Positions 1 through 64,000 of a stretch of 64,000 nucleotides of DNA are shown one piece after another. A program made the translations under genes and the position numbers. The notes under the pieces are model-generated. The model saw only the letters and a program-made list of their open reading frames with translations, ran no database searches and was not told the origin of the DNA. The DNA is taken from NCBI GenBank assembly GCA_944391055.1, contig CALXSF010000004.1, forward strand, positions 97,374 to 161,373, written 5' to 3'. Origin of the DNA: an uncultured Kiritimatiellota bacterium (GTDB taxonomy: Bacteria; Verrucomicrobiota; Kiritimatiellia; RFP12; DVOR01). Every line of letters starts with the position of its first letter. Within the stretch, counting starts at the first letter, position 1.

Positions 1-1440
1 GCCCGGAGCGTCGGCCACCGCGGCCTCCCCATCGGCCGCGTCCTCCGCGTGGTGCGCGACGTCGACGGCCTCCGCTGGCTCGCCTTCGACGCCGCGCGCC
101 CCATCGAACGGCACGACGGGCTGCAAATCGACCTCCCCGGCCGCCCCGTCGGCTTCCCCGTCGACCGTTTGCGCGACGCCCGCACCAAACGCCCCGCTCT
201 CACGCTCCCCGCCGACGCGCGCGCCGAGGTGGCCCTCCCCCGCGAGGTCGGCGACATCCCGCGCGGCGCGGTCGTCTGCCACGCCGCCTCGCAGGCCGTC
301 CGCCGCGCCTTCCCCATCCCCAAGCCCCGCGCCGCCGACCTCCGCGCCCTTCGCCCCGCCGACCTCACCCTCACCCTCGCGCCCGACGCCCTCACCCTCT
401 CTGGGGGAGGCGTGCGCGTCCGCCTCCCCGCCGCGCTCGGCCCCGCGCAGAACCCCGCCGGCACCCGCGCCGCCGCCGAGCGCCACCTGGCCCGCCTCGG
501 CGAGGACGGCTTCGCGCTCCGCGCGCTCGCCGTGGACGACAACGGCCTCTTCGCCCCTCCCTCCCTCCTCAACGCCGCCCGCCGCCAATGGGCCGCCCAG
601 GCCAACGCCGCCGCGCGACCGCCCGCCCCGCCGCCCGCGCCGGAAGCCGACGCGCCGCGCCGCGCGCCGGCGGCGGCCCCGTCCTGGTCGCTCAAGGTCT
701 CCGCCCTCCAATCCCCCGCTCTGCTCGGCGCGGGGGAATTGCCCCGCGAAGTCATCCTCGCGCTCCCCTCCGACGCCGACGAACGCCTGCTCGCCCCCTG
801 GCTCCGCGCCATCCCGCGCGACCGCCTCCGCATCGCCCTCCCCGTGGCCCTGCGCGACGCGGATCTCGGCCCGATGGCCGCCTTGGCCGGCGCGCTCGCC
901 GACCGCGGTCTCCGACGCTTCGAGTGCGCCGACCTGACCTCCTGGCAACTGCTGCGCGACCTCCAGCCCGCCTGCGACGCCTTCGACCTCACCGCCGACT
1001 GGACGTGGTACGCCACGAACGCCGAGGCCGCCCGCCTCCAACGCGCCTGCGGCCTCTCCGCCGCCGTCACGGGCTTCGAGGCGAACCTCCCCAACCTCCT
1101 CACCCTGCCCGACGACCCGCCGCGCGAGGTGCTCGCGGTCGGCTACGCCCCCCTCTTCATCGCCTGCGCCGCGCCGCTCCTCCCCCACCCCGACGGCGCG
1201 CGGCTGACCGACCGCGCCGCCCTGCCCCTGCGCGTGACACGCCTGGGGCGGCTGTGGGTCACCTTCTGCGAACGCCCATGGAGCGCCCTCGGCAGCCAGG
1301 AGACCCTCCTGCGCGCGGGCTTCGGGCGACTGCGCGCGGACGTCTCATGGGCCGGCGCGGCCATCCCCGCCCCCGATTGGCGCGCCCTGCTCCGCCATCC
1401 CTCCCCCCTCCCCTCCCACTTCGCCACGCCGCGGCTCTGA
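1..1440 (+). CDS. hypothetical protein, 5'-partial (reading frame is open to the window edge)
   Basis: GC-rich ORF with coding-like Ala/Arg/Leu/Pro composition and no in-frame stop back to nt 1. The annotated start at 49 is a GTG inside an open frame. No motif I can name with confidence. Confidence 0.35.
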   Translation, partial: ARSVGHRGLPIGRVLRVVRDVDGLRWLAFDAARPIERHDGLQIDLPGRPVGFPVDRLRDARTKRPALTLPADARAEVALPREVGDIPRGAVVCHAASQAVRRAFPIPKPRAADLRALRPADLTLTLAPDALTLSGGGVRVRLPAALGPAQNPAGTRAAAERHLARLGEDGFALRALAVDDNGLFAPPSLLNAARRQWAAQANAAARPPAPPPAPEADAPRRAPAAAPSWSLKVSALQSPALLGAGELPREVILALPSDADERLLAPWLRAIPRDRLRIALPVALRDADLGPMAALAGALADRGLRRFECADLTSWQLLRDLQPACDAFDLTADWTWYATNAEAARLQRACGLSAAVTGFEANLPNLLTLPDDPPREVLAVGYAPLFIACAAPLLPHPDGARLTDRAALPLRVTRLGRLWVTFCERPWSALGSQETLLRAGFGRLRADVSWAGAAIPAPDWRALLRHPSPLPSHFATPRL

Positions 1441-1516
1441 CGCCCGCGCCGTCGCGCCCACCTGTGAAATGCAAGTAAAATGACGCAAGGGTTTGGGGAG
1501 GGGCGAGAAGAGTCGC

Positions 1517-1895
1517 GTTTTCAGGCTGCCCTTCTGGTTTTGGTGGGGCGGGGGTAGAAGAAGCGGATGATGCGGTTGAGGTTTTCGACGGCGCCTTTCT
1601 CCCACCCGGCGTAGGCGTGGGTGTAGTAGACGGTGACCCCGAAAATCCGGCCGATGGTCTTTTCGTCGAGGAACTCGCCGCCGTTGTCGGTCAGGATGTG
1701 GGTGATCTTGATTCCGAGCCGCCGGCATTCCCGCGCGATGCCGCGGAGGGCGCGATGGACGGTTTCCTGGCGCAGGTCCTTCAGTTTCCGGACGAAGGTC
1801 TTGTGGCCGTCGGCGGGAGGATCATGGTGAGGAGGCCGCCTTTGCCGCGGGCCCCGGGGCGAATCGTGTCTATCTTCGCATAACCCTTTACCTTA
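1517..1895 (-). mobile_element. IS30-family DDE transposase remnant (C-terminal catalytic-core fragment, no start codon)
   Basis: Minus-strand translation reads ...ITHILTDNGGEFLDEKTIGRIFGVTVYYTHAYAGWEKGAVENLNRIIRFFYPRPTKT*. This matches the IS30 signature DNG.EF ... Y.SWERG.NEN.NGLIRQYFPK. There is no Met, the N-terminal part is degenerate, and no inverted repeats were seen. Confidence 0.55.
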
Positions 1896-2269
1896 TAGTT
1901 CATTACTTCACTGGGCAGGTCGTCGATGCGATGGGTCGGGTTGTGGTTTCCGGCCGCTTTGGGCGGCGCGCACCACGGCGACGGCCATGGGGTCTGTAAA
2001 GGTCTCTTCCGCCGACGCGCGCGGACCGGTCGCCCTTCTGCGCGTGGTATTGGAAGGTCTGGAGGCTGGGGAAGGACTCGTTTGGGTTCGTCTTGACCAT
2101 CTCGGTATAGGCCGAGGGGATGGTCGGCCAGTCCTCGAGGAAATCTTTTATGGAAGCGATGGCCTTGGGGTCGGGCTTGGGCGTGTGTTGCGGGGAGGGT
2201 GTGGTTTTGTTAGAGTATAGGCCCGGTTTTACGGCATGTCGCCGTGATCATTCAGGGAAGGCAGAAGCC

Positions 2270-5473
<3,204 letters not shown>

Positions 5474-5488
5474 GGCGAGGGAAACAAA

Positions 5489-5525
5489 AAGGCCGGCCGC
5501 GACGCACGTCGCGGCCGGCCTTTTT
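5489..5525. terminator. bidirectional rho-independent terminator (GC hairpin flanked by A and T runs) between convergent carB and gspE
   Basis: aaaaaGGCCGGCCGCGACGcacGTCGCGGCCGGCCttttt. Confidence 0.55.
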
Positions 5526-5534
5526 CGTGGGGCC

Positions 5535-7223
5535 TCACTTGGCGTCTTCGGTGACGCGCATGAGTTCCTCGACGGAGGTGAAGCCCGAGAAGACCTTGCG
5601 CCACCCGTCTTGGCGCAAGGTGGCCATGCCCTCCTCCATCGCGGCTTTGCGGATCTCGGCGGAGGAGTGGCGGCCGATGATGAGGCTGCCGATGCGCTCG
5701 GAGACGCCGAGCAGCTCGAAGATGGCGCCGCGGCCCTTGTAGCCGGTGTTGGCGCAGGCCTCGCAGCCGACGGGCGCGTAGACATGATCCTGCGGGGGGA
5801 GGTGGGGCTGATCCCACCAGCCGTCCTTGAGGGGGATTTCCTTGCGGCATTTGGGGCAAAGGCGCCGGGCGAGGCGTTGGGCGAGGACGCCGGCGACGGC
5901 GGAGGCCACGAGGAAGGGCTCGGCGCCCATGTCGATGAGGCGGGCGAAGGCGCCGGCGGCGTCGTTGGTGTGAAGGGTGGAGAAGACGAGGTGGCCGGTG
6001 AGCGAGGCGTTGATGGCAATCTCGGCGGTCTCGCCGTCGCGAATCTCGCCGACCATGATGATGTCCGGGTCTTGGCGGAGGAAGGCGCGGAGGGCGCGGG
6101 CGAAGGTGAGGCCGATGTCCGCGCGGACGAGGACTTGGTTGATCCCCTTCATCTCATACTCGATGGGGTCCTCGGCGGTCATGATGCGGACGTTGACCTT
6201 GTTGATTTCGTGCAGGAAGGCGTAGAGGCTCGTGGACTTCCCCGAGCCGGTGGGGCCGGTGACGAGGATGATGCCGTTGGGCCGGGTGATGAGCTTGTTG
6301 GTGAGGGCATAGTCGCGCTCGCTCATGCCAAGATCTTTGAGCTGGACGAAGTTGCCGGCCTTTTGGAGCAAACGCAGCGAGACGCTCTCGCCATAGGCGG
6401 TGGGGCAGGTGGAGACGCGGATGTCGATGTCCTCGCCGTTGAGGCGGATGCCGATGCGGCCGTCCATGGGCAGGCGCTTCTCGGCGATGTCGAGGTTGGC
6501 CATGACTTTGAGGCGCGAGATGATGGCGGCCTTGAGGCGATTGATCTGCGGGGGGACGTCGACCTTGTGCAGCATGCCGTCGATGCGATAACGGATCCGC
6601 AGCTCGTCCTCCATCGGCTCCACATGGATGTCCGTGGCGCCCTGGCGGTCGGCCTCGGCGATGATTTGGTTGACGAAGCGGACGATGGAGGCCTCCTGCC
6701 CCATCTCGTTCACGTCGATCTTCGAGATGTTGGCCTCCGTGTCAGAGACCTCGTAGCGCCCATCCTCGATCATCTTCTCGATGGCCTCGGCGCCGACGCC
6801 GTAATACTTCTTGATGGCCTTGTCGATTTCCTCGGAGGGCGCCAGCCGGATGCGGACGTGTTTGCCGCAGGCCAACCGGATGCCATCGGCGGCGGCGTTC
6901 ATGGGGTCGCTGAGGGCCACGACAAGCGTCTCCCCCTCGACGGCCAACGGCAGCGCATTGTATTGGTGGACGGCGCGGGCGGGCAGGAGGCGAAGCGCCT
7001 CGTCGGACGGGCGGGCCTTGGCAAGATCGACGTAGTCCAGTCCAAGCACCGGCGCGAGCTTCTCCAGGAAGTCCGCCTCGCGGGCCATCTCCAGCCTGGC
7101 CACCGCGGCGGGCAGCCCCTCGGCAAGGTCGGCGTTGAGTAAAATCTCGATCTGGGCGTCCTTGAAGAGGCCGGTCTTCTTGAGCAGGTTGGCCAGAAAG
7201 GTCTGTTGCGCGGTCATGGGCAC
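5535..7223 (-). CDS. gspE: type II secretion / type IV pilus assembly ATPase (GspE/PilB family)
   Basis: Walker A motif GPTGSGKST, the tetracysteine motif CPKC...CEAC, and a T2SSE N-terminal domain. 562 aa. Confidence 0.9.
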   Translation of the reverse strand: MPMTAQQTFLANLLKKTGLFKDAQIEILLNADLAEGLPAAVARLEMAREADFLEKLAPVLGLDYVDLAKARPSDEALRLLPARAVHQYNALPLAVEGETLVVALSDPMNAAADGIRLACGKHVRIRLAPSEEIDKAIKKYYGVGAEAIEKMIEDGRYEVSDTEANISKIDVNEMGQEASIVRFVNQIIAEADRQGATDIHVEPMEDELRIRYRIDGMLHKVDVPPQINRLKAAIISRLKVMANLDIAEKRLPMDGRIGIRLNGEDIDIRVSTCPTAYGESVSLRLLQKAGNFVQLKDLGMSERDYALTNKLITRPNGIILVTGPTGSGKSTSLYAFLHEINKVNVRIMTAEDPIEYEMKGINQVLVRADIGLTFARALRAFLRQDPDIIMVGEIRDGETAEIAINASLTGHLVFSTLHTNDAAGAFARLIDMGAEPFLVASAVAGVLAQRLARRLCPKCRKEIPLKDGWWDQPHLPPQDHVYAPVGCEACANTGYKGRGAIFELLGVSERIGSLIIGRHSSAEIRKAAMEEGMATLRQDGWRKVFSGFTSVEELMRVTEDAK

Positions 7224-7250
7224 CTCATGGGATTGGAGATCACGGAAGGG

Positions 7251-8465
7251 TCACAGCTCCTCGAGGAAGCGGACGAACTCAGGGTAAATGGCGTCCATCA
7301 TGAAGTTCTCCCGGGCAAGGCGGGCGGAGGCGAGGGCCTCCCGGGTGAGGCGGCTGCGGCGATGGAGATAATCCTTCAGGACGCGCGCGAAATCCGCCTC
7401 GTCCCCGGCGCGATACTGCGCGCCCGCCCCGTAACGTTCGATGAGCGCCTGCGTCTCGCCGGTCAGGCAGCAGATCATCGGGAGCCCGGCGGCGGTGTAA
7501 TCGGCGAGCTTGTAAGGCACGGCCACATGGCTGTCCGGGAACATCGGCACGACGGCGACGTCCGAATCGGCCAACAGCTGCTGCATATCCTCGTTGCTGA
7601 GGTAGCCATGGAAACGGATGGAGGCGCACCCCTTGGCCTCCCGGCGGAGAAGCGGCTCGCGAGGCCCCGTCCCGGCAAGGTCAAGGCGGACGTTCTCCCC
7701 GGCCTCGGACAGGCGGCGCACGACGCGGACGACGGTTCGCAGATCGTAGCTCCGCCCCATGTTCCCGACGTAAATGAGGCGCAGCGGCTCCGATTCGTCG
7801 AGGCTGTACCGCGAGGCGCCGTTGTTCATCCGCATGATCCCGTGATAGCACAGATGGCGCGGCGCGCGGCAGCCATACCGCATGGCCAAGCCCAGATAGG
7901 TGACGCCGACGGCCGAGACCGCGTCGGCCAGGCGATAGGCGCGCCGGGCCGCGCGGTGGGCCCGCGCGAAGACCACCCTCCCAAGCAACTCCTTGGCCCA
8001 CGGCGGGCCGGGAATGAGGCGATGGAAGTTCTCCGGCCACGCGTCCATCACGTCCACCACGGCCTTGCACCCCCACCGCCCGCGGAAACGCCGGGCGACG
8101 GCGGCGGTCTCGATGGGCGGCCACGAGGTCAGCACCAAATCCGGGCGCGGCAGCTCGCCCGCCTCGACGGCGGCGACGGCCAAACGCTCCCACGCGGCGG
8201 CATAACGGCGATGGCTCCACGCGCGGCGCAGCCCGATGTTGTCTCGGTAAGGCAGCGTCGGGACAAGGCGCACCTCGAACCCCTCCGGCGCGCGATAGAC
8301 AGGCTCCAGCCTGCGGGGACGTTTGGTGGCGTGCGAGAAGTCGCTGCTCCACCAAACCACCCGGTGGCCGGCCTTGGACAAGGCGCGGCACAGCAGGTTG
8401 TAGCGTTGGGGACGCCGCCCCTCGCCAGGGAGATTGTCGAAGGGGTTGTTGATCCACACGTTCAT
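7251..8465 (-). CDS. glycosyltransferase family 1 (GT4-type)
   Basis: C-terminal GT1 motif ...PMFPDSHVAVPYKLADYTAAGLPMICC...; the start was moved to MNVWINNPFDN so it overlaps the nadB stop by about 14 nt rather than 98 nt. Confidence 0.75.
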   Translation of the reverse strand: MNVWINNPFDNLPGEGRRPQRYNLLCRALSKAGHRVVWWSSDFSHATKRPRRLEPVYRAPEGFEVRLVPTLPYRDNIGLRRAWSHRRYAAAWERLAVAAVEAGELPRPDLVLTSWPPIETAAVARRFRGRWGCKAVVDVMDAWPENFHRLIPGPPWAKELLGRVVFARAHRAARRAYRLADAVSAVGVTYLGLAMRYGCRAPRHLCYHGIMRMNNGASRYSLDESEPLRLIYVGNMGRSYDLRTVVRVVRRLSEAGENVRLDLAGTGPREPLLRREAKGCASIRFHGYLSNEDMQQLLADSDVAVVPMFPDSHVAVPYKLADYTAAGLPMICCLTGETQALIERYGAGAQYRAGDEADFARVLKDYLHRRSRLTREALASARLARENFMMDAIYPEFVRFLEEL

Positions 8466-8475
8466 GCGCCCGCCC

Positions 8476-10086
8476 TCACCACTCCTTCTCCGGCGCGCGG
8501 ACAAGGTCGGTGTCATGGGCCAGGCGCAGCCGCTCGGGATAATCGAGGGTGTAATGGAGGCCGCGGCTCTCATGGCGGCTCATGGCCGAGGTGATGATGA
8601 GCTCGGCCACGTCGGCGATGTTGCGCAGCTCCAACACATCGGCGGTGACAAGATAGTCGAAATAATACTCGTTGATCTCCTCGCGCAGATTGCGGACCCG
8701 GCGCAGGGCGCGGCGAAGGCGCTTGTCGGTTCGGACGATGCCCACGTAGTCCCACATGCACGTGCGCAGCTCCTGCCAGTTGTGGGCCACGAGGACGGCC
8801 TCGTCGGTGGGGACGGCATGGCCATAGACCCAGTCGGGAACGGTGACGTGCGCGACGCTCGGGACCGGCTCGGCGCAAAGCGCCTTGGCGCACTCGCACC
8901 CGCAGACAAGCGCCTCCAGCAGCGAATTGCTGGCCAGGCGGTTGGCCCCATGAAGCCCCGTGCACGCGCACTCGCCGATGGCGTAAAGGCCGGGGAGCGT
9001 GGTGCGCCCGGCGACGTCCGCGGCGATGCCGCCGCAAAGGTAATGGGCGGCCGGCACGATGGGGATGAGGTCGCGCGCCATGTCGATGCCGAACTCCAGG
9101 CACTTGGCGTAGATGGCGGGGAAACGCGTCTTGAGATACGCCTCGCCCTTGTGGCGGATGTCGAGGCAGCAATAGGCGTCACCGCGCGTCTTCATCTCGT
9201 TGTCGATGGCGCGGGCCACGATGTCGCGCGGGGCGAGGGAGCCGCGCGGGTCGTACCGCTCCATGAACGGCGTGCCGTCGCGCGTCACCAAGACGGCCCC
9301 CTCGCCGCGCACCGCCTCGCTGATGAGGAACCGCTTGGCCTTCGGATGGAAGAGACAGGTGGGGTGGAACTGCACCATCTCCATGTTGCGGATCTTCGCG
9401 CCCGCGCGCCACGCCACGGCGATGCCGTCGCCCGTGGCGATGTCGGGGTTGCAGGTGTATTGGTAGACCTTGCCGATGCCGCCGGTGGCGAGGATGACCG
9501 CGCCCGTGCGCACGGCCCAGATTTCGCCGGTCTCCGTGCTCAGCAGATAGGCGCCGACCACGCGGTTCTCGCCGCCCTCGCGCAGAAAGCGCGTGGTCAC
9601 CAAATCGATCAGCAGCGTGTTCTCGCAGACATGCAAGCCCTTGGTCGCGCGCACGCGCGCCGCGAGCGTCCGCTCCACCTCGCGCCCCGTGATGTCGCCG
9701 GCATGGAGGATCCGCCGCCGCGTGTGCCCCCCCTCGCGCGTCAGGTCATAACCCTCCGGGCAGGCCGAGCCCTCGCCCTTGGTGAACGGCACGCCCATCT
9801 CGATGAGGCGGCGGAGACAGGCGGGGCCGGCCTCGACGATGCGCCGCACCACGTCCTCATGGCACAGCCCGGCCCCCGCGTCAAGCGTGTCGGCCACGTG
9901 TAGGTCAAACGTGTCGTCCGTGCCCATCACGCACGAAATGCCGCCCTGGGCATAGGCGGTGTTCGCCTCGTCCAACGCCCGCTTCGTCACCAACAGCACG
10001 CGCCCATGCCCCGCCAGCCCCATCGCGGCCATCGACCCGGCGATGCCGCTGCCGACGACCAGGTAATCGCAGTCAATCGTTCTCAT
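8476..10086 (-). CDS. nadB: L-aspartate oxidase
   Basis: MRTIDCDYLVVGSGIAGSMAA FAD-binding N-terminus and a succinate dehydrogenase/fumarate reductase flavoprotein-like fold. 536 aa. Confidence 0.9.
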   Translation of the reverse strand: MRTIDCDYLVVGSGIAGSMAAMGLAGHGRVLLVTKRALDEANTAYAQGGISCVMGTDDTFDLHVADTLDAGAGLCHEDVVRRIVEAGPACLRRLIEMGVPFTKGEGSACPEGYDLTREGGHTRRRILHAGDITGREVERTLAARVRATKGLHVCENTLLIDLVTTRFLREGGENRVVGAYLLSTETGEIWAVRTGAVILATGGIGKVYQYTCNPDIATGDGIAVAWRAGAKIRNMEMVQFHPTCLFHPKAKRFLISEAVRGEGAVLVTRDGTPFMERYDPRGSLAPRDIVARAIDNEMKTRGDAYCCLDIRHKGEAYLKTRFPAIYAKCLEFGIDMARDLIPIVPAAHYLCGGIAADVAGRTTLPGLYAIGECACTGLHGANRLASNSLLEALVCGCECAKALCAEPVPSVAHVTVPDWVYGHAVPTDEAVLVAHNWQELRTCMWDYVGIVRTDKRLRRALRRVRNLREEINEYYFDYLVTADVLELRNIADVAELIITSAMSRHESRGLHYTLDYPERLRLAHDTDLVRAPEKEW

Positions 10087-10933
10087 GCCAACCCTCCAAA
10101 CGGACGCCGCGGCGCCTGCACGCCCAGCAGCAATAAGCGATCGTGACGAAATAGGACGCCGGCAGACGCGTCCGCGCCGCCAGCTTCACCCCCAAAAGCG
10201 TCGTTTTCCCCCCCAGCCCCATCGGCCCCACGCCCAACGTGTTCGCCTCCTCTAGCAGCCGCGCCTCCAGCGCCGCCAGCTCCGGCTCCGGCGCATGGTC
10301 CCCCAACGGCCTCAGCAGCTGACGCTTCGCCACCGCGAAACCCTCCGCCCTGTCCGCCCCCACGCAGACGCCCAGGACGCCCGGCGCGCAGCCCTGCCCC
10401 TGGATCTGCGCCACCGCGTCAAGCACGCACGCGCGCACGCCCTCCAGGTCGCGCCCCGCCCCCAGTCGCGCGTCGGGCAGACTGTACTGCCGGCTCATGT
10501 TCTCGCTGCCCCCACCCTTCAGCAACAGCCACACCTCCGGGGCCGACGCCCCCTCCCGCTCCTCGAAGTGATGGACGGGGATGCCCTCGGCCACGTTCTC
10601 GTCCACCGAGCGCCCCGACAACGCGTCAATCGTGTTCCTGCGCAGCCACCCCCGCGCCGTCGCCGCGCGCACCGCCGCGTTCGCCGCCGCGGCGAGCGGC
10701 CCCTGGCGCGTCCCCGGCGGCACCGTCCAAAAGAAGGTCAGCGTGCCCGTGTCCTGGCACATCGGCACGCTCCGCGCCTTGGCCAGCGCGCAATTCTCCA
10801 AAATCGTCCCCAGCGTCCCCCGCGCCGGCTCCGCCTCGCGCGCCTGCGCACGCGCCAACGCCTCCAACACGTCCTCCGGCGCCTCGCACGCCGTCCGCCG
10901 CACCAATTCCAACAACTGAGCCTCAATATCCAT
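10073..10933 (-). CDS. Fe-S hydro-lyase, fumarate hydratase class I / tartrate dehydratase alpha-subunit-like
   Basis: CQDTGT motif and alpha-subunit length. An ATG at 10933 is preceded by TGTTATACT, whereas the track starts at a GTG at 10951. The 3' end overlaps the nadB start by 14 nt. Confidence 0.65.
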   Translation of the reverse strand: MDIEAQLLELVRRTACEAPEDVLEALARAQAREAEPARGTLGTILENCALAKARSVPMCQDTGTLTFFWTVPPGTRQGPLAAAANAAVRAATARGWLRRNTIDALSGRSVDENVAEGIPVHHFEEREGASAPEVWLLLKGGGSENMSRQYSLPDARLGAGRDLEGVRACVLDAVAQIQGQGCAPGVLGVCVGADRAEGFAVAKRQLLRPLGDHAPEPELAALEARLLEEANTLGVGPMGLGGKTTLLGVKLAARTRLPASYFVTIAYCCWACRRRGVRLEGWHEND

Positions 10934-10941
10934 GATTGGGT

Positions 10942-10950
10942 AGTATAACA
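10942..10950 (-). promoter_or_regulatory. extended -10 box (TGTTATACT on the minus strand) 8 nt upstream of ATG 10933, implying a leaderless mRNA
   Basis: Direct read of the minus strand. Confidence 0.4.
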
Positions 10951-11016
10951 CGTTCCCGCCCGCACGTGTGCCGCGTCGGGACGTCCCGGGGCGCGCGCGG
11001 CGCGCCCGTCGGCGCC

Positions 11017-12021
11017 TCAGCGGTCGGGGGCGTGGCGGAGGCCAAGCGCGGCAAGGTCGGCCCGAAGGGCGGTGATCGCGTCGGCCTCCGGGGCGACGAC
11101 GCAGATTTTGCCGGGATAGATCTGATAGCCCTCGCGATACGCGGCAGGCGTCAGATTGGGCATGAACACGTTCGCGCCGGCCTCAAACCCCATGCGGCGG
11201 CCTCGCGCGGGGTCAAGCGTCGAGAGGGCCGTGGTGGCGGGGATGTTGGCGTCGGGCAGGAGCAGCCGGGCAAGCGCGTAACAGCGGCAGGTGAAGTCGG
11301 CGGAGACCGGCACCTCGCCGGAGGGCGGGCGTTTTCCAAGCGGGGTCTTGGGATGGGCGAGGTAAGGCCCCAGGCCCACCATGTCCAACCCGAGCGCGCG
11401 GAGCGTCAGCAAATCCTCGACCACGGATTCGAGCGTCTGCCCGGGGAGCCCCAGCATCATGCCGCCGCCGATCTCGTAGCCCTGGGCCTTCATGCGCCGC
11501 AGCTGCGCGAGGCGCGGGTGCTCGCCATCGCGTGGGGCGCCGGGATGGATCTGGGCGAAGAGCGCGCGGTCGGAGGTCTCGAAACGCAGCAGGTAACGGT
11601 CGGCCCCGGCCTCGCGCCAAACCGCGGTGTCGGCCTCGGAGCGTTCGCCGAGGGAGAGGGTGACGCGCTGGCCGGTCTCGGCCTTGATCCTGCGCACAAG
11701 CGCGGCGACGCGGGCGCGCGACCAGAGCGCGGGGCATTCGCCGGCCTGAAGGACGACGGTCCCGAAGCGGAGGTCGCGGGCGAGGCGGGCACAGGCCACG
11801 ATCTCCTCGTCGCGCATCGCGTAGCGGCGGACGTCCGGGTTGGCGTGGCGCATCCCGCAGTAAAGGCAGTCGCGGTCGCAGACGCTGGAGAGCTCGACCA
11901 ATCCCCGCAGGCAGACGCCGTCGCCCTTTGTCTTGGCGCGGACGGCGCGCGCCTCGGCGAAGAGCGCGGAGGCGTCCGGCACCGTGAGCCAACGGCGGAT
12001 TGCGTCGCGGCCAAGCGTCAT
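11017..12021 (-). CDS. radical SAM protein, HydE/BioB-like family
   Basis: CDRDCLYCGMRHANPDVRRYAM is a CxxxCxxC cluster with the HydE-like downstream context. The start was chosen at MTLGRD, which overlaps the upstream stop as ATGA. The N-terminal extension in the track looks non-coding. Confidence 0.65.
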   Translation of the reverse strand: MTLGRDAIRRWLTVPDASALFAEARAVRAKTKGDGVCLRGLVELSSVCDRDCLYCGMRHANPDVRRYAMRDEEIVACARLARDLRFGTVVLQAGECPALWSRARVAALVRRIKAETGQRVTLSLGERSEADTAVWREAGADRYLLRFETSDRALFAQIHPGAPRDGEHPRLAQLRRMKAQGYEIGGGMMLGLPGQTLESVVEDLLTLRALGLDMVGLGPYLAHPKTPLGKRPPSGEVPVSADFTCRCYALARLLLPDANIPATTALSTLDPARGRRMGFEAGANVFMPNLTPAAYREGYQIYPGKICVVAPEADAITALRADLAALGLRHAPDR

Positions 12022-13619
12022 GCGCGCTCCAGGAAACGCCCCCGGCGCGGCGCGGAGGGGTTGGGCTGGCCGCCCAGAAAGACCGGCGAGCCATTGACGA
12101 GCACGGTGTCCACCCCGCGCGCGAAGCGATGCGGCCGCGCGTAGTCGGCGGCGTCGCGCCAAGCCTCCGGGTCGATCAGGGCCAAATCGGCGAAATACCC
12201 TTCCCGGACCAAGCCGCGGCGCGGGATGCCGAAGGCCTGCGCGGGGAGGCCCGTCATGCGGCGGATGGCCTCCTCCGGGGGCAGCCCGAGCCGTTCGGTG
12301 AGCGTGCGGAAGAAGCGCGGGTGCGTGCCATAGGCGCGCGGGTGCGGCCAATCGCGCCCCAACGGCCCCCACGGCGCGCGGAGGGAGGCGTCGGAACCGG
12401 CCATCACCCACGGCTGGGCCAAGATCCGGAGCAGGTTGGCCTCGCACATCCCAAAGAAGAAGGCGCCCGTCCGGCTACGGTCCGCGCGGAGAATACGCAC
12501 GACGGCCTCGCCGAAGCCGCACCCCCACCCTTCCATGATCGCGGCGAGGGTCCGCCCCGAGCACGGGCGCGTCTCGGCGGACCACGCGCCGCCGATCATG
12601 ACGGAGGCCGGGTCGCGCCCCGAGGCGTCAAGCGCGGCGGCGATCCGCGCGCGCTCCCCGGGATCGTCCAGCCTGGCCAGAATGGCGGCGTTGCCGCCGG
12701 CGGCGGCCCAATCCGGCAGCACGATGTCAAGGTCGGTGCCGGAGGAGAGATAGGGATAGCGATCGGCGTTCACCCAGAGGCCCTCCGCCCGGGCGGCGTG
12801 GATGCGGGCCAAGGCGGCGTCGAGTTTGCCCCAGTTGGCGCGGCCGGAGGTCTTGAGGTGGGAGATCTGCGTGCGCACCCCCGTGGCGCGGACCAGGCCG
12901 AGCACTTCGTCGATGGCCTCCAGCAGGCGGTCGCCCTCGCTGCGCATATGCGTGGCGTACATCCCGCCGCGTTTGGCGCAGGCCGCGACCAAGGCCCCGA
13001 CCTCCTCGGGGCGGCTGTGGACGCCGGGGTGGTAGACCAGCCCCGTCGTCATGCCCCAGGCGCCCTCGTCCAACGCCTGCTCCAGGACGCGCACCATGCC
13101 CTGCGTCTCCTCCACTGTCGCGGCGCGCGGCGCGTCGCCCATCACGCCCTTACGGATGGTGTTGTGGCCGGCGAAGAGGATGAGGTTGGTGGCCGGGCGC
13201 GCGGCCTCCAGGCAGGCGCGGAAGTCGGCCACGGTGTCCCAGTTCGGGCCGGGGCCCGGCGGATGGCCCGGGCGCGGGGGATAGGTCTGCGCCTCCCAGT
13301 CGGAGGGCAGCCGCGCGCCGTTGAGGCGGGGGGCCGCGCTGCCGCCGCATTGACCGCCGATCTCGGTGGTGACGCCCTGGGCGAGTTTGCTGGGGCACGT
13401 CGGCTCCAAAAGCAGGAAGGCGTCGGAGTGGGTGTGCGCGTCGATGAGGCCGGGCGTCAGCCACAGCCCGCGCGCGTCGCGCTCCTCCCTGCCCTGCGCG
13501 GCGGCGAGGTCGCCGACCGCGGCGATGCGGTCGCCCCGCACGCCGACGTCCGCCACGAAGGCCCGGGCGCCGGAGCCGTCGATGACCGTGGCCCGCCGGA
13601 AGAGGAAATCGAAGTCCAT
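12018..13619 (-). CDS. amidohydrolase, N-acyl-D-amino-acid deacylase (D-aminoacylase) family
   Basis: RATVIDGSG...LTPGLIDAHTHSD metal-binding N-terminus. 533 aa. Confidence 0.8.
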   Translation of the reverse strand: MDFDFLFRRATVIDGSGARAFVADVGVRGDRIAAVGDLAAAQGREERDARGLWLTPGLIDAHTHSDAFLLLEPTCPSKLAQGVTTEIGGQCGGSAAPRLNGARLPSDWEAQTYPPRPGHPPGPGPNWDTVADFRACLEAARPATNLILFAGHNTIRKGVMGDAPRAATVEETQGMVRVLEQALDEGAWGMTTGLVYHPGVHSRPEEVGALVAACAKRGGMYATHMRSEGDRLLEAIDEVLGLVRATGVRTQISHLKTSGRANWGKLDAALARIHAARAEGLWVNADRYPYLSSGTDLDIVLPDWAAAGGNAAILARLDDPGERARIAAALDASGRDPASVMIGGAWSAETRPCSGRTLAAIMEGWGCGFGEAVVRILRADRSRTGAFFFGMCEANLLRILAQPWVMAGSDASLRAPWGPLGRDWPHPRAYGTHPRFFRTLTERLGLPPEEAIRRMTGLPAQAFGIPRRGLVREGYFADLALIDPEAWRDAADYARPHRFARGVDTVLVNGSPVFLGGQPNPSAPRRGRFLERA

Positions 13620-13641
13620 GCCGTTTATTATAGCACCGCGC

Positions 13642-14487
13642 TCAGCGTTCGGGCGCGAGGGGCAGGAGCGGCGCCAGGGTGGCGTCGCCCAGGAGCGTGG
13701 TGGGGGTGCGGCCGTCCCATTTCTCGATGGCCTTGAGCAGCAGATACTGATCGCCGCCGTTCTCCTTGATGACCTCGGTCTGGAGGCGGATGGCCTCGGC
13801 CTCGGCCTTGGCGAGGAGGACTTTGGCCTCGGCCTGCGCGTTGGCCTTCTCGAGCTGCTGCTGGGCCTCGGTCTTGACGCGCTCGAGGACGTTCTTGGCC
13901 TTGAGCGCCTCCTGCTCGGCGATCATCTTCTCCTCGATGGCGTCGTTGAAGCGCTGGGAGAAGTTGAGGTCGGCGATTTGGAGCGAGTCGAGGGTGACGT
14001 TGTAGGAGGCCAGGAGGTCGCGGAGGGAGTCGAAGATGAGGGCGCGGACCTCCTCGCGCTTGGTGATGAGCTCCTCCGCGTTGAACTTGGAGAAGGCGGA
14101 CTTGACGGATTCGAAGATGGCGGGGATGACGATGCGCCGCTGGAAATCGTCGTAGCCAAACTTGGAGTAGGTCTCGACGACCTTCTCGGGGTCGAAGTGG
14201 CACTGGGTGGTGACGGAGGCGGAGACCTCCTGGAGATCCTTGGAGGAGGCGTTCATCCCTTGGGTGAGGACGGTCTCGGTGCGGACGTTGACGGTCTTGA
14301 TGGTCTCGACGAAGGGGATTTTGGCGTAGAGGCCGGGCGTGACGACGCGGACGGGGCGCCCGAAGCGGATGATGATGCCGCGTTCGCCCGCGTTGATGTT
14401 GCCGCAGGAGAGGAAGGCGACGGCGAGGGCGATGACCGCGAGGGCGACGGGGATGAGGTAGCCGGTGTCTTTGAGCGAGGCGTTCAT
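13642..14487 (-). CDS. SPFH/band-7 (prohibitin/HflC-like) membrane protein
   Basis: N-terminal transmembrane helix followed by an SPFH core (GERGIIIRFGRP...) and a C-terminal coiled coil. Confidence 0.85.
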   Translation of the reverse strand: MNASLKDTGYLIPVALAVIALAVAFLSCGNINAGERGIIIRFGRPVRVVTPGLYAKIPFVETIKTVNVRTETVLTQGMNASSKDLQEVSASVTTQCHFDPEKVVETYSKFGYDDFQRRIVIPAIFESVKSAFSKFNAEELITKREEVRALIFDSLRDLLASYNVTLDSLQIADLNFSQRFNDAIEEKMIAEQEALKAKNVLERVKTEAQQQLEKANAQAEAKVLLAKAEAEAIRLQTEVIKENGGDQYLLLKAIEKWDGRTPTTLLGDATLAPLLPLAPER

Positions 14488-14572
14488 GGGGACTCCTTTC
14501 GCGCCCAGTCTACCAAACCGCGCACGCCCGCGCAGTCATGTTTTCGGACCGAAGGGTTGGGCCCGCGATGGG

Positions 14573-16378
14573 TCACGGAAGCGGTTTGAGGGTGATGACG
14601 GCAAGCTGGAGGGCATCGCCCTTGGCGGGGACTTCGGGGCGGACGGCGAGGGTGCTCTCGCCGGCGGGAAGGCTCACCTCGCCGAGGGGAAGATCGACAT
14701 AGCGATTGGCGGCGCCCGTGTTGGTGGCGGCGAAGACGGCGGAAAGGGCCTGCCCGGCGACCTCGCAGCGGAGACGGCACCCTTCGGCCTCCTTTCCCGC
14801 GGCGTAGCGCAAGGTAAGGGCGTAGCGGCCGGGCTTGGGCAGGGCAAGCGTCCACTTGGCGGCGCTTTTGGGGGAGCCCCACCCGATGAGGCGTTCCTCA
14901 AAGCGGTTGGCGAGGCCGGCGTATTCGGTGGGGCCGAGGCGGACATCGCCAAAGGCAAGGGCCTGGCTTGGGGGGCAGCGCAGGATGCCTTCCTCGGTGG
15001 GGGCGACGCCGCCGATGCGGGCGCGGCCCTCCAGTTCGATGGCAATCACGAAGTCCTTGGCGGCCATGGCCGTGGCGTCGAGGCGCACCTTGCGGGCGGG
15101 GCCCTCGCCTTCGATGGGGAAGGCCCGGCCGCCAGGGGCGAGGAGACGGACGGAGCGGATGGCATTGGCGAGGCCGGGAAGAAGAAGGGCGCCATCCTTG
15201 GGCGGGTCGAAGACGATGGCATGGAGCGTGTCGTTCTCGCGGCCGGGGCGAACGGTGAAGCGTCCCCACGCGGGCAGGCTGGGGAAAGGCGAGGCTTGGG
15301 TGCCATAAATGGCTTGGCCGTTCTCGCCGAGCCAGGCGCCGATGACGTCGAGGCGGTCAAGGCAGGGGCGAGGGATGACGCCATAGGCATCGGGGCCGAG
15401 GTTGAGGAGGAGGTTCCCGCCCTTGGAGGCGATGTCGCAAAGCCGATGGATCACGTCGCGGGCGCTCTTCCAGTCGTGGTCGACGGCGGAGAAGCCCCAG
15501 CTGTGGTTGAAGGTGAGGCAGGTCTCCCAGTCCACGCCGGGAATGCCGGTGGCGGGCACGAAGTTCTCGGGTGTCTGGATGTCGTAGGGGATGCCGCGGC
15601 GGAGGCGGTTGTTCACGATTATCCCGGGCTGGAGTTCGCGCACCATGCGGTCGATGCGCTCGGCGTAGGCCTGCGGGATGCGCGTGCCGTTGCTGATGTC
15701 ATACCACAGAATGTCCACCTTGCCATAATTCGTGAGGAGCTCGCGGAGCTGGGGGATGCAGACGTTGTCGAGGTAGTCCTCGATGCGCCCTTTCTGCGCG
15801 GGATCCCACCCGCCGCCACCGCCGCCGGGGTGATGCCAGTCGAGGTTCTGCGAGTAGTAGATGCCGAACCTGACGCCATAGCGGCGGCAGGCGGCGGCGA
15901 TCTCGGCCACCACGTCGCGCTTGAAGGGGGTGGCGTCCACGATGTTGAAGTCGCTGGCCTCCGACTTGAAGAGGGCGAAGCCGTCGTGGTGCTTGGCGTC
16001 GAAGACCACATAGCGCGCGCCGGCATCGCGCACGGCGCGGATCCATTCGTCGGCGTCGAAGCCCTCGGGATTGAACTTCGCCGCGGCGGCGGCATACTCG
16101 GCCACGGGGGCTTTCGCGGCGATCATCATCCATTCGGAGCAACGGTTGGCCATGCGTACCTGCCCCTTCCAGACGCCACCGTAATAGGAATAAAGGCCGA
16201 AGTTGAAGAAGATGCCGAATCGGGCCTCGCGGAACCACCTCATCTTGGCGTCTTGCGCGGCCTTGGCGGCTTGCTCGCCGGCCAACGGCGCATCGGGCGG
16301 GGGTGGCGTGTCCGCCCGCCCCGGGCGGGCCAGTGCGAGCGCGCCCAAAAGGGAAAAGGTGAGCATTGTGCGTTTCAT
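14573..16378 (-). CDS. alpha-L-fucosidase, GH29, secreted
   Basis: Signal peptide MKRTMLTFSLLGALALA, then RWFREARFGIFFNFGLYS and DAKHHDGFALF, which are GH29 hallmarks. The start was trimmed from the longer track ORF. Confidence 0.85.
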   Translation of the reverse strand: MKRTMLTFSLLGALALARPGRADTPPPPDAPLAGEQAAKAAQDAKMRWFREARFGIFFNFGLYSYYGGVWKGQVRMANRCSEWMMIAAKAPVAEYAAAAAKFNPEGFDADEWIRAVRDAGARYVVFDAKHHDGFALFKSEASDFNIVDATPFKRDVVAEIAAACRRYGVRFGIYYSQNLDWHHPGGGGGGWDPAQKGRIEDYLDNVCIPQLRELLTNYGKVDILWYDISNGTRIPQAYAERIDRMVRELQPGIIVNNRLRRGIPYDIQTPENFVPATGIPGVDWETCLTFNHSWGFSAVDHDWKSARDVIHRLCDIASKGGNLLLNLGPDAYGVIPRPCLDRLDVIGAWLGENGQAIYGTQASPFPSLPAWGRFTVRPGRENDTLHAIVFDPPKDGALLLPGLANAIRSVRLLAPGGRAFPIEGEGPARKVRLDATAMAAKDFVIAIELEGRARIGGVAPTEEGILRCPPSQALAFGDVRLGPTEYAGLANRFEERLIGWGSPKSAAKWTLALPKPGRYALTLRYAAGKEAEGCRLRCEVAGQALSAVFAATNTGAANRYVDLPLGEVSLPAGESTLAVRPEVPAKGDALQLAVITLKPLP

Positions 16379-16395
16379 GATCGGGACTCTCCAAG

Positions 16396-17860
16396 TTAGT
16401 TCCGAAGGACATCCGCCTGCGTCAGTGGGCGATCGAATGTGAGCTCGAGGATAAGCGGCGCGTCCAAGGAGGCATTTCCGAAAGCAATCTCGTAGCCCTG
16501 TGGGGACTCTTTGAGGATGAGGCCCTCGCCGCTCAGCGCACGCTGCGCCACAAGGCGGACGCCGGGGAGCTTCGGCAACGCCACGGGCGTGCCATCCTTG
16601 GGCAGACGGATGACGTGGAGCCACGCCTTGTTGCCCTTGAAGGTGGCGCCGCCCCATGCGCCGGGGCGCCACGGGCCGCCGCGCGTGCCGTAGATGCTGT
16701 CGCCGTAGGCCTTGAGCCAATCGCCGACCTTCGCGAGCACGGCGGCTTGCTTTTCCGGCCACGAGCCATCCCAACGAGGCCCCCAGCTCAGGAGCAGGTT
16801 GCCATCGCCCATCGCGCACGCCTGCAATTTGCGGAAGACCTCCGCGGGCGGCTTGGGGACGGACTTCTCGCCGGTGTACGACCAGCCACGCGCAAGCGTC
16901 ATGCAGGTTTCCCACGGGCGACGGTTTTGGAACATGCCAATGCGTTGCTCGGGGGTGTCGAAGTCGCCGGGGACGCTGGCGCGGTTGTTGATGAGGATGC
17001 CGGGCTGGAGCTCGCGAACGCGGCGGGTGAGGCGCTCGGCGTCCCACATTTCGGGCGTGAACATCCCGCCATTCCAAACGGCGTCGAACCAGAAGATGTC
17101 AATCTTGCCGTAGTTCGAGCAAAGCTCCTCCACGGCCTTGAACTGATAGTCGATGTACGCCTTGTGGCGCGGGCCTGGCCGTATGGCCTTCCCGGGCTTG
17201 GCCTTCACGCGGCCTGGCGAGTTGGGGGAGTAATCCGCCGTCTCGGGATCCACGGGGCAATAATCCGGGTGATACCAATCGCGCTGAGAATAGTAGATGC
17301 CCACCTTCACGCCGGCCATGCGGCAGGCCTCGATGACTTCGCGCAGGAAGTCTTTGCCATAAGGCGTGTTCGTCACCTTGAAGTCCGAGAGTTTCGTGTC
17401 CCAAAGATGGAAACCGTCGTGGTGTTTGGCCACGATGACGGCATAACGCATCCCGGAGGAACGAAAGATGGTGGCCAAGTCCTCGCGCGAAAACCTCTCC
17501 AACCTCATCTGTTTGGGCCACGCTGTCCACGTCTCAAAGGTGTAAGGCTTTTTCCCGGGGTTGTCGGGAAGTTTTGCCTGCACCACGCCCCAGCTGAGGT
17601 CTTTGTTGGCGAAAGTGCTCGGACCAAAGCAGATGAACATCCCATAGCGCGCGCCGCGGAACCACTGGAGATCCCTCTCCGAGGCGAAGTTCGTCGCCGC
17701 CCAATCGTCATCGGGAATCACCTGCACGGCTCTGGCGTTTTGCCGTGCCATCGCTTCGAGGTTGCTGCCCTCCACGTCGCTCGCGCGAATCGACCATCCG
17801 GCCTGGACGCCACCCGCCGCAAGGGCAAGCGCTAAGGCAAACATAGGTTTCGTCCTCATC
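16396..17860 (-). CDS. alpha-L-fucosidase, GH29, secreted (tandem paralog)
   Basis: Signal peptide MRTKPMFALALALAAG; WFRGARYGMFICFGP...AKHHDGFHLWDT. Confidence 0.85.
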
Positions 17861-18066
17861 TTCTTTCGCTCCTTTCGCTTTGGTCGCGCCATCCGGCGAA
17901 CGTGGCGGCGACGGCACCTACAGCGATGCTTCACCACAATTATACGTTTTTGCGACTTCCCCACACGCCTCAAAGACGCTTCCCCCAGACGGGCGAAACG
18001 ACTGTATGCGGCAAATCCTGCCCCCTTGCCGATTCCGCAAAAACACGCGCCCTTCTTGGCGGCCTA

Positions 18067-18075
18067 TGCTATAAT
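18067..18075 (+). promoter_or_regulatory. extended -10 box TGcTATAAT 6 nt upstream of ATG 18082, implying a leaderless mRNA
   Basis: Direct read. Confidence 0.45.
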
Positions 18076-18081
18076 CCAAGC

Positions 18082-20223
18082 ATGAAGAAAGGCCTGATGC
18101 TTCTGTTCGCGCTGTGCGCGGCGACGGTGTTCGCCGCGGGCACGGAGTCTGCCGGGTTGAACATCACGCACCGGATGATGACCTTGGCCATCCAAGTGGG
18201 CGTGATCCTGTTCGCGGCGCGCTTCGGCAATCTGCTCTTCTCGTGGCTGAGGCTGCCCAGCGTGTTGGGCGAGCTGTGCGCGGGCATCCTGATCGGGCCT
18301 TATGCGCTGGGGACGCTTTGGCCGGGCTGGGTCTTCCAGCTTTTCCCGGGGTCGTCGGTGGGCGTCTCGCCGGAGCTTTACGGGCTTTGCACGGTGGCTT
18401 CGATCGTCCTGCTCTTCCTGGTGGGGGCGGAGACGGATCTGCGGATGTTCATGCGCTATTCGGCGGTGGGGTCGCTGGTGGGCGTGGGGGGCGTGGTCTT
18501 CTCGTATCTGGCGGGGGCGACGATCGGGGTGTGGCTGCTGGGGCTGGAATGGTCTGACCCGACGACGATCCTGCTGGGCGTGATGAGCACGGCGACCTCC
18601 GTCTCCATCACCGCGCGCATCCTCTCCGACCGCCGCAAACTGGATTCGCAGGAAGGCGTCACCATCCTGGCCGGCGCGGTGATCGACGACGTGCTGGGCA
18701 TCATCATGCTGGCCATCGGCATGGGGCTCATCGCGGCGAAGGAGAACGGGGACGCCTTTTCGTGGGGGCACATCGTGGGCATCGCCGCCAAGTGCATGGG
18801 CATTTGGCTGGGGGCGACGGCGGTGGGCATCCTGGTCTCGCGCAAGGTGGCGTGGCTGCTGCGTTTCTGCGGGTCGCACGGCGAGGTGGCGATTCTGACG
18901 CTTGGGCTGGCGCTGTTGGTGGGCGGGCTTTTCGAGCAAGCGAGTTTGGCGATGATCATCGGCGCTTACGTCACCGGGCTCTCCTTCTCGCGCACGGACA
19001 TGGGGGTGATGATCCAGGAGAAGCTCCACGGCGTCTATCAGTTCTTGGTGCCCATTTTCTTCGTGGTCATGGGCATGATGGTGAACATCGGGGAGTTCGC
19101 CAAGGAGGGCGTCCTCGTCGCCGGGCTTATTTACACGGCCGTCGCCGTCGTCGCGAAGATCGTGGGCTGCGGCCTGCCGACGCTGCTCTTCGGCTTCACG
19201 CCGGTGGGGGCGCTGCGCGTGGGGCTGGGGATGGTGCCGCGCGGCGAGGTGGCGCTGATCATCGCGGGCATCGCCGCGGCGCACGGCCACACCGAGATCC
19301 TCGGCGTCGCCGTGCTCATGACCATGCTCACCACGCTTGTCTCGCCCCCGCTCCTCTTGGCGGCCTTCGCCATCGGGCGCCCCGGCCACAGACAGAAGGC
19401 CGCGCGCGACGGTCAGCCGGTGGCCGCCTATCACTTCCCCAACCGCGCCATCACCAGCACCGTGATGGGCAAAATCCTCCAGAATCTGACCAAGGAAGGC
19501 TTCTTCACCCATCAAATCAACCCCGCGCAGGGCCTTTATCAGGCGCGGCGCGACGACATCGTGGTGAACATCACCTGCGGCGAGATGGAGATCACCTTCT
19601 CCGCCTCCCAGGAGGCCCTGCCCTTCGTGCGCATCGTGATGGCGGAGTCGCTGGCCGAGTTCGAGACGGTGCTCGACGCCCTGCGCAAGCCCATCGCCGA
19701 AAGCGCGCACTTCGCCATCGACGCCTCCACGCCGCCCCCCAAGCCCCGCGCCAAGCCCGCCGGGCGGCTGGACGTCCTGGCGCGCCACGTCCGCGAGGAG
19801 GCCATCATCCCCCGCCTGAAGGCCACCGACCGCGACGGCGCCATCCGCGAGCTGCTGGGCCGCCTCCATGACCTCGGCGCGGTGGGGGACGTCGCCGAGG
19901 CCGAGGCCGAGGTCTTCCGCCGCGAGGCCGTCATGCCCACGGGCGTCGGGTTCGGCGTGGCCTGCCCGCATGCCCGCACCAACGCCGTCCCCATGCTCAC
20001 CTGCGCCATCGGCATCGCCGGGCGCCCCATCGATTTCTCGCCGGACGAGGAGGGCCGCGCCTGCCGCATCATCATCCTCACCCTCACGCCCGACACCGTG
20101 AACAGCCCCTACATGACCTTCATCACCGCGGCGCTCACCGCCCTCCGCGCCCCCTCCAAACGCCAGGCGCTCACGGAGGCGCCGGACGCCGCCGCCATCC
20201 GTGCCATCCTGCTCACCCCATGA
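18082..20223 (+). CDS. CPA2-family monovalent cation:proton antiporter fused to a C-terminal PTS EIIA type-2 (EIIA-Ntr-like) domain
   Basis: About 400 aa of polytopic Kef/NapA-like membrane domain, then a soluble domain (...LARHVREEAIIPRLKATDRDGAIRELL...MPTGVGFGVACPHART...ILTLTPDT) typical of PTS EIIA-2/PtsN. Confidence 0.75.
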   Translation: MKKGLMLLFALCAATVFAAGTESAGLNITHRMMTLAIQVGVILFAARFGNLLFSWLRLPSVLGELCAGILIGPYALGTLWPGWVFQLFPGSSVGVSPELYGLCTVASIVLLFLVGAETDLRMFMRYSAVGSLVGVGGVVFSYLAGATIGVWLLGLEWSDPTTILLGVMSTATSVSITARILSDRRKLDSQEGVTILAGAVIDDVLGIIMLAIGMGLIAAKENGDAFSWGHIVGIAAKCMGIWLGATAVGILVSRKVAWLLRFCGSHGEVAILTLGLALLVGGLFEQASLAMIIGAYVTGLSFSRTDMGVMIQEKLHGVYQFLVPIFFVVMGMMVNIGEFAKEGVLVAGLIYTAVAVVAKIVGCGLPTLLFGFTPVGALRVGLGMVPRGEVALIIAGIAAAHGHTEILGVAVLMTMLTTLVSPPLLLAAFAIGRPGHRQKAARDGQPVAAYHFPNRAITSTVMGKILQNLTKEGFFTHQINPAQGLYQARRDDIVVNITCGEMEITFSASQEALPFVRIVMAESLAEFETVLDALRKPIAESAHFAIDASTPPPKPRAKPAGRLDVLARHVREEAIIPRLKATDRDGAIRELLGRLHDLGAVGDVAEAEAEVFRREAVMPTGVGFGVACPHARTNAVPMLTCAIGIAGRPIDFSPDEEGRACRIIILTLTPDTVNSPYMTFITAALTALRAPSKRQALTEAPDAAAIRAILLTP

Positions 20224-21182
20224 GACGCCTCCTCGCCAGCCTTCTCCTCGCCGCGGCCGCCTTGGCGCAGGGTGCCTGGGAGCCGCGCGCCCGTGAACAT
20301 TACGCGCTCATCATCGACAAGGAGCCCTTCGGCCCCATGGCCGCCGAGACCGCGGGGGGCGAGGCCGTCCCCGAGGCCACCCCCGAGCAGGTGCGCGAGG
20401 AATCCAACAAAGTCCAGCTCTGCGCCATGACCGTCACCCCGGACGGCCGCACCGCCGTCGGCATCATCGACAACGGCGCGAACCCGCCCGCCTACATCAC
20501 CCTTTTCGACGGCGAATCCAGCAACGGCCTCGAGCTGATCGTCTCCGACCTCGATCGGGAGTTCGCCACCTTCCGCCGCGACGGCATCACCTTCACCCTC
20601 GGGCTTGGCCTCGGGCTGCTGGAGACCATCACGCCGGAACTGCTGGCCCAACGCGAGGCCGAGGCGCAGGAGCTGGCCGCGGCCGACGAGGAACGCAAGC
20701 GCAAGTCGGCCAACTCCCTGGCCGAGCAGCTCATCGCCATGCAGATGAGCCTCCCGCCGGACGTCGAGGCCCCGCCCCTCCCCATCCCCCACGGCGACGC
20801 CGCCGCCTTCACCAAGGAGTTCGACCCCAACAAGGCGCGGAGCGAACCGCAGACCGAGACCGAGGCGCTCGTGCAGGCCGGCGTGGAAGAGCTCAAGGCC
20901 GCCGTCGCCGCCGGCGAAAGCCCGCAGGATTACCTCCGCCGCTTGGTGGCACATCGGCAGCAGGAGGTCCAACGGCAGCAGGCCGAGAAACAGGCCGCCC
21001 AAAACGCCCTTGACCAGGAACTCGCCGCCGGCGGGCTCTCCGAGAGCGACGCGGCGTACCTCCGCCGCCGCACCAACATCGAATTGATGAAGAAGGGCGT
21101 CGTGCCGCTGACCCCCGTGAATGACCTCTCCGACTCCGAGCGCGCCGAGATCGAGGCCGCGCTCAACGCCTCCCAGCCGTGA
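20220..21182 (+). CDS. hypothetical secreted acidic/coiled-coil protein
   Basis: Signal peptide; 4-nt overlaps with both neighbouring genes. No recognisable domain. Confidence 0.45.
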   Translation: MRRLLASLLLAAAALAQGAWEPRAREHYALIIDKEPFGPMAAETAGGEAVPEATPEQVREESNKVQLCAMTVTPDGRTAVGIIDNGANPPAYITLFDGESSNGLELIVSDLDREFATFRRDGITFTLGLGLGLLETITPELLAQREAEAQELAAADEERKRKSANSLAEQLIAMQMSLPPDVEAPPLPIPHGDAAAFTKEFDPNKARSEPQTETEALVQAGVEELKAAVAAGESPQDYLRRLVAHRQQEVQRQQAEKQAAQNALDQELAAGGLSESDAAYLRRRTNIELMKKGVVPLTPVNDLSDSERAEIEAALNASQP

Positions 21183-21853
21183 CCCCCGCCCCACCCCGCC
21201 CATCCTCCCCGCTCCGCCGCGTCCCCAAGACAGTCTGGCTTCTCTTGGGCGTGGGCGCGCTCATCCTTGTCCCCTTCCTGTTCTTCGGCGAGGCCATCGA
21301 GGCCTGGTTCGCGGGGCTGGCGAGCCCCGAGGCGGGCGTGGCGCGCGGCGTCTTCGGCGCGGTGCTTTTCGGCCTGCTGGCGTTGGACGTCCTCCTCCCC
21401 GTGCCAAGCAGTCTGGCCAGCACGCTCTGCGGCGTGGTCTTCGGCCTCTGGGGCGGGTTCTGGCTCTCCTTCGGCGCGATGACCGTCAGCTGCGTCATCG
21501 GCTACGGCCTGGGGCGCCTCTGCGCCGGTTACGCGCGGCGGCTGATCGGCGAGCGCGAGAACGCGCTCCTGCGCCTTTTCCTGCGCCGCCACGGCGCGCC
21601 CGCGCTGGTCGCCCTGCGGACGGTGCCGGTGCTGGCCGAGGCCTCCGTCCTCTTCGCCGGGTTGGGGCGGATGGGCGCCGGCCGCGCGGCCTGGCCGCTT
21701 CTGCTCGGCAACGCCGCCGTTTCCCTCATCTACGCTTGGGTCGGCGACGCCGGCCGCTCGCCCGACGCCATGCTGCCGGCCTTCCTCGGCTCCCTCGCTG
21801 TCTCCGCCCTGCTGATGGCCGGCGCGTGGCTTTGGCGCCGCCGCCTCGGCTGA
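21179..21853 (+). CDS. DedA/SNARE-associated (TVP38/TMEM64 family) membrane protein
   Basis: Multi-pass membrane protein carrying the DedA-type LLPVPSS...G motif. Confidence 0.7.
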   Translation: MTPAPPRPSSPLRRVPKTVWLLLGVGALILVPFLFFGEAIEAWFAGLASPEAGVARGVFGAVLFGLLALDVLLPVPSSLASTLCGVVFGLWGGFWLSFGAMTVSCVIGYGLGRLCAGYARRLIGERENALLRLFLRRHGAPALVALRTVPVLAEASVLFAGLGRMGAGRAAWPLLLGNAAVSLIYAWVGDAGRSPDAMLPAFLGSLAVSALLMAGAWLWRRRLG

Positions 21854-21862
21854 GCGCGTTCG

Positions 21863-21871
21863 TGTTATAAT
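21863..21871 (+). promoter_or_regulatory. extended -10 box TGtTATAAT 7 nt upstream of ATG 21879, implying a leaderless mRNA
   Basis: Direct read. Confidence 0.45.
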
Positions 21872-21878
21872 GGCCCGT

Positions 21879-23171
21879 ATGCAAGCGGTTCATTTGATCG
21901 GCATCGGCGGCGTGGGGATGAGCGCGTTGGCCCAGGCCTTCCTGGACAAAGGGTGGCGCGTGGGCGGCTCTGACCGTCTGCTTGGCGCGGGGACGGAGAC
22001 GCCGACGTTGGCGACGCTCCGCCGGCAGGGCGTCGCGCTCTTCCCGCAGGACGGCAGCGGCGTGGCGCCGGGCATGACCGTGGTCTACTCCACCGCCATC
22101 GAGGCCGACAACCCGGATCTCTCCAAAGCCAAGGCCCTGGGGCTGCGGACGCTCCACCGAAGCGCGGCCTTGGCGGCCTTGGCGCGCGGGCATACGCTCG
22201 TCGCGGTGACGGGCACCTGCGGCAAATCCTCCGTCACCGCGCTCTTGGGCCATCTGCTGGCGGAATGCGGACGCGACCCGTTCGTGGTGAACGGCGCGGA
22301 GGCCATCGGCTGGGAGGCCGGCGGCGCGCGCGTGGGGTCGGTGCGCCCCTCCGCGGACCCGAACGGCCTGATGGTGGCGGAGGCCGACGAGTCCGACCGC
22401 TCACTCATGGCCCTTGACCCCACCCACGTCATCGTCACGAACGTCTTCAGCGACCACTTCCCCAAGGCCGAGGCCGAGGCGCTCTTCCGGGCCTTCGAGG
22501 CCAAGGCCGCCGGGCACGTCGTCGACGCCAGGGACGAGCCGCCCGGCCCCCCGCCACGCGGAACGGGCTGGGAGACGGTCTTTGACTGGCGCGGGCGGAC
22601 ATGGCGGCTCCCGATGCCGGGCGCCCACAACGTGGCCAACGCCAAGGCCGCGCTGGCGATGGCCCTCGCGCTCGGCTGCGAGGAGGGCGCCCTCGGCGCG
22701 GCGCTCGCCACCTTCCGCGGCGTGCGGCGGCGCTTGGAGCGCGTGGGGACGTTGGGCGGCGCGTGCGTGGTGGACGATTACGCGCACAACGTGGAAAAGC
22801 TCGCCGCCGCCTGGGGCACCCTCGCCGCCGCCTTCCCCGCGGGGGTCTTCGGCCTCTGGCGGCCGCACGGCTACGCGCCGCTCCGGAAACTGCTGGACGG
22901 GCTGGCCGCGATGTTCAACGCCGTCGTGCGCCCCTGCGACCGCCTTTTGGTGCCGCCCGTCTACGACGCGGGCGGGACGACCGACCGCTCCGTGAACAGC
23001 GACGCCCTCCTGGCGCGTCTGCGCTGCCCGGCCGAGGGCGTGGCCGACCTCGCGGCGGCGGAGGCGCGGCTCCGCGCGCTGGCGCGCCCCGGCACGGCGC
23101 TTGTCACCTTTGGCGCGCGCGACCCGGGCCTCCCCGCGCTGGCGCGGCGTTTGGCGGGGCTGGCCCAATAA
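21879..23171 (+). CDS. Mur ligase, UDP-N-acetylmuramate--L-alanine ligase family (MurC/Mpl-like)
   Basis: VHLIGIGGVGMSALAQAFLDKGWRVGGSD N-terminus, then GTCGKSS (P-loop) in the central domain. Confidence 0.8.
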   Translation: MQAVHLIGIGGVGMSALAQAFLDKGWRVGGSDRLLGAGTETPTLATLRRQGVALFPQDGSGVAPGMTVVYSTAIEADNPDLSKAKALGLRTLHRSAALAALARGHTLVAVTGTCGKSSVTALLGHLLAECGRDPFVVNGAEAIGWEAGGARVGSVRPSADPNGLMVAEADESDRSLMALDPTHVIVTNVFSDHFPKAEAEALFRAFEAKAAGHVVDARDEPPGPPPRGTGWETVFDWRGRTWRLPMPGAHNVANAKAALAMALALGCEEGALGAALATFRGVRRRLERVGTLGGACVVDDYAHNVEKLAAAWGTLAAAFPAGVFGLWRPHGYAPLRKLLDGLAAMFNAVVRPCDRLLVPPVYDAGGTTDRSVNSDALLARLRCPAEGVADLAAAEARLRALARPGTALVTFGARDPGLPALARRLAGLAQ

Positions 23172-23180
23172 AGGAAAACG

Positions 23181-24257
23181 ATGGCTCACGATTTTCTTCA
23201 CCGCTTCCTTGACATTTGGCTGGACATGGCCCCCTGGCTGCTCGTGGGGTTCGCCGTGGCCTTTCTGTGCTCGTATTGCCTGAGCGAACGCTGGATGCGG
23301 CGCCATCTCGGCGGCTCGGGCTGGCTGCCCATCCTCAAGGCGTCGCTGGTCGGCCTGCCGATGCCGATCTGCTCCTGCGGCGTGTTGGTGGTGGGGCTGG
23401 CGCTGCGCAAAAGCGGCGCGCGCAAGGCGCCTGTCTGCGCCTTCCTGGCCTCGGCCCCGCAGGCGGGCTCTGACGCGCTTTTCCCGAGCTGGGCGATTCT
23501 CGGCCCCGCGCTGACGGTGGCGCGGTTCGTGGGCGCGATGGCCGCCGGCGTCGCCTCCGGCGCGCTGGTGCGCTGGTTCGGCGTGGCCCAGCCCCCGCCC
23601 GACGAGACGCCCGACCTGAAGGCCGACTGCTCCGGCCTCTGCGCGTGCCACCATCACGACCCGGATCATCCGCACCACGACGGCGAGGCCCATCATCATG
23701 AGTTCGCCGACCGCCGCACGCGCTTGCGCGACGCCGCGCGCTACGCGTTCGTGCACCTGCCCGGCGAGCTGGCGGGCTTCCTCGTCGTGGGCGTGGCCGT
23801 GGCGGCGGCCTTGGGCATGGCCATCCCGGAGGATGCGCTCGGCGGGCTCCCCCTGCCGATGGCCTATGTGCTGGCCGTGCTCATCGGCATCCCCACCTAT
23901 GCCTGCTCGCTGGCCATCATCCCGGTGGCGGCGGGCCTCATCGCGGGCGGGCTTTCGCCGGGGGCGGCCTTCGTCTTCATGGCCTGCGCCTCCACCACCC
24001 ATGTGGCCGCGCTGCTGGTGCTGGGGCGGGCGTTCGGCTGGCGGGCGACGGCGGCCTTCGTGCTTGGCGTGGCGCTCACCGCCGTGCTCTTCGGCCTGCT
24101 CATCGACTTCCCCCTCGCCGACCTCATCCGCGTCCCGGGCCTCACCGGCCCCGGCCATGCGCACACGCATGCGCACGCGCTCTGGGCGCTCGCCCCCCTT
24201 GCCCTCCTGCTCGTCAACGGCGCCATCCGCGCGCGCCACCATCGCCACGAAGGCTGA
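23181..24257 (+). CDS. permease, DUF318/ArsP-like family, with a histidine-rich loop
   Basis: Polytopic membrane protein with the PMPICSCGV motif and a loop CACHHHDPDHPHHDGEAHHHEF. Confidence 0.65.
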   Translation: MAHDFLHRFLDIWLDMAPWLLVGFAVAFLCSYCLSERWMRRHLGGSGWLPILKASLVGLPMPICSCGVLVVGLALRKSGARKAPVCAFLASAPQAGSDALFPSWAILGPALTVARFVGAMAAGVASGALVRWFGVAQPPPDETPDLKADCSGLCACHHHDPDHPHHDGEAHHHEFADRRTRLRDAARYAFVHLPGELAGFLVVGVAVAAALGMAIPEDALGGLPLPMAYVLAVLIGIPTYACSLAIIPVAAGLIAGGLSPGAAFVFMACASTTHVAALLVLGRAFGWRATAAFVLGVALTAVLFGLLIDFPLADLIRVPGLTGPGHAHTHAHALWALAPLALLLVNGAIRARHHRHEG

Positions 24258-24261
24258 CCCC

Positions 24262-25407
24262 ATGGAAAAACCCCATCTTTGCGTGGCCGCGGCCATGATC
24301 TTGGATGACGCCGGAGCCGTGCTCTGCGTCAGGCGCGGCGCCTCGCGTTATGCCTCCACCGCCGACAAATGGGAGTTCCCCGGCGGCAAGATCGAGCCCG
24401 GCGAGACCCCCGCCCAAGCCGCCGTGCGCGAGGTGCGCGAGGAATTGGGCCTGGACGTCGCGCCGCTTGCCGAGGCCGCCGTCGTGCGCCACGCGTATCC
24501 CGAGTTCACCATCGCCCTCCATGGCGTCCTCTGCGCCCCCGTGGGCGGCGGGCGGCCGACGCCGGCCCTCCGCGAGCATACCGCCTTTGATTGGTGCCCC
24601 CCGGACGGCCTGTGGCGCCACGACTTCGCGGAGGCGGACACCGCCTTGCTCGTCTCGCTCCGCGAACGTTTCTTCGGCAGTCGGCTGCGCACCAAGACCT
24701 TTGGCCGGAACTGCCGTTTCGTGCAGGAGAGCGCCAGCACCAACACCGACGCCCTCGCGCTCGCCGCGCAGGGCGCCCCGGAAGGCACCCTCGTCGTCGC
24801 CGAGCGCCAAACCGCCGGGCGGGGGCGCCTTGGCCGCGTCTGGGAGGCCGCGCCGGGGCAATGCCTCACCTTTTCCCTCCTGGCCCGCCCCAAAGCCCCG
24901 CCCGAGGTCGCCGCCACGCTTCCGCTCGTGGCGGGGGTCGCCGTGGCCGCGGCGCTCCGGGCCCGCGGGTTCGCGGCGGGCGTCAAGTGGCCGAACGACG
25001 TCCTCCTCGACGATCGCAAAGTCTGCGGCATCCTCTGCGAGGCCCAGACCTCCGCGCGGGGCATCGAAGGCATCGTCGTCGGCATCGGCGTGAACACCGG
25101 TGCCGTCCCCGCGGCGTTGGCCCATCGCGCCATCGGCCTCGGCGGCGTGGATCGGCTTGCGCTCCTGGCGGATCTCTGCGCGGCCTTCGAGACGTTCTAC
25201 GCCCGGTGGTCCGAGGGCGGCCTGCCCGCGCTCCGCGCCGAGCTCGACGCCCTCGACTGCAAACGCGGCCGCGCCATCCGCGTGCGCCCCGCCGGCGGCA
25301 CGATTGACGGCATCGCCCGCGGCATCCGCGACGACGGCGCGCTGCTTTTGGAACAGAACGGCCGCACCGAGGCCATCCTTTGCGGGGAGATCGCACAATG
25401 GGACTGA
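24262..25407 (+). CDS. birA: fusion protein: NUDIX hydrolase (MutT-like) N-terminal domain plus a biotin--[acetyl-CoA-carboxylase] ligase (BirA) catalytic domain
   Basis: NUDIX box GGKIEPGETPAQAAVREVREELG, then BirA motifs QTAGRGRLGRVWEA and KWPNDVLLDDRKVCGIL. No N-terminal HTH. Confidence 0.8.
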   Translation: MEKPHLCVAAAMILDDAGAVLCVRRGASRYASTADKWEFPGGKIEPGETPAQAAVREVREELGLDVAPLAEAAVVRHAYPEFTIALHGVLCAPVGGGRPTPALREHTAFDWCPPDGLWRHDFAEADTALLVSLRERFFGSRLRTKTFGRNCRFVQESASTNTDALALAAQGAPEGTLVVAERQTAGRGRLGRVWEAAPGQCLTFSLLARPKAPPEVAATLPLVAGVAVAAALRARGFAAGVKWPNDVLLDDRKVCGILCEAQTSARGIEGIVVGIGVNTGAVPAALAHRAIGLGGVDRLALLADLCAAFETFYARWSEGGLPALRAELDALDCKRGRAIRVRPAGGTIDGIARGIRDDGALLLEQNGRTEAILCGEIAQWD

Positions 25408-26120
25408 ATCCGCTGCTTCTTGCGGCCCTCGCCGCCGCCCCCCTGGCCGCCAAGGACATCTACGTCTGCGGCCCCACCAACGCCATCCCGCCCCTCACGC
25501 AGGACGTCCGCGCCCTCCACCTCCGCGACGTCGGCGCCGCCCGCGTCTATGCCCTCCACTTCCCGGCCGGGCTTCGCGAGCTCAACCTTTCGTCAAACGC
25601 CCTCCTTGCCCTCCCGGACGGCCTCGTCCCCCAGGGCGTCGCCCGCCTTTGGCTCGCCGACAACCGCCTCACCGCCCTCCCCAAAACCGCCTCCGGCTGG
25701 ACGAACCTAGAGTATCTCAACCTCGACCGGAACCTCCTCGCCGCCCTCCCCGACCTCTCGCGCACCCGCCTCCGCTGGCTCCGCCTCAACGGCAACCGCC
25801 TCACCGCCCTCCCCACCCTCCCCGACACCGTCGAGCGCCTCTACCTCGCCGACAACCGCCTCGCCGCCGTCCCACGGAAACCCGCGGCCCTCCGGCACCT
25901 CACGCTTGCCGGGAACCCCATCACCGCCGTCCCCGACGACCTCGGCGCCGGGCTCGAATGGCTTGACCTCTCCCGCACCCGCCTCACCGCCCTCCCCCGC
26001 GACCTCTCCGCTTGGCGGACCCTCAAGCTCCTCAACCTCGCCGGCTGCCCCCTCCCGGACGCCGAGAAAGACCGCATCGAAGCCGCCTTCGACCCCGACA
26101 AAACCACCATCCTGTTCTAA
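25398..26120 (+). CDS. secreted leucine-rich-repeat protein
   Basis: Signal peptide followed by about 8 tandem LxxLxLxxNxLxxLP repeats. Confidence 0.7.
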   Translation: MGLNPLLLAALAAAPLAAKDIYVCGPTNAIPPLTQDVRALHLRDVGAARVYALHFPAGLRELNLSSNALLALPDGLVPQGVARLWLADNRLTALPKTASGWTNLEYLNLDRNLLAALPDLSRTRLRWLRLNGNRLTALPTLPDTVERLYLADNRLAAVPRKPAALRHLTLAGNPITAVPDDLGAGLEWLDLSRTRLTALPRDLSAWRTLKLLNLAGCPLPDAEKDRIEAAFDPDKTTILF

Positions 26121-26131
26121 GCCTCCCCGCC

Positions 26132-28662
26132 ATGCAAGGCTCCGCCAACCCGCTCATCCAGCTTCTCTATCACTCGGGGCGCCAGTACATCGTTCCGGTC
26201 TATCAGCGCCCCTACAGCTGGTCTGTCAAGCAATGCGCCCAGTTGTTTGACGACCTCGAGGGAATGCTCCGAAACGACCGCTCGTCCCATTTCTTTGGGA
26301 GCGTGGTGTTGAAATACAATCAATGCGGCGACTTCACCGAATGTGTCGTCATCGATGGCCAGCAGCGCCTCACCACGGTCTCCTTGCTTCTCCTGACCCT
26401 CCGCGACCTTCTGCGGCAGGGTGTTTTGTCGTCTCCGCCCGACAAACCACAATTGGCAGATGAGATCACGGAATACACGCTCATCAACAAGTTCCAACCC
26501 CTTGAGAAGACCCCGCGTTTGCGACTTGGCGCCGACGATCAACCCGCGTGGCTGAATCTTCTGGGAATCGGCGGGACGGCCTTGCCAACCTCCCACCTTC
26601 TGGAGAACCGCGACTTTTTCGCCGAGCGGCTGTGCCGTTCCGACTTCTCCCCCGCCCAACTTTACGCGGCCATCGGGAAATTGGAGGTCCTGAGCGTCTC
26701 CCTTGAGAACAAGGACGACCCGCAACTCATCTTCGAGAGCCTCAATGCCACCGGCCTCGCGCTCACCGAAGGCGACAAGGTGCGCAATTACCTGCTCATG
26801 AATCTCTCCCCCGGCGACCAAGAGCGTCTCCACGCCAAATATTGGCGAGCCATCGAACGCCACGCCCAAGAGGCCGTCAGCGAGTTGATCCGTGACTTCC
26901 TGAGCGTCAAATGCCAGCAAACGCCCCGTTTGGATGCCGTCTACGCGACCTTCAAGCAGTATGCCGCCCAATGCGGGCTCTGCCGCGAGGCGCTTCTCAG
27001 GGAACTGGGACGCTACGCAAAATGGTTCGCCCAATTGCGCGATTGCAAGGCGGATGGGTGGGGCCTCGCCTTGCAGGCCCTGCTCAATCGCCTCAACCGG
27101 TTGGATGTCGCCACCCTCCGCCCCTTCGCGTTGGAGGTCCTGCGCCAACATGAGGAGGGGACGCTGTCCCAAGATGACCTCATCGCCATCTTCGCCACCA
27201 TCGAAAGCTACCTCTTCCGCCGCGCCATCTGCGAGGTGCCCACCAACGCACTCAGCAAAATCTTCCTCACCCTCAACGCCGACATCGCCCGTCTGCGTCA
27301 CGGCAACGTGCGTTACGGCGACGTCCTCGCCTACGTCTTGCTCGCCAAAAGCGGCAGCGGCCGCTTCCCCGACGACGCGAGTTCCGCGCGGATCTCGCCA
27401 CCCGCCAGGTCTACAAGATGCGGCCGGCCTACGCCCACCACCTCTTTGAGCGGCTTGAGAACGCCGACTCCAAGGAGACCAAGGACGTCTGCGCTCATCT
27501 CGACAACAAGGACTACTCCATCGAGCACATCATGCCCCAGCACCTCACCCAGGCCTGGCGCGAGGCGCTCGGCCCCAACAGCGAGGAAATCCACGCCACT
27601 TGGCTCCACCGCCTCGCGAACCTTACTCTGACCGCCTACAACCCCAATCTTGGCGACGCGCCCTTCACGAAGAAACGCGACGCCATCCCCGGCGGCTTCA
27701 GCGACAGCGGGCTGCGCCTCAACCAAGCCATCGCCAAGCTTGAACGTTGGGGCGAACCCGAGCTCAAAGCGCGCGAAGAGGCGCTCTGCGCACAGGCGCT
27801 TCGTCTCTGGCCTTTTCCCAAAACCGACTTCCGTCCCCCGGAACGGCAGTGGGCCGCCTGCACCTTGGCCGACACGGGGATCCCTCTCTCCAACCGCAAA
27901 CCTGCGCGCTACGCCTATCACAGCGACCCCATCCCAGTGAAGGACTGGTCCGCCCTCCTCACAGGCGTGCTGCGAGCCCTATTGGATGCCCACCACGAGA
28001 AATTGCACGCCCTTGCCCACCACCAAAACGCTGGGGGCTTCGCATGGTTGGCGCGCGATCCCGACGGCTTTCGCATGCCAGAGAAATTGGACGAGGGACT
28101 CTTCGTCGAAAAGCATGGCAGCACAGAACAGCGCCTCCGCAACCTCCGCGCACTCTTCGCCTACCTTGGCGAAGAACCCGGCGACCTCGTCATCTACCTG
28201 CAAAACGGCGACGCCGCCAAACACAAACCGAACACGCTCAGCGCCGTTTGCCGCGACTACTGGGCGTTTGCCCTCCCCACCCTGCAAGAACAATGCCCTT
28301 GGCTCAAAAACCGCACACCGCCCCTCAACGACCATTTCATAACGCGACTTCCTGGCGCCCGCGGTTACGAACCCCATTATGTCGTGACCAATTCCGCCGC
28401 CCGCGTCGCCCTCTGTATCTGGCTGAAAACCACGGAAGAGAACAAGGCCGCCTTCGACCGCCTCTTTGCCCAGCGACAGGCGATTGAGGCGGACTTCGGC
28501 GCACAGCTTCATTGGGTGCGCAACGACACGGGACGCAGCAGTTGGGTGGAATACGCCCTCCCCAATGTCAGTGTCCGCAACCATGCCGATTGGCCGCGCA
28601 TCCTCGACTTCCACAAAACCCACGGCCTGCGCCTTTGGGACGCCGTGCGCCACCATCGCTGA
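26132..28662 (+). pseudogene. GmrSD-family type IV restriction endonuclease (DUF262 ParB-like NTPase domain plus DUF1524 His-Me finger nuclease domain) interrupted by a -1 frameshift near 27378
   Basis: Frame A carries YIVPVYQRPYSW...IDGQQRLTT (DUF262) and runs through ...GRFPDD. Homology then continues in the +1-shifted frame as EFRADLATRQVYKMRPAYAHHLFERL...EHIMPQ...HRLANLTL (DUF1524). The two frames overlap by a single base at 27379. Confidence 0.8.
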
Positions 28663-28961
28663 CCCGGCGCCCCTGACTGCCAGACAACCGCCAAAAAACG
28701 GCTGGAAAGATACGCGCCCCGCCAAAACGTTCCCCGACGGCAAAGGGGAGGGCTTGCGGCGTGTCTTGGGGGGAGATGCGGCGGGGTCGGGGGTGAGATG
28801 CGGCGCGATCCAAGAAACGAGGCCCGTAATCTCGTTCCCCCACCCCGCGTGCAGGGCAAGGGCTCGGATCGGACGACACGAAACGGCACCCGCCCCCTCC
28901 GCAACGGAGCGGGCCACCTCGAAGATGGGGTCAGGCCAGGCGGCCCGTCATGCGCGAGGCC

Positions 28962-29141
28962 TCATCCCAACGCCGCGCGGAGCCAGTCGCGGGATTGGGC
29001 GCGCGCGGCCTCCAAGGCCGCCGTGTCGTAGCCGATCGCCGCCCCGGCCTCAAAGCCCGCCAACGCCCCCCGCAGCGCCCACGCCTGCAGCACCCCGCCG
29101 TAATTCAGCTGCGAATGAAACGTCAATATCCCAATCCTCAT
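28962..29141 (-). pseudogene. gene fragment: N-terminal ~59 aa of a polysaccharide pyruvyl-transferase-like protein
   Basis: MRIGILTFHSQLNYGGVLQAWALRGAL matches the pyruvyl-transferase N-terminus, but the ORF stops after 59 aa. Confidence 0.35.
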
Positions 29142-29347
29142 GCGCGCTCCTTCCCGAATCCGCCGACCCTCGCGGCCCACTTGCCTGGCCTAGAGCAAAG
29201 GCCCCTTTTTTCTAGGCCACGAAACAAGGCGAAAACGACGCATAAGTATAGCAAACACGGTTCGTGGAATGGCCTAGAAAAAGGCCGCTTTGTCAGGGAT
29301 GGTTGCGTTTGGGGGAGGGATGTGTTATTGTTAGGGCACCTTTTCAA

Positions 29348-29702
29348 GGGGGTGACCAGGTTTCGACAGGGTATGTCCGGGCCTCGGTTGCGTGCCGGGG
29401 ATGATCGTTGGCCCCGTAAAACATCGATCAAAACCTAACTGCGAACGATAACTTCGCTTACGCGGCCTAACTTTAACGGCCCGTCGCCGAAACGCCGATG
29501 TCTGCTGAGCGTGGAAGCGTCGACTAGCAGGCCCTGTCGCGAACCGAACCCTCGGGGACGCGCGCTTGTACCAACATGAGGGTGTGCGTCCGTCCAAGCC
29601 CGTCGGTCGGCCTGTCGGACGCGAGACAATAGGCCGGATACGCACGTAGACATCGTGGTGAGGCTATCTTGGACGGGGGTTCGACTCCCCCCACCTCCAC
29701 CA
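29348..29702 (+). ncRNA. ssrA: tmRNA (SsrA)
   Basis: 5' GGGGGUGACCAGGUUUCGACAGGG. Tag ORF gcg aac gat aac ttc gct tac gcg gcc taa, giving ANDNFAYAA, at 29451-29480. 3' GGACGGGGGUUCGACUCCCCCCACCUCCACCA, which is a T-arm, an acceptor stem complementary to the 5' end, and CCA. Confidence 0.9.
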
Positions 29703-29704
29703 TC

Positions 29705-29740
29705 TGGGCCATAAGCCGATGAGGCTTATGGCTTTTTGTT
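29705..29740 (+). terminator. rho-independent terminator after ssrA
   Basis: GCCATAAGCCgatgaGGCTTATGGC followed by TTTTTGTTTT. Confidence 0.7.
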
Positions 29741-29836
29741 TTGCGGAGGGATCGCTCTCCCTTCGCGGGGGCGAGGACGGGTGGGGCCGACACGCGCAGG
29801 GAGGCCCGAAAAGCGTGTGCGGGGACGGGGGGATTG

Positions 29837-29845
29837 TGTTATAGT
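29837..29845 (+). promoter_or_regulatory. extended -10 box TGtTATAGT 9 nt upstream of ATG 29855
   Basis: Direct read. Confidence 0.4.
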
Positions 29846-29854
29846 GGGTGGGTT

Positions 29855-30358
29855 ATGGACAGCGATTGCGAACGGACGAACCGCGCGTTGGCGGGCAGGC
29901 TCATCGAGGCGTGCCGGCTGGCGGGGGTGCGTTTGGCGACGGCGGAGTCGTGCACGGGCGGCCTGATCGGGGCGGCGCTGACGGCGACGCCGGGGGCGAG
30001 CACGGTCTATGAGGGGGGCGTGGTGTGCTATCAGAACCGGGTGAAAGCGGCGTTGCTGGGCGTCTCGCAGGGGACGTTGGCGCGCGTGGGGGCGGTGAGC
30101 GCGGAGTGCGCGCGGGAGATGGCGCTGGGGGCGCGGCGGGCGCTGGGGGCGGATCTGGCGGTGGCGGTGACGGGCATCGCGGGGCCGGGGGGGGCGACGC
30201 CGGGCAAGCCGGTGGGGTTGGTCTACGTGGCGGCGGCGTGGGGGGACGGCCGGGTGACGGCGACGGAGAACCATTTCGCGGGGGACCGGGACGCGGTGCG
30301 CGCCCAGACGGTCCGCCGGGCATTGGATTTGGCACTGGAGTGCCTTGAGAGAAAGTGA
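29855..30358 (+). CDS. CinA-type C-terminal domain protein (nicotinamide-nucleotide amidohydrolase PncC-like)
   Basis: LATAESCTGGLIGAALTATPGAS...VAVTGIAGP are typical CinA_C motifs. Confidence 0.8.
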   Translation: MDSDCERTNRALAGRLIEACRLAGVRLATAESCTGGLIGAALTATPGASTVYEGGVVCYQNRVKAALLGVSQGTLARVGAVSAECAREMALGARRALGADLAVAVTGIAGPGGATPGKPVGLVYVAAAWGDGRVTATENHFAGDRDAVRAQTVRRALDLALECLERK

Positions 30359-30365
30359 GAGAGCC

Positions 30366-31388
30366 ATGACTGAGATTGATTGGTCGAGCCTGGGTTTCGC
30401 CTATCTGCCGACGCGGAGCCACATCCGTTACCATTGGAAGGACGGCGCGTGGGACGGCGGGAGGCTGGTTTACGAGGACACGATCACCATGTCCATCGCG
30501 GCGGGGTGCCTGCATTACGGGCAGGAGGCCTTCGAGGGTCTCAAGGTCTTCCGTCAGAAGGACGGGCGGGTCGTCGCCTTCCGTCCGCAGATGAACGCGG
30601 AGCGGATGCAGCGCACGGCGGTGCGCACGGTGATGCCGCCGGTGCCGACGGAGATGTTCCTGGACGCGCTGGACCGGGTGGTGAGGGACAACCTCGACTA
30701 CGTGCCGCCCTACGGCACGGGGTGCTCGCTCTATGTGCGGCCGCTGCTGATCGGCTCTGGGGCGCAGATTGGCGTGGCCTCGGCGCATGAGTTCGACTTC
30801 CTGATGATGGTGATGCCGATGGGCGATTACTACAAGGGCGGGATCAAGCCGGTGCGGGCGATCGTCTTCGACGAGTATGACCGCGCGGCGCCCTTGGGCA
30901 TGGGCGACGTGAAGGTGGGCGGCAACTACGCCGCCAGCCTCTACGCCCACGAGAAGGCCCACGCGATGGGCTTCCCCGTGGAGCTCTACCTGGACAGCAA
31001 GACGCACACGAACGTGGAGGAGTTCGCCACCTCCAACTTCCTGGGCTTCAAGAAGGACGGCACGTACGTGACGGTGAAGTCGCGCTCGGTGCTGCCCTCG
31101 GTGACGAACCAGTCGCTCCAGCAGCTGGCGCGGGACATGGGCCACGCGGTGGAAGTGCGCACGGTGCCCTACGAGGAGCTGCGCGAGTTCGCCGAAATCG
31201 CCGCCTGCGGCACGGCCGTGGTGGTCACGCCCGTCTATGAGATCGTCCGCGGCGACGACGTCATCCGCGTGGGCTCGCCGGAGGTGTGCGGGCCGAACCT
31301 GCTGAAGCTGCACAACGCCGTCCAGGACATCCAGTTCGGCCGCGCGCCCGACCCCTACGGTTGGTGCCGCGAGATCGCGACCAAGTGA
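30366..31388 (+). CDS. ilvE: branched-chain amino acid aminotransferase
   Basis: Class IV PLP aminotransferase; GQEAFEGLKVFR... Confidence 0.9.
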   Translation: MTEIDWSSLGFAYLPTRSHIRYHWKDGAWDGGRLVYEDTITMSIAAGCLHYGQEAFEGLKVFRQKDGRVVAFRPQMNAERMQRTAVRTVMPPVPTEMFLDALDRVVRDNLDYVPPYGTGCSLYVRPLLIGSGAQIGVASAHEFDFLMMVMPMGDYYKGGIKPVRAIVFDEYDRAAPLGMGDVKVGGNYAASLYAHEKAHAMGFPVELYLDSKTHTNVEEFATSNFLGFKKDGTYVTVKSRSVLPSVTNQSLQQLARDMGHAVEVRTVPYEELREFAEIAACGTAVVVTPVYEIVRGDDVIRVGSPEVCGPNLLKLHNAVQDIQFGRAPDPYGWCREIATK

Positions 31389-31398
31389 GGAGCGCCGC

Positions 31399-33156
31399 AT
31401 GACCCCCTACCAACCCCCTCAGGGCCGCACGGGCGCGCAGTGCGTCGTCGACGGCCTGCTCAACAACGGCTGCGAGGTCGTCTTCGGCTATCCGGGCGGC
31501 CAGGCCATCGATATGTTCGACAAGCTCTACGGCTCGCCCCTGCGCCTGGTGCTGCCGCGCCACGAGCAGGGCGGCATCCACATGGCCGACGGTTACGCGC
31601 GCGCCACCGGCCGCGTGGGCTGCGCCATCGTCACCTCCGGCCCCGGCGCCACCAACACCGTCACCGGCCTGGCGACGGCGATGATGGACGGCGTGCCGCT
31701 GGTGGTGATCGCCGGGCAGGTGAGTCTGGGCCTCATCGGCACGGACGCCTTCCAGGAGGCCGACAACACGGGCATCACCCGCAGCGTCACCAAGCATAAC
31801 TACCTGGTGCGTTCGGTGGACGAGCTGCCGCGCGTAATCGCCGAGGCCTTCTTCATCGCCTCCACCGGCAAGCCCGGCCCCGTGCTCATCGACATCCCCA
31901 AGAACGTCCAGCAGGCCATCACCTTCCAGCCCGACGTGCAGGACGTGGCCATCCGCGCCTACCACCCCACCATCCAGCCGCCCCCCGCGCAGGTGGCGCG
32001 CCTGGCCGACGCCATCAACAAGGCGCACCGCCCCGTGCTCTACGTCGGCGGCGGGGCGGTCATCTCCGGCTCCTGCCCCCTCGTCAAGGCGCTGGCCGAG
32101 GGTTTCGACATCCCCGTCTGCACCACGCTCATGGGCCTGGGCGCCTTCCCCGAGACCTCGCCCCTCGCGCTCTGGATGGTGGGCATGCACGGCTCCGTGG
32201 CCGCCAACAACGCCATCCAGCAGGCCGACCTCGTCATCGGCGCCGGCGCGCGCTACGACGACCGCGTCACCGGCCGCATCGCCGACTTCGCCCAGGGTGC
32301 CAAGATCGCCCACATCGACGTCGACGCCTCGGCCATCGGCAAGAACGTCCACACCCAGATTCCCGTCTGCGGCGACCTCCGGCAGACGCTCGAGATGCTC
32401 CTGCCCCAGCTCGTCAAGGCCGACCGTTCCGACTGGCTGGCGCAGATCGCCAAGTGGCGCGAGGCCAAGCCCGCCACCTATCACCCGCGCGAGGACGGCA
32501 AACTCCAGCCCCAGGCCGTGATCGAGGCGATCGACCGCTCCGCCCGCGCCACCGGCCGGCCCGTGGTGCTCGCCACCGACGTCGGGCAGAACCAGATGTG
32601 GGCCGCCCAGTTCTTCCGCCACACCGAGCCGCGCGGGTTCATCACCTCCGGCGGGATGGGCACGATGGGCTTCGGCGTGCCCAGCGCCATCGGCGCGCAG
32701 CTCGGCCGGCCCGACGCGCTCGTCGTCTCCGTGAACGGCGACGGCGGCTTCCAGATGAACATCCAGGAGCTGGTGGTGGCCGTCGAGCACCGCCTGCCCG
32801 TCAAGTTCATCATCCTCAACAACTACCGCCTCGGCATGGTGCGCCAGTGGCAGGATCTCTTCTACGGCGGGCGCCACTCGGCCACCATCCTCTCCCAGGA
32901 CGGCCGCCCCGACAACGAGCGCATCGTCGCCGACGAGCCCCGCTACCTCCCCGACTTCGTGGGCGTGGCGCAGGCCTACGGCCTCAAGGCCGCGCGCGCC
33001 ACGACCCTCGCCGAGACCGAGGCCATCCTCGCCGAGGCCTTCGCCGACCCCAACCCGTGGGTCATCGAGTGCATCGTGGCCGAGGACGAGAACGTCCTGC
33101 CCATGGTCGCCCCCGGCGCCGCCCTCTCCGAGATGATCCTGGACCGCGACAACTAA
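31399..33156 (+). CDS. ilvB: acetolactate synthase large subunit
   Basis: ThDP enzyme; GYPGGQAIDMFDKLY...HEQGGIHMADGYAR... Confidence 0.9.
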   Translation: MTPYQPPQGRTGAQCVVDGLLNNGCEVVFGYPGGQAIDMFDKLYGSPLRLVLPRHEQGGIHMADGYARATGRVGCAIVTSGPGATNTVTGLATAMMDGVPLVVIAGQVSLGLIGTDAFQEADNTGITRSVTKHNYLVRSVDELPRVIAEAFFIASTGKPGPVLIDIPKNVQQAITFQPDVQDVAIRAYHPTIQPPPAQVARLADAINKAHRPVLYVGGGAVISGSCPLVKALAEGFDIPVCTTLMGLGAFPETSPLALWMVGMHGSVAANNAIQQADLVIGAGARYDDRVTGRIADFAQGAKIAHIDVDASAIGKNVHTQIPVCGDLRQTLEMLLPQLVKADRSDWLAQIAKWREAKPATYHPREDGKLQPQAVIEAIDRSARATGRPVVLATDVGQNQMWAAQFFRHTEPRGFITSGGMGTMGFGVPSAIGAQLGRPDALVVSVNGDGGFQMNIQELVVAVEHRLPVKFIILNNYRLGMVRQWQDLFYGGRHSATILSQDGRPDNERIVADEPRYLPDFVGVAQAYGLKAARATTLAETEAILAEAFADPNPWVIECIVAEDENVLPMVAPGAALSEMILDRDN

Positions 33157-33166
33157 GGAGCCCGCC

Positions 33167-33643
33167 ATGCAGAAGCACATCCTCAACGTCCTGGTCGAGA
33201 ACCGCCCCGGCGTGCTCGCCCGCATCGTCGGCCTCATCACCGGGCGCGGCTACAACATCGAGACCCTCAACGTCGGCCCCTCCAACGACCCCACCATCTC
33301 CAAGATGACCATCGTCATCCCCGGGGACGAGACCGTCATCGCCCAGGTCGTCGCCCAGCTGGCCAAGCAGATCAACGTCTTCCGCGTGGACGACGTGACC
33401 GCCCGGCCGCACATCGACCGCGAGGCCATCCTCCTCAAGGTCAGCACCCGCGCCACCGGCCGCGCCCCCATCATCGAGGTGGCCATGCTCTTCGGCGCCA
33501 AGGTCGTCGGCGTCCAGCCCGACGCCCTCACCATCCAGATGCTCGGCTCGCAAATGCAGGTGGAGCAATTCCTCACGCTCGTGCGCCCCTTCGACGTGCT
33601 CGACATCTCCCGCTCCGGCTCCGTCGCCATGATTCAGGAGTAA
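33167..33643 (+). CDS. ilvH: acetolactate synthase small (regulatory) subunit
   Basis: ACT domain HILNVLVENRPGVLARIVGLITGRGYNIETLNVG; AAGGAG RBS upstream. Confidence 0.9.
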   Translation: MQKHILNVLVENRPGVLARIVGLITGRGYNIETLNVGPSNDPTISKMTIVIPGDETVIAQVVAQLAKQINVFRVDDVTARPHIDREAILLKVSTRATGRAPIIEVAMLFGAKVVGVQPDALTIQMLGSQMQVEQFLTLVRPFDVLDISRSGSVAMIQE

Positions 33644-33646
33644 GCC

Positions 33647-34477
33647 ATGCAGCGCTTCGCCGTCCTCGGCCACCCCATCAACCACAGCTTCTCGCCCGTC
33701 ATGCACATGGCGAGCTTCCGGAGCCTCGGCTTCGACGGCGAATACGTGCGCCTGGACGTGCCCCCCGAAATGCTCGGCGACGCGCTCAAGGCCTTGGCCG
33801 ACGAAGGCTTCTCCGGCGTCAACCTCACCATCCCCCACAAAATGCTCGCCCTCCCGATGATGGACGCGCTCACCCCCGAGGCCCAACGCCTCGGCGCCGT
33901 GAACACCGTCCGCTTCGAGGCGGACGGCACGCGCTCCGGCCACAACACCGACGGCCCCGGCTTCCTCGCCGCCGCCAAGGCCACGCTCGGCTTCGAGCCC
34001 GCGGGCCAGACCGTCGCCGTCGTCGGGTGCGGCGGCGCGGGCCGCGCCGTCGCCATCACCCTCGCCCACGCCGGCGCCAAGGTCGGCCTCCTGGACATCG
34101 ACCGGGGCCGCGCCGAGGCGCTCGCCGAGGAAATCCGCGCCACGGGCCGCGAGGCCGCCCCCATCGGCCGCGGGCAGATCCGCGACGCCGCCCTCATCGC
34201 CCAATGCTCCCCCAGCGGCCTGGCGATTTTCCCCGAACCCGCCGTCCGCGCCGACGAGATGCGCCCCGGGCAATGCCTCTACGACATCGTCATCCCCCCC
34301 GGCGACCCGACCACGCCCACCATGCGGGAGGCCCAAACGCTCGGCATCCCCTGCGCCAACGGCGTGCGGATGCTCGTCGAGCAAGGCGCCCTCTCCTTCA
34401 CTTACTGGACGGGGCTGGAGGCCGACCGCGCCGCCATGCTCCGCGCCGTCGAGGAAGGCGTCTCCGGCCATGAATGA
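33647..34477 (+). CDS. aroE: shikimate dehydrogenase
   Basis: FAVLGHPINHSFSPVMH...NLTIPHK...GCGGAGRAV. Confidence 0.85.
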   Translation: MQRFAVLGHPINHSFSPVMHMASFRSLGFDGEYVRLDVPPEMLGDALKALADEGFSGVNLTIPHKMLALPMMDALTPEAQRLGAVNTVRFEADGTRSGHNTDGPGFLAAAKATLGFEPAGQTVAVVGCGGAGRAVAITLAHAGAKVGLLDIDRGRAEALAEEIRATGREAAPIGRGQIRDAALIAQCSPSGLAIFPEPAVRADEMRPGQCLYDIVIPPGDPTTPTMREAQTLGIPCANGVRMLVEQGALSFTYWTGLEADRAAMLRAVEEGVSGHE

Positions 34478-35522
34478 GTGGCTCATCGCCCTGAGCGAGG
34501 AAGACGCCACCTTCCTGGCGCGCGTCGCCCTCGCCTTCGTCGTCTGCCTCGGCGCCGTCATCGGCAGCTTCCTCAACGTCTGCATCTACCGCATCCCACT
34601 CGGGCAATCGGTGAGCCGCCCCCGCTCGCACTGCTTCGCCTGCGGCAAGACGATCCCCTGGTACCTCAACATCCCCATCCTCTCCTGGTTCCTCCTCCGC
34701 GGGCGCTGCGCCAACTGCAAGAGCCCCATCTCCTTCCGCTACCCCCTCGTCGAGGCCCTCACCGCGCTCCTCTTCCTCCTCGTCTTCCTCATGTGGGGCA
34801 ACCCAAGGCTCCTCGCCCTCAACCCCCTCCAAGCCCCCGAGCTCATCCCCTTCCTCTGGCTCTTCGTCGCCTCCACCGTCGTCAATGTCATGATCGACAT
34901 CGACCACCGCATCCTCCTCGACCGCATCTCCCTCGGCGGCACCCTCCTTGCCCTCGCCGTCTCCGCCGCCTTCCCCATCCTCCACGGCGCCATGCTTTGG
35001 AGCCAAGGGCTCACCGCCTCGCTGATCGGCGGCGCCGCCGGCTTCGGCCTCGGCTTCGCCATCGCCTGGCTCGGCGAACGCATCTTCCTGCAAGACGCCT
35101 TTGGCTTCGGCGACGTCAAGTGGCTCATGCTCTTCGGCGCGCTCTTCGGCTGGCGCGGGATGCTCTTTGTCCTGATGCTCGCGGCCTTCCTGGGGCTGCT
35201 CATGGGGCTGGGCGCGGCGCTGGCCCGCCGCCTCCGCCGCGCCCCCGCCGAGGAAGGCCCCCTCGCCATCCCCTTCGGCCCCGCCCTCGGCGCCGGCGCG
35301 CTCCTCTGGCTCTTCTGGGGCCGCTGGGTCCTCCGCGCCCTCGAGGCCCTCCAAGCCTGGGCCCTCGACCACCGGCAAGCCGTCCTCCTCACCCTCGTCC
35401 CCCTCCTTGCCCTCGCATCAATCTGGCTCCTCATCCGCATCCGCGCCATCCGCCGCGCCGCCCTCGAGGAAGGCCTCGAACCCCTCCCCGACGGCGACGC
35501 CCCCGACCCCGAACGCCCATGA
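34470..35522 (+). CDS. pilD: prepilin peptidase (A24 family) with an extended C-terminal region
   Basis: Zinc-finger CFACGKTIPWYLNIP...CANCKS and the DxxxxRI catalytic region. About 100 aa longer than is typical. Confidence 0.85.
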   Translation: MNEWLIALSEEDATFLARVALAFVVCLGAVIGSFLNVCIYRIPLGQSVSRPRSHCFACGKTIPWYLNIPILSWFLLRGRCANCKSPISFRYPLVEALTALLFLLVFLMWGNPRLLALNPLQAPELIPFLWLFVASTVVNVMIDIDHRILLDRISLGGTLLALAVSAAFPILHGAMLWSQGLTASLIGGAAGFGLGFAIAWLGERIFLQDAFGFGDVKWLMLFGALFGWRGMLFVLMLAAFLGLLMGLGAALARRLRRAPAEEGPLAIPFGPALGAGALLWLFWGRWVLRALEALQAWALDHRQAVLLTLVPLLALASIWLLIRIRAIRRAALEEGLEPLPDGDAPDPERP

Positions 35523-35872
35523 CCGACACCATCCTCCTCGAAGGCCTCCGCGTCGAATGCATCGTCGGCGACCTTCCCCACGAGCGCACCTTCCCCCAAG
35601 AGCTCTTCCTTGACATCGAGCTCGGGTGCGACACCCTCCCCGCCACCCAGACCGACGCCCTCGCCGACACCGTCGACTACGTCGCCGTCGCCCAATCCGT
35701 CCGCGAGACCCTCATCGCCGCCCGCTGCCGCATGGTCGAGCGCGCCGCCCAGCTCGCCGCCGACGCCTGCCTCGCCGCCGACCCGCGCGTCCGCGACGTC
35801 CGCGTCACCCTCCGCAAGCCCCACGCCCTCCCCGGCGTCGTCGCCGGCGTCCGCCTCCGCCGCGCCCGCTGA
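35519..35872 (+). CDS. folB: dihydroneopterin aldolase
   Basis: ILLEGLRVECIVGDLPHERTFPQELFLDIEL...; ATGA overlap with pilD. Confidence 0.75.
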   Translation: MTDTILLEGLRVECIVGDLPHERTFPQELFLDIELGCDTLPATQTDALADTVDYVAVAQSVRETLIAARCRMVERAAQLAADACLAADPRVRDVRVTLRKPHALPGVVAGVRLRRAR

Positions 35873-36030
35873 CCCCACCCCGCACGCCTTCGACTTTGGA
35901 GCACCGTGCCTTGGCGTGCGTGCTGGCGTAGGCAGGGGGCGGGACGGCGGGAAGAGAAATTGCGCGGCGGGCGGCGTTTGGGGTATCCTAAAAGACGTAT
36001 AAAGCAGTCGGCAAAAAGGAGGAACGGGAC

Positions 36031-36618
36031 ATGATTGCCAGGATTTTCCGCTTAGGGACGCTCGGCGCGCTGGCGCTCGCCTCCGCGGCATGGTCGGGTT
36101 GCGCGGCCTCGCGCCCCGAGACGCCCGCGCCAAACCATCTGGCCGCGGACCCGCTGGCCGCGTGGCTGGAGGCGGCCGAGCGCCCAAGCCCCGTGGTCTG
36201 CTCCGTCAAGGCCGCCGACGCGCCGGAGGCCGTGGCGCGCTTCGAGGCCATCTCGGCGCGCGTGGCCGCGCTCTACGGCGCCGTCTACGAGGCGGCGGCG
36301 GAGGCCGCCCCCCTGCCGGGCGCCGCGCACGCCGGGGAGACGCAGGGCGAGTGGAAGGCCGCGGCCCAGGCCGCCGTCACCGCCCGCTACCAGGCCACGA
36401 TGGCCGAGATCGCCGCCGTGCGCCGGGAGCTCGACGCCTACACCGAGACGCTGCGCGTGGATGACTCCATCTCCAACATCACCGAAAGCCTCCGCCACAC
36501 CCGCATCCTCACCGCCTTCGGCAACGACTCCACGCGCCTGGACGCCCAGCTCCGCGCCGCCGAGCGCGGGGCCGCCCTCATGCTCCGCGAGGGCCTCGCC
36601 GCAACCTCCGCCCGATGA
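36031..36618 (+). CDS. hypothetical lipoprotein
   Basis: Lipobox LALASAAWSGC; AAGGAGG RBS upstream. No recognisable domain. Confidence 0.45.
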   Translation: MIARIFRLGTLGALALASAAWSGCAASRPETPAPNHLAADPLAAWLEAAERPSPVVCSVKAADAPEAVARFEAISARVAALYGAVYEAAAEAAPLPGAAHAGETQGEWKAAAQAAVTARYQATMAEIAAVRRELDAYTETLRVDDSISNITESLRHTRILTAFGNDSTRLDAQLRAAERGAALMLREGLAATSAR

Positions 36619-37808
36619 GCCGACCGTCTATGCCGAAAGCCACCATCGCCCTCTACAAGGATTTCCTCAGAACCGGCCGCGGGGCCGACCGCGCGACGGC
36701 GGCCTTGGCCAACGCCCTCGCCGCCCGCGGCTATGACGTGCGCGTCATCACCCAGCAAGGCGCCCGCGAGCCACTCTCCGTCACCTTCGCGCCGGGGGTG
36801 ACGTGCCACCGCGTGCGCCCGGTGAGCCTGCGCTCGGTGGCGGCCTTCGTGAACAAACTGCTGCTGCGCACGCGCCTGGGCGCGCGGATCCTGCGGCTTT
36901 TCCCGGCGCTGGATCTGATGCGGCGCACGTCGCGGCGCGTGCAGGCCGTCCTGGCCGCCATCCGCCCCGACCTCATCCTCTCCTCGGGCAGCAACGAGTG
37001 CGTGGAGCTGACCTACGCGGGCCCTCTGCCGGCGCCCTTCGTCCAGCTCTTCCACGTCTACCCGCCCACCTGCTTCGCCTCCAACAAGTACCGCCGGGCC
37101 GACCGTTTCCGCGCGGCGCTGCCCTTGGCGGCGGAGTGCCAGGTGCTCCTGCCGGCCTTCCGCGACCTGCTGCGCCCCTACACCCAGGCCCCCGTGGCCG
37201 CCATCGGCAACGCCATCGACTGGCCCGCCGACGAGCCCCTCCCCGACCCCGCCGGCCGCGAGAAGACCATCGTCTACGTGGCTTACTTCACCAAGGACAA
37301 AAACCACCTCCAGCTCATCGAGGCCTTCGCCCGCCTCCGCCGCGCCGAGGATTGGACGCTCTGCCTCTACGGCTCCGGAAGGCCCGAGTGGGAGCGCCGC
37401 CTGCGCGCCAAGGCCCAGGCCGAGGGCGTGGCCGGGCGCGTGCGCTTCTTCGGGGTGACCCGCACGCCGCGCCCCATCCTCCTGCGCGCCGGGATCTGCG
37501 CCTATCCCTCGCGCGTCGAGGGGTTCGGGCTGGCTTTGGCCGAGGCCATGTGGTGCGGGCTGCCGTGCGTGGGCTTTGCCGACGCGCCGGGCGTCAGCGG
37601 ACTTCTCGCGCACGAGGCCAACGGCCTCCTCGCCGCCCCCGGCCCCGAGGCCTTCGCCGGCCAGCTCCAGCGGTTGGTCGACGACCCCGCACTCCGCGCG
37701 CGCCTCGGCGCCCACGCCGCCCAAACCGTCCGCCACGCCTACGCACCCGCCCGCATCTGGCAGCAGTGGGAAGACCTCCTGGCCCGCCACCTCGCGCCCC
37801 ACGCGTGA
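36615..37808 (+). CDS. glycosyltransferase family 1
   Basis: GT-B fold; C-terminal EGFGLALAEAMWCGLPCV. Confidence 0.8.
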   Translation: MSRPSMPKATIALYKDFLRTGRGADRATAALANALAARGYDVRVITQQGAREPLSVTFAPGVTCHRVRPVSLRSVAAFVNKLLLRTRLGARILRLFPALDLMRRTSRRVQAVLAAIRPDLILSSGSNECVELTYAGPLPAPFVQLFHVYPPTCFASNKYRRADRFRAALPLAAECQVLLPAFRDLLRPYTQAPVAAIGNAIDWPADEPLPDPAGREKTIVYVAYFTKDKNHLQLIEAFARLRRAEDWTLCLYGSGRPEWERRLRAKAQAEGVAGRVRFFGVTRTPRPILLRAGICAYPSRVEGFGLALAEAMWCGLPCVGFADAPGVSGLLAHEANGLLAAPGPEAFAGQLQRLVDDPALRARLGAHAAQTVRHAYAPARIWQQWEDLLARHLAPHA

Positions 37809-37809
37809 C

Positions 37810-39141
37810 CTAGGGGGCCCACTCCAGCGCCCGCGCGGCGGCGAGCGTGGGGGCGCGGCGGATGCGCACCGGCGCATCCGGCGAGACGGGGCGCACGTGA
37901 TCCACCCATTCCTCCGAGAAGCGCCGCCCCAGCAGATGGACGTCGGTGGGCGAGGGATAGGGCACGTAACCGTGGATGTCGGTGCAATGGTAATCCACGT
38001 CGCCCACCAACACCACCTCATGGCGGCGCTCGCCGCCGACGTAGACGTTGCCGATGGCCAGCGTGTGGCGTCCCGAAGGATTGTGAAGGATGACCCGCTG
38101 GGGCCCCGCGGCCTCGCCCATGAAGCTGAAACTGCCGCACCAGACCACGCCGCCTGGGTTGTCGGGCAGGGCGATCTCCGTCACCCGCTCCGTCAGCATC
38201 ACCGTGGCATAGACGGTCTTGGCCTTGAAGGCGGCGTGCTCCTTGACGTAGAAGCCCGTGCGCGAGAAGGTCCACCCCCGCAGGCGCGCCCAGTCGCAGA
38301 CCGGCTCCCACCCCAGCGCCACCCCCACCACGGCCCACGGCAGCAGCCAGCGGCCCAACGCCTCCAACCAGGGCCTCCTGGCCCCGCGGCAGATGGCCGC
38401 GCCGAGGGCCCGGGGCGTGGGCAGGCGCAGCGCGGGGTCGGCCACCAAGGCCCGCGCCATCACCCGCCGCCACAGGGGGTGGGCCTGCCAATCGGGCAGC
38501 AGGTCGCGCACGAGCATGGCGATGGCGTAGACATCCGCCGCCGCGGAGAGGGGCGCGCCCTCGAACTGCTCCGGGGCGGAGCGCCCCAGCGTCCCCAGCC
38601 CCGCCGGCGCGCCCGCGAGGGTCGGGTTGGGCAGCGTGCCCATCGCGTCGGCAGCCTCCGCGGTCAGGGCCTTGGCCACGCCGAAATCGACCAGCACGGC
38701 ATGGCCGCCGCGGAGCATGACGTTCGAGCGCTTGATGTCGCGGTGCAGGACGCCATGCCGGTGGAGCTCCTCGGCCGCGTCGCAGAGCTGCAAGGCCCAC
38801 CGGCGCACCGTCGGCTCCGGCGCGGCCTCGGGCAAAGGCTCCAACACCTCCATCGCGAACCACGGCGTCGCGCCGCGCTCGCCGTGGGCGAAGACCCGCA
38901 CGATGCCGGGGTGGCTCAGCCCCGCCAGCAGACGCGCCTCGCGCAGGAAGCGCACCCGCGCGCCGGGCTCCCCCGCGCGCAGCGCCTTCACCGCCGCCAG
39001 GCGCCCATCCTCCCCGCGCGCGCACCAGACCTCCGCCGAGGCCCCCACCCCGAGCAGACCGGTGACGGCAAAGCCGCCCACACGGTCGCCCACCTTGAAG
39101 AGACGCCCCTCCGGGACCAGATCCGCCCAATCCTCCCGCAT
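37810..39141 (-). CDS. Ser/Thr protein kinase with an uncharacterised ~170-aa C-terminal domain
   Basis: VAIK-like AAVKAL, then HRDIKRSNVML, DFGVAKA and APE. The C-terminal half has no recognisable motif. Confidence 0.85.
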   Translation of the reverse strand: MREDWADLVPEGRLFKVGDRVGGFAVTGLLGVGASAEVWCARGEDGRLAAVKALRAGEPGARVRFLREARLLAGLSHPGIVRVFAHGERGATPWFAMEVLEPLPEAAPEPTVRRWALQLCDAAEELHRHGVLHRDIKRSNVMLRGGHAVLVDFGVAKALTAEAADAMGTLPNPTLAGAPAGLGTLGRSAPEQFEGAPLSAAADVYAIAMLVRDLLPDWQAHPLWRRVMARALVADPALRLPTPRALGAAICRGARRPWLEALGRWLLPWAVVGVALGWEPVCDWARLRGWTFSRTGFYVKEHAAFKAKTVYATVMLTERVTEIALPDNPGGVVWCGSFSFMGEAAGPQRVILHNPSGRHTLAIGNVYVGGERRHEVVLVGDVDYHCTDIHGYVPYPSPTDVHLLGRRFSEEWVDHVRPVSPDAPVRIRRAPTLAAARALEWAP

Positions 39142-39144
39142 GGC

Positions 39145-39630
39145 TCACCCCCGGCGCGCCACGTCGGCGAAGGCCGCGGGCACGAGCGCCACCAACGCGC
39201 GCGGCGCCACCTCCACGTTCAGCCCGATCAGCCCCGCGCTCACGAAGATGCGCGGCAACGCCTCCGCCGAGGCGTCGACGAACGTGGGCAGGCGGCGCTT
39301 CATCCCCAGCGGCGAGCACCCCCCGTGGCGATAACCCGTCAGCGGGAAGAGCTTGGCCTGCGGCAGCATCGTCAGCGCCCGCACCCCGGCCGCCCGCGCC
39401 GCCTTCTTCAGATCCAGCGTCCCGTCGGCCGGCACGGCGAAGACGAAGGCCTCGTGGCGCTCCGTCTCCGTGACGAGCGTCTTGAAGACGTGCGCCGCCG
39501 GCACGCCCAGCTGCGCGGCGATCTCCGCCGCCTCCGCCCGCCCCTCGCGCCCGTCGAAGGCGTGCGCGGCGTAAGGCACGCCCGCCGCCTCCAAGAGGCG
39601 CTCCACGTTGGTCTTCCTGCCGGTTTTCAT
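39145..39630 (-). CDS. ybaK: YbaK/ProX-type aminoacyl-tRNA deacylase (Cys-tRNA(Pro) deacylase-like)
   Basis: TGYRHGGCSPLGMK motif; about 160 aa. Confidence 0.75.
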   Translation of the reverse strand: MKTGRKTNVERLLEAAGVPYAAHAFDGREGRAEAAEIAAQLGVPAAHVFKTLVTETERHEAFVFAVPADGTLDLKKAARAAGVRALTMLPQAKLFPLTGYRHGGCSPLGMKRRLPTFVDASAEALPRIFVSAGLIGLNVEVAPRALVALVPAAFADVARRG

Positions 39631-39672
39631 GCCCCCATTCTACCAAACCGCCCCCGCGCCGCGGGGCGGGTG

Positions 39673-39681
39673 TGCTATAAT
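39673..39681 (+). promoter_or_regulatory. extended -10 box TGcTATAAT with ATG codons at 39680 and 39689, the latter a leaderless start
   Basis: Direct read. Confidence 0.45.
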
Positions 39682-39688
39682 GGCGGCC

Positions 39689-40318
39689 ATGGAGCGGATC
39701 GGACAGCCGGTGGGCGGGGACAGCCTCGCCATCATCGCCAACGGCGCGCCGCCTGAGCGCGCCGGCGAGCGGGCGGCCTTGGCGGCGTGCGCGGCGTGCG
39801 TGTGCTGCGACCGTCTGCCGCCGCCGGGGGCGCCGCCGCTGTTGCAGGTGGTGGGGGACTGCGACACGCTCCGCCCGCCGCTCCCCCCCGCCCATCTGCT
39901 CACGCGCGACGCGGATCAGGAGACCAACGACCTCACCAAGGCGATGCGGTGGTGCCGCGCCCACGCGCCGGGGAGGCCTTTGGCCTTCTTCGCGGTGGCG
40001 GGTGGGCGGCTGGACCACACGTTGGCGAACCTCGCCCTCATCGCGGAGGGGCCGGCCCCGGCGCGGGTCTACGCCAACGACGGAGCCTTCGCGCTGCTCC
40101 CGGCGGGGAGGCACGCGCTGGGGGTGGAGGCGGGGGTGCCGCTGTCGCTGCTTTCGTTCGCGCCCCAGCGCGTCACCGCGCGGGGGGTGGCGTGGCCGGT
40201 GGAGGATCTGCCGCTGCGGGCGCTGTGGCGGGCCACGCTGAACCGCGCCACGGGGCCTGTGCTGGAGGTTGACTGCCAGGCGCCGCTTTTCGTCTACCAA
40301 CCTTGGAGCGTCCCATGA
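39689..40318 (+). CDS. thiamine pyrophosphokinase
   Basis: ...ETNDLTKAMRW...VAGGRLDHTLANLAL... are TPK catalytic motifs. An alternative ATG lies at 39680. Confidence 0.7.
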   Translation: MERIGQPVGGDSLAIIANGAPPERAGERAALAACAACVCCDRLPPPGAPPLLQVVGDCDTLRPPLPPAHLLTRDADQETNDLTKAMRWCRAHAPGRPLAFFAVAGGRLDHTLANLALIAEGPAPARVYANDGAFALLPAGRHALGVEAGVPLSLLSFAPQRVTARGVAWPVEDLPLRALWRATLNRATGPVLEVDCQAPLFVYQPWSVP

Positions 40319-40821
40319 AACGCCGTCTCATCCTTTCGTTCGCGCTGTGCGCGCTGTGCGCGTGTGCGGCCTGCTCGCCGTATTGGTACAAGAAGCCCGA
40401 CCGCTTCGTGGTGCAGAGCTCGCGGCTGAACTGGGCGCAGATTTTCTACCAGGCCTCCGAGAACGCGCCGCGCGTCCGCTGCGACCTGCGGGACAACGGG
40501 CAGATCACCATCCTGGAGGGAAAGTCGGTGACGGTGGGCGACGACTTCAACATCGAGTACCACAAGCCGGACTTCGGCGACGTGCGGAAGTATTATTACC
40601 AGATGGACGCGGAGTTCTTCCGCGAGACGCTCCAGCTGCTGGTGGACACCGGCCTGATGGATGAGGAGGAGATCGGGGAGGAGGACCCCGTCTACCCCAA
40701 GGTGATGGTGCGGGGCAACATCAACCACCACGTCTTCGAGAAGTTCACGGTGGATCCCGACCTGATCGCGGAGATCCGCGCGCAGCTCTTCCAGTTCAAG
40801 ATGCAGGGCCAGCTGCGCTGA
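40303..40821 (+). CDS. hypothetical lipoprotein
   Basis: Lipobox ALCALCACAAC. No recognisable domain. Confidence 0.45.
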   Translation: MERPMKRRLILSFALCALCACAACSPYWYKKPDRFVVQSSRLNWAQIFYQASENAPRVRCDLRDNGQITILEGKSVTVGDDFNIEYHKPDFGDVRKYYYQMDAEFFRETLQLLVDTGLMDEEEIGEEDPVYPKVMVRGNINHHVFEKFTVDPDLIAEIRAQLFQFKMQGQLR

Positions 40822-40840
40822 GCGCGCGGCGGGACGAAAA

Positions 40841-40880
40841 AGCCGCCCTCGCCTTCGCGGCGGGGCGGCTTCCGTTTTTG
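40841..40880. terminator. bidirectional rho-independent terminator
   Basis: aaaaaGCCGCCCtcgccttcgcggcGGGGCGGCttccgttttt. Confidence 0.55.
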
Positions 40881-40887
40881 GGCGGAC

Positions 40888-41547
40888 TCAGCGGGCGGGC
40901 GCGGCCTTGGCGGCGGCGCGGATCTCCCCCATGAGCGCGTCGGGGTCGCCATAGGTGCGGGCGAGCCAGGCGGCGCCGTCCTCGCCCCGCCGGCAGACGG
41001 CGTTGAGGGGATGGAGGAGGGCGCGGGCGTCGCCGTTATGACGGGTGCGGACGAGGTGGTCGAGGAGGAGGGCGGCGTCGGCGTAGCCCCTGCGGTGGTC
41101 GGCGGCGGCGGGGTCGGCGCGGCGGGCGGGCTCGGGGAGGAGGAGGTAGTAGCGGAGGTAGTCGGTGATGCCCTCGACGAGCCAGGCGGGCGTGGTGCCG
41201 GAGGGGTAGGCTTGGACGACGTGGGTGAGCTCGTGGACGAACATCCCGGCGTCGTCGGGATGGCGGCGGAGGTGGTGGCCGCTGAGGGTGATGGCGCGGC
41301 CGAGGGTGACGCCGGGGGCGGCGTCGGCGGCCTCGGTGACATGGAGCGTGATGGGCACGGCGTAGTCGAAGGGCGCGCCGAGGGCGTCGGCGATACGGGG
41401 GAGGTAGAGTGTGGCGAGGCCGGCGAGGATGGCCTTGCGCCCGACGCTGACCTCGGGGCCGAAGTCGAGCGCGACGGGCGCGCCGGCGAAGGTCTCGGCA
41501 AGGAGGAGGCTCGGGGCGAGGAGAAGCGCGGGCAGGAGGGTACGCAT
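40888..41547 (-). CDS. secreted HExxH-motif protein (putative zinc metallopeptidase, resembles the basic-secretory-protein-like family)
   Basis: Signal peptide MRTLLPALLLAPSLLLA, then FVHELTHVV...EGITDY. Confidence 0.5.
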   Translation of the reverse strand: MRTLLPALLLAPSLLLAETFAGAPVALDFGPEVSVGRKAILAGLATLYLPRIADALGAPFDYAVPITLHVTEAADAAPGVTLGRAITLSGHHLRRHPDDAGMFVHELTHVVQAYPSGTTPAWLVEGITDYLRYYLLLPEPARRADPAAADHRRGYADAALLLDHLVRTRHNGDARALLHPLNAVCRRGEDGAAWLARTYGDPDALMGEIRAAAKAAPAR

Positions 41548-41630
41548 GGGCGGGGCCTTTCGTGAGGGACGAGGGACAAGAAAACGCCTCCCCGGCGCGA
41601 GGCGCGGGGAGGCGTCGGGACGGGCTCGGC

Positions 41631-42873
41631 TCACTTGCCGGCGATCTGGCCGGAGAGGGCGAGCATCCGGGCCTCGACGGACTGGATCTCGGCGAAGCCT
41701 TGGGAGGAGACGGGGTTGACGCCGTCGGAGGCCTCCATGGAGGAATCCGCCTCGTTGTAGATGGAGTGCGGGCAGTCCGTGAGGGAATCGAAGAGGATGT
41801 TGCCCTTGTAGAGGCTGAGGGCGACGGTGCCGTCGGCGTACTGCGCAAGCGTGTCGACGGCGTTGCGGGCGGCGACGGTGGTGGGGTCGTAGTAGCGGCC
41901 GTCGTAGATCTGGTCGGAGATGAGCTTGGAGAGCTGCGTGAAGAAGAGGGTGGCGCGGCGGTCCATCGTGGCCTGGTAGACGTAGCGGATGGCGGAGCCG
42001 AGGAGCTCCATGCCGGGGGCCTCGTAGACGCCGCGGCTCTTGGTGCCGATGATGCGGTTCTCAAGGGCGTGCTTCATGCCGATGCCGTTGCGGCCGCCGA
42101 TCTCGTTGGCGAGCATCATGGCCTCGAGGGGGGTGACGTCCTTGCCGTTGATCTGGACGGGGCGGCCCTTGGCGAAGCGGATGGCGACGCGCTCGGGCTT
42201 GTCGGGGGCCTGCCAGGGCCAGACGCCCATGGTGGGCTCGACGATGGTCATGGAGGTCTCCATGCTCTCGAGGTCCTCGGCCTCGTGGGAGAGGCCGGCC
42301 ATGTTGGCGTCGGTGGAGTATTTCTTCTTGCCGCCGGCGAAGGCGACGATGCCGAACTGCGCGAGGTAGTCGACCATCTGCGTGCGGCCGGGGAACCGCT
42401 TCAGCAGCCCGGCGTCGCGCCAGGGGGAGTAGACCTTCATCTCGGGGGCGAAGACGTTGGTGTAGCGCTCGATGCGCATCTGGTCGTTGCCGCGGCCGGT
42501 GGCGCCGTGGACGAGGACTTGGACGCCGCGCTTCTTCATCTCGGGGATGAGGCCCTTGATGGTGACGGCGCGGCCGATGCCGGTGGAGTTCCAGTAGCCG
42601 CCGTCGTACATCGCCTGGCACTTGACGGCCTCGAGGCAGGCCTCGGCCATCTCGTCGCGCAGGTCGACGATGACGGTCTCGATGCCGGTGGGCGCCATGC
42701 GCTTGGCCACGTCGTTGATGTCCTTCTCGTCGGGCTGGCCGATGCCGCCGGTGAAGCCGATGACCTTCACGCCGTGCTCCATCATCACCTTCGCGATGGT
42801 GCGCGAATCGAGGCCGCCGGAAACGCAGGTGCCCGCGACCATACCTTTGAGATCGTCCAAAACCAATGCCATG
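41631..42873 (-). CDS. argG: argininosuccinate synthase
   Basis: MALVLDD...VSGGLDS (PP-loop) and the ArgG core; 414 aa. Confidence 0.9.
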
Positions 42874-42908
42874 ATGTCACTCCATGTTGGGGTTGAGAAA
42901 CGGGCGTT

Positions 42909-42917
42909 AGTGTAGCA
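42909..42917 (-). promoter_or_regulatory. extended -10-like box TGcTACACT on the minus strand upstream of argG, divergent from the gyrA promoter
   Basis: Direct read; leader of about 35 nt. Confidence 0.35.
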
Positions 42918-42965
42918 CAATCCGTGCGCGCACGCCGCGCGGGCCGTGCGGGGCGGGGAGGATTA

Positions 42966-42974
42966 TGGTATACT
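42966..42974 (+). promoter_or_regulatory. extended -10 box TGgTATACT upstream of gyrA, with a leader of about 22 nt and an AAAGGA RBS
   Basis: Direct read. Confidence 0.45.
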
Positions 42975-42996
42975 GACGGGTCGAAAGGATTGACCA

Positions 42997-45546
<2,550 letters not shown>

Positions 45547-45559
45547 CCGCCGCCCCGGC

Positions 45560-45600
45560 ATGGAAAGGCCCCCGGCCCCAAGCCGGGGGCCTTTCCATGC
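45560..45600. terminator. perfect 18-bp inverted repeat (stem-loop) downstream of gyrA; no T-tract
   Basis: CATGGAAAGGCCCCCGGCcccaaGCCGGGGGCCTTTCCATG. Confidence 0.4.
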
Positions 45601-45621
45601 CGCCGCCAATGGGGACGTTCG

Positions 45622-45630
45622 TGGTATAAT
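45622..45630 (+). promoter_or_regulatory. extended -10 box TGgTATAAT 6 nt upstream of ATG 45637, implying a leaderless mRNA
   Basis: Direct read. Confidence 0.45.
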
Positions 45631-45636
45631 GGCGCC

Positions 45637-46977
45637 ATGGACGATTTGTTCGACAGGGAGGACGAAGGCGAGGATCAGGCGCCCGCCGACCCCGCGAAGC
45701 TGGGGCCGCTGCCGGCGCGCATGCGCCCGCGGAGCCTGGAGGAGATCGTGGGGCAGGAACACCTGCTGGCGCCGGGGCGCCTCCTGCGCCGCGTGATCGA
45801 GAGCGACCGCTTCACCAACCTGATCTTCTATGGGCCGCCGGGGACGGGGAAGACGACGCTGGCGGAGGTCATCGCCCGCACGACCCACCGCCGCTTCGAG
45901 CGCACCAGCGGGGTCACGAGCAACGTGGCGCAGCTGCGCGCCGTCTGCGAGAAGGCGCGCGCCCTGCGCGGGCGGATCGGGACGGTGCTCTTCGTGGACG
46001 AGATTCACCGCTTCAACAAAGCCCAGCAGGACGTCCTCCTCCCCTACGTGGAGGACGGCACGGTGACGCTCATCGGGGCGACGACGCACAACCCCGGCAT
46101 CTTCATCAACACCCCGCTCGTCTCGCGCTCGCTCGTCTTCGAGCTGCGCGCCCTGGACGCGGCGGCGATCGGGGCGGTGCTGCGCCGGGCCTTGGCCGAC
46201 CGCGAGCGCGGCCTGGGCGACAGCGGGGCGACGCTCGACCCGGAGGCGGAGGCCTTCCTGGCCAAGGTCTGCGACGGCGACGCGCGGCGCGCCCTGACGG
46301 CGCTGGAGATCGCGGCGCGCTCGACCCCGCCGGACGCCGAGGGCCGCATCCGCATCACCGCGGAGGTCATGGCCGAATGCGTCCAGCGCCGCGTCATCGC
46401 CTACGACAAGGACGAGGATCAGCACTACGACACCATCTCCGCCTTCATCAAATCCATCCGCGGCTCCGACCCCGACGCGGCGGTCTACTGGCTGGCCAAG
46501 ATGCTCGAGGGTGGCGAGGACCCCCGCTTCATCGCGCGGCGGCTGGTCATCTCCGCCTCGGAGGACATCGGCAACGCCGACCCGCGCGGGCTGACGGTGG
46601 CCGTGGCCGCCATGCAGGCGGTGGAGTTCGTGGGGATGCCCGAGGCGCGGATCGCCCTGGCCCAGGCCACCACCTACCTGGCCTCGGCGCCGAAATCCAA
46701 CGCCGCCTACCTGGCGCTGGACGAGGCGGCGGCGGACGTCCGCTCCGGCCGCGTGCAGCCGGTGCCCGAGCACCTCAAGAACGTCCACGTGAAGGCCGAG
46801 GGCAAGGCGGCCGCCCCCGCCTACAAATATCCCCACGACTACCGCGACACGGCGGTCGACCAAGCCTACCTGACCATCCCGGCCACCTATTACCGGCCCA
46901 AACCCGCGGGCTACGAGGACACCATCGCCAAACGCCTGGCCTGGCTCCGCGCCCGCAAAGCCCAAGCGAGGGAATGA
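45637..46977 (+). CDS. rarA: replication-associated recombination protein A (AAA+ ATPase)
   Basis: GPPGTGKTTLA Walker A, VLFVDEIHRFNK, and the MgsA C-terminal domain. Confidence 0.9.
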   Translation: MDDLFDREDEGEDQAPADPAKLGPLPARMRPRSLEEIVGQEHLLAPGRLLRRVIESDRFTNLIFYGPPGTGKTTLAEVIARTTHRRFERTSGVTSNVAQLRAVCEKARALRGRIGTVLFVDEIHRFNKAQQDVLLPYVEDGTVTLIGATTHNPGIFINTPLVSRSLVFELRALDAAAIGAVLRRALADRERGLGDSGATLDPEAEAFLAKVCDGDARRALTALEIAARSTPPDAEGRIRITAEVMAECVQRRVIAYDKDEDQHYDTISAFIKSIRGSDPDAAVYWLAKMLEGGEDPRFIARRLVISASEDIGNADPRGLTVAVAAMQAVEFVGMPEARIALAQATTYLASAPKSNAAYLALDEAAADVRSGRVQPVPEHLKNVHVKAEGKAAAPAYKYPHDYRDTAVDQAYLTIPATYYRPKPAGYEDTIAKRLAWLRARKAQARE

Positions 46978-46980
46978 CGC

Positions 46981-48516
46981 ATGAAATGGATCGACGTGCC
47001 CGGCATCCGCGAGGCCGAGCGCCTGGCCTTCGCCCAACGCAACCTGCCCAGCTACACGGCCATGTGCCGCGCCGGCGCCGCCGTCGCCCGAATGGCCGAG
47101 GCCGTGGCCGAGCGCGCCGGGCTCCGCCGCGCCATCGTCCTCTGCGGCCCCGGCAACAACGGCGGCGACGGCTGCGTGGCCGCCCGCTGCCTGCATGAGG
47201 ACGGCTTCGACGTGGAGGTGCGCCTCACCTGCGTGCCCTCCCACCTCAGGGGCGACGCCCTGCGCGCCTGGAAGGATCTGGTGGCCGCCGGGCTCCAGAC
47301 CCGTGTCCTCCCCTCCCCCGAGGCCTGGCAGGACACACCTTGGGCCGACCCCGCCGTCGCCCCCCGCCGCGCCCTCATCGTGGACGCGCTCCTGGGCATC
47401 GGCGCCAAGGGGGCGCCCACCGGCGCCGTGGCCGCGGCCATCCTCTGGGCCAACGGCACCGCCCCCTCCTGCCCCGTCCTCTCCGTGGACGTCCCCAGCG
47501 GCCTGGACGCCGACACCGGCGCGACGCCCGGCGCCGCCATCCGCGCCGACGCCACCATCACCTTCTCGCGGCCCAAGCTCGGCTTCGCCAACCCCGCCGC
47601 CCGCCCCTGCCTGGGCCATCTGACCGTGGCGGACATCGGCATCCCCAACGACCTGCTCGAGACCGCCGCCCGCCTCCCGCCCGACGGGGCCGAGCTCATC
47701 GCCGCGCCCGAGATCCGCCACGTCCTCCGCCCCGAGCGCGCGCAGGATTCCCACAAGCGCACCTACGGCCACGCCCTCATCATCGGCGGCTGCCCGCGCT
47801 ACCCGCACGCCCCCGTGCTCGCCGCCCAGGCGGCCTACCGCGCCGGGTGCGGCCTCGTCTCCCTCGCCGTGCCCGAATGCGCCCGCCCCGCCGCCGCCCA
47901 CTGGGCGCCCGAGGCCATCTTCGCCGACGAGACGCCGGGCGACCTCTCGGACTTCGACGCCCTGGCCATCGGCCCCGGCATGGGCCCCCTCACGGGCGGG
48001 CGCCTGGCGCTCCTCCGCCGCCTGGTGAGCGACGCGCAGGCCCCCCGCGCCGTGGTCGACGCCGACGCCCTCACCGCCTTGGCCGCGCTCCGCCAAGAGG
48101 AAGGCTGGGCCCCCGACGGCTCGGCGCTCCGCCTCATCCTCACGCCCCATCCCGGCGAGGCCGCCCGCCTCCTCGGCGTCACCCCCAAGGACGTGCAGGG
48201 CGACCGCCCCGCCGCCGCCCGCGCCCTCGCGGCCAACTACCACGCCATCGCCGTGCTCAAGGGCCACAACACCCTCGTGGCCGAGCCCGGCGGCCGCCTG
48301 CGCGTCTGCATGGGCGGCAATCCCGGCATGGCCACCGCCGGCACCGGCGACCTGCTCACCGGCATCATCGCGGGGCTCCTCGCGCGCGGCCTCGGCACGG
48401 AGGACGCCGCCGTCCTCGGCGTCTACCACCACGCCCTCGCCGGCGACGCCGCCGCCTTCGCCCACGGCGAGGAATCGCTCGTGGCCACCGACCTCTTCGC
48501 CACCCTCCGTCTCTGA
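46981..48516 (+). CDS. nnr: bifunctional NAD(P)H-hydrate repair enzyme (epimerase plus ADP-dependent dehydratase)
   Basis: YjeF-N domain (VLCGPGNNGGDG) followed by a carbohydrate-kinase-like C-terminal domain (GMATAGTGDLL). Confidence 0.85.
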   Translation: MKWIDVPGIREAERLAFAQRNLPSYTAMCRAGAAVARMAEAVAERAGLRRAIVLCGPGNNGGDGCVAARCLHEDGFDVEVRLTCVPSHLRGDALRAWKDLVAAGLQTRVLPSPEAWQDTPWADPAVAPRRALIVDALLGIGAKGAPTGAVAAAILWANGTAPSCPVLSVDVPSGLDADTGATPGAAIRADATITFSRPKLGFANPAARPCLGHLTVADIGIPNDLLETAARLPPDGAELIAAPEIRHVLRPERAQDSHKRTYGHALIIGGCPRYPHAPVLAAQAAYRAGCGLVSLAVPECARPAAAHWAPEAIFADETPGDLSDFDALAIGPGMGPLTGGRLALLRRLVSDAQAPRAVVDADALTALAALRQEEGWAPDGSALRLILTPHPGEAARLLGVTPKDVQGDRPAAARALAANYHAIAVLKGHNTLVAEPGGRLRVCMGGNPGMATAGTGDLLTGIIAGLLARGLGTEDAAVLGVYHHALAGDAAAFAHGEESLVATDLFATLRL

Positions 48517-48534
48517 CGGGGGCGAGGCGCTTTT

Positions 48535-48543
48535 TGCTACAAT
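48535..48543 (+). promoter_or_regulatory. extended -10 box TGcTACAAT 9 nt upstream of ATG 48553
   Basis: Direct read. Confidence 0.4.
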
Positions 48544-48552
48544 GTGTGATTG

Positions 48553-49425
48553 ATGAAAGCCACGGATCTCACTGTCGTATCCCTGCCGCTGCCCTCGTCC
48601 GAGGCGGCGGACACGCTGTTGGAGCTGGTGGACGCGGAGGCCTTCACGCCGACGGTGTGGGAGGACGTGGAGACCGGCGAGACGCGCTTCGAGGTCTTCC
48701 TGGAGGACGCCGCGCGCGCGCCGGCGGTGGCCGAGGCCCTGCGCGGCGCGGCTGCCCTCGCGGGGCTCGGCGCGGCGTCGCCCGAGATCGGGACGTTGCC
48801 GGCGGCGGACTGGGCGGAGGCCTGGAAGCGCTTCTTCCATGTGGAGCGCGTGTCGCCGCGCGTGACGATCCGCCCCTCGTGGGAGCCTTACGAGGCGGCG
48901 CCCGGGGAGGCGGTGGTGACGCTGGATCCCGGGATGAGCTTCGGCACGGGGCGCCACCCGACCACGCGGGCCTGCCTGATTTTCTTGGACGAGCTGGCGC
49001 AGGGCGACCTCTCGCGGCCGGTGCTGGACATGGGCTGCGGAAGCGGCATCCTCTCCATCGCGGCGCGGAAGCTGGGCTTCGCCCATGTGCGCGGCTTCGA
49101 CTACGACCCCGACGCGGTGGCGGTGGCGCGGGAGAACGCGGCCCTGAACGGCGTGCGCATCCCCTTCGAGCCGCGCGACCTGGCGGCGAACCTCGACCAA
49201 GGCGCGGTGGTGCTGGCCAACATCCTGGGCCCGGTGCTCGCCGCGCACGCGGCGGAGGTGGCCTGCGCGGTGCTGCCGGGCGGCGCGTTGGTGGCCTCGG
49301 GCATCTTGGAGTCTTTCTACCCGGAGGTGCGCGCCGCCTTCGAGGCGCAGGGGCTGCGCGAGGCCCGCGCCCTGACGCTCGGCGAATGGCGCACCGGCCT
49401 TTTCACGAAACCCGAACAGCCCTGA
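48553..49425 (+). CDS. prmA: ribosomal protein L11 methyltransferase
   Basis: LDMGCGSGILSIAARKLG SAM motif and the PrmA N-terminal domain. Confidence 0.85.
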   Translation: MKATDLTVVSLPLPSSEAADTLLELVDAEAFTPTVWEDVETGETRFEVFLEDAARAPAVAEALRGAAALAGLGAASPEIGTLPAADWAEAWKRFFHVERVSPRVTIRPSWEPYEAAPGEAVVTLDPGMSFGTGRHPTTRACLIFLDELAQGDLSRPVLDMGCGSGILSIAARKLGFAHVRGFDYDPDAVAVARENAALNGVRIPFEPRDLAANLDQGAVVLANILGPVLAAHAAEVACAVLPGGALVASGILESFYPEVRAAFEAQGLREARALTLGEWRTGLFTKPEQP

Positions 49426-49435
49426 CGGAGCCTGC

Positions 49436-49969
49436 ATGAACCTGCTTCTGGCCATCGCCACGCTTGTCTTTTTCTCCTTCCTGCCGCTCTTGGAGCTGCG
49501 CGCCTCCATCCCCATCGGCTTCTTCGCGCTGGAGGGGATGTATGGGGTGACGATGGGATGGTGGTGGGTGGTGCTCATCTGCGTGGCGGCGAACATCGCG
49601 CAGGGCATCGTGGTCTTCGAGATCCTGCTGCCCATCCTGGCGCTGCTGCGGCGGAAGTGGCCGTGGTTCGCCACCAAGGTCTGGCCGCACGTGGAGAAGC
49701 GTCAGGAGAAGCTCCGGCCCGCCATCGAGAAGTACGGCGAATGGGGGCTGGCCGTCTTCATCGGGATCCCGCTCCCGGGGACGGGCGCGCTGACGGGCGC
49801 GGTGGGCGCCTTCCTGCTGGGCTTCGACCGGAGGCGCTTCTACCTGGCCAACGCGGCGGGCGTGCTCATCGCGGGCGTCTGCGTCACGGCCATCTGCCTG
49901 CTGATCCAGAACGGCGTGGTGGGCGAGGATTCCTGGATCCGTTCGCTGTTCATCAAGGAGCTGCACTGA
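49436..49969 (+). CDS. small membrane protein (putative small multidrug-export-like, COG2426-like)
   Basis: Four predicted transmembrane helices; family assignment is tentative. Confidence 0.5.
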   Translation: MNLLLAIATLVFFSFLPLLELRASIPIGFFALEGMYGVTMGWWWVVLICVAANIAQGIVVFEILLPILALLRRKWPWFATKVWPHVEKRQEKLRPAIEKYGEWGLAVFIGIPLPGTGALTGAVGAFLLGFDRRRFYLANAAGVLIAGVCVTAICLLIQNGVVGEDSWIRSLFIKELH

Positions 49970-50868
49970 TGCGCAAACGTATCGCCGTCGTGATGGGGGG
50001 CACGAGCCATGAGGCCGACATCTCCCTGCTTTCCGGCGCGGCAGTGGCCGAGGCGCTGCGCCAGGCCGGCCGCGAGGTCGTCGAGGCCCGCCTGACGCGC
50101 GACGCCGCGGACGAGGTGCCGCGCGACGTGGACGCCGTCTTCATCGCCCTTCACGGCGGCTACGGGGAGGGCGGCGGCATCCAGGCGGATTTGGACGCGC
50201 TCCGCCTGCCTTACACCGGGCCCGGCGCCAAGACCAGCCGCCTGTGCATGGACAAGCCCGCCACCAAGGCCGTCCTCCGGCGCGCGGGCGTGCCGACGCC
50301 CGAGGGCGCGGTGGTCGGCGCGGAGGCCGCCGCCTTCCGTCCCCCCTTTGACCTGCCGGTTGTGGTGAAGCCGCCGCGCGACGGTTCGAGCGTCGGCCTC
50401 TCGAAGGTGACGGCGCCGGGGCAATGGGCCGACGCCGTGCGCCTGGCGGCGGGGCAAGACGCGCGCGGCGAGGCGTTGGTGGAGCGGTACGTGCCGGGGC
50501 GCGAGCTGGCGGTGGGCGTGGTGATGGGCCGGGCGCTGCCGGTGCTGGAGATCGTCGCGCCGGACGGTTGGTACGACTGGAAGGCGAAGTACGCGGAGGG
50601 CGGCTCGCGCCATCGCTTCCCGGAGGAATCCGCGTGGACGCGCGAGGCGCAGCGGCTGGCCGAGCGAACCTATGAGGCGACCGGCTGCCGGGGCGCGGTG
50701 CGCGTGGACTTCCGCCTCTCGCCGGAGGGGCGGCTCTATGTGTTGGAGGTGAACACGGCGCCCGGCTGCACGGCGCGGAGCCTCCTGCCCGAGGCCGCGG
50801 CGCGCGCGGGCATCCCCTTCCCGGAGCTGTGCGCGCGGTTGGCGGAGGCGGCGACGTATGGCGAATGA
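49969..50868 (+). CDS. ddl: D-alanine--D-alanine ligase
   Basis: ATP-grasp fold; IAVVMGGTSHE...LHGGYGEGG... Confidence 0.9.
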   Translation: MRKRIAVVMGGTSHEADISLLSGAAVAEALRQAGREVVEARLTRDAADEVPRDVDAVFIALHGGYGEGGGIQADLDALRLPYTGPGAKTSRLCMDKPATKAVLRRAGVPTPEGAVVGAEAAAFRPPFDLPVVVKPPRDGSSVGLSKVTAPGQWADAVRLAAGQDARGEALVERYVPGRELAVGVVMGRALPVLEIVAPDGWYDWKAKYAEGGSRHRFPEESAWTREAQRLAERTYEATGCRGAVRVDFRLSPEGRLYVLEVNTAPGCTARSLLPEAAARAGIPFPELCARLAEAATYGE

Positions 50869-51706
50869 CCGGCGCAAGGGCAAGAAACGCCAGCCCGGCG
50901 CCCTCGCGGCGCTGGCCGGGCGCTTGGCGCACGCGGCGGCGGGGCCGGCGTCGCGCCTCCTTTTCCCCGCGCTGGTGGCGGTCGCGGCCCTCGCGCTCTT
51001 CGCTTGGTTCCGCCACGCCTATTACGACAGGAACCCCGCCTTCATGGTGGACCCGGAGGGGATCGTCATCCACGGGAACGCCACGCTGACGCGCGAGCAG
51101 GTGCTGCAAACCTTCGGGCTGGATCATCCCGTCAACGGCTTCGCCTTGGTGCGGAGCGACATCGTGGCGCGCCTGCGCCGGCAAAGCCCGCTGATCAAGA
51201 GCGTGTCCATGACCTTCCAGCCGGGGCGGTCGTTGGCGCTGCGGGTGGACGAGCGGACGCCGCTGGCGCGCCTGGCCAAGACCTCCCTGCCGCTGGTGGT
51301 CGACGAGGAGGGCGTCTGTTTCATCTATCCCCGCCCGCGAGACGCCTATCCCGAGATCGGCGGGTTCGACCTGCCCACGGATCTGATGCCCGGCGACCGC
51401 CTGCCGCCGCAGCTGCACTGCATGCTCCGCCTGATCGCGGCCGCCGCCTCGCCGGACTACCACCTGCCGGGCTCCGTGGAGCGCGTCTTCCTGCTCTCCG
51501 ACGACGCCGACGACGGCCTCGCCGTGACCCTGCGCGACGGGCGGAAAATCGACATCGCCTGGCCCGACATGGCGCGCGAGCGGGGCGCCTCGGACGCGAT
51601 GCTGCGCCGCCTCGCGAACGTGGGGCGGGCGCTGCGCAGCCCCGCGCTGGAGGGCAAACAGCATTTCAACGCGATGGCGCCGAACGCCGTCTCGGTCTCG
51701 GATTGA
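50858..51706 (+). CDS. ftsQ: cell division protein FtsQ/DivIB-like (POTRA)
   Basis: Basic N-terminus, one transmembrane helix and a POTRA-like region; sits between ddl and ftsA. Confidence 0.7.
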   Translation: MANDRRKGKKRQPGALAALAGRLAHAAAGPASRLLFPALVAVAALALFAWFRHAYYDRNPAFMVDPEGIVIHGNATLTREQVLQTFGLDHPVNGFALVRSDIVARLRRQSPLIKSVSMTFQPGRSLALRVDERTPLARLAKTSLPLVVDEEGVCFIYPRPRDAYPEIGGFDLPTDLMPGDRLPPQLHCMLRLIAAAASPDYHLPGSVERVFLLSDDADDGLAVTLRDGRKIDIAWPDMARERGASDAMLRRLANVGRALRSPALEGKQHFNAMAPNAVSVSD

Positions 51707-51714
51707 GGAGCGAC

Positions 51715-52908
51715 ATGGGCATTCTTCTGGGCGCATTGGACATCGGCACGCAGACCACCAGCTTGGTGGCCGGGGAGGTCACGGACGGCAAGCTCGCCAT
51801 CCTGGGCCGCACGGAGACCCCCACCCAAGGCGTCAAGAAAGGGGTCATCCGCGACATCGACAGCGTCACCGCCGGCATCCGCCGCGTCTGCGAGGCCATG
51901 AGCCAAGAGCACCGCGTGGATCTGGTGAACGTCTCCACCGCCTTTTCCTGCGGCGACCTCCGTTCCCTCGTGCGCACCGGCCGCGTCTCGCTCCTCCCCG
52001 GACACGCCATCAACCAGGATGACATCGAGGCCGCCGAGGAGAACGCGCAGTCCGAGAACGCGCCCGACGCGCCCGAGACGCTCCTTCAGCGCTTCCGCCA
52101 AAAATACCTCGTCAACGACCAGCTCGTCGTCTCCCCCACCGGCATGGCCGGCGCCGAGCTCAAGGCCAACGTCCTGGAGCTGATCGCGCCGCGGACCGCC
52201 CTCGGCTCCCTTCAGACCGCCATCCACCAGGCGGGGCTCCGCCTCGTGGACACCGTCTTCTCCGGCCTCGCCGCCGCCGAAGCCGTCCTCGACCGAAAAG
52301 CCCAGGAGGACGGCGCGGTGGTGATCGACTTCGGCGCCGGCACCGTGGACTACCTGGCCGTCTGCAACGGCGTCATCGCCGCCGTGGGCGCCATCGGCGT
52401 GGGCGGCGCGCACCTCACCAACGACCTCGCCCTCGCCTTCCAGGTCACCCAAAAACAGGCGGAGGAGATGAAACTGGCCCGCGGCGCGGCCATGATCCAG
52501 CCCGACCTCGCCAACGCCCGCCACCTCCTCCGCACCACCTTCTCCACCAACGACCGCTCCGTCTCCGTCCACGCCATCCAGACCGTCACCACCGAGCGCG
52601 TCGACGAAACCTTCCGCCTTGTCCGCGACGCGCTGCGCGACGTCCTCCCCCAAGTCCACGGCGGCATCTTCCTCACGGGCGGCACGGCCGCCCTGCCCCT
52701 CATCGCCGAGCAGGCCTCCGCCATCTTCGGCAAGCCCTGCTCCCTAGGCGTGCCCGTCAACGTCGCCAACCTCCCCGACGCGCTGGCGCAGGCCCCCTAC
52801 CGCCACGCCACCGCCGTGGGCATCCTGAACTGGCGCTGCCGCATGCTGACCCAGGAGACCTACCGCCCCACCCTGCTCGCGCGCCTCCGCGCCTTCCTCA
52901 AGGGCTGA
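51715..52908 (+). CDS. ftsA: cell division protein FtsA
   Basis: Actin-like ATPase; LDIGTQTTSLVAGEV...DFGAGTVD... Confidence 0.85.
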   Translation: MGILLGALDIGTQTTSLVAGEVTDGKLAILGRTETPTQGVKKGVIRDIDSVTAGIRRVCEAMSQEHRVDLVNVSTAFSCGDLRSLVRTGRVSLLPGHAINQDDIEAAEENAQSENAPDAPETLLQRFRQKYLVNDQLVVSPTGMAGAELKANVLELIAPRTALGSLQTAIHQAGLRLVDTVFSGLAAAEAVLDRKAQEDGAVVIDFGAGTVDYLAVCNGVIAAVGAIGVGGAHLTNDLALAFQVTQKQAEEMKLARGAAMIQPDLANARHLLRTTFSTNDRSVSVHAIQTVTTERVDETFRLVRDALRDVLPQVHGGIFLTGGTAALPLIAEQASAIFGKPCSLGVPVNVANLPDALAQAPYRHATAVGILNWRCRMLTQETYRPTLLARLRAFLKG

Positions 52909-52914
52909 CCGACC

Positions 52915-54063
52915 ATGGACACCGAAGACCTCCTCCTCCTTTCCGTGGGCGGCGCGGCGGCCGGCGTGGCGCGGCGCGTCGCCGAACGCGCCTCCGCGCC
53001 CCTGCGCGCCCTCATCCTCGACACCGACGACGCCGTCCTCCAAGCCCTCACCCCCGCCGTCGGCGTCGCCACCACCGTCTTCGGCGTCAAGCGGCTGGCC
53101 GGCCGCGGCACGGGCGGCGACCACAACCTCGGCGCCGGCGCGCTGCGCGACGACGCCGCGCAGCTCCTCGCCCAGATCGGCAGCCCACGCCTCACCGTCG
53201 TCCTCACCTGCTGCGGCGGCGGCACCTCCGGCGCGCTCCCCTTCCTGCTCGAGCTGCTCCACGCCCAAGGCGCCGCCACCGTCGTCGTCGCCACCGAGCC
53301 CTTCGCCTTCGAGGGCGAGGACCGCCAACGCTGCGCGCGCGTGCTCGCCCCCGCCATCGAGGCGCGGGCCGACGCCTTGGCGCGCGTCCCGCTCGACCTG
53401 CTTGTCGGCGAGGAGGCCTCAACCCTGCCCGCCGCGGAGGCCTTCGGCCGCGCCGCCGACCGCCTGGCCGCCGCGCTGGGGCTCCTGTGGACGCTCCTGG
53501 CCCACCCCGGCTTCATCGCCTTCGACGCCGAACGCTTCCGCCGCCTCATCGCCCAAGACCGCCGCGCTGCCCTGCCCTTCTGCTTCGCCGACGCCTCCGC
53601 GGCCGGCGAGGGCCGCGCGGAGGCCGTCCTCCGGGAGCTCCTCGCCAGCCCGCGCCTCCGCGTCGACGGCGTCGACCGCCTGGCCAACGCCGCGCAGTTC
53701 GTCGCCGGCGTCCTCGCCGGCCCGGATCTCCGCCTCTGCGAGCTGGGCGTCCTCATGGAGGGCCTCCGCGGCCACTGCAAGGTGTTGCAGGAGGATTTCC
53801 TGGGCACCGCCGACGAGGAAGGGCGCGAGGGCACGCTCGCCGCCGTCGTCCTGGCCTTCGGCGCGCCCGCCCCCGAGAGCCCCGCCGAGCCGGCCGCCGC
53901 GCGCCCCCTCGGCGCCAGGCGCGGCAAGGGCGCCAAGGCCGCCAAGGGCACCCTCCTCGGCGCCACGAAAGACCGTTTCTCCGACGTCGAGCACACCGTC
54001 TACGACGGCCAGGACCTTGATGTCCCCACCTATCAGCGCCGCGGCATCCGCCTGACCCGATGA
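52915..54063 (+). CDS. ftsZ: divergent FtsZ (tubulin-like GTPase)
   Basis: VGGAAAGV (G-box), NLGAGA, CCGGGTSGALP in place of GGGTGTG, a T7-like FIAFDAERF, and a C-terminal peptide DLDVPTYQRRG. Position directly after ftsA. Confidence 0.7.
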   Translation: MDTEDLLLLSVGGAAAGVARRVAERASAPLRALILDTDDAVLQALTPAVGVATTVFGVKRLAGRGTGGDHNLGAGALRDDAAQLLAQIGSPRLTVVLTCCGGGTSGALPFLLELLHAQGAATVVVATEPFAFEGEDRQRCARVLAPAIEARADALARVPLDLLVGEEASTLPAAEAFGRAADRLAAALGLLWTLLAHPGFIAFDAERFRRLIAQDRRAALPFCFADASAAGEGRAEAVLRELLASPRLRVDGVDRLANAAQFVAGVLAGPDLRLCELGVLMEGLRGHCKVLQEDFLGTADEEGREGTLAAVVLAFGAPAPESPAEPAAARPLGARRGKGAKAAKGTLLGATKDRFSDVEHTVYDGQDLDVPTYQRRGIRLTR

Positions 54064-54308
54064 GAACGCTCCTCCCCCTGCTGTCGCTCCTGCTCCTGCT
54101 CGCCGGCTGCCGCCGCGAGGATTGGCGCGAGGCCACCTTCGCGCTCCCCCCCGGCGTCCCCGCCGAGCGCGCCGCCGCGGCCTGCCGCGCGCTCGACGCG
54201 CAGACCCCCCCGTCCATCACCGTCGAAGGGCGGACGCTCCGCATCCGCTACAACTCCATGCGCGTCGCCCCAGGCAACTTCGCCTACACGCTCCGAACCC
54301 TCCGCTGA
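54060..54308 (+). CDS. small hypothetical lipoprotein
   Basis: LLLLAGC lipobox; ATGA overlap with ftsZ. Confidence 0.4.
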   Translation: MRTLLPLLSLLLLLAGCRREDWREATFALPPGVPAERAAAACRALDAQTPPSITVEGRTLRIRYNSMRVAPGNFAYTLRTLR

Positions 54309-54322
54309 CCCAAGGAGCCTCC

Positions 54323-54766
54323 ATGCGCCTGCTCGTCCAACGCGTCACCCAAGCCTCCGTCGCCGTCGCCGGCGAGACCGTCTCCGCCTTTGAGGGCCCC
54401 GGGCTTCTGGCCCTGTGCGGCTTCGCCCCCGGGGACACCCCCGCCCAAGCCGAGCGGCTCTGCGCCAAACTCCTGCGCCTGCGCATCTTCGAGGACGAGC
54501 GCGGCGCCATGAACCGCTCCGTCCTCGACGTCGGCGGCAGCGTCATCCTCGTCTCCCAATTCACCCTCTACGCCGACACCACGCACGGCAATCGCCCCGG
54601 CTTCTCCGCCGCCGCGCGCCCCGAGGTGGCCGAGCCGCTCTACCGCCACTGCCTTGCCACCCTCCGCGCCACGCTCGGCGACCGCCTCGGCGGCGGCGTC
54701 TTCGGCGCCGAGATGGAGGTCCGCCTCCTCAACCACGGCCCCTGCACCATCCTGTTGGAGGCCTGA
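54323..54766 (+). CDS. dtd: D-aminoacyl-tRNA deacylase
   Basis: MRLLVQRV...SQFTLYAD; AAGGAG RBS. Confidence 0.9.
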   Translation: MRLLVQRVTQASVAVAGETVSAFEGPGLLALCGFAPGDTPAQAERLCAKLLRLRIFEDERGAMNRSVLDVGGSVILVSQFTLYADTTHGNRPGFSAAARPEVAEPLYRHCLATLRATLGDRLGGGVFGAEMEVRLLNHGPCTILLEA

Positions 54767-54767
54767 C

Positions 54768-56432
54768 GTGCCCTGGGTTTCCGCGCCGGCACCCGACCCC
54801 GCGCTCGTCGCCGCCATCGCCGCCGAGGCCGGGCTCTCGCCTCTTGTCGCCGCCGTCGTCGCCCGCCGCGCCCCCACGCTCGCCGAGGCCCGCCGCTGGC
54901 TCGCCCCCGAACGCGCGCCGCTCTGCGACCCCTTCGCCCTCGGCGGCATGGAGGCCGCCGTCCGCCGCATCCTCCGCGCCGTCGCCGGGCGCGAGCCCAT
55001 CACCGTCTTCGGCGACTACGACGTGGACGGCGTCACCGCCACCGCCCTCCTCGTCCAAGCCCTCGCCCAGGCCGGCGCCGCCGTCAAACCCTTCATCCCC
55101 GACCGCGAGACCGAGGGCTACGGCCTCACCCCCGCCGCCCTCGCCCGCTGCCTGGCCTATCCCCCGCGCCCCGAGCTCCTGATCACCGTCGACTGCGGCA
55201 TCTCCAGCCCCGACGAGGTCGCCTGGCTGCGCGGCCAAGGCGTGGAGACCATCGTCACCGACCACCACACGCCCCCCGGCCGCCTCCCCGAGGCCGCCCT
55301 TGCCATCGTTAACCCCCGCCTCGCCGCGCCCCCCGGCGCCGAGGGCCTCTGCGGCTGCGCCGTCGCCCTCACACTCGTCCGGGCCCTTGCCGCGCGCGGA
55401 CTCCCCGTCCGCCCGGAGGCGTTCCTCGACCTTGCCGCCGTCGCCACCATCGCCGACGTCATGGCGCTCACCGGCGAGAACCGCGCCCTTGTCGCCCAAG
55501 GCCTCCGCGCCCTCGCCCGCCCCGGCGCCAACCCCGGGCTCCGCGCCTTGGCGGACGCCCAGCGCCTGCCGACCGCCCCGACCGCCGAGCAGGTCGCCTT
55601 CGGCGTCGTCCCCTGCGTCAACGCCGCCGGCCGCCTTGGCCGCCTCAAGCTGGCCTACGGCCTCATCGGCCTGCGCAACCCGGCCTTCGCCCGCCCCCTT
55701 GTCGCCCTCAACGAAGAGCGCCGCCGCATCGAGCGCGCGCTTTTGGGCCGCATCCTCGCCGCCGACCCCACACCCGCCGGCAACCTCCTGCTCGCCGCCG
55801 GCGAGGATTTCCACCCCGGCGTGCTGGGCATCGTCGCCGCCCGCCTCGTCGAACGCTTCGGACTCCCCGTCGCCCTCGTCCGCCTCACCCCCGACGGCGG
55901 CGGCAGCGGCTCCATGCGCGCCTGCCCGCCCTGGGACGCCGTCCGCGCCCTCGACGCCGTCGCCGACCTGCTCGCCGCCCACGGCGGCCACGCCGGCGCC
56001 GCCGGCTTCACCCTGCGCCCCGGCGCCTGGCCCGACTTCGCCCGACGCCTCCCCGATGCCTTCCCCGACATCCCCGGGCAGGAGCAGACCGCCACCTGCG
56101 AGGCCGACCTCACCCACCAGCCCATCACCCTCGCCCTCTGCCGCGAACTCGAACGGCTGGAACCCTACGGCCACGGCAACCCCAAGCCCATCTTCCGCAA
56201 AGACTTCACCCTCTGCGAAGCCCGCCCCATCGGCGCCGACGGCACCCACCTGCGTCTGGCCCTCCGCCCCCTCGAAGGCGGCAACCCCCTCAAGGCCGTC
56301 TGGTTCGGCAACGCCCAAGCCGCCCGCGACTGGCGCCCCGGGCTCCGCCTCCGCGCCTGGTTCACCCTCGCCGTCGACACCTTCCGCGAGCCCGTCCCCA
56401 ACCTCATCCTCGCCGACGCCCAACCCTTCTGA
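54768..56432 (+). CDS. recJ: single-stranded-DNA-specific exonuclease RecJ
   Basis: DHH (VFGDYDVDGVTAT...DHH) and DHHA1 domains; GTG start. Confidence 0.9.
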   Translation: MPWVSAPAPDPALVAAIAAEAGLSPLVAAVVARRAPTLAEARRWLAPERAPLCDPFALGGMEAAVRRILRAVAGREPITVFGDYDVDGVTATALLVQALAQAGAAVKPFIPDRETEGYGLTPAALARCLAYPPRPELLITVDCGISSPDEVAWLRGQGVETIVTDHHTPPGRLPEAALAIVNPRLAAPPGAEGLCGCAVALTLVRALAARGLPVRPEAFLDLAAVATIADVMALTGENRALVAQGLRALARPGANPGLRALADAQRLPTAPTAEQVAFGVVPCVNAAGRLGRLKLAYGLIGLRNPAFARPLVALNEERRRIERALLGRILAADPTPAGNLLLAAGEDFHPGVLGIVAARLVERFGLPVALVRLTPDGGGSGSMRACPPWDAVRALDAVADLLAAHGGHAGAAGFTLRPGAWPDFARRLPDAFPDIPGQEQTATCEADLTHQPITLALCRELERLEPYGHGNPKPIFRKDFTLCEARPIGADGTHLRLALRPLEGGNPLKAVWFGNAQAARDWRPGLRLRAWFTLAVDTFREPVPNLILADAQPF

Positions 56433-56463
56433 CCCCGCCCCCGCCCGATGCCGCTGCGCCCCC

Positions 56464-57042
56464 TCAAACCGGCAACGCAGGCAAGGCGAATCTTCCCCTC
56501 CCCCACTCCATCAAAGCAGCGACGGAAGTATGAGAGGCGACGGGCTCGGTGGGATCCCAGATGAATTCCTTGTAGACGTTCCACGGGCTGTTGGAGAAGA
56601 GCTGCTGAACGCAGAGGTAGCCGTTGTAAAGGAACTTGGTGTAGGTGACCTGGCGGTTGCCGGCCATCTCCTTGTGGAAGACGCGCCGGCCGAGGCGGTC
56701 GTAGCCCATCGTAACGACCGTGTTCCCCTGCGTCCAGCGGATGGGGCGATTTTCGGCGTTGTATTCCACCGCCCATTCGCCCGTGTCGGTGAGCACCTTG
56801 GTCTGGTTGCCGTCGGCGTCGTATTCCGGCACGAAGGCGTCGATGGCGGTGTATTGGTTGAGCGCGTTGGCGGCGTACGCCCGCCCCTCGGCCACGGTGC
56901 GGTTGCCGATGTCGTCGTAAGCATACGTGAAGCCCTGCCCGGCGACAAACTGGTCACAGAAGTCATAGGCATAGGTCTCCGTCTTGGCAATTCCCGTGCG
57001 GCGGCCAAAACGTGGAGGCGTTGTCCGAATTGTGTATCGTAA
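56464..57042 (-). pseudogene. Rhs/YD-repeat core remnant (third, degraded copy) with no toxin tip
   Basis: YAYDDIGNRTVAEGRAYAANALNQYTAID...QGNTVVTMGYDRLGRR...KEFIWDPTEPVA is about 95% identical to the internal core of the two upstream Rhs genes, then diverges into a short unrelated tail. Confidence 0.7.
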
Positions 57043-57052
57043 CATTTGCCTC

Positions 57053-57580
57053 CTAAAGATAAGCACTATTAAAGCTAAGATTTTTCAACATCTTGACATA
57101 GGCTTCGAAGAACTCACGCAACTGGATTCGCTCATCCAAAAGTTGCTTGAGACGACGCCTCATGTTCTTAGACATTTTTACCCCATCGTTATAACATGCT
57201 ATTCTTTTTTCCACCGCAAATGGTTTTAAGAAGCCGTTTGTTACGAATGAGGCATCGCAATGTTCAGCAACATCAACGGCATTCCACAGTAGCGGGTAGA
57301 TATTGTCAAACGAGAGAGCCGGACAATATCGGGTTTTACACTGGAACGCAACACATGCGGGCTCTTTCCAGCCGCGCAAATACCAAGGTGTAAGGATGGG
57401 GCCTTTATACATTCTCTCTATTCGGAAACAATGATAATTTTCTGTGATATATAACGCATTAACCCAACAATCCAATGTATGCAACTCAACAAGAGGAGGA
57501 CTACCATCTTCGAGAGAAATGAGAGAAGACCATTTCCCCGAGAAAATAATCATTCGCGGAAATCCTAAACCCGGTTTCAT
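57053..57580 (-). CDS. Rhs-cassette small protein, paralog B of an unclassified Cys/His-motif family (candidate immunity protein for the 57582-58299 toxin tip)
   Basis: Low-GC. Start is 1 nt after the Rhs stop (TGAcATG). About 50% identical to the protein at 60241-60783, with the shared block GFPRM...LEDG...WVNAL.ITENYHCF...LTPWYLRGW..P.CVAFQCK..YCP.LSFDN.YPLLW. Confidence 0.5.
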   Translation of the reverse strand: MKPGLGFPRMIIFSGKWSSLISLEDGSPPLVELHTLDCWVNALYITENYHCFRIERMYKGPILTPWYLRGWKEPACVAFQCKTRYCPALSFDNIYPLLWNAVDVAEHCDASFVTNGFLKPFAVEKRIACYNDGVKMSKNMRRRLKQLLDERIQLREFFEAYVKMLKNLSFNSAYL

Positions 57581-57581
57581 G

Positions 57582-58299
57582 TCAATCAACACGTTTACAG
57601 TCCAAATATGTTTCGCTTGCCTCTCCGTCTTTCTCAAAGACGAGTTCTTCCACAACACGCAAAGAAGTGGAAATTTGAAATGCTTTCGCACCTGTGGAAT
57701 ATTGCAAATACCAAAGTTCATACCTTGTAAGTGTAAGTCTTGGGGAATTACCATGTATAAATGAATGTACTTGCGAAGACGTCTTCATTTCTCCACGGAT
57801 AGTCTGTCCATAGATGGGATTCAGGTTCCACGGCTGATTTTTAATCCAGTCGGGAATGTGTTTTCCAATGGCACTGTTTTGACGGATGAATTGATGGTGG
57901 ACATGTGTTCCAGGAGGGATCGAATACTGTTTACCATACCACCTCCGAGTGGCTCGCCACGTGTGGCTGCCAGTCTTCCAACACCCTTTGCCCAAGGTTG
58001 ACACCACCGATCGAAGAAGGGTTATGTCCGAAATTGCAATGCCAAGATTGAACGCACCCTGCACATAATGCCCATTGTAAAAGGCTTCATCCATGCCACG
58101 GATTGGGCCATAAACAGGAATCAACTCCTCAATCCCACTTACCGGAGGAGGCGCTGGTCTGTCCGGATCATAAAGGATGGATTCCGCCATGGCATTTGGC
58201 CCACCAAGTGTCGCCACGTCCAATCCCAAGATATCGTAAAGATAAAAACTATTCCCGCAAATCAGATAGAGGTTTCGCGAAAACTCCTCCTCCAGCGGG
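57582..58299 (-). other. Rhs C-terminal toxin domain 2 (unclassified; contains WKTGSHTWR...GTHVHHQF)
   Basis: Sequence diverges from Rhs copy 1 exactly after GRD; markedly lower GC. Confidence 0.6.
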
Positions 58300-60212
58300 T
58301 CTCTTCCGAGCCAGCGGCCATCGTTGGGGTTGTAATGGCGGTAGTTGTAGTAGACGAGGGCGAGGGCGTCGTCGTGGAACTCGGAGGAGAAGCGGAAAGG
58401 ATTGTCGGCGGCGCGGGAGCCGGTGGCGGCGACGGCGCCGAAGGGGGCGTAGTCGTAGTGGGCGACGGGCTCGTTGAAGGGGCCGACGGTGACGACGTCG
58501 GTCACGTTCTTGTTGCCGTCGTGGAGGAGGAAGGTGGCGCGTTTGGCGTTTTGGCGGAAGCAGAGGGGACGGGTCGCAACGGGCTCGGTGGGATCCCAAA
58601 TGAACTCCTTGTAGACGTTCCACGGGCTGTTGGAGAAGAGTTGCTGGACGCAGAGGTAGCCGTTGTAAAGGAACTTGGTGTAGGTGACCTGGCGGTTGCC
58701 TTCCATCTCTTTGTAGAAGACCCGCCGCCCCATGCGGTCAAAACCCATGGTGATGACTTTATTGCCCTGCGTCCAGCGGATGGGGCGGTTCTCGGCGTTG
58801 TATTCCACCGCCCATTCGCCCGTTTCCGTGAGCACCTTGGTCTGATTGCCGTCGGCGTCGTATTCCGGCTCGAAGGCGTCGATGGCGGTGTATTGGTTGA
58901 GCGCGTTGGCGGCGTACGCCCGCCCCTCGGCCACGGTGCGGTTGCCGATGTCGTCATAGGCATAGGAACGGGCGTCGGCGGAGGTCAACTGGTCGCGGAG
59001 GTCGTAGCCATACTGCTCGTCATTCTTGGAGACGCGGCGGCCGAGGAGGTCGTTGGCGTAGACATACGTGCTGAGGGCCGTCCCGTCGGGGAGGCTGTTG
59101 GTGACGGCGGTCAGCAGGTCGCGCCCCGGCTCATACGCCCATTCCGCCGTGAGGCCATTGGGATAGGTCAGCCTGGCCTTGAGGTCGGAGCCGGGCAGGT
59201 AGGCCCAGGCGAAGTTCCCGCCCTCGTTCATCGTGGCGAGGCGCCCGGTGGCGGGGTCGTAGCCCAAGGTCATCCGACGGCTGCCGCTCACGGAATAACC
59301 CGCGTCGCGCCCGTAGGCGTCGAAGTGGTGGGTGAGCGTCTTGGCGTACTCGCCCGTGATGGACTCCGTCTCCAGCTCGCCGTAGGCATTATAGCCAAAG
59401 GTGGTGGTGCCCACCGCGTCCGTCGCCTGCGCCTGACGGCCAAAGACGTCATAAACATAGCCCACCGCCGGCGTGCCGTCCGAGTACGTCTGCGACACAA
59501 GGTCGCCGTAGACATTGTAGGCGTAGGTTGTCACGTTGCCGCGCGCGTCCGTGCGCGTCGCCACCTGGCCAAGGTCGGTGAGCGTGTAGGCCACGCCATG
59601 GCCGTCGGCATACGTCTTCGAGAGCAAGGCCCCCGTGGCCTCATCGTAAGCCCACGTCGTCGAGTCGCCCTCGCCGGAAGCCTCGTCGCGGAAGGTCGTC
59701 ATGCCCACCTTCTGCCCGAACAGGTCATAATCATACACCACGGGATAGACGGCGCCACCCTCGTAGGTCTTGTTGCCGCGCACGTCGTATTCATAGACCG
59801 TCACGTTGCCAAGGGCGTTGGTGACGGCGCAGACGCGCCCCGCCTCGTCATAACCATAGGCCGTCGTCGCCCCCACGGCGTCCGTCACCGAGGCCAGGCG
59901 CCCGCGCGCGTCATACGCCCGCGCCGTCACGTTCCCGCGGCCGTCCGTCTCCGCCACCACGCGCAGATACTTGTCATAGGCCGTCGAGTTGGTCACGCAC
60001 GAAGCGCTCACCGTCTGCACCGTCACCCCATCGAGCGCCACCTCCACCGATGGGTTGCCCACCCCAGGGAAGGTCGTCGTCACCAGACCGAAGAGGGCAT
60101 TGGCGTAAGCATTGCACGAAACAACAATATCATTGCTGATATTGATCTCGCAATTGAGAAATCCTAATGTCGCTCTATAATCCCAAATATGAACTGTTCT
60201 TTGGATAAACAT
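57582..60212 (-). CDS. Rhs repeat protein, N-terminally truncated duplicate of the core, with a low-GC C-terminal toxin domain of unknown class
   Basis: YD repeats through to ...YNYRHYNPNDGRWLGRD, then a divergent 238-aa tip. The first 45 aa come from low-GC DNA. Confidence 0.8.
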   Translation of the reverse strand: MFIQRTVHIWDYRATLGFLNCEINISNDIVVSCNAYANALFGLVTTTFPGVGNPSVEVALDGVTVQTVSASCVTNSTAYDKYLRVVAETDGRGNVTARAYDARGRLASVTDAVGATTAYGYDEAGRVCAVTNALGNVTVYEYDVRGNKTYEGGAVYPVVYDYDLFGQKVGMTTFRDEASGEGDSTTWAYDEATGALLSKTYADGHGVAYTLTDLGQVATRTDARGNVTTYAYNVYGDLVSQTYSDGTPAVGYVYDVFGRQAQATDAVGTTTFGYNAYGELETESITGEYAKTLTHHFDAYGRDAGYSVSGSRRMTLGYDPATGRLATMNEGGNFAWAYLPGSDLKARLTYPNGLTAEWAYEPGRDLLTAVTNSLPDGTALSTYVYANDLLGRRVSKNDEQYGYDLRDQLTSADARSYAYDDIGNRTVAEGRAYAANALNQYTAIDAFEPEYDADGNQTKVLTETGEWAVEYNAENRPIRWTQGNKVITMGFDRMGRRVFYKEMEGNRQVTYTKFLYNGYLCVQQLFSNSPWNVYKEFIWDPTEPVATRPLCFRQNAKRATFLLHDGNKNVTDVVTVGPFNEPVAHYDYAPFGAVAATGSRAADNPFRFSSEFHDDALALVYYNYRHYNPNDGRWLGRDPLEEEFSRNLYLICGNSFYLYDILGLDVATLGGPNAMAESILYDPDRPAPPPVSGIEELIPVYGPIRGMDEAFYNGHYVQGAFNLGIAISDITLLRSVVSTLGKGCWKTGSHTWRATRRWYGKQYSIPPGTHVHHQFIRQNSAIGKHIPDWIKNQPWNLNPIYGQTIRGEMKTSSQVHSFIHGNSPRLTLTRYELWYLQYSTGAKAFQISTSLRVVEELVFEKDGEASETYLDCKRVD
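58299..60080 (-). repeat. 1.78-kb direct repeat A (Rhs core), near-identical to 61980-63761
   Basis: Long runs are identical with only scattered SNPs, for example the 59101-59160 stretch matches its counterpart near 62782-62841. Confidence 0.85.
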
Positions 60213-60240
60213 GATTAACGATTTAATTTAGTTGGGACCG

Positions 60241-60783
60241 TTACACTTGGGAGACATAGGGACTATTCATACTGTAATTTCTCACTATCTCAATATAATG
60301 AACGAAAAATTCTCGCAATGGTATCCGATTTTCAACCAACCCTTTGAGTTTTTTCTTCATTCGCTGCGACATCGGCCCACCATCCCCAAATCGGGCAATC
60401 CGAGATGTCGTTGTGAACTCGCCCAATTGATAAGCATTACATAGACTAATCGACACACATGACGCAATGTCAATAGCCCTCCATAAAAGAGGATAAACGT
60501 TATCAAACGAAAGCTGTGGACAATAACATGCCTTGCAGTGAAATGCCACACATGAAGGTTGGCACCAACCACGCAAATACCACGGTGTAAGATTTCTCCC
60601 TTTTTCCATCTTGATTATCTTGAAGCAATGATAGTTCTCTGTGATAAGCAACGCATTGACCCAATGTTTAAGCGTCGACACTGCAATCTGTGGCATTGCC
60701 CCATCTTCTAGCGTAACAACAGAGGCGAATGCCCCAGGGAAAACAACCATTCGCGGAAAACCAAACAGTGGTCTCATAATCAC
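60241..60783 (-). CDS. Rhs-cassette small protein, paralog A of the same Cys/His-motif family (possibly an orphan immunity gene)
   Basis: Low-GC; about 50% identical to 57053-57580. Confidence 0.5.
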   Translation of the reverse strand: MIMRPLFGFPRMVVFPGAFASVVTLEDGAMPQIAVSTLKHWVNALLITENYHCFKIIKMEKGRNLTPWYLRGWCQPSCVAFHCKACYCPQLSFDNVYPLLWRAIDIASCVSISLCNAYQLGEFTTTSRIARFGDGGPMSQRMKKKLKGLVENRIPLREFFVHYIEIVRNYSMNSPYVSQV

Positions 60784-60792
60784 TCCAAGCGT

Positions 60793-61404
60793 TTACAAAT
60801 TAGATAATTGATAACGCTCTTCAACTAAAATTGTTTTGAAGAATGTCCGTTTTGAAAAATGGTAACAAATCCGCCAAAGGCCCTCTTGAAAAAATGTTAC
60901 ATCTTGGGAAAATCGCACCTCCATCCCTGGCTCCAACAAGAAAATTGGTGCAACGCAAGAAACATTCCCTACTCTAACAAAAGGTTCCTTTAGAACCTCT
61001 GTTCGCAAAAAATGAATGTTGTAAAAGCCATGAAACCCAACCACTCCATCCGTCGCATAGATTCCTGCTTCGTTAAAACATCCCTCAGCATTCTCATCAA
61101 GTAAAGCCCAGCGTTTCTCTGTTACATTGTATTTCTCCACCGTAATCTCAACCGGAAGGGACGCGACATCAACAGAAACCCTGTTCTCATTTGAAAGAAT
61201 GACCCACACTGTAATTGGTTGACCGCACGAAACAATGCAAGACTTTTGACTAAAGCGACCTTGTAACAACAAATCATCAGCGGGAAAATCAATTTGCACG
61301 ATTCCCTCATCTATGTCTAAACTCGACAAACAAGAGAATTGTGACAACGCCATTATAAAAAGCCCACTTACCAATACATTTCTGAATAGACGTTCTCTTC
61401 CCAT
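60793..61404 (-). CDS. Rhs-cassette small protein with a signal-peptide/lipoprotein-like N-terminus (candidate immunity protein for the HExxH toxin tip)
   Basis: Low-GC; overlaps the Rhs stop. N-terminus LVSGLFIMALSQFSCLSS. Confidence 0.45.
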   Translation of the reverse strand: MGRERLFRNVLVSGLFIMALSQFSCLSSLDIDEGIVQIDFPADDLLLQGRFSQKSCIVSCGQPITVWVILSNENRVSVDVASLPVEITVEKYNVTEKRWALLDENAEGCFNEAGIYATDGVVGFHGFYNIHFLRTEVLKEPFVRVGNVSCVAPIFLLEPGMEVRFSQDVTFFQEGLWRICYHFSKRTFFKTILVEERYQLSNL

Positions 61405-61980
61405 TCCTGTTCACTCCCCATATTTTGTCCATGATTCGTTTCTTCGTCAAAAGTCAAATTCCGCTCATTTTGTCGGTCCCAAGCTGTTTTTCTCAACTCA
61501 TCTCGTTCTGTTTGCAACGATTTCAAGGCCTTGGCTTTTGCGCCGTCATATGTCGTTGCGCAAACACTTACCATAGGAAGCGAAGAACGCTTGTACGCAT
61601 TTAAATAGATGTTAATATGAGTTCTCTCATGTGCAAGTATCTGCCAAGACTGTTTGGCTTCTTCTGTCGCCCAACTTTTGTCTTCCAAAAAGTAAAAAAT
61701 CCATTTGGCCCGAGTAGCAATAGCCTGAACACAAATACAATCTGTATCACTGGAAACGATTGAGAAATCAATATCCGCCTCATTTATACTCATGTATGGT
61801 TGTGCCAAAACAGTTTCTGCCACACGGCCGTTTCGCGTTTCATACGATGGGATTGTTCCTTGAAAATCAGCCCACGTTATCTCTGATGCATACTCAAACT
61901 TTTTAAGTCCACGTCGATCATATTGCGAAAGGGGAGAATTATCAACGAACGAATAAAGATTGTCAGAATAATCTTCAACG
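61368..61980 (-). other. Rhs C-terminal toxin domain 1 (HExxH zinc-metallopeptidase-like)
   Basis: AHERTH motif; low GC. Confidence 0.6.
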
Positions 61981-64000
61981 TCTCTTCCAAGCCAGCGGCC
62001 GTCGAGGGGGTTGTAGTGGCGGTAGTTGTAGTAGACGAGAGCGAGGGCGTCGTCGTGGAACTCGGAGGAGAAGCGGAAGGGATTGTCGGCGGCGCGGGAG
62101 CCGGCGGCGGCGACGGCACCGAAGGGGGCGTAGTCGTAGTTGGCGACGGGCTCATTGAAGGGGCCGACGGTGACGACGTCGGTCACGTTCTTGTTGCCGT
62201 CGTGGAGGAGGAAGGTGGCGCGTTTGGCGTTTTGGCGGAAACAGAGGGGACGGGTCGCGACGGGCTCGGTGGGATCCCAGATGAATTCCTTGTAGACGTT
62301 CCACGGGCTGTTGGAGAAGAGCTGCTGGACGCAGAGGTAGCCGTTGTAAAGGAACTTGGTGTAGGTAATCTGGCGGTTGCCGGCCATCTCCTTGTGGAAG
62401 ACGCGCCGACCGAGGCGGTCGTAACCCATCGTGACGACCGTGTTCCCCTGCGTCCAGCGGATGGGGCGGTTCTCGGCGTTGTATTCCACCGCCCACACGC
62501 CCGTGTCGGTGAGCACCTTGGTCTGATTGCCGTCGGCGTCGTATTCCGGCTCGAAGGCGTCGATGGCGGTGTATTGGTTGAGGGCGTTGGCGGCGTACGC
62601 CCGCCCCTCGGCCACGGTGCGGTTGCCGATGTCGTCGTAAGCATAGGAACGGGCGTCGGCGGAGGTCAACTGGTCGCGGAAGTCGTAGCCATACTGCTCG
62701 TCATTCTTGGAGACACGGCGGCCGAGGAGGTCGTTGGCGTAGACATACGTGCTGAGAGTCGTCCCGTCGGGGAGGCTGTTGGTGACGGCGGTCAGCAGGT
62801 CGCGCCCCGGCTCATACGCCCATTCCACCGTGAGGCCGTTGGGATAGGTCAGCCTGGCCTTGAGGTCGGAGCCGGGCAGGTAGGCCCAGGCGAAGGCGCC
62901 GCCCTCGTTCATCGTGGCGAGGCGCCCGGTGGCGGGGTCGTAACCCAAGGTCATCCGACGGCTGCCGTTCACGGAATAGCCCGCGTCGCGCCCGTAGGCG
63001 TCGAAGTGATGCGTGAGCGTCTTGGCGTACTCGCCCGTGATGGACTCCGTCTCCAGCTCGCCGTAGGCATTATAGCCAAAGGTGGTGGTGCCCACCGCGT
63101 CCGTCGCCTGCGCCTGACGGCCAAAGACGTCATAAACATAGCCCACCGCCGGCGTGCCGTCCGAGTACGTCTGCGACACAAGGTCGCCGTAGACATTGTA
63201 GGCGTAGGTTGTCACGTTGCCGCGCGCGTCCGTGCGCGTCGCCACCTGGCCAAGGTCGGTGAGCGTGTAGGCCACGCCATGGCCGTCGGCATACGTCTTC
63301 GAGAGCAAGGCCCCCGTGGCCTCATCGTAAGCCCACGTCGTCGAGTCGCCCTCGCCGGAAGCCTCGTCGCGGAAGGTCGTCATGCCCACCTTCTGCCCGA
63401 ACAGGTCATAATCATACACCACGGGATAGACGGCGCCACCCTCGTAGGTCTTGTTGCCGCGCACGTCGTATTCATAGACCGTCACGTTGCCAAGGGCGTT
63501 GGTGACGGCGCAGACGCGCCCCGCCTCGTCATAACCATAGGCCGTCGTCGCCCCCACGGCGTCCGTCACCGAGGCCAGGCGCCCGCGCGCGTCATACGCC
63601 CGCGCCGTCACGTTCCCGCGGCCGTCCGTCTCCGCCACCACGCGCAGATACTTGTCATAGGCCGTCGAGTTGGTCACGCACGAAGCGCTCACCGTCTGCA
63701 CCGTCACCCCATCGAGCGCCACCTCCACCGATGGGTTGCCCACCCCAGGGAAGGTCGTCGTCACCGTCCGCCACGCGCCCTCCTCCTCAATCACCGTCTC
63801 CGTCTCATTTCCGCGCACGTCCGTGGACACCTGGCTCAGGCCCTCCGCGTCCACGCGCACCGACTGCGTCAGGTTCGAGACCGCGACGACCGTCTCCAGC
63901 CACGGCTCGCCGTCGACGAGGACATAGGCCGTCGCCGTCTCCCGCGGCAGACGCGCGCCTACCTGCTCGGAGACGCGGTCGCCCCACGCGTCGTAGACGT
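61368..64000 (-). CDS. Rhs repeat protein (3' end of the gene; N-terminus lies beyond the window) with an HExxH metallopeptidase-like C-terminal toxin domain
   Basis: Frame is open to the window edge with YD repeats (YDAWGDRVSEQ...). The core ends ...RWLGRD, then a low-GC tip containing QILAHERTHINIY. Confidence 0.85.
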   Translation of the reverse strand, partial: VYDAWGDRVSEQVGARLPRETATAYVLVDGEPWLETVVAVSNLTQSVRVDAEGLSQVSTDVRGNETETVIEEEGAWRTVTTTFPGVGNPSVEVALDGVTVQTVSASCVTNSTAYDKYLRVVAETDGRGNVTARAYDARGRLASVTDAVGATTAYGYDEAGRVCAVTNALGNVTVYEYDVRGNKTYEGGAVYPVVYDYDLFGQKVGMTTFRDEASGEGDSTTWAYDEATGALLSKTYADGHGVAYTLTDLGQVATRTDARGNVTTYAYNVYGDLVSQTYSDGTPAVGYVYDVFGRQAQATDAVGTTTFGYNAYGELETESITGEYAKTLTHHFDAYGRDAGYSVNGSRRMTLGYDPATGRLATMNEGGAFAWAYLPGSDLKARLTYPNGLTVEWAYEPGRDLLTAVTNSLPDGTTLSTYVYANDLLGRRVSKNDEQYGYDFRDQLTSADARSYAYDDIGNRTVAEGRAYAANALNQYTAIDAFEPEYDADGNQTKVLTDTGVWAVEYNAENRPIRWTQGNTVVTMGYDRLGRRVFHKEMAGNRQITYTKFLYNGYLCVQQLFSNSPWNVYKEFIWDPTEPVATRPLCFRQNAKRATFLLHDGNKNVTDVVTVGPFNEPVANYDYAPFGAVAAAGSRAADNPFRFSSEFHDDALALVYYNYRHYNPLDGRWLGRDVEDYSDNLYSFVDNSPLSQYDRRGLKKFEYASEITWADFQGTIPSYETRNGRVAETVLAQPYMSINEADIDFSIVSSDTDCICVQAIATRAKWIFYFLEDKSWATEEAKQSWQILAHERTHINIYLNAYKRSSLPMVSVCATTYDGAKAKALKSLQTERDELRKTAWDRQNERNLTFDEETNHGQNMGSEQEWEENVYSEMYW
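61980..63761 (-). repeat. 1.78-kb direct repeat B (Rhs core), near-identical to 58299-60080
   Basis: See repeat A; constant offset of 3681 nt. Confidence 0.85.

Follow-up and report, generated by a model that had tools for sequence, protein, structure and literature searches.

The extended -10 (TGn, 'TRTG') promoters of E. coli and Gram-positive bacteria work without a -35 element. In Actinobacteria and Deinococcus-Thermus, a -10 box located 6–8 nt from the start codon marks leaderless genes (PMC6028130, PMC3160421, PMC4007540), and the start-adjacent motif of Deinococcus was shown experimentally to be a -10 element (Zhong 2025, PMC12340547). The corresponding genomes are those of 'group C' in GeneMarkS-2, which has been reported mainly for these two phyla (PMC6028130). 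The list of phyla with leaderless genes established by Zheng does not include any PVC member; in the same survey, high-GC genomes show only TAnnnT and the TG peak is found in low-GC Firmicutes (PMC3160421). In a Cappable-seq study of mouse gut, about 10% of the transcription start sites of Akkermansia muciniphila, a member of the Verrucomicrobiota/PVC, coincide with annotated gene starts; the text consulted makes no mention of extended -10 elements adjoining them (Ettwiller 2016, PMC4782308).

The DNA considered here, a stretch of ~64 kb (hereafter the window), comes from an uncultured Kiritimatiellota bacterium whose genome has ~70% GC. It carries boxes of the TGnTAtAaT type that are probably -35-independent, TG-extended -10 promoters of the sigma-70 type, those adjacent to start codons being predicted to give leaderless mRNAs. 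As in Deinococcus-Thermus (de Groot 2014, PMC4007540; PMC12340547), where the -10 lies 6–7 bp upstream of the start codon, the arrangement involves neither a Shine-Dalgarno (SD) sequence nor a required -35 element (the -35 independence being predicted here), concerns about half of the transcription units, coexists with SD-led genes and leads gene callers to misplace starts around the motif. However, the Deinococcus-Thermus motif is a degenerate TANNNT (mostly TACACT) without TG whereas all the sites found here have TG; that system belongs to extremophiles and was demonstrated by experiment, whereas the present one belongs to Kiritimatiellia (PVC) from animal-gut-type metagenomes and is known from sequence alone. 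The 'group C' or 'TA-led' genomes (Lomsadze 2018, PMC6028130; Zheng 2011, PMC3160421) share with it the Pribnow box 6–8 nt from the first gene of the operon and the SD sites before internal and leadered genes, i.e. the same two-signal pattern. Contrary to the trend noted by Zheng, TG boxes are found here at 70% GC (PMC3160421). Akkermansia belongs to the same broad group (Verrucomicrobiota/PVC), but to a different class, and its leaderless share is lower (PMC4782308). The likeness to the extended -10 promoters of E. coli and Gram-positive bacteria includes the TG one base upstream of the hexamer, a frequent T at -17 and the lack of a -35 consensus; unlike them, the boxes found here are coupled to leaderless starts and appear to represent the organism's main class of promoters.

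Extended -10 boxes were searched for with the pattern TGNTANNNT in the high-GC part of the window (1-56000), the spacing being the number of nucleotides between the hexamer and the ATG. Fifteen motifs were obtained and all of them can be assigned to the start of a gene or RNA. Nine are followed, 6–9 nt downstream, by the ATG of a long ORF with high GC3 (binomial P ~8e-15, for a per-site probability of ~0.011), and the distribution of box-to-ATG distances between 0 and 12 nt is empty at 0–5 and 10–12 nt. These nine start-adjacent boxes are the following:

10942..10950, minus strand: TGTTATACT, 8 nt before ATG 10933 of a fumarase N-domain gene (10073-10933)
13627..13635, minus strand: TGCTATAAT, 7 nt before ATG 13619 of an amidohydrolase gene (12018-13619)
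18067..18075, plus strand: TGCTATAAT, 6 nt before ATG 18082 of an antiporter (Na+/H+ exchanger-EIIA2) gene (18082-20223)
21863..21871, plus strand: TGTTATAAT, 7 nt before ATG 21879 of a Mur ligase gene (21879-23171)
29837..29845, plus strand: TGTTATAGT, 9 nt before ATG 29855 of a CinA-domain gene (29855-30358)
39637..39645, minus strand: TGGTAGAAT, 6 nt before ATG 39630 of a YbaK-like tRNA_edit gene (39145-39630)
39673..39681, plus strand: TGCTATAAT, 7 nt before ATG 39689 of a thiamine pyrophosphokinase (TPK) gene (39689-40318)
45622..45630, plus strand: TGGTATAAT, 6 nt before ATG 45637 of rarA/mgsA (45637-46977)
48535..48543, plus strand: TGCTACAAT, 9 nt before ATG 48553 of prmA (48553-49425)

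Three of these sites (13619, 21879 and 48553) are in gaps of only 22–36 nt after a co-directional gene: the amidohydrolase box occupies the 22-nt gap following the Band_7 gene and that of the Mur ligase the 25-nt gap following a VTT-domain gene. The YbaK-like and TPK promoters are back to back. The sequence-only reading had announced at least eight such genes between 18067 and 48555 but listed seven, all of which were found where it had placed them, with spacings of 6–9 nt; the amidohydrolase (13619, minus strand) and YbaK-like (39630, minus strand) sites were missing from its list, and the span that it gave does not reach its own fumarase site (10933). Its gene names agree with Pfam. Beyond the window, 7.7 kb of the scaffold contain four more motifs, each upstream of a gene start; one of them, upstream of the window, is a tenth start-adjacent site (Peptidase_U32, 7 nt spacing). 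Altogether, the leaderless type would represent about half of the ~18 transcription units sampled and ~19% of the genes, the former figure being a local estimate as only ~64 kb of the genome was sampled.

The juxtaposition of boxes and start codons might be due to chance or to base composition at gene boundaries. The number of degenerate motifs is indeed only about twice that expected from a second-order Markov model (15 versus 8.0 +/- 2.8), so that it is their position and consensus quality, not their count, that exceed chance. The exact consensus TGNTATAAT occurs five times in the window versus 0.04 expected from shuffles. Furthermore, the four orthologues of the Mur ligase gene examined (murC, L095-L098, 71–83% identity) all have TATAAT followed by 6–7 nt and ATG, box and spacing being kept although the upstream genes differ. 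Among 78 rarA loci from Verrucomicrobiota and relatives, TANNNT is located 5–9 nt before the start in 28 versus 1–3 at control positions and, when TG is also required, in 15 versus 0. In the orthologues, box and spacing persist despite changes in spacer sequence and in neighbouring upstream genes. The arrangement is less dense in lower-GC relatives, and the rarA locus of Akkermansia (L058) has a weak candidate box only. The positional P value, the exact-consensus count and the conservation in orthologues, compared with internal control positions, refute a chance juxtaposition, whose residual probability is negligible.

Another explanation is that the boxes are promoters but that the true start codons are further downstream, the mRNAs having ordinary leaders and the adjacent ATGs being incidental. 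In-frame TTG or GTG codons are found 15–30 nt downstream in several genes and the YbaK-like gene has, 24 nt downstream of its ATG, a GTG (39606) preceded at 6 nt by AGGAAG. Start choice is ambiguous for this gene, even though an independent call likewise gives 161 aa, and for prmA, whose box is 6 nt before TTG 48550 and which has an in-frame stop 6 nt upstream of ATG 48553. For TPK, the public gene call (212 aa) begins at an ATG within the box. Nevertheless, Pfam domains begin at residues 4–11 of the Mur ligase, fumarase (Fumerase, residues 7-276, profile positions 4-268) and CinA (residues 11-164, profile positions 3-155) products. Upstream in-frame stops or the absence of an alternative start back the ATG of rarA, prmA, the YbaK-like gene and the amidohydrolase gene (Pfam Amidohydro_3), the latter having no other in-frame start upstream and its next one 63 nt downstream. 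For amidohydrolase and rarA, the next starts lie 63–84 nt downstream and their use would remove a conserved N-terminus (MDDLF, in orthologues). In addition, the ATG is held at exactly 6–7 nt in orthologues that have different spacers. No SD was found within 12 nt upstream of the nine box-adjacent ATGs, whereas 24 of 38 other genes have an SD-like motif (Fisher p = 6e-4); among the alternative starts, SD presence was checked for the YbaK-like GTG. Downstream starts are therefore a very unlikely explanation. At the three sites with spacings of 8–9 nt (fumarase, CinA and prmA), the leaderless arrangement may include leaders of 1–3 nt, or another start codon may be used.

The same box or, in one case, a TATAAT hexamer lacking TG also precedes genes that have a leader, as well as the tmRNA gene:

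2208..2216, plus strand: TGTTAGAGT, 53 nt before ATG 2270 of carB
14507..14515, minus strand: TGGTAGACT, 19 nt before ATG 14487 of the Band_7 gene, with GAAAGGAG in the short leader
17939..17944, minus strand: TATAAT hexamer without TG, ~80 nt before the SD-led ATG 17859 of a fucosidase gene
29245..29253, minus strand: TGCTATACT, ~100 nt upstream of a 59-codon ORF (29141-28962) with the SD GGGAAGGAG
29323..29331, plus strand: TGTTATTGT, 16 nt before the 5' end of the tmRNA gene (29348-29702)
42909..42917, minus strand: TGCTACACT, 36 nt before ATG 42872 of argG (41631-42872, Pfam Arginosuc_synth), with a GGAG SD in the leader
42966..42974, plus strand: TGGTATACT, 22 nt before ATG 42997 of gyrA, with a GAAAGGA SD in the short leader

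Among the six motifs of the pattern that are not start-adjacent, five are thus located 19–100 nt before gene starts, with an SD in between in the cases checked, and the sixth is that of the tmRNA gene. The latter indicates that the motif can drive the synthesis of a non-coding RNA as well. These sites bear on a further possibility, i.e. that the AT-rich boxes are non-SD ribosome-binding signals (unstructured or S1-binding, as in Bacteroidota) carried by longer transcripts. Other phyla are known to initiate translation without an SD (GeneMarkS-2 group B, PMC6028130), and read-through is possible at 13619, 21879 and 48553, given the short distance (22–36 nt) from the co-directional gene that precedes them; these sites probably also give rise to read-through transcripts in which the SD-less ATG is internal. 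However, upstream of the canonical SD of gyrA, Band_7, argG and carB the motif cannot be a ribosome-binding site and, together with its presence before the tmRNA gene, this points to a promoter element rather than a translation signal. The spacers of the start-adjacent boxes are moreover GC-rich (e.g. ggcgcc, ggcggcc), and the TG (-15/-14), T1, A2 and T6 positions are those contacted by sigma, although their invariance in the 19 promoters collected is fixed by the search pattern and is no independent result. Finally, the equivalent motif of Deinococcus cannot be replaced by a ribosome-binding site and bound RpoD (PMC12340547). A translational role of the boxes is therefore as improbable as the downstream starts.

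Other properties of the sites are consistent with promoters that fire next to the start codon. At the positions left free by the pattern, 17 of the 19 promoters have A at hexamer position 4 and 14 have T at -17, and most boxes match TATAAT at 5–6 of 6 positions. A two-hexamer scan for a -35 box recovers none of the start-adjacent sites; the leaderless set contains no TTGACA-like match, the sequence 17 bp upstream being rich in GC. No TANNNT, with or without TG, was found 5–10 nt before any other curated start. The sigma-70 -10 hexamer normally lies 6–7 nt before +1. The start codon is ATG at all ten start-adjacent sites, nine of which combine A at +1 with a preceding pyrimidine (-1). The position of transcription start is predicted from the spacing of 6–9 nt and this Y(-1)/A(+1) signature; translation as leaderless mRNAs is likewise a prediction.

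Taken together, the following model can be drawn. The housekeeping sigma-70-type RNA polymerase would read the TG-extended -10 boxes, presumably without needing a -35 element. When the box ends 6–9 nt before the ATG, it would start at the A of this codon or 1–3 nt earlier; with such a start, the mRNA would have no room for an SD. The ribosome carrying the initiator tRNA would then bind directly to the 5'-terminal AUG, a known leaderless pathway, allowing translation of the predicted leaderless mRNAs. The start-adjacent genes must be expressed, since they are conserved and several of them have housekeeping functions that are normally essential (e.g. the Mur ligase gene). In a second set of units, this promoter box would be separated from the gene by a leader of 19–100 nt, counted from the box; the shortest leaders, those of gyrA and Band_7, would be ~15 nt long and include the GAAAGGA SD. 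Genes internal to operons rely on GGAG/AAGGAG ribosome-binding sites or on stop-start overlaps.

This model agrees with the sequence-only reading. The leaderless interpretation of the latter is supported, still as a prediction, by geometry, lack of SD at the start-adjacent genes, presence of the motif before SD-containing leaders and the tmRNA gene, conservation in orthologues and start-codon support. It had rightly given gyrA as an example of the same element with a conventional leader (AAAGGA between box and ATG). The AAGGAG-type sites that it cited hold for ilvH and dtd, ftsA having GAGGAG. The dual initiation regime, with leaderless first genes and SD-led internal genes, is also found, but corresponds to the 'group C' pattern described earlier and is not new biology (PMC6028130, PMC3160421).

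The leaderless mechanism itself had been described before in Actinobacteria, Deinococcus-Thermus, 'group C' genomes and Akkermansia. By contrast, it is not known to have been described for Kiritimatiellia, and a near-consensus TG-extended box is unusual in a 70% GC genome. There is about an even chance that Kiritimatiellia and, less markedly, a large part of Verrucomicrobiota are a further major lineage with pervasive leaderless expression. If so, -35-less, near-consensus TRTGnTATAAT promoters would drive leaderless expression even at 70% GC, and operon-like strings of genes would in fact consist of separate leaderless units, each with its own promoter lying in a gap of 22–36 nt and extending, by its upstream half, into the gene before. 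The common ancestor of the phylum would then already have had the arrangement seen at rarA. A further observation concerns the antiporter gene, from which the leadered fucosidase unit diverges: the N-terminus of its product, MKKGLMLLFALCA, resembles a signal peptide.

The window has a GC content of about 70%, except for its final 8 kb (54–59%), and is identical to part of a 410 kb ENA metagenome scaffold, ONAT22-1_SAMEA6814658_METAG-scaffold_10. Among species-representative genomes, the nearest relatives of its RarA protein (82% identity) belong to MAGs of Kiritimatiellae recovered from the cecum of roe deer and the rectum of sheep, which places the organism among the uncultured Kiritimatiellia (PVC group). 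RarA proteins of lower identity are found in other Kiritimatiellia, Verrucomicrobiota, Lentisphaerae and Omnitrophota.

The sequence-only reading had reported TGnTATAAT-like boxes ending 6–9 nt before the ATG of seven genes (hereafter leaderless-type boxes). All seven are present with these spacings, and the gene names agree with Pfam (Fumerase, Na_H_Exchanger plus EIIA2, Mur ligase, CinA, thiamine pyrophosphokinase or TPK, MgsA/RarA and PrmA), as they do for gyrA (GyrA) and ilvH (AHAS small subunit). The same box was said to precede gyrA with a conventional leader, which is indeed the case, GAAAGGA lying between the box and the start. The high-GC part (1–56000) was searched with the minimal extended −10 pattern TGNTANNNT, which has 15 matches there. 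Two further leaderless-type boxes, absent from the earlier list, precede an amidohydrolase gene and a YbaK-like tRNA_edit gene; the promoters of the latter and of TPK lie back to back within a 58-nt intergenic region (39630–39689).

Extended −10 boxes of the high-GC part. Leaderless-type boxes are located by the start codon, the others by the box.
10933, minus strand, fumarase-N start
13619, minus strand, amidohydrolase ATG, box TGCTATAAT, spacing 7 nt
18082, antiporter start
21879, Mur ligase start
29855, CinA start
39630, minus strand, YbaK-like tRNA_edit ATG, box TGGTAGAAT, spacing 6 nt
39689, TPK start
45637, rarA start
48553, prmA start
2208, plus strand, leadered box, 53 nt before the carB start
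14515, minus strand, leadered box, 19 nt before the Band_7 start
29253, minus strand, leadered box, about 100 nt before a short ORF led by a Shine-Dalgarno (SD) sequence
29323, plus strand, box 16 nt before the tmRNA gene
42917, minus strand, leadered box, 36 nt before the argG start
42966, plus strand, leadered box, 22 nt before the gyrA start

Nine of the 15 matches have, 6–9 nt downstream, the ATG of an ORF with 160 codons or more and a GC3 above 0.8. Such an ATG follows a random site with a probability of about 0.011, giving P = 8e-15 for nine of 15. Within the range of 0–12 nt, box-to-ATG distances of 6, 7, 8 and 9 nt are occupied and all others are empty. The exact pattern TGNTATAAT occurs five times (0.04 expected), every copy 6–7 nt ahead of an ATG. 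The bare count of TGNTANNNT is about twice the second-order Markov expectation; as this enrichment is weak, it is position and the quality of the consensus that carry the argument. Chance matches were rejected as an explanation. In an out-of-sample check on 7.7 kb of the same scaffold to the left of the window, four more motifs were found, each upstream of a gene start: one is of the leaderless type (Peptidase_U32, 7 nt) and three have leaders of 24–41 nt bearing SD-like sequences. In this genome, TGnTAnnnT is thus an almost sufficient promoter predictor, since 19 of the 19 sampled instances precede a gene or RNA start, and it could aid operon and regulon prediction from MAGs.

The −10 hexamer of sigma-70 promoters normally ends 6–7 nt before +1. 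Transcription from these boxes should therefore begin at or beside the ATG, yielding leaderless mRNAs, and the three sites with a spacing of 8–9 nt might carry leaders of 1–3 nt. The boxes could alternatively be viewed as translation signals or enhancers; this was rejected, as the motif is also found ahead of a non-coding RNA gene and, at other genes, upstream of canonical SD sequences, which argues for promoter −10 elements.

The anatomy of the sites was drawn from 19 promoters of this genome, gathered with TGNTANNNT, so that TG and hexamer positions T1, A2 and T6 are set by the search pattern. At the unconstrained positions they align as T(G/T)TGnTA(t)A(a/c)T: 17 of the 19 have A as the fourth base of the hexamer, and 14 of the 19 have T at −17. 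No TTGACA-like sequence is found 17 bp upstream in the leaderless set, and a conventional two-hexamer sigma-70 scan, informative only on the absence of a −35 element, recovers none of these sites. The boxes are therefore predicted to be −35-less extended −10 promoters. At nine of the ten leaderless-type sites, a pyrimidine occupies −1 and the A of the ATG +1 (p = 0.011). GG or GGG directly follows the hexamer in six of these ten (those of the window and the Peptidase_U32 site, position 6810 of L099, the scaffold locus beyond the left end of the window) versus one of nine leadered ones (Fisher p = 0.057). This may resemble the "GGGA" discriminator of Thermus, a G-rich element by which −35-less promoter complexes are stabilised. 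A second stereotyped class has the form TGnTAnnnT-N7-8-GAAAGGA(G)-N5-7-ATG (gyrA, 42966–42997; Band_7, 14507–14487) and also occurs in loci of relatives (L095 at 9292 and 4365, L097 at 5548); it implies a 5′ UTR of about 12–16 nt with the SD beginning right after the transcription start. The TG motifs of the YbaK-like and TPK promoters are only 27 nt apart, so the two RNA polymerase footprints must overlap. Three leaderless promoters lie in gaps of 22–36 nt between co-directional genes and their upstream halves must therefore lie within the preceding coding sequence; at these sites, read-through transcripts with an SD-less internal ATG probably coexist.

A gene table, curated by hand and from public gene calls, holds 47 complete genes within 1–56.4 kb. 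Nine (19%) belong to the leaderless type; ATG is the start codon of each and none has an SD-like motif, versus 24 of the 38 other genes with a GGAG/AGGA/GAGG-type motif 3–12 nt upstream (Fisher p = 6e-4). Most of the remaining others overlap or abut the gene before them, and no other curated start of the table is preceded by TANNNT at 5–10 nt. These data agree with the dual initiation regime proposed from the sequence. For internal genes, initiation would be by SD or coupling, and leaderless-type genes would do without SD. Terminator counts equal the shuffle expectation, the tmRNA terminator excepted, so that transcription units cannot be delimited by terminators. Roughly 18 genes have a gap or a divergent neighbour upstream; about half of the putative transcription units would thus be of the leaderless type.

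Conservation was explored in 80 loci around rarA orthologues fetched from species-representative genomes. No gene order around rarA is shared, even at 82% protein identity, so only rarA is comparable there and each orthologue is an independent test. Among 78 loci, 28 (Kiritimatiellia, Verrucomicrobiae, Opitutia and others) have TANNNT 5–9 nt ahead of an in-frame start codon located at the aligned N-terminus, 15 of them with TG, typically TGCTAATTT-N6-ATG; internal control positions give 1–3 of 78, none with TG. Four murC orthologues (83, 82, 78 and 71% identity), from contigs with a GC of 0.54–0.71 and different upstream genes, all carry TG(n)TATAAT or TTATAAT 6–7 nt before the ATG, with divergent spacers. 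Besides murC, the high-GC locus L095 has two leaderless-type sites (10 nt before a tRNA-synt_2 gene and 6 nt ahead of an ORF truncated at the end of the contig) and the high-GC L096 has three (7–9 nt); the lower-GC L097 and L098 have few or none. Strain variants (L082, L083 and L085, 99% identical) have too few SNPs to be informative. A metagenome scan with gyrA gave only eight loci; two came from moderately close relatives and showed no synteny at rarA. Taken as a whole, statistics, anatomy and conservation back the leaderless reading, which comes from sequence.

Computational studies have described the same pattern under the names "TA-led" genes (PMC3160421) and GeneMarkS-2 group C (PMC6028130), and experiments have shown it in Mycobacterium (PMC3898074), Deinococcus deserti (PMC4007540) and D. 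radiodurans (PMC12340547). Of the TSS that Cappable-seq on mouse gut mapped for Akkermansia muciniphila, about 10% lie at gene starts (PMC4782308). We found no literature report of leaderless genes in Kiritimatiellia; one survey, which does not take up leaderless genes there, gives SD:anti-SD pairing for about 63% of genes in Kiritimatiellae (PMC10783764). According to Zheng et al., high-GC lineages have only a degenerate TAnnnT and the TG peak is found in low-GC Firmicutes (PMC3160421). In contrast, every site of this 70% GC genome carries the TG extension, and at most of them 5–6 of the six TATAAT positions are matched. The mechanism is thus already known and no new one is revealed; what is new is the lineage and the flavour of the motif, and the taxonomic range of promoter-adjacent leaderless genes is widened to an uncultured gut-associated PVC lineage.

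The chief practical consequence concerns gene-start annotation in PVC MAGs. The Pfam domain of Mur ligase begins at residue 4, that of fumarase at 7 and that of CinA at 11. rarA and the amidohydrolase gene have no upstream in-frame start, their next downstream start being 63–84 nt away, and an in-frame stop lies 6–12 nt upstream of the YbaK-like gene and prmA. Ambiguity comes from a GTG 24 nt inside the YbaK-like ORF, preceded by AGGAAG, and prmA could start at TTG or ATG. For Mur ligase (433 aa), TPK (212 aa) and Peptidase_U32 (784 aa), the start chosen in public gene calls is an in-frame ATG made by the box and the next G (TATAATG or TAGAATG; 21870 and 39680 in the window, 6817 in L099), 9 nt ahead of the probable true start. 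These calls must be wrong if the box is indeed the promoter. The public call of one murC orthologue (P0017) is 13 codons short, and this looks like a systematic start-annotation error in the clade. For MAGs of Kiritimatiellia and Verrucomicrobiota, gene finders should adopt a start model of the leaderless ("group C") kind.

Several other features of the window were noted. The tmRNA gene (29348–29702, tag ANDNFAYAA) is preceded by an extended −10 box of its own, TGTTATTGT, and followed by a clear terminator hairpin (29706–29734). Nearby, the minus-strand box TGCTATACT (29245–29253) is flanked by repeated GGCCTAGA / TCTAGGCC elements (29189–29196, 29211–29219 and 29272–29279, within 29186–29285) that could be an operator or hairpins; the 59-codon ORF downstream (29141–28962), which begins MRIGILTFHSQLNYGG and has a strong SD, looks like the N-terminal stub of a larger enzyme. 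A GmrSD-type restriction endonuclease (26012–28662) seems to be divided between two ORFs that overlap in different reading frames (GmrSD_N, 26012–27631; GmrSD_C plus DUF4268, 27418–28662), neither start having an SD or a promoter box. The division suggests either a frameshifted pseudogene or an error of assembly. The low-GC (54–59%) segment holds an Rhs/YD-repeat array on the minus strand (56464–64000):

56464–57045, minus strand, rhs remnant, 193 aa
57582–60212, minus strand, orphan rhs, 876 aa
61368 to past the window end, minus strand, large rhs gene, 2074 aa in locus L100

Small unannotated ORFs between these genes (57053–57754, 60241–60783 and 60793–61404) could be immunity genes, and a 300-nt core-end repeat is present in three copies, 90–96% identical, starting at 56537, 58576 and 62257. 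Two domain fusions are also encoded, a Na+/H+ exchanger with a C-terminal PTS EIIA-2 (18082–20223) and a NUDIX domain joined to a biotin-protein ligase (BPL_LplA_LipB plus BPL_C; 24262–25407).

Follow-up and report, generated by a model that had tools for sequence, protein, structure and literature searches.

A NUDIX domain fused to a class-I-type biotin protein ligase in a small clade of PVC bacteria

Biotin protein ligases (BPLs) are usually classed by their N-terminal part, which may be absent, a winged HTH or a large eukaryotic extension. Class I BPLs (M. tuberculosis Rv3279c, 9drk/3rux; P. horikoshii PH0147, 1wnl; A. aeolicus, 3efs) combine a catalytic fold and a C-terminal cap with a GRGRxGR loop and a KWPND lysine motif, and have no DNA-binding domain. 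In class II BirA (E. coli, 1bia), an N-terminal winged HTH precedes the homologous core, and this domain has been reported to stabilize or order the active-site loops. Fusions that resemble one side or the other of the arrangement described below are also on record: in BirA–CoaX 'Baf' (PRK13325) a BPL is fused to an unrelated enzyme, and in a MutT–ThiE-like protein (PRK08999) an N-terminal MutT is joined to another enzyme-like domain.

Here we describe a gene from an uncultured Kiritimatiellota bacterium, located in a 64-kb window (the whole stretch of DNA that was analysed, 64,000 nucleotides), the product of which shares with class I BPLs the catalytic and cap folds, both motifs and the lack of a DNA-binding domain, but differs from them in an additional 135-residue N-terminal NUDIX domain attached through a short helical junction (Table 1). 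As in class II BirA, an accessory domain stands before the homologous core (E 3.4e-23); it is, however, a NUDIX hydrolase domain and not a winged HTH. The fusion differs from Baf and the MutT–ThiE-like protein in its partner domains and their order, scoring 76 against a cutoff of 761 with the Baf model and 84.1 bits against 245 with PRK08999, the N-terminal part of which is the best NCBIfam NUDIX match of the N terminus. Depositors annotate the protein only as 'biotin--[acetyl-CoA-carboxylase] ligase', and no description of the NUDIX–BPL arrangement was found in the searchable literature.

Table 1 Features of the fusion gene and its immediate neighbours (window coordinates)
Feature	Position	Strand	Details and basis
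ArsP-family permease gene	23181..24257	+	Pfam ArsP_1 E 6.9e-31; ends 4 nt before the fusion ATG; context only
NUDIX–BPL fusion gene, complete	24262..25407	+	381 aa; TGA stop 25405-25407; translation, Pfam/NCBIfam, ~60 homologue clusters
NUDIX domain, MutT/NudG-like	24274..24666	+	Residues 5-135; Pfam, structure matches, AF2, dN/dS
NUDIX box GKIEPGETPAQAAVREVREELGL	24385..24453	+	Residues 42-64; Gx5Ex7REUxEExGU regex match
Junction NUDIX/BPL	24667..24717	+	Residues 136-152; AF2 secondary structure
BPL catalytic domain	24718..25251	+	Residues 153-330; Pfam BPL_LplA_LipB, TIGR00121, Foldseek
GRGRLGR biotin-binding loop	24817-24837	+	Residues 186-192; motif search
KWPND catalytic-lysine motif	24985-24999	+	Motif search
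BPL_C cap domain	25267..25392	+	Residues 336-377; Pfam
Leucine-rich-repeat (LRR) protein gene	25398..26120	+	~240 aa; hydrophobic N terminus; Pfam LRR_4/LRR_8; context only

Integrity, distribution and origin of the fusion gene

The initial annotation of this locus proposed that a NUDIX domain is fused to a biotin ligase, and this is borne out: a single stop-free open reading frame of 381 aa matches Pfam NUDIX, BPL_LplA_LipB and BPL_C as well as TIGR00121, and the NUDIX box, GRGRLGR and KWPND motifs that had been pointed out were all recovered at the expected positions by motif search. Such a frame could in principle be an artefact, in which adjacent mutT-like and birA genes were joined through a sequencing or assembly error or an overlooked stop. 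In one MAG (L089), an in-frame TAG does occur within the NUDIX region, for which the gene caller gave 102-aa and 267-aa products, and a few NUDIX-only fragments are known (P0123 and P0124). The TAG, however, falls within the NUDIX domain, away from the junction; elsewhere the frame is identical, and L089 was rejected as a split gene pair. P0124 (L088), a candidate free NUDIX gene, proved to be a fusion that breaks off past residue ~170, with unrelated DNA downstream of it; the product of P0123 (L090), 169 aa long, contains NUDIX only and is encoded on a contig of 3.8 kb. No true split pair, that is, separate neighbouring mutT and birA genes representing a pre-fusion state, was present among the loci inspected. 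Hits of the GTDB scan described below that reached beyond residue 140 were checked as possible independent fusions; among them, L063 proved to be no more than a MutT-like gene of 135 aa. The MutT loci of Opitutaceae and other PVC bacteria (L022) have no adjoining birA.

In the window, no stop or frameshift separates the gene into two, and the identical frame recurs in ~60 homologous clusters (45–99% identity) from dozens of independent assemblies, which excludes frameshift or misassembly as the origin of the fusion. A 99%-identical cluster contains 19 member sequences on contigs of up to 441.8 kb (NCBI, ENA and Logan), and a contig of 705 kb also carries the gene. Codon composition is likewise even over both halves (GC at the three codon positions 0.75/0.53/0.87 for NUDIX and 0.77/0.55/0.90 for BPL), and the AF2 model of the protein is compact and confident. 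We regard the probability of an artefact as vanishingly small.

Tracing the phyletic distribution, as the initial annotation had suggested, led to one small clade of PVC bacteria in which the fusion is conserved and whose members carry the labels Kiritimatiellia, Lentisphaeraceae or Candidatus Spyradenecus; they apparently come from gut or faecal samples. All of the ~60 protein clusters have the same full-length NUDIX–BPL–BPL_C architecture. The 150 best matches in a set of 1.84 billion clusters (50% identity) included only three full-length fusion representatives, P0003, P0121 and P0062, and no other NUDIX and BPL fusion. A scan of GTDB genomes with the family alignment gave at least three full-length fusions (L001–L003) among the matches listed; one of the two patterns used in that scan, [KR]WEFPGGK, also picks up ordinary MutT genes.

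In an NJ tree of the BPL domain, the fusions were monophyletic in 196 of 200 replicates, and a BPL-only pair of 253–255 aa (P0122 and P0064) formed their sister group in 182 of 200. P0122 (253 aa, without an N-terminal domain) and the basal fusions P0059 and P0121 have a common RdgC–TrkA–ApbE–GNAT–GSIII–BPL synteny. Because the locus of the sister ligases is syntenic and they lack an N-terminal domain, we conclude that a class-I-type ligase acquired the NUDIX domain as an addition and not in exchange for an HTH, contrary to the earlier suggestion that it stands in place of the class II HTH. Judged from the sequences, the fusion arose once.

The neighbourhood of the gene varies within the clade. 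Upstream, L081 and L003 carry other genes in place of the ArsP permease. Downstream, the ATG of the LRR gene overlaps the stop of the fusion gene by 10 nt, and the overlapping pair is also found in L081–L084 (72% identity), L003 (61%) and L089, with no LRR gene beside the basal fusions L085, L086 and L093. A promoter and terminator scan of positions 21000–26500 gave nothing exceeding shuffle expectation, and an Rfam search returned only a tmRNA.

Sequence and structural features of the two halves

The C-terminal half is a biotin protein ligase by profile: it scores 183.3 bits with NCBIfam TIGR00121 birA_ligase (cutoff 83.1; residues 153–378) and matches Pfam BPL_LplA_LipB (PF03099; residues 159–278, E 1.3e-22, 80.6 bits against a cutoff of 21) and BPL_C (PF02237; residues 336–377, E 7.9e-7, 29.3 bits against 21). 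G186, G188, R189, G191, R192, W194 and K242–D246 are invariant in the family alignment, and R187 is conserved in at least 90% of the sequences. A Foldseek search of the AF2 model against the PDB identified a BPL fold, with M. tuberculosis, P. horikoshii and A. aeolicus BPLs at E ~1e-19 to 1e-20 and TMt 0.76–0.85 (M. tuberculosis 9drk, 0.80; P. horikoshii, 0.85); in this search only BPL-only structures were matched, and none with a fused NUDIX. Neither HTH_11 nor any other DNA-binding family appears among the Pfam matches of the 381-aa protein. The repressor/ligase equivalogs are far under their cutoffs (NF008848, 149.6 against 362; NF008847, 121.8 against 293) and match only residues ~155–378, so the protein has neither the winged HTH nor the equivalog-level score of class II BirA. 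Since a DNA-binding domain is absent, a class II BirA-type repressor role is not expected, which supports the original view that the protein is not a transcriptional repressor.

The N-terminal half matches Pfam NUDIX (PF00293; residues 5–125, E 4.6e-21, 75.7 bits against a cutoff of 21.1) and NUDIX_4 (PF14815; 56.8 bits against 35) and, with its complete Gx5Ex7REUxEExGU box, belongs to the NUDIX hydrolase superfamily. Of the 32 fusion proteins aligned, 30 retain the metal-binding residues of the box (first G, E48, R56, E57, E60 and E61). Its nearest solved structures are 3gwy, a 'putative CTP pyrophosphohydrolase' (E 2e-21), NudG (2rrk) and MutT (1mut), and it is 40–52% identical to hundreds of 130–140-aa proteins named (d)NTP pyrophosphohydrolase or 8-oxo-dGTPase. 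In the fusion NUDIX, 42 positions reach a conservation of 85% or more, and free-standing homologues have the same residue at 30 of these; the entire box, H77, Y79, C91, E105, H106, W111, A125 and D126 are common to both. With the MutT/NudG structures (1mut, 2rrk and 3gwy) the domain shares the full box and the flanking EFPGGK, YP[ED]F, EH, W and AxAD elements, but it differs from this family in its attachment to a ligase and in falling below the equivalog cutoffs of both MutT (TIGR00586, 71.8 bits against 97.9; NF008044, 66.4 against 148) and NudG (NF007834, 67.1 against 156). At the place of Asn119 of E. coli MutT, which we take to be the residue that reads 8-oxoG, the fusion has an Asp (D126), as in NudG-like enzymes, so that 8-oxo-dGTP specificity is not assignable to it. 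By resemblance, the NUDIX half is probably an ordinary MutT/NudG-type (d)NTP pyrophosphohydrolase; it is MutT-like and probably similar in action, but is not to be filed as a MutT orthologue. Because the domain is of the MutT/NudG type, nucleotide sanitation, one of the roles initially put forward, is a likely activity of this half.

Between the window gene and L001, dN/dS is 0.27 for the NUDIX domain and 0.20 for the BPL domain, and both halves are therefore under similar purifying selection; a value of 0.77 for BPL_C is invalid and was discarded, since a 1-residue indel in L001 shifts the ungapped codon comparison. Mean pairwise identity within the family is 0.56 for NUDIX and 0.67 for BPL, and is lowest in the junction (residues 136–152, 0.48). 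The AF2 model has pLDDT 93; in it, the NUDIX half has pLDDT >90 and the alpha/beta/alpha NUDIX topology, the NUDIX-box helix spans residues 50–62, and the C-terminal NUDIX helix (H124–141) passes directly into the first BPL strand (E151–157). The pTM of 0.91 implies, at the level of the model, a fixed NUDIX–BPL interface, and the NUDIX domain appears structurally entrenched against the ligase core; the same value is also compatible with a functional interaction.

Relationship between the proposed NUDIX and ligase activities

We favour, as reasonably likely, a bifunctional housekeeping protein with two probably chemically independent activities, in which the NUDIX domain was fused once and then entrenched. 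The C-terminal 240 residues would act as a class-I-type BPL that converts biotin and ATP into biotinyl-5′-AMP and then moves biotin onto the carrier lysine of biotin-dependent carboxylases. The N-terminal 135 residues would form a catalytically competent hydrolase that most likely splits (d)NTPs, whether non-canonical or present in excess, into (d)NMPs and PPi, in line with the annotation of its free-standing homologues. In the ancestor of the PVC clade, a NUDIX gene was joined once to the N terminus of an existing class-I ligase, and the domain would later have become entrenched structurally against the ligase core.

The initial annotation went further and suggested that hydrolysis is coupled to biotinylation, for example by clearance of biotinyl-AMP. 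Under such coupling, the NUDIX domain would hydrolyse a molecule that the ligase forms as product or by-product (released biotinyl-5′-AMP, biotin-analogue adenylates, or Ap4A formed from the adenylate and ATP), with less off-target biotinylation or inhibitor accumulation as the benefit. The covalent linkage and the confidently predicted fixed domain arrangement are consistent with it, as are the strict conservation of the NUDIX box in all but two of the 32 aligned proteins and the precedent of a Nudix fusion in a vitamin pathway, the Tnr3/Nudix thiamin fusion listed in Table 4 of a study of metabolite damage control (PMC4921024). In its NUDIX active site, however, the protein has the residues found in free-standing MutT/NudG-type enzymes, without fusion-specific changes in the pocket; in the sister lineage, the same ligase is encoded at the corresponding locus and has no NUDIX domain; and the searchable literature gave no account of such coupling. 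Chemically, biotinyl-AMP is a mixed anhydride of the acyl-phosphate kind rather than a nucleoside diphosphate-X, and thus is not a canonical NUDIX substrate. Moreover, a sublineage nested inside the fusion clade in 191 of 200 replicates (P0058 and P0060) has lost the box while its BPL stayed conserved: compared with the window protein, identity is 25–29% over the NUDIX region, with no Pfam NUDIX match, and 65–69% over BPL. Because of this loss, and because no biotin or ACC genes occur in the 64-kb window, coupling is unsupported, and we judge it very unlikely.

In P0058 and P0060, the box-dead NUDIX domain has been kept and not deleted, which shows that it has some non-catalytic worth to the ligase. 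The AF2 model of P0058 (pTM 0.90) still has a NUDIX-like topology, although it is skewed by an underlying alignment of mostly intact homologues. The domain may thus serve the ligase mainly as a structural or regulatory module, its hydrolase activity being secondary, either by stabilizing or ordering active-site loops or by sensing a nucleotide and gating biotinylation. The short helical junction and the predicted rigid arrangement would suit such a role, and NUDIX folds have been reused for effector binding in the NrtR regulators (PMC2330246). A pure scaffold, however, would have no need of catalytic residues, which are strictly conserved in 30 of the 32 proteins; the dN/dS of the NUDIX domain is near that of the ligase, and the sister ligases P0122 and P0064 manage without such a domain. 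A mainly non-catalytic role therefore seems to us unlikely.

A second fusion, of NUDIX to lipoyl synthase (LipA), is found in Lentisphaeria/Victivallales in at least 65 clusters (for example P0428 and L069, 7974–9341; the latter was considered as a NUDIX–BirA fusion and turned out to be NUDIX–LipA). As in NUDIX–BPL, a MutT-like NUDIX domain whose box is intact stands N-terminally, before a housekeeping enzyme responsible for equipping swinging-arm carrier domains, and both fusions occur in one phylum-level group; the partner differs, being a radical-SAM enzyme. A second conserved NUDIX fusion in related bacteria would be an odd coincidence if such fusions were functionally neutral. The NUDIX domains of the two fusions are ~33% identical and grouped together in only 39 of 100 bootstraps, in a comparison for which the free-standing set had been selected on its resemblance to the window protein, a bias in this test of common origin. 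A common origin is thus unsupported, and the LipA fusion, its NUDIX not being sister to that of the BPL fusion, points to an independent fusion event. A MutT-like NUDIX on both BPL and LipA may be specific to the installation of swinging-arm cofactors, destroying an adenine-nucleotide side-product or inhibitor (released or aberrant acyl-adenylates and Ap4A might be targets) or gating the reaction by nucleotide status; we consider this quite unlikely.

The conserved N-terminal NUDIX domain adds a further arrangement to the BPLs and makes this protein an architecturally new form of a known enzyme. If the two halves were coupled, the fusion would constitute a new quality-control step in biotinylation, with a bearing on off-target biotinylation chemistry, and, were the link to swinging-arm cofactors true, these proteins would make up a new class of BPL, one of 'proof-reading/damage-control'. 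Should the halves be independent, as we favour, the family would provide a case study in the evolution of fusions, a single-origin domain accretion in which one half has been knocked out naturally in a sublineage and the domains appear structurally entrenched, and its annotation should credit a MutT-like function as well as the ligase.

Two enzyme domains in one reading frame

The gene at 24262..25407 (+) translates into a stop-free reading frame of 381 residues, in which the domain search suggested by the initial annotation placed NUDIX, BPL_LplA_LipB and BPL_C domains, each above cutoff. The NUDIX–BirA fusion that it had proposed is therefore borne out, and the NUDIX box and the GRGRLGR and KWPND motifs that it quoted were all found in this gene. 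Codon-position GC is the same in the NUDIX and biotin protein ligase (BPL) halves and typical of coding frames in the 72%-GC window. No stop or frameshift separates two genes in the window frame, and an assembly or frameshift artefact was ruled out by the recurrence of the same full-length architecture in ~60 clusters (45–99% identity; search of 5.8 billion proteins), including a 99%-identical cluster of 19 member sequences from three archives on contigs of up to 441.8 kb.

Coordinates of the fusion gene, its domains and motifs, its neighbours and related loci (window positions unless a locus or residues are named)
Feature	Position	Strand	Remarks
Fusion gene	24262..25407	+	
NUDIX domain	residues 5–125		Pfam E 4.6e-21; NUDIX_4 also above cutoff
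NUDIX box GKIEPGETPAQAAVREVREELGL	24385–24453	+	perfect match to Gx5Ex7REUxEExGU
birA_ligase equivalog-domain model	residues 153–378		NCBIfam 183.3 bits, cutoff 83.1
BPL_LplA_LipB catalytic domain	residues 159–278		Pfam E 1.3e-22
GRGRLGR (biotin loop)	24817–24837	+	found in translation
KWPND (lysine motif)	24985–24999	+	found in translation
BPL_C cap	residues 336–377		Pfam 29.3 bits, cutoff 21
DUF3656 (U32 collagenase C-terminal) ORF	49–1440	+	at window start
ArsP-family permease gene	23181..24257	+	upstream; stop 4 nt before fusion ATG
Leucine-rich-repeat (LRR) gene	25398..26120	+	downstream; ~240 aa, hydrophobic N-terminus; ATG overlaps fusion stop by 10 nt
GmrSD-type (DUF262/DUF1524-like) restriction endonuclease	26138–28662	+	two overlapping ORFs: GmrSD_N 26138–27631; GmrSD_C + DUF4268 27418–28662
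tmRNA gene, complete	29348–29702	+	Rfam RF00023, 164.7 bits; follows closely on the low-GC stretch
Eukaryotic-type Ser/Thr protein kinase	37810–39141	-	
RHS-repeat proteins	57582–60212; 61368–63860	-	876 and 830 aa; near window end
LRR homologues	L081 9128–9874; L003 9125–9859; L089 1824–2546		
Fusion homologue without NUDIX box (P0058/P0060)	L087 7001–8242		
Fusion homologue with in-frame TAG	L089 685–1821		GCA_017646485.1, Kiritimatiellae MAG
Truncated fusion homologue (P0124)	L088 341–1006		
NUDIX–lipoyl synthase fusion	L069 7974–9341	+	455 aa; Lentisphaeria bacterium MAG JBMNFR010000001.1

An ordinary ligase makes up the C-terminal part. Across the family alignment, the biotin loop and lysine motif show no variation except at R187, where conservation is 90% or more, and Foldseek matched this part to the class I ligases of M. 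tuberculosis, P. horikoshii and A. aeolicus (TMt 0.76–0.85). The AF2 model of the fusion has a pLDDT of 93.1, with low scores limited to the biotin-binding loop (residues 189–191), as is expected for an apo ligase. Domain searches of the protein found no helix–turn–helix (HTH), and repressor/ligase equivalogs scored far under their NCBIfam cutoffs. A repressor role would thus not be expected, in line with the initial annotation.

The NUDIX half has as its top NCBIfam matches the MutT-like N terminus of PRK08999, MutT and NudG; its nearest solved structures are 3gwy, a 'putative CTP pyrophosphohydrolase' (E 2e-21), NudG and MutT; and it shares 40–52% identity with hundreds of free-standing proteins of 130–140 aa named (d)NTP pyrophosphohydrolase or 8-oxo-dGTP diphosphatase. 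Because of these matches we treat it as a putative MutT/NudG-type (d)NTP pyrophosphohydrolase. It is not filed as an orthologue of either enzyme, since it falls below both equivalog cutoffs (MutT, 71.8 versus 97.9 bits; NudG, 67.1 versus 156 bits).

Origin and distribution

In a neighbour-joining tree built from the BPL domain alone (51 sequences over 237 columns, 200 bootstrap replicates), the fusions were monophyletic in 196 replicates and had as their sister, in 182, the P0122/P0064 ligases of 253–255 aa, which carry no N-terminal domain. The P0122 gene order, RdgC–TrkA–ApbE–acetyltransferase–GSIII–BPL, recurs around P0059 and P0121, the two fusions that branch off most basally. The simplest reading is one accretion event, in which a NUDIX gene joined the N terminus of a class-I-type ligase. 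The initial annotation was right that the NUDIX domain sits where class II BirA has its HTH, but as history that picture misleads, because nothing was replaced: tree and synteny point to an addition to a ligase free of any N-terminal domain.

Traced phyletically, as had been proposed, the architecture is confined to one narrow clade, because the best 150 matches of an exhaustive HMMER search of 1.84 billion 50%-identity representatives included no independent NUDIX+BPL fusion in another lineage. Only P0003, P0121 and P0062 among these 150 were full-length fusions, and those ranked beneath them were BPL-only proteins or NUDIX-only fragments. A GTDB scan placed the fusion in at least three species, ordinary MutT genes dominating the matches listed. 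Organism labels read Kiritimatiellia bacterium, Lentisphaeraceae bacterium or Candidatus Spyradenecus sp. (Lentisphaerota, PVC group, in NCBI taxonomy), and depositors named the proteins only 'biotin--[acetyl-CoA-carboxylase] ligase'.

Two homologues are interrupted. At L089 an in-frame TAG at codon ~103 split the gene call, so that the locus is annotated as two genes (102-aa NUDIX and 267-aa BPL); the stop lies inside the NUDIX domain, not at the domain junction, the frame is otherwise that of the other fusions, and the TAG may reflect faulty sequencing, a pseudogene or a natural truncation. At L088 the homologue ends mid-BPL after residue ~170 and gives way to unrelated sequence beside DUF6712 and hypothetical genes, which may mean that a mobile element inserted there or that the scaffold is chimeric.

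Genomic neighbourhood

The fusion lies in a tight, co-directional array of DedA/VTT, Mur-type ligase, ArsP permease, fusion and LRR genes. The LRR and U32-peptidase genes are the only neighbours that travel with it in the core clade, and both are absent from basal members. The fusion–LRR pair is kept down to 61% identity, usually with a U32 peptidase/DUF3656 gene next. The 10-nt overlap of fusion stop and LRR start, which recurs in L081 and L003, suggests translational coupling; in L089 the LRR gene starts just past the stop. At L087 the fusion gene is divergent to the adjoining mutS.

Following the array, GC falls from ~0.73 to ~0.60 across the split GmrSD gene, which may be a defence gene that has suffered a frameshift, carried on a small island breaking the LRR–U32 peptidase synteny of relatives. 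Genes for tmRNA are common integration sites, and the tmRNA that follows may account for this island. In the window an ORF with the DUF3656 domain stands at the very start, whereas in relatives this domain is directly downstream of the fusion–LRR pair, indicating a rearrangement relative to L081 and L003. The remainder is ordinary chromosome (CarB, GyrA, ArgG, RecJ, an FtsZ-like gene, Nnr, PrmA); the RHS-repeat genes are possibly polymorphic-toxin loci.

Coupled or independent activities

The initial annotation had suggested that nucleotide hydrolysis is coupled to biotinylation. This was not borne out, and we consider such catalytic coupling improbable. Among fusions, 42 NUDIX positions reach at least 85% conservation, and at 30 of them free-standing homologues carry the same residue; the shared positions include the entire box as well as H77, Y79, C91, E105, H106, W111, A125 and D126. 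Most of the 'fusion-specific' positions show conservative swaps or fall within the junction helix, and this comparison gave no sign of a remodelled pocket. Purifying selection is comparable in both halves (dN/dS against the homologous locus L001, 0.27 for NUDIX and 0.20 for BPL; mean pairwise identity in the family, 0.56 and 0.67). The sister lineage runs its ligase without a NUDIX domain, and the fusion's neighbours are variable and not biotin-related. Chemically, biotinyl-5′-AMP is an anhydride of the acyl-phosphate kind rather than a nucleoside diphosphate-X, and for a NUDIX enzyme such a substrate would be unusual.

Further evidence against coupling comes from P0058/P0060, nested within the fusion clade beside P0020/P0050 in 191 of 200 BPL-tree replicates. 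Here the box motif REVxEE has become PFIKER and the Pfam NUDIX match is gone, while the BPL domain remains 65–69% identical to the window protein (NUDIX, 25–29%). To judge from its sequence, this sublineage provides a knock-out of the hydrolase half that arose in nature, and its ligase evidently would not need NUDIX catalysis. The ~135-residue N-terminal domain is nevertheless kept, with a predicted NUDIX-like topology (pTM 0.90) in a model that leans on the alignment of intact homologues. In the window protein a fixed arrangement of the two domains is predicted, because the AF2 pTM is 0.91; the last NUDIX helix (residues 124–141) is followed with hardly a break by the first BPL strand. Retention of the dead domain and this arrangement would fit a contribution of the NUDIX domain to the structure or regulation of the ligase, which we regard as unlikely, as well as they fit entrenchment. 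The best-supported mechanism is probably that of two independent housekeeping activities in one chain, the halves acting separately while sharing a packed interface that would not be cheaply lost.

A small share of our confidence stays with coupled or regulatory readings, mainly because a second independent NUDIX fusion exists. The L069 protein carries an intact MutT-like NUDIX domain N-terminal to lipoyl synthase (Pfam NUDIX, LIAS_N and Radical_SAM), an architecture found in at least 65 clusters (P0428–P0492; 53–100% identity) from Lentisphaeria or Victivallales, labelled only 'lipoyl synthase'. Its NUDIX domains form their own clade (100/100) with ~33% identity to those of the BPL fusions and a sister relation to them in only 39/100 replicates, and therefore this fusion arose independently. 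Two conserved fusions in related bacteria thus join a MutT-like NUDIX domain to enzymes that equip biotinyl or lipoyl carrier domains; this could be coincidence, for example between adjacent low-abundance housekeeping genes, or a hint of a shared role.

Full-text literature searches turned up no account of either fusion. The closest precedents are NrtR, whose effector domain has a NUDIX fold (PMC2330246), the Tnr3/Nudix thiamin fusion, which PMC4921024 lists as a case of damage pre-emption, and the BirA–CoaX and MutT–ThiE-like fusions of NCBIfam models. The NUDIX–BPL protein joins a MutT/NudG-type NUDIX hydrolase to a class-I-type BPL in a genuine fusion that is conserved, of single origin and restricted to one lineage, and represents a new architecture within a known enzyme family.

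Follow-up and report, generated by a model that had tools for sequence, protein, structure and literature searches.

A Kiritimatiellia Rhs polymorphic-toxin locus with a probable tail of displaced orphan modules

Sec-dependent YD-repeat toxins, among them WapA of Bacillus subtilis, combine an Rhs/YD shell and an N-terminal export signal with a polymorphic toxin at the C-terminus and an immunity gene downstream of it, and no T6SS is involved. WapA itself is a cell-wall-anchored protein of a monoderm bacterium. The enterobacterial rhs loci have given rise to the model of C-terminal displacement (Jackson et al. 2009, PMC2935791) and to the description of orphan toxin/immunity modules (Poole et al. 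2011, PMC3150448). In these loci partial cores, each with a different tip and small gene, lie downstream of a full-length Rhs gene, the core is GC-rich and the tips are AT-rich, the breakpoint falls at the end of the core, and the core copies show signs of having recombined with one another.

All of these enterobacterial features recur in the locus described here, which lies in a 64,000-nucleotide stretch of metagenome-derived DNA (the window) and is very probably an Rhs polymorphic-toxin locus of a very GC-rich Kiritimatiellia bacterium, followed by a tail of displaced orphan modules. It differs from the enterobacterial loci in its host, a member of the Kiritimatiellia (PVC group) with ~75% GC and not a proteobacterium, in its signal-like N-terminus with no PAAR/VgrG/T6SS context found, and in an extra, putative orphan immunity gene carried by the displaced cassettes. 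With WapA it has in common the Rhs/YD shell, the polymorphic tip and a putative immunity gene behind it, with no T6SS found, and a hydrophobic N-terminal segment that may be an export signal. Unlike WapA, it belongs to a presumably diderm host, and wall-binding repeats were not detected in its Rhs protein.

Organization and base composition of the array

The features of the array are listed in Table 1. Each element outlined in the original prediction was recovered at or very near its expected position by ORF analysis and self-BLAST. All array genes are co-oriented, and neighbouring genes either overlap or are spaced by 1–28 nt. The full-length Rhs1 protein, which extends beyond the window, has 2074 aa and was read in an independent metagenome assembly (L001:3813-10037).

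Table 1 Features of the Rhs array, in window coordinates.
Feature	Coordinates	Strand	Basis and remarks
Rhs1, 3' part of main Rhs gene	61368-64000	-	ORF; N-terminus past window end
Core copy A, repeated 3' part of YD shell	61980-63765	-	Self-BLAST vs core B
Tip CT1	61368-61979	-	Follows core A; own core end ...SPLSQYDRRGL to ~61905, then 178-aa HExxH domain
imm1, putative CT1 immunity gene, 203 aa	60793-61404	-	ORF; linkage in L028, L029
X1, predicted orphan paralogue of CT2 immunity gene, 178-180 aa	60241-60783	-	Homology to X2
Orphan Rhs2, 876 aa: leader + core copy B + tip CT2	57582-60212	-	ORF, RHS profiles, self-BLAST
Rhs2 leader, 44 aa, AT-rich	60085-60212	-	
Core copy B	58299-60084	-	Self-BLAST vs core A
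Tip CT2	57582-58298	-	Own core end ...YLYDILGL to ~58221, then 212-aa putative toxin domain
X2, putative CT2 immunity gene, 175 aa	57053-57580	-	
Fragment C, predicted relic of third orphan	56464-57066	-	ORF; core copy C = 56537-56973, 437 nt; abuts recJ

The Rhs/YD-repeat assignment is solid. PF05593 (RHS_repeat) was matched by Rhs1 (E=1e-28), Rhs2 (E=2e-29) and fragment C (E=4e-5), TIGR01643 also matches, and with TIGR03696 (Rhs-associated core, cut-off 32.5) Rhs1 and Rhs2 each scored 51.4 bits. As in an orphan array, the partial cores lie downstream of Rhs1 in the same orientation and are associated with different tips and small genes. Self-BLAST gave 96.9% identity between cores A and B across 1786 nt, while core C is 92.9% identical to core A and 88.6% identical to core B. 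Homology between A and B stops exactly after the sequence ...YNP(L/N)DGRWLGRD (61980 and 58299, respectively), beyond which the tips are unrelated C-terminal domains. Each tip carries a DxxGL cleavage-type motif, SPLSQYDRRGL in CT1 and NSFYLYDILGL in CT2, both variants of the (P)xxxxDPxGL type, at which autoproteolysis is predicted. Because the variable part begins ~25 residues ahead of DxxGL, in which it differs from the enterobacterial genes, each tip brings its own cleavage site.

Base composition changes in steps, from ~75% GC in the host through ~65% in the repeated cores to 40–47% in the tips and small genes, which agrees with the expectation that these blocks are AT-richer than the host. 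The recJ gene has 76% GC and positions 1–56432 of the window have 70% overall. The cores had been put at about 70% GC, an estimate that was slightly too high, as they measure 62–65.5% (core A, 65.5%). Values for the remaining parts are 40.8% (CT1), 40.2% (imm1), 43.3% (X1), 46.7% (CT2), 42.0% (X2) and 38% (leader of Rhs2). GC3 follows the same course, with 0.92 in recJ, 0.88 in the cores (core A included) and 0.36–0.45 in the tips and small genes.

Tips and their partner genes

CT1 contains an HExxH motif (HERTH, within AHERTH...NHG), and both HExxH and the downstream HG are invariant in three homologues. Against DUF922 (PF06037, cut-off 27 bits), CT1 scored 16.4 bits (E=0.01) and its homologues P0008 and P0009 scored 11.9 and 20.6 bits, the matches repeatedly covering profile positions 75–153, in the C-terminal half. 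A related Rhs tip in locus L022 reached 34.2 bits, above the threshold. DUF922 is a predicted zincin-like metallopeptidase (PMC3650047). CT1, whose own match lies below threshold, appears to be a divergent DUF922-like zincin that shares HExxH and the downstream HG with this family; it differs in being a toxin tip fused to an Rhs core, DUF922 being a stand-alone secreted protein.

The imm1 gene overlaps the Rhs1 stop by 37 nt and encodes a protein with a signal- or lipoprotein-like N-terminus and no Pfam or NCBIfam match. Homologues with 33–42% identity directly follow the CT1 homologues in L028 and L029 with the same 37-nt overlap, and CT1/imm1 is a conserved, co-diverging pair in other metagenome contigs. 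The zincin-like character of CT1, together with the signal or lipoprotein peptide of imm1, indicates that the site of action of CT1 is probably the cell envelope of target cells. Under this scheme imm1 would neutralise CT1 in the producer's periplasm.

CT2 matched no Pfam family and, among HNH families, gave one faint AHH match. It belongs to a tip family of 595 representative clusters (50% identity) that is absent from Pfam and NCBIfam. The domain is always C-terminal and occurs on teneurin-like, SpvB/TcdB-like and DUF6531 Rhs scaffolds. The original prediction had recognised no named family in the cassettes; the contents are not unrecognisable throughout, since CT1 is DUF922/zincin-like and CT2 falls in a large, unannotated tip family. 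Its invariant residues are H108, H109, N132 and H152, joined by H156 and an NQPW motif, and HH(108–109), N132, H152 and H156 are invariant or nearly so in 74 sequences. An AF2 model of CT2 (pLDDT 85) gave no convincing match to solved structures in the PDB, and hhalign of CT2 with colicin E9 DNase returned a probability of 0.1. In the model, the invariant HH...N...H residues fall on predicted strand-strand-helix (beta-beta-alpha) elements, and this arrangement of HH...N...H(x3)H suggests that CT2 may be a His-Me-finger (HNH/AHH-like) nuclease. As in AHH (PF14412) and colicin E9 DNase, HH is on a predicted strand, Asn precedes the second strand and H-x3-H is on the next helix, the partner is a putative cytoplasmic immunity protein, and the domain is C-terminal on many polymorphic-toxin scaffolds. 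Differences are the absence of a significant sequence, profile or structural match of CT2 to any HNH family, and the presence at the N-terminus of a long helical hairpin, marked by the conserved motifs IPxWGSGR and SDVFLVK, that has no HNH counterpart.

The three small genes of the original prediction are present, although the mutual homology of two of them, X1 and X2 (53% identity, E=1e-72), had been overlooked. Translation of X1 likely starts at 60777, where an ATG follows a GGAG. X2 is Cys-rich, is without a signal peptide and starts 1 nt past the Rhs2 stop. No known domain was found in either protein (Pfam, NCBIfam), and only 7 clusters of the family were found among 5.8 billion proteins. 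In the CT2/X pairs of loci L005, L006, L007 and L009, the toxins share 65–72% and the X proteins 53–68% identity, and L005 and L006 have both the closest toxin pair and the closest X pair. From this linkage, X2 is the putative cytoplasmic immunity protein of CT2, and X1 is a predicted orphan immunity paralogue and not a second partner of CT1; it may have travelled with the CT1-imm1 cassette or been left beside it. In general, the tips would be toxic and the small genes protective as judged from gene order and co-variation, the basis of both assignments.

The X proteins could instead be recombination or mobility factors that act at the 5' edge of orphans and promote cassette capture. Both X genes of the window lie immediately upstream of an orphan core, two copies occur within one array, and the family is tiny, confined to these arrays and lacking a known domain. 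Against this stand the constant position of X behind a CT2-type tip (within 1–90 nt or overlapping) and its co-divergence with that tip, the gene after X in L005, which is not an Rhs fragment, and locus L028, where CT1-imm1 is followed by another orphan without any X. Distant CT2-family toxins, too, have small partner proteins unrelated to X, a common pattern among immunity genes. A mobility function is accordingly very improbable compared with a role of the X proteins in immunity.

Origin of the array and alternative readings

Rhs1 would be the active gene, composed of a signal- or anchor-like N-terminus, the YD shell, a core with a DxxGL-type autoproteolysis motif and the exchangeable tip CT1. 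Its hydrophobic, signal-like N-terminal segment lacks a charged n-region and is conserved in L001 and in orthologues in L011 and L017. RHS repeats were the sole Pfam match in the first 1200 aa, even at E<=10. Upstream of Rhs1 lie a GreA-like gene and a small membrane ORF; of the 10 largest genes elsewhere in the window, one is for a T2SS-type ATPase, 50 kb off, and the others are housekeeping genes. The original prediction had suggested a search for a PAAR/VgrG/T6SS context; no PAAR, VgrG, eag-chaperone or T6SS genes were found in the Rhs1 N-terminus, at the locus and its flanks or among these 10 genes.

Each cassette would have arrived as AT-rich foreign DNA with a core segment attached. Homologous recombination within the core would have integrated it and pushed the previous tip downstream, so that the downstream modules would be remnants of earlier tips, Rhs2 comprising a partial core and CT2, followed by X2. 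C-terminal displacement leaving orphan toxin/immunity modules, as originally predicted, is supported by the core repeats, the tip breakpoint and the linkage of tips with small genes; the mechanism itself was already known. The third core piece is degraded, as had been noted, and is moreover cut at both ends. The leader of fragment C contains AGGAGG and an ATG at 57045; the core sequence after it breaks off part-way, and the reading frame continues into host DNA beside recJ. In L007 and L030 the same leader runs on into a full core with a Gly-rich tip (CT3) and imm3, a putative small membrane immunity protein. By this comparison, fragment C would be what is left of a third orphan, one that other strains carry in intact form.

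The repeated cores would go on recombining. In short-read metagenome assemblies, in which repeats can be mis-joined or reads mixed, the same cassettes were observed in different orders and positions in other strains, and the 11 differences that separate the window from L001 all fall in core A, each being the core B base, which is evidence of an apparent gene-conversion tract between core copies of two near-identical assemblies. Given such continued recombination, orphans could return by exchange to the full-length gene.

The window comes from a metagenome, most other contigs with these cassettes break within the repeated core, and chimeric joins via an identical 31–85 nt stretch are possible, so a single Rhs gene with strain-variable tips might have been mis-assembled into a tandem array. 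This is extremely improbable. The independent 164-kb scaffold L001 has the same architecture and order at 99.9% identity over 13.2 kb, which indicates that the array is not a one-off assembly artefact. In addition, the three core copies are unequal in length and diverge by 3–11% in sequence, a unique AT-rich leader opens each orphan, fragment C runs into unique host DNA at recJ, and the stacked design is also found in relatives from other projects. Very unlikely as well is the proposal that the AT-rich segments are ordinary conserved parts of the Rhs family, AT-rich for function and not imported. Every tip in every relative is AT-rich (0.36–0.49 GC vs 0.44–0.67 in cores), which could reflect a shared constraint such as silencing or translation rate. 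The original prediction was to be given up if low-GC tips proved to be fixed parts of the family, and this is not the case in 15 related Kiritimatiellia loci, where more than 20 mutually unrelated tips follow the core, none of them CT1 or CT2. Moreover, immunity genes and non-coding leaders are as AT-rich as the tips, GC3 falls from 0.88 to ~0.4 inside one reading frame, and identical cassettes occupy different positions in different strains.

Expression of the orphans as intracellular toxin-antitoxin-like modules, instead of a silent reserve, has a precedent in an orphan Rhs of Salmonella (PMC7043789). Rhs2 has an ATG start, the AGGAGG of fragment C is perfect, and the close spacing or overlap of the co-oriented genes means that they could be co-transcribed. 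On the other hand, no Shine-Dalgarno sequence is visible ahead of Rhs2, which without the N-terminal 1200 aa and the signal-like segment could not be exported. Such expression is rather unlikely on balance, and it would be compatible with the displacement explanation and not exclusive of it.

Implications for Kiritimatiellia and the toxin families

The architecture confirms a well-known evolutionary mechanism and by itself changes little. With it, classical Rhs orphan arrays are recorded from uncultured Kiritimatiellia, apparently with no T6SS; a literature search for Kiritimatiellae and Rhs returned no papers, and no interbacterial weaponry was found described for this PVC lineage. The relatives are Kiritimatiellia or 'Lentisphaeraceae' MAGs with stacked arrays of their own, and the recurrence of this design in all of the related MAGs that were analysed points to an important role for interbacterial antagonism in a lineage about which little is known. 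The different cassette orders among natural strains, together with the conversion tract, would represent displacement and reshuffling caught in action. The locus also provides two clean putative toxin/immunity pairs, CT1/imm1 and CT2/X2, and draws attention to a sizeable CT2-like tip family that domain databases lack and that is marked by an invariant HH-N-H signature.

A broader reading, offered tentatively and with considerable doubt, is that gut Kiritimatiellia practise T6SS-independent, Sec-launched Rhs antagonism, with CT2 as the first member to be studied of a widespread toxin domain that is not a conventional HNH nuclease and is paired with a previously unseen Cys-rich immunity fold (X). 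The system is ordinary in kind, and its toxin and antidote families are undescribed.

Organization and composition of the Rhs array

The series of elements originally predicted for positions 56464-64000 was matched exactly by minus-strand open reading frames (Table). It comprises the main Rhs gene (Rhs1) ending in tip CT1, imm1, an N-terminally truncated orphan copy (Rhs2) ending in tip CT2, the homologous small genes X1 and X2, and a third, truncated core relic beside recJ (fragment C). RHS_repeat was matched by Rhs1, Rhs2 and fragment C, and TIGR03696, the Rhs-associated core domain, scored 51 bits in both Rhs1 and Rhs2 (cut-off 32.5). Self-BLAST showed 96.9% identity over 1786 nt between the core copies of Rhs1 (core A, 61980-63765) and Rhs2 (core B, 58299-60084). 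The 437-nt copy in fragment C (core C, 56537-56973) was 92.9% identical to core A and 88.6% to core B. The locus is also present, 99.9% identical, in an independent ENA scaffold of 164 kb, L001.

Minus-strand features of the Rhs array (window coordinates)
Feature	Position	Length	Strand	Relation to neighbor
Rhs1	stop at 61368, continues past window end		minus	
imm1	60793-61404	203 aa	minus	37-nt overlap with Rhs1 stop
X1	60241-60783		minus	9 nt after imm1
Rhs2	57582-60212	876 aa	minus	28 nt after X1
X2	57053-57580		minus	start 1 nt past Rhs2 stop
Fragment C ORF (last of series)	56464-57066		minus	overlaps X2 stop

The GC content of recJ is 76% (GC3 0.92), that of the repeated cores is 62-65.5% (GC3 0.88), and that of the tips, small genes and leaders, the AT-rich starts of the orphan modules, is 38-47% (GC3 0.36-0.45). 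The array had been described accurately except for a core GC content of about 70%, which was slightly high. Within the single full-length Rhs1 gene (L001:3813-10037), GC content declines from a host-like 73-75% in the N-terminal two-thirds to ~65% in the repeated 3' core and ~41% in the tip, a gradient suggesting that the 3' core was itself imported or converted along with the cassettes. Long plus-strand open reading frames lie antisense to the Rhs cores (up to 699 aa, e.g. 58068-60167); these are the usual artefacts of GC-rich, stop-codon-poor DNA and not genes.

A search with the Rhs core recovered 15 related loci, whose tblastn segments are 44-90% identical to the core, from Kiritimatiellia or 'Lentisphaeraceae' MAGs; three more distant matches belong to other phyla. 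Stacks of two to four core copies are present in most of the related loci, and the segments 3' of their cores have a GC content of 0.36-0.49 compared with 0.44-0.67 for the cores. The tips of these 15 loci, more than 20 in number, are AT-rich and mutually unrelated and include neither CT1 nor CT2; the low-GC segments are thus not ordinary conserved parts of the family in these relatives, and the original interpretation withstands the refuting condition set for it. No tRNA or Rfam family was found within the locus, and there is accordingly no sign of integrase-type island insertion. Since searches beside the Rhs loci of the relatives revealed no recJ or GreA-like flank, no orthologous empty site is available for comparison.

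Predicted toxin tips and candidate immunity genes

When the tips and small proteins were scanned against Pfam and NCBIfam, nothing but RHS matches and one sub-threshold DUF922 match was returned, and PDB sequence searches with CT1, CT2 and their profiles gave no match beyond the end of the Rhs core. CT1 begins directly past ...GRWLGRD with its own DxxGL-type motif, SPLSQYDRRGL, followed by a 178-aa domain containing AHERTH...NHG. The DUF922 match covers the HExxH half of the profile and recurs, again below threshold, in the two database homologues of CT1; a related tip in L022 exceeds the DUF922 threshold at 34 bits. DUF922 is a predicted zincin (PMC3650047). Each CT1 homologue (56-58% identity) is followed by an imm1 homologue (33-42% identity) with the same overlap. 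The N-termini of all three imm1 proteins have a charged n-region and a hydrophobic core followed by Cys, which suggests that imm1 is an exported lipoprotein and, in turn, that CT1 would have its target in the envelope.

HExxH motifs were also observed in several unrelated tips of related Kiritimatiellia arrays (L012, L015, L018, L021 and L022); the L022 tip is a bona fide DUF922 match, and a near-identical copy is present in L021. Tips of the zincin-like type thus seem to recur in this lineage.

CT2 carries its own motif, NSFYLYDILGL, followed by a 212-aa domain. A word-indexed search returned few relatives, and an exhaustive profile search returned 595 representative clusters. The domain is C-terminal in all matches listed, in host proteins of 99 to 3590 aa that include teneurin-like, SpvB/TcdB-Rhs and DUF6531-Rhs scaffolds, and no Pfam match covers it in any of 74 members (0/74). 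H108, H109, N132 and H152 are invariant, and H156 and N128-Q-P-W131 are nearly so. An AF2 model built from a deep alignment (pLDDT 85) places the HH pair on a strand, N132 ahead of the next strand, and H152 and H156 on the helix after it. This predicted arrangement makes an HNH-like nuclease the leading guess for CT2, though not a result; hhalign of the family against the colicin E9 DNase (comparison sequence checked against 1bxi_B) gave a probability of 0.1.

The X family is small (only 7 clusters in a set of 5.8 billion proteins), and X1 and X2 share 53% identity. In every context recovered (L005, L006, L007 and L009), an X gene lies directly 3' of a CT2-type tip. The pairs co-diverge, with 65-72% identity among the toxins and 53-68% among the X proteins, and the closest pair of loci is the same for both. 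By position and co-divergence, X2 is a candidate cognate immunity gene for CT2. More distant toxins of the CT2 family are partnered with unrelated small proteins, a pairing that is usual among polymorphic toxins. X1 follows imm1 rather than a CT2-type tip. Elsewhere, CT1-imm1 occurs without X (L028) or is followed by a truncated X2-like remnant (L029), and X1 is therefore best read as an orphan putative immunity gene riding beside the CT1 cassette.

Two other neighborhoods of CT2/X pairs were observed. In L005, six small genes without known domains stand in a row 3' of the pair (1809-5415); signal peptides or membrane helices are present in several of them, and the row may be an island of orphan immunity genes. 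In the NCBI MAG contig L006 (1939-2814), an FRG-domain protein (PF08867) lies right behind the pair and a short Rhs fragment.

Probable recombination between core copies and loss of a third cassette

Over 13.2 kb, the window and L001 differ at 11 positions, all in core A (window 62583-63012; L001:8393-8822), and at 11 of 11 the L001 base is that of core B. Either gene conversion between array copies produced this tract, or the assembler mixed reads from the repeats. In L002 the order is CT2-X2-leaderC-core-CT1-imm1-X1-leaderB, and its core changes once from C type to A type, somewhere between positions 111 and 143 within the 437-nt repeat. Excision of the array as a circle was rejected as the sole explanation of L002 because L002 diverges from the window by 0.6-0.7%, against 0.08% for L001; L002 is therefore from another strain. 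Leader C is joined to CT2 in L031, and a B-type core precedes CT1 in L003. Any single contig may be a short-read mis-join, but the pattern over independent samples and assemblers agrees with core repeats that are still recombining.

The leader of fragment C contains a perfect AGGAGG as well as an ATG at 57045. In other samples (L007 and L030) it runs on into a complete 3' core, which is followed by a Gly-rich tip, CT3, and then by a 100-aa membrane protein for which two helices are predicted. In the window and L001, core C breaks off internally at 56537 and continues as host DNA, 104 nt away from recJ; fragment C is therefore a deletion relic. The third cassette was observed in other strains at L007:1485-3238 and L009:1-1103. 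CT3, which has a relative of 34% identity in L024, could be pore-forming.

Export context and comparison with enterobacterial rhs loci

Complete Rhs1, taken from L001, is 2074 aa long. Its residues 1-1200 matched only RHS repeats, even at E<=10, with no PAAR, DUF6531 or SpvB/TcdB. The PAAR/VgrG/T6SS context proposed for a check 5' of the array was likewise not found there, the upstream sequence containing just two reading frames, one small and hydrophobic and one encoding a divergent GreA-like protein. The ten largest other genes of the window are housekeeping genes and one T2SS-type ATPase 50 kb off. Together, these results give no T6SS context in the available sequence (the first 1200 aa of Rhs1, the upstream genes and the ten largest other genes of the window). 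The N-terminus of Rhs1 is a hydrophobic segment conserved in the orthologues of L011 and L017, and export is probably Sec-initiated.

The small ORF (L001:3333-3599) lies just past the window end, on the same strand and directly 5' of Rhs1. Its very hydrophobic product, of 88 aa (possibly up to 178), matches no known domain; it could serve Rhs1 as an accessory or export factor, or the ORF could be spurious. The ATPase is of the GspE/PilB type (5535-7223, minus strand; T2SSE E=4e-135; ~50 kb from the array) and is the sole secretion-related gene seen among the window's large genes.

C-terminal displacement with orphan modules is known from enterobacterial rhs loci (PMC2935791, PMC3150448), and the same architecture is present in this locus. 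Unlike those loci, the present one is in a different host phylum, lacks T6SS hallmarks, has tip and immunity families that are undescribed, and carries an extra putative orphan immunity gene. The architecture is of moderate to low interest, and the unannotated CT2 family is of somewhat more.

Follow-up and report, generated by a model that had tools for sequence, protein, structure and literature searches.

Two paralogous small genes, A and B, stand behind two unrelated Rhs tips in the window analysed here (a 64,000-nucleotide stretch of DNA from an uncultured Kiritimatiellota bacterium), and this arrangement raises the question of what the two genes do and why A lies apart from the toxin type that B adjoins. 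The sequence-only reading had proposed that B is the cognate immunity gene of the toxin ending in tip 2, and that A, found after tip 1, is an orphan immunity gene. Comparison with related loci makes it probable that the region is an Rhs array in which A and B are immunity genes matched to two toxin alleles, tip 2' (a variant toxin located ahead of A in contigs from sibling strains) and tip 2, respectively, and in which a tip replacement has orphaned A.

Organization of the Rhs array

The genes belong to the 3' end of an Rhs polymorphic-toxin array, carried by an uncultured bacterium of high G+C content (Table 1). All array genes lie on the minus strand, in the order main Rhs1 with tip 1, 203-aa gene, A, orphan Rhs2 fragment with tip 2, B, Rhs core remnant and recJ, and the cassette parts have a G+C content of ~42% versus ~75% in the host genes. 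As is characteristic of Rhs polymorphic toxins, RHS/YD repeats are followed by a core boundary and a variable tip, with a small downstream gene that varies with the tip. Similarity among the cores of Rhs1, Rhs2 and the related contig L002 ends at this boundary (...RWLGRD...GL; 61980 in Rhs1 and ~58215 in Rhs2).

Table 1. Features of the Rhs array, in order of transcription (positions in the window)
Feature	Position	Strand	Evidence or remark
Main Rhs1, C-terminal ~880 codons	61368..64000	-	RHS_repeat (PF05593), E 3e-29
Tip 1	roughly 61368-61979	-	Contains HExxH string (AHERTH); similarity to L002 core stops at 61980
203-aa gene, overlaps Rhs1 end	60793..61404	-	Open reading frame; candidate immunity gene for tip 1
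Paralog A	60241..60783	-	GTG start; ATG at 60777 gives the 178-aa form found in databases
Low-G+C tail of cassette A	60086..60240	-	Supplies ATG and first ~43 non-Rhs codons of the orphan Rhs2 reading frame
Orphan Rhs2 fragment, 876 aa	57582..60212	-	RHS_repeat (PF05593), E 2e-29; Rhs_assc_core (TIGR03696), E 8.6e-11
Tip 2, putative toxin domain, 210 aa past the ...DILGLDV boundary	57582..58214	-	At least 320 homologous clusters; AF2 pLDDT 85
Candidate variable specificity module of tip 2, residues ~142-210	57582..57791	-	Diverges from tip 2' together with the candidate immunity gene
Paralog B, 175 aa	57053..57580	-	Candidate cognate immunity gene of tip 2
Rhs core remnant, 200 aa, no tip	56464..57066	-	RHS_repeat, E 3.8e-5; closes the array beside recJ

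Rhs1 is not a short gene: no stop was found upstream as far as the window end, the gene continues past it, and full-length copies in the sibling contigs L015 and L016 encode 2004-2074 aa. TEN_YD-shell is annotated on the same Rhs genes in L015, and the full-length proteins have a hydrophobic N-terminus that resembles a signal or anchor; neither PAAR nor VgrG context was seen in the small stretch of upstream sequence read. The 203-aa gene travels together with tip 1 in L015-L018, and its product has a hydrophobic, lipoprotein-like N-terminus, a pI of 5.0 and no family match in Pfam or NCBIfam.

Rhs2 is a copy of the Rhs core that lacks the N-terminal ~1200 residues and ends in tip 2, with the TIGR03696 match falling on the residues just ahead of the tip. 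Window positions 60786-60086 correspond to L002 positions 3507-4208 at 97.9% identity, and the Rhs core restarts at a different point in L002. The orphan Rhs2 is missing from the sibling strains L016-L018, where A directly precedes the core remnant; similar remnants follow the candidate immunity gene in L001, L022, L023 and L024.

Paralogs A and B form a small family

A and B share 53% identity and 71% similarity over 175 residues in a gapless alignment (E 1e-72), and both are intact, in agreement with the earlier estimate of clear paralogs at about 50% identity. The conserved blocks ITENYHCF, TPWYLRGW and YCP.LSFDN.YPLLW occur in both proteins as described, but the fourth reported block, CVAFQCK, reads CVAFHCK in A. 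B does start directly after Rhs2, its ATG (57580) lying one base past the Rhs2 stop codon (57582-57584). Comparison of B with the L023 copy gives 48 synonymous versus 24 non-synonymous codon changes, which indicates that B is under purifying selection, and the A reading frame is intact in all 6 contigs. The AF2 model of B has a pLDDT of 89.9 and a pTM of 0.85. Both proteins are basic (pI 9.3 for A and 8.9 for B), unlike the acidic DNA-mimic immunity proteins of many DNases, an observation that counts against a nuclease as their target.

The sequence-only reading did not recognise this family, and indeed neither A and B nor tip 2 has a sequence match in Pfam, NCBIfam or PDB. Searches with A and B against catalogued immunity families (Pfam Imm*, SUKH, SuFu, DUF1963 and CdiI; NCBIfam) gave 0 matches at E up to 1. 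PDB 2L6O (Shewanella amazonensis YP_926445.1, Pfam PF13642; PMC6726615), itself a protein of uncharacterized function, shows 11% identity with no sequence-level match and offers no functional lead. When 1.84 billion representatives were searched exhaustively with a profile, 8 real clusters of the family (at 50% identity) emerged, and the sole named genome among the carriers is a Lentisphaerota MAG. The family is thus not widespread outside toxin loci, the circumstance that would have spoken against an immunity role. One cluster alone, P0011, has no Rhs nearby, and this member counts against the pairing.

Pairing of the paralogs with toxin alleles

A search of other genomes for co-occurrence, as the sequence-only reading had suggested, showed that in ~10 independent lineages a member of the A/B family lies directly against, or overlaps, the stop of a toxin of the tip 2 type (the window with L015 and L025; L002-L004; L001 with L023; L007; L008; L022; L013; L014; L024; and L026). 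The pairing of tip 2 with a B-type gene recurs in L001, L023 and L025, and in every case the small B gene begins at the stop codon of the tip 2 toxin. In L002-L004, copies of A with 98-99% identity directly follow tip 2'.

Comparison of the two toxin alleles locates the difference between them. In DNA the two do not differ at all up to residue ~141: between 58296 and ~57817 the nucleotide match to L002 is 100%, and from there to the end of the candidate immunity gene it falls to 50-70%, with a sharp breakpoint near 57800. At the protein level the N-terminal part of the toxin is 100% identical and the C-terminal part (last 69 codons) 54% identical, next to 53% for the immunity candidates. Across 7 toxin-immunity pairs, of which two close pairs dominate the statistics, identity of the toxin C-terminal part correlates with that of the immunity candidate at r = 0.90 (Mantel, 22/5040 permutations), versus r = 0.63 for the N-terminal part. 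Judging from these alignments, what is exchanged as a unit is the downstream gene together with the last ~69 codons of the toxin. The adjacency in ~10 lineages and the co-variation with the toxin C-terminus both support B as the candidate cognate immunity gene of tip 2.

The status of A as a candidate orphan is likewise borne out by the presence of its putative toxin allele, tip 2', in sibling strains. Tip 2' is absent from this genome, and in L015-L018 A comes after tip 1 and the 203-aa gene. By sequence comparison, the unrelated tip 1 and 203-aa gene have here replaced tip 2', in an exchange whose limits are exactly the Rhs core/tip boundary and the toxin stop; A would be orphaned here because tip 2' was replaced by tip 1 with its own candidate immunity gene. 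This strain polymorphism, seen at the same recJ-adjacent locus, supports the immunity reading.

These patterns suggest a mechanism in which A and B are cytoplasmic immunity proteins, each binding its own toxin allele at the variable C-terminal module. The bound module would comprise a hairpin insert, a His-bearing helix and the C-terminal helices near the active site. B would then shield the cell from tip 2, and A would shield it from neighbours armed with tip 2'.

Alternative roles for A and B

Three other accounts of the paralogs have to be weighed against allele-matched immunity. It is improbable that A is not a true orphan and, at 53% identity, cross-protects against tip 2, making the two paralogs redundant copies against one toxin. 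Tip 2 and tip 2' do agree over their first ~141 residues, and an antidote binding there would work on both; the divergence, however, falls mainly in the C-terminal module of the toxin and in the antidote, which change in step, as expected if that module is the recognition surface. L016-L018, moreover, retain A with neither tip 2 nor B. Very improbable is the earlier suggestion that A and B are Cys/His metal-binding proteins with the spacing H-C...C-x4-C-x4-C as their functional core. The paralogs carry 8 (A) and 7 (B) cysteines, and H50, C51, C76, C81 and C86 are kept in A, B, L024b and L026, but H50 is replaced by Ala in P0011, C51 by Val in P0013 and C81 by Ser in P0001, and C76 and C81 are missing from P0009-P0013 and L024a, which leaves C86 as the only one of these residues that is invariant across the family. 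In the predicted model (pLDDT 83-96 there), residues 76-85 form a single β-strand with C76, C81 and C86 along it or at its end, and cysteines 5 and 10 residues apart on one strand cannot share one metal ion. Fainter still is the chance that A and B are accessory factors (chaperone, adaptor or stabiliser) that fold or load this toxin tip. Accessory genes do adjoin Rhs effectors in other systems (e.g., PMC4524185), and A and B are basic proteins whose fold is unknown. The known Rhs accessory genes, however, lie upstream or near the N-terminal loading region and not at the tip stop codon, and the same slot elsewhere in the toxin superfamily is occupied by SUFU or DUF1963 proteins. Furthermore, A stays intact in strains that lack its toxin, L024 has two tandem family copies behind one toxin, and P0011 is a solitary copy; orphan and tandem copies fit immunity proteins and not a chaperone.

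Tip 2 belongs to a large toxin superfamily

Homology searches place tip 2 in a toxin superfamily that comprises at least 320 protein clusters and has not been catalogued. The AF2 model consists of a helical N-terminal part and a β-β-α core (strand 104-107, strand 131-134 and helix 146-153) that carries H106, H107, N126, N130, H150 and H154. The sequence-only reading noted the His cluster GTHVHHQF, which is present, and assigned no catalytic motif to the tip; these His residues prove to be the invariant HH of a family-wide pattern, xHH...N...H(x3)H. Among 120 sequences H106, H107 and H150 are invariant, N126 and N130 occur in 119, H154 occurs in 103 and G155 is kept in >90%; these residues are arranged as xHH-(18)-N-(3)-N-(9 in the family consensus)-H-(3)-H-G. 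No HE pair is conserved, since position 104 varies across the family (H, P, E or Q). Conserved residues of the N-terminal helical half are P33, G36, A60, D63, K80, W86, T89 and R90.

An open reading frame of at least 50 aa starts no more than 200 nt from the toxin stop in 79 of 80 metagenomic loci of the superfamily, mostly overlapping or abutting it. One ~150-aa family accounts for 58 of these 79 frames, DUF1963 for 6 and SUFU, a recognised immunity superfamily (PMC3482391), for 1. The ~150-aa family has zero matches to catalogued immunity families. It aligns with the A/B family in hhalign at a probability of 89.7% (E 1.9e-6, 129 columns), with a score of 41.2 versus at most 15.6 for reversed and 20 shuffled controls; BLAST and HMMER do not join the two, and the homology is remote. 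Both families begin at the toxin stop, and A and B are therefore very probably, on profile comparison, a remote, insertion-bearing branch of the superfamily's main downstream family. The toxins show a matching insertion: their N-to-H spacing is 19 residues where they are paired with A/B members, versus a median of 9 elsewhere.

Is tip 2 a nuclease?

The chances that tip 2 is a metal-dependent nuclease of the HNH/His-Me type appear about even. In such an enzyme H106 and H107 would stand at the end of β1, N126 and N130 ahead of β2, and H150 and H154 on the next helix. The HH...N...H order (often H-x3-H) of the HNH/EndoVII toxins is found throughout the superfamily, and the pattern fits '[AG]HH, N, H, H', the published descriptor of Tox-AHH (PMC3482391). 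Toxins of that clade and of the other xHH clades within HNH/EndoVII (Zhang et al. 2012, PMC3482391; Pfam PF14412 and relatives) have the same small residue plus HH, N, H and H, are likewise carried on Rhs and other polymorphic-toxin scaffolds, and include relatives paired with SuFu. Tip 2 differs from Tox-AHH in its ~75-residue conserved helical N-terminal half and, in its own subclade, in an extra hairpin of 10 residues that separates β2 from the helix. There is also no significant profile match, and every statistical test available for the HNH assignment came out negative: Pfam searches with tip 2, 11 of its relatives, 8 xHH variants and the family consensus gave no match; just 1 of 120 members matched the Pfam HNH clade (AHH, E 0.054); hhalign against colicin E9 gave a probability of 0.1%; and PDB profile searches were empty and fold searches did not confirm HNH. 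That global fold searches can miss a divergent HNH toxin is shown by Tox-REHH (Rehh-RehhI; Long et al. 2026, bioRxiv 10.64898/2026.09.22.753552), which, like tip 2, is Rhs-borne and has no Pfam or global fold similarity; its His-rich pocket is a deeply divergent HNH site, and it is served by several unrelated immunity families. Compared by published description, tip 2 itself does not fit the Tox-REHH (STox_30) pattern: the order and spacing of R46, H52, E53, H102 and H121 in Rehh differ from those of R90, H106, H107, N126/N130, H150 and H154 in tip 2, and the Rehh immunity proteins (Imm22, SUKH, CdiI-like and Imm24) are acidic DNA mimics, unlike the basic A and B.

A non-nuclease tip 2 with the pairing intact, its His/Asn cluster serving another chemistry (for example a metallo-hydrolase or a His-dependent transferase with a cytoplasmic target), seems somewhat unlikely. 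The missing matches to HNH families, colicin E9 and PDB folds favour such an enzyme, as do the basic, non-DNA-mimicking A and B and the conserved helical half of tip 2, which has no equivalent in a minimal HNH domain. Against it, the order and spacing of the tip 2 residues on a predicted strand, strand and helix are those of HNH/EndoVII toxins (PMC3482391), one superfamily toxin pairs with a SUFU protein, SuFu immunity domains mostly serving nucleases (PMC3482391), and the downstream proteins have no signal peptides, which points to a target in the cytoplasm. The nuclease reading can be extended, tentatively, to the whole superfamily: the at least 320 clusters, whose scaffolds are Rhs, dockerin-linked or stand-alone, may be undescribed, deeply divergent HNH-like nuclease toxins with a dedicated and likewise undescribed immunity superfamily. 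In the tip-2 subclade, the 10-residue toxin hairpin by the active site would have co-evolved with an insert of ~25-30 residues in the immunity protein.

Comparison with known systems

The array resembles those of enterobacteria with orphan C-terminal modules (Poole et al. 2011, PMC3150448; Koskiniemi et al. 2014, PMC3967940) in its conserved core and polymorphic tip, its small gene at the toxin stop, its downstream orphan modules of core fragment, tip and immunity gene, and its low-G+C cassettes in a higher-G+C host. Orphan Rhs immunity genes that lack a toxin are also found in Serratia (PMC10539506). In contrast to the enterobacterial arrays, the host is an uncultured high-G+C bacterium (the pair's relative being in Lentisphaerota) with no T6SS context seen, the toxin and immunity families are outside the described ones, and the old tip, which in enterobacteria is displaced, appears here to have been deleted, leaving the immunity gene alone. 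Colicin E-type DNases share with tip 2 the motif order HH...N...H(x3)H, and colicin E/Im pairs are alike in having close toxin alleles, each with a cognate from one immunity family, and specificity in a small variable surface. Their sequences, however, show no detectable similarity to the tip 2 pair, and Im proteins are acidic four-helix proteins of ~85 aa, whereas A and B are basic α/β proteins of 175-178 aa.

Implications

As a "toxin plus antidote" array the locus is ordinary, and since its architecture of Rhs tip, immunity gene and orphan modules is a textbook one, it does not point to a new kind of biology; the tip 2 and A/B families are nevertheless unnamed in databases. The catalogue of polymorphic toxins could gain two families that it lacks, the toxin superfamily with its at least 320 clusters and the main immunity family that goes with it. 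The locus also offers a natural specificity experiment, with toxins that differ in their last ~69 residues only and antidotes that are 53% identical, so that a handful of chimeras could suffice to map the recognition surface. Should the superfamily be HNH-like as tentatively proposed, the paired inserts would form a new, non-DNA-mimicking (basic) mode of inhibition, with allele specificity drawn from the last ~69 toxin residues. Finally, these comparisons document an apparent replacement of one tip by another at strain level, with an antidote left orphaned, in a PVC-group lineage that has received little study.

Organization of the Rhs array

Every relevant gene of the array lies on the minus strand (see table). 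The main Rhs gene, Rhs1, ends in a toxin domain designated tip 1 and an orphan Rhs fragment, Rhs2, ends in a second one, tip 2, while two small genes of one family, paralogs A and B, are the candidate immunity genes. The tips and small genes have a G+C content of ~42%, compared with ~65% for the Rhs cores and ~75% for the host genes. Rhs1 is not truncated and runs on past the window end; its complete length in sibling-strain contigs is 2004-2074 aa, and the N-terminus there is hydrophobic. In one of these, L016 (18500-20002 on the minus strand), the complete protein begins with MNVLGLLGAGIALAGAVWVG…, which resembles a signal or anchor segment; the next ~500 residues contain no recognised domain, and no PAAR domain was seen in this N-terminal region.

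Features of the array and its flank (window positions)
Feature	Position	Strand	Remarks
Rhs1	enters from beyond window end; stop side at 61368	minus	last ~200 residues are tip 1
Tip 1	61368-61979	minus	toxin domain of Rhs1
203-aa gene	60793-61404	minus	hydrophobic N-terminus
Paralog A	60241-60777, or to 60783 if GTG start	minus	29-nt gap to Rhs2
Rhs2	57582-60212	minus	orphan fragment, 876 aa, tip 2 at end
Paralog B	57053-57580	minus	starts 1 base past Rhs2 stop
Rhs core remnant	56464-57066	minus	without tip
Host genes	beyond remnant, in transcription direction		recJ, dtd, then division cluster
Tubulin/FtsZ-family gene	52915-54063		382 aa

Tip 1 contains an HExxH string (AHERTH) and matches DUF922 weakly (E 0.22). 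The 203-aa partner protein has an acidic pI (5.0) and a lipoprotein-like N-terminus (…LSQFSC), and the pair is conserved across the sibling contigs L015-L018. These sequence features suggest that tip 1 is a metallopeptidase-type toxin acting in the periplasm and that its immunity protein would be exported. In the flank, the tubulin/FtsZ-family protein has a long Ala/Pro/Arg-rich C-terminal half and is the last of the division cluster (ddl, ftsQ-like, ftsA); past its gene lie an 82-aa lipoprotein-like gene, dtd and recJ.

A gene family positioned at toxin stop codons

Paralogs A and B are 53% identical in a gap-free alignment, and the sequence-only reading was therefore correct in calling them clear paralogs at about 50% identity. 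It had not recognised the family, and indeed neither protein has a match in Pfam, NCBIfam or PDB sequences. A word-indexed search with the paralogs returned three clusters, and a profile search with HMMER, run exhaustively against 1.84 billion representatives, returned eight real A/B-family clusters together with one spurious hit, the low-complexity repeat protein P0015.

The comparison of gene neighbourhoods covered these clusters and close relatives of the toxin. A family member abuts or overlaps the stop codon of a gene whose product ends in a tip-2-like domain at loci L001, L023, L002, L003, L004, L007 and L008, and the same adjacency is seen at L013, L014, L022, L024, L025 and L026. L022 is a Candidatus Spyradenecus MAG (Lentisphaerota), the sole MAG found by the genome scan with the narrow alignment. 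The members found away from a toxin stop (A in the window, the second copy in L024 and cluster P0011) are all orphan-like. In another organism (L024, 9325-10471), the gene for an Rhs with a tip-2-like toxin precedes two family members in tandem, 60% identical to each other, and then an Rhs remnant, a cognate and orphan pair side by side. P0011 is a solitary gene in four MAG contigs (L009-L012, about 10001-10555), with 42% G+C inside a 53% G+C region, lying between an RND efflux operon and genes for membrane proteins. Neither an Rhs nor a toxin is found nearby, and P0011 may have been acquired as a stand-alone immunity gene.

The metal-binding site proposed for both paralogs from the spacing H-C…C-x4-C-x4-C is not supported. 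Only C86 is invariant across the family, each of H50, C51, C76 and C81 being substituted in some members, and in the model of B (pLDDT 89.9, pTM 0.85) residues 76-85 form a single strand, so that C76, C81 and C86 cannot share one ion.

A probable cognate toxin for paralog A and the origin of the orphan

In sibling-strain contigs from three samples (L002-L004), an Rhs gene ends in a variant toxin allele, tip 2', and 10 nt beyond it begins a gene 98% identical to A; a tip 2' sequence is available from ERZ24910434 NODE_280. Between 58296 and about 57817 the DNA of tip 2 and tip 2' shows no difference (100% identity). Beyond this point nucleotide identity is 50-70%, a level that persists to the end of the downstream gene. 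At the protein level, the N-terminal ~140 residues of the two toxins are 100% identical and the last ~69 residues are 54% identical, alongside 53% for A and B. In a comparison of seven toxin/gene pairs, downstream-protein identity correlates with that of the C-terminal part of the toxin at r = 0.90, a value reached by 22 of 5040 permutations, and with that of the N-terminal part at r = 0.63; as there are only seven pairs and two close pairs are dominant, this co-variation is supporting evidence and not proof. On comparative evidence, the immunity reading, in which B would be cognate to tip 2 and A an orphan, is well supported.

At least three forms of the recJ-adjacent locus occur among strains: Rhs-tip 2'-A-orphan fragment (L002 type), Rhs-tip 1-203 aa-A-remnant (L016-L018), and Rhs-tip 1-203 aa-A-orphan Rhs2-tip 2-B-remnant (the window and L015). 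When the L002 type is compared with the window, similarity stops at the core/tip boundary (61980) and restarts at 60786, just past the toxin stop; tip 1 and the 203-aa gene thus fill the exact place of tip 2', leaving A without its toxin. The A reading frame is intact in all six contigs, and codon changes between B and its L023 homologue (48 synonymous, 24 non-synonymous) indicate purifying selection on B. The window strain and the L002 strain share a low-G+C tail after A (window 60086-60212; L002 4053-4340). The depth at which the Rhs core restarts differs (the equivalent of 60084 in the window versus ~59012 in L002), which implies that the orphan fragments were truncated independently.

Tip 2 as a candidate nuclease

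A profile search with tip 2 recovered at least 320 homologous clusters, many annotated merely as 'RHS repeat-associated protein' and some with dockerin or RHS domains, with no Pfam domain on the toxin part. Tip 2 had been described as lacking an assignable catalytic motif, a view revised by an alignment of 120 sequences, which reveals a family-wide HH…N…H(x3)H pattern that includes the HH of GTHVHHQF. H106, H107 and H150 (numbered from the toxin domain start) are invariant, N126, Q127, P128, W129, N130 and G155 are present in >90% of the sequences and H154 in 103 of them, and the residue preceding HH is V, G, M, I, L, F or A. In the AF2 model (pLDDT 85), HVHH lies on strand 104-107, N130 is immediately ahead of a second strand (131-134), and H150 to H154 fall on the next helix (146-153).

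The order of these residues is that of HNH/EndoVII toxins, and the pattern, with a consensus spacing of HH-18-N-3-N-9-H-3-H, fits the Tox-AHH descriptor '[AG]HH, N, H, H' (PMC3482391). Against this likeness, no statistical test supported an HNH assignment: Pfam searches with tip 2, its relatives, the family consensus and xHH variants gave nothing usable, tip 2 has no NCBIfam or PDB-sequence match, profile searches of PDB found nothing, and hhalign gave no match between the toxin profile and colicin E9. A Rhs-borne HNH DNase can escape global fold comparison, as described for Tox-REHH in a 2026 preprint (bioRxiv 10.64898/2026.09.22.753552). However, judged from the published description, the conserved residues and spacing of Tox-REHH differ from those of tip 2, and Tox-REHH serves here as an analogue rather than as a proven relative. 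A metal-dependent nuclease activity for tip 2 is plausible but unproven, with the case for it about evenly balanced.

Downstream partners of the toxin superfamily

A metagenome scan with the toxin core yielded 80 loci (L025-L104). In 79 of them, an ORF of 50 aa or longer begins no more than 200 nt from the toxin stop, and most of these ORFs overlap or directly adjoin that stop. Two of the 79 ORFs are A/B-type, 58 belong to one ~150-aa family, six are DUF1963 and one is SUFU, with one two-member cluster and nine further singletons. The main ~150-aa family has no Pfam or NCBIfam match, and its consensus includes …FPVL…L.T…lllvDSdG…V..A…GpfwG…ikVeL…. A CBS-domain likeness of its N-terminal half (PDB 2yzq) was not significant (E 0.93).

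Alignment of the A/B profile with a 56-sequence profile of the main family in hhalign gave a probability of 89.7% (E 1.9e-6) over 129 columns spanning both proteins, with a score of 41.2 against at most 15.6 for one reversed and 20 column-shuffled controls; the signal appears only with the 56-sequence profile, the single L006 downstream protein giving an insignificant 1.3%. From this profile comparison, the A/B family looks like a divergent branch of the main family with an extra ~25-30 residues. In all toxins paired with A/B proteins, 19 residues separate N130 from H150 (median 9 elsewhere), and the extra hairpin (137-144) is the point at which tip 2 and tip 2' begin to diverge. The toxin hairpin and the extra A/B residues are thus matched insertions, in toxin and antidote, beside the putative active site. 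Binding between toxin and antidote would be expected mainly at this hairpin, helix 146-153 and the C-terminal helices.

At L005 (1770-2192), L043 and L059/L078, other toxins of the superfamily are followed by a DUF805 membrane protein, a SUFU-domain protein or DUF1963 proteins; a single toxin family is therefore paired with several families of unrelated partners. The region itself conforms to the usual plan of an Rhs toxin/immunity array, including an orphan module and an orphan immunity gene, and both the toxin family and the immunity family from which it is built are uncatalogued.
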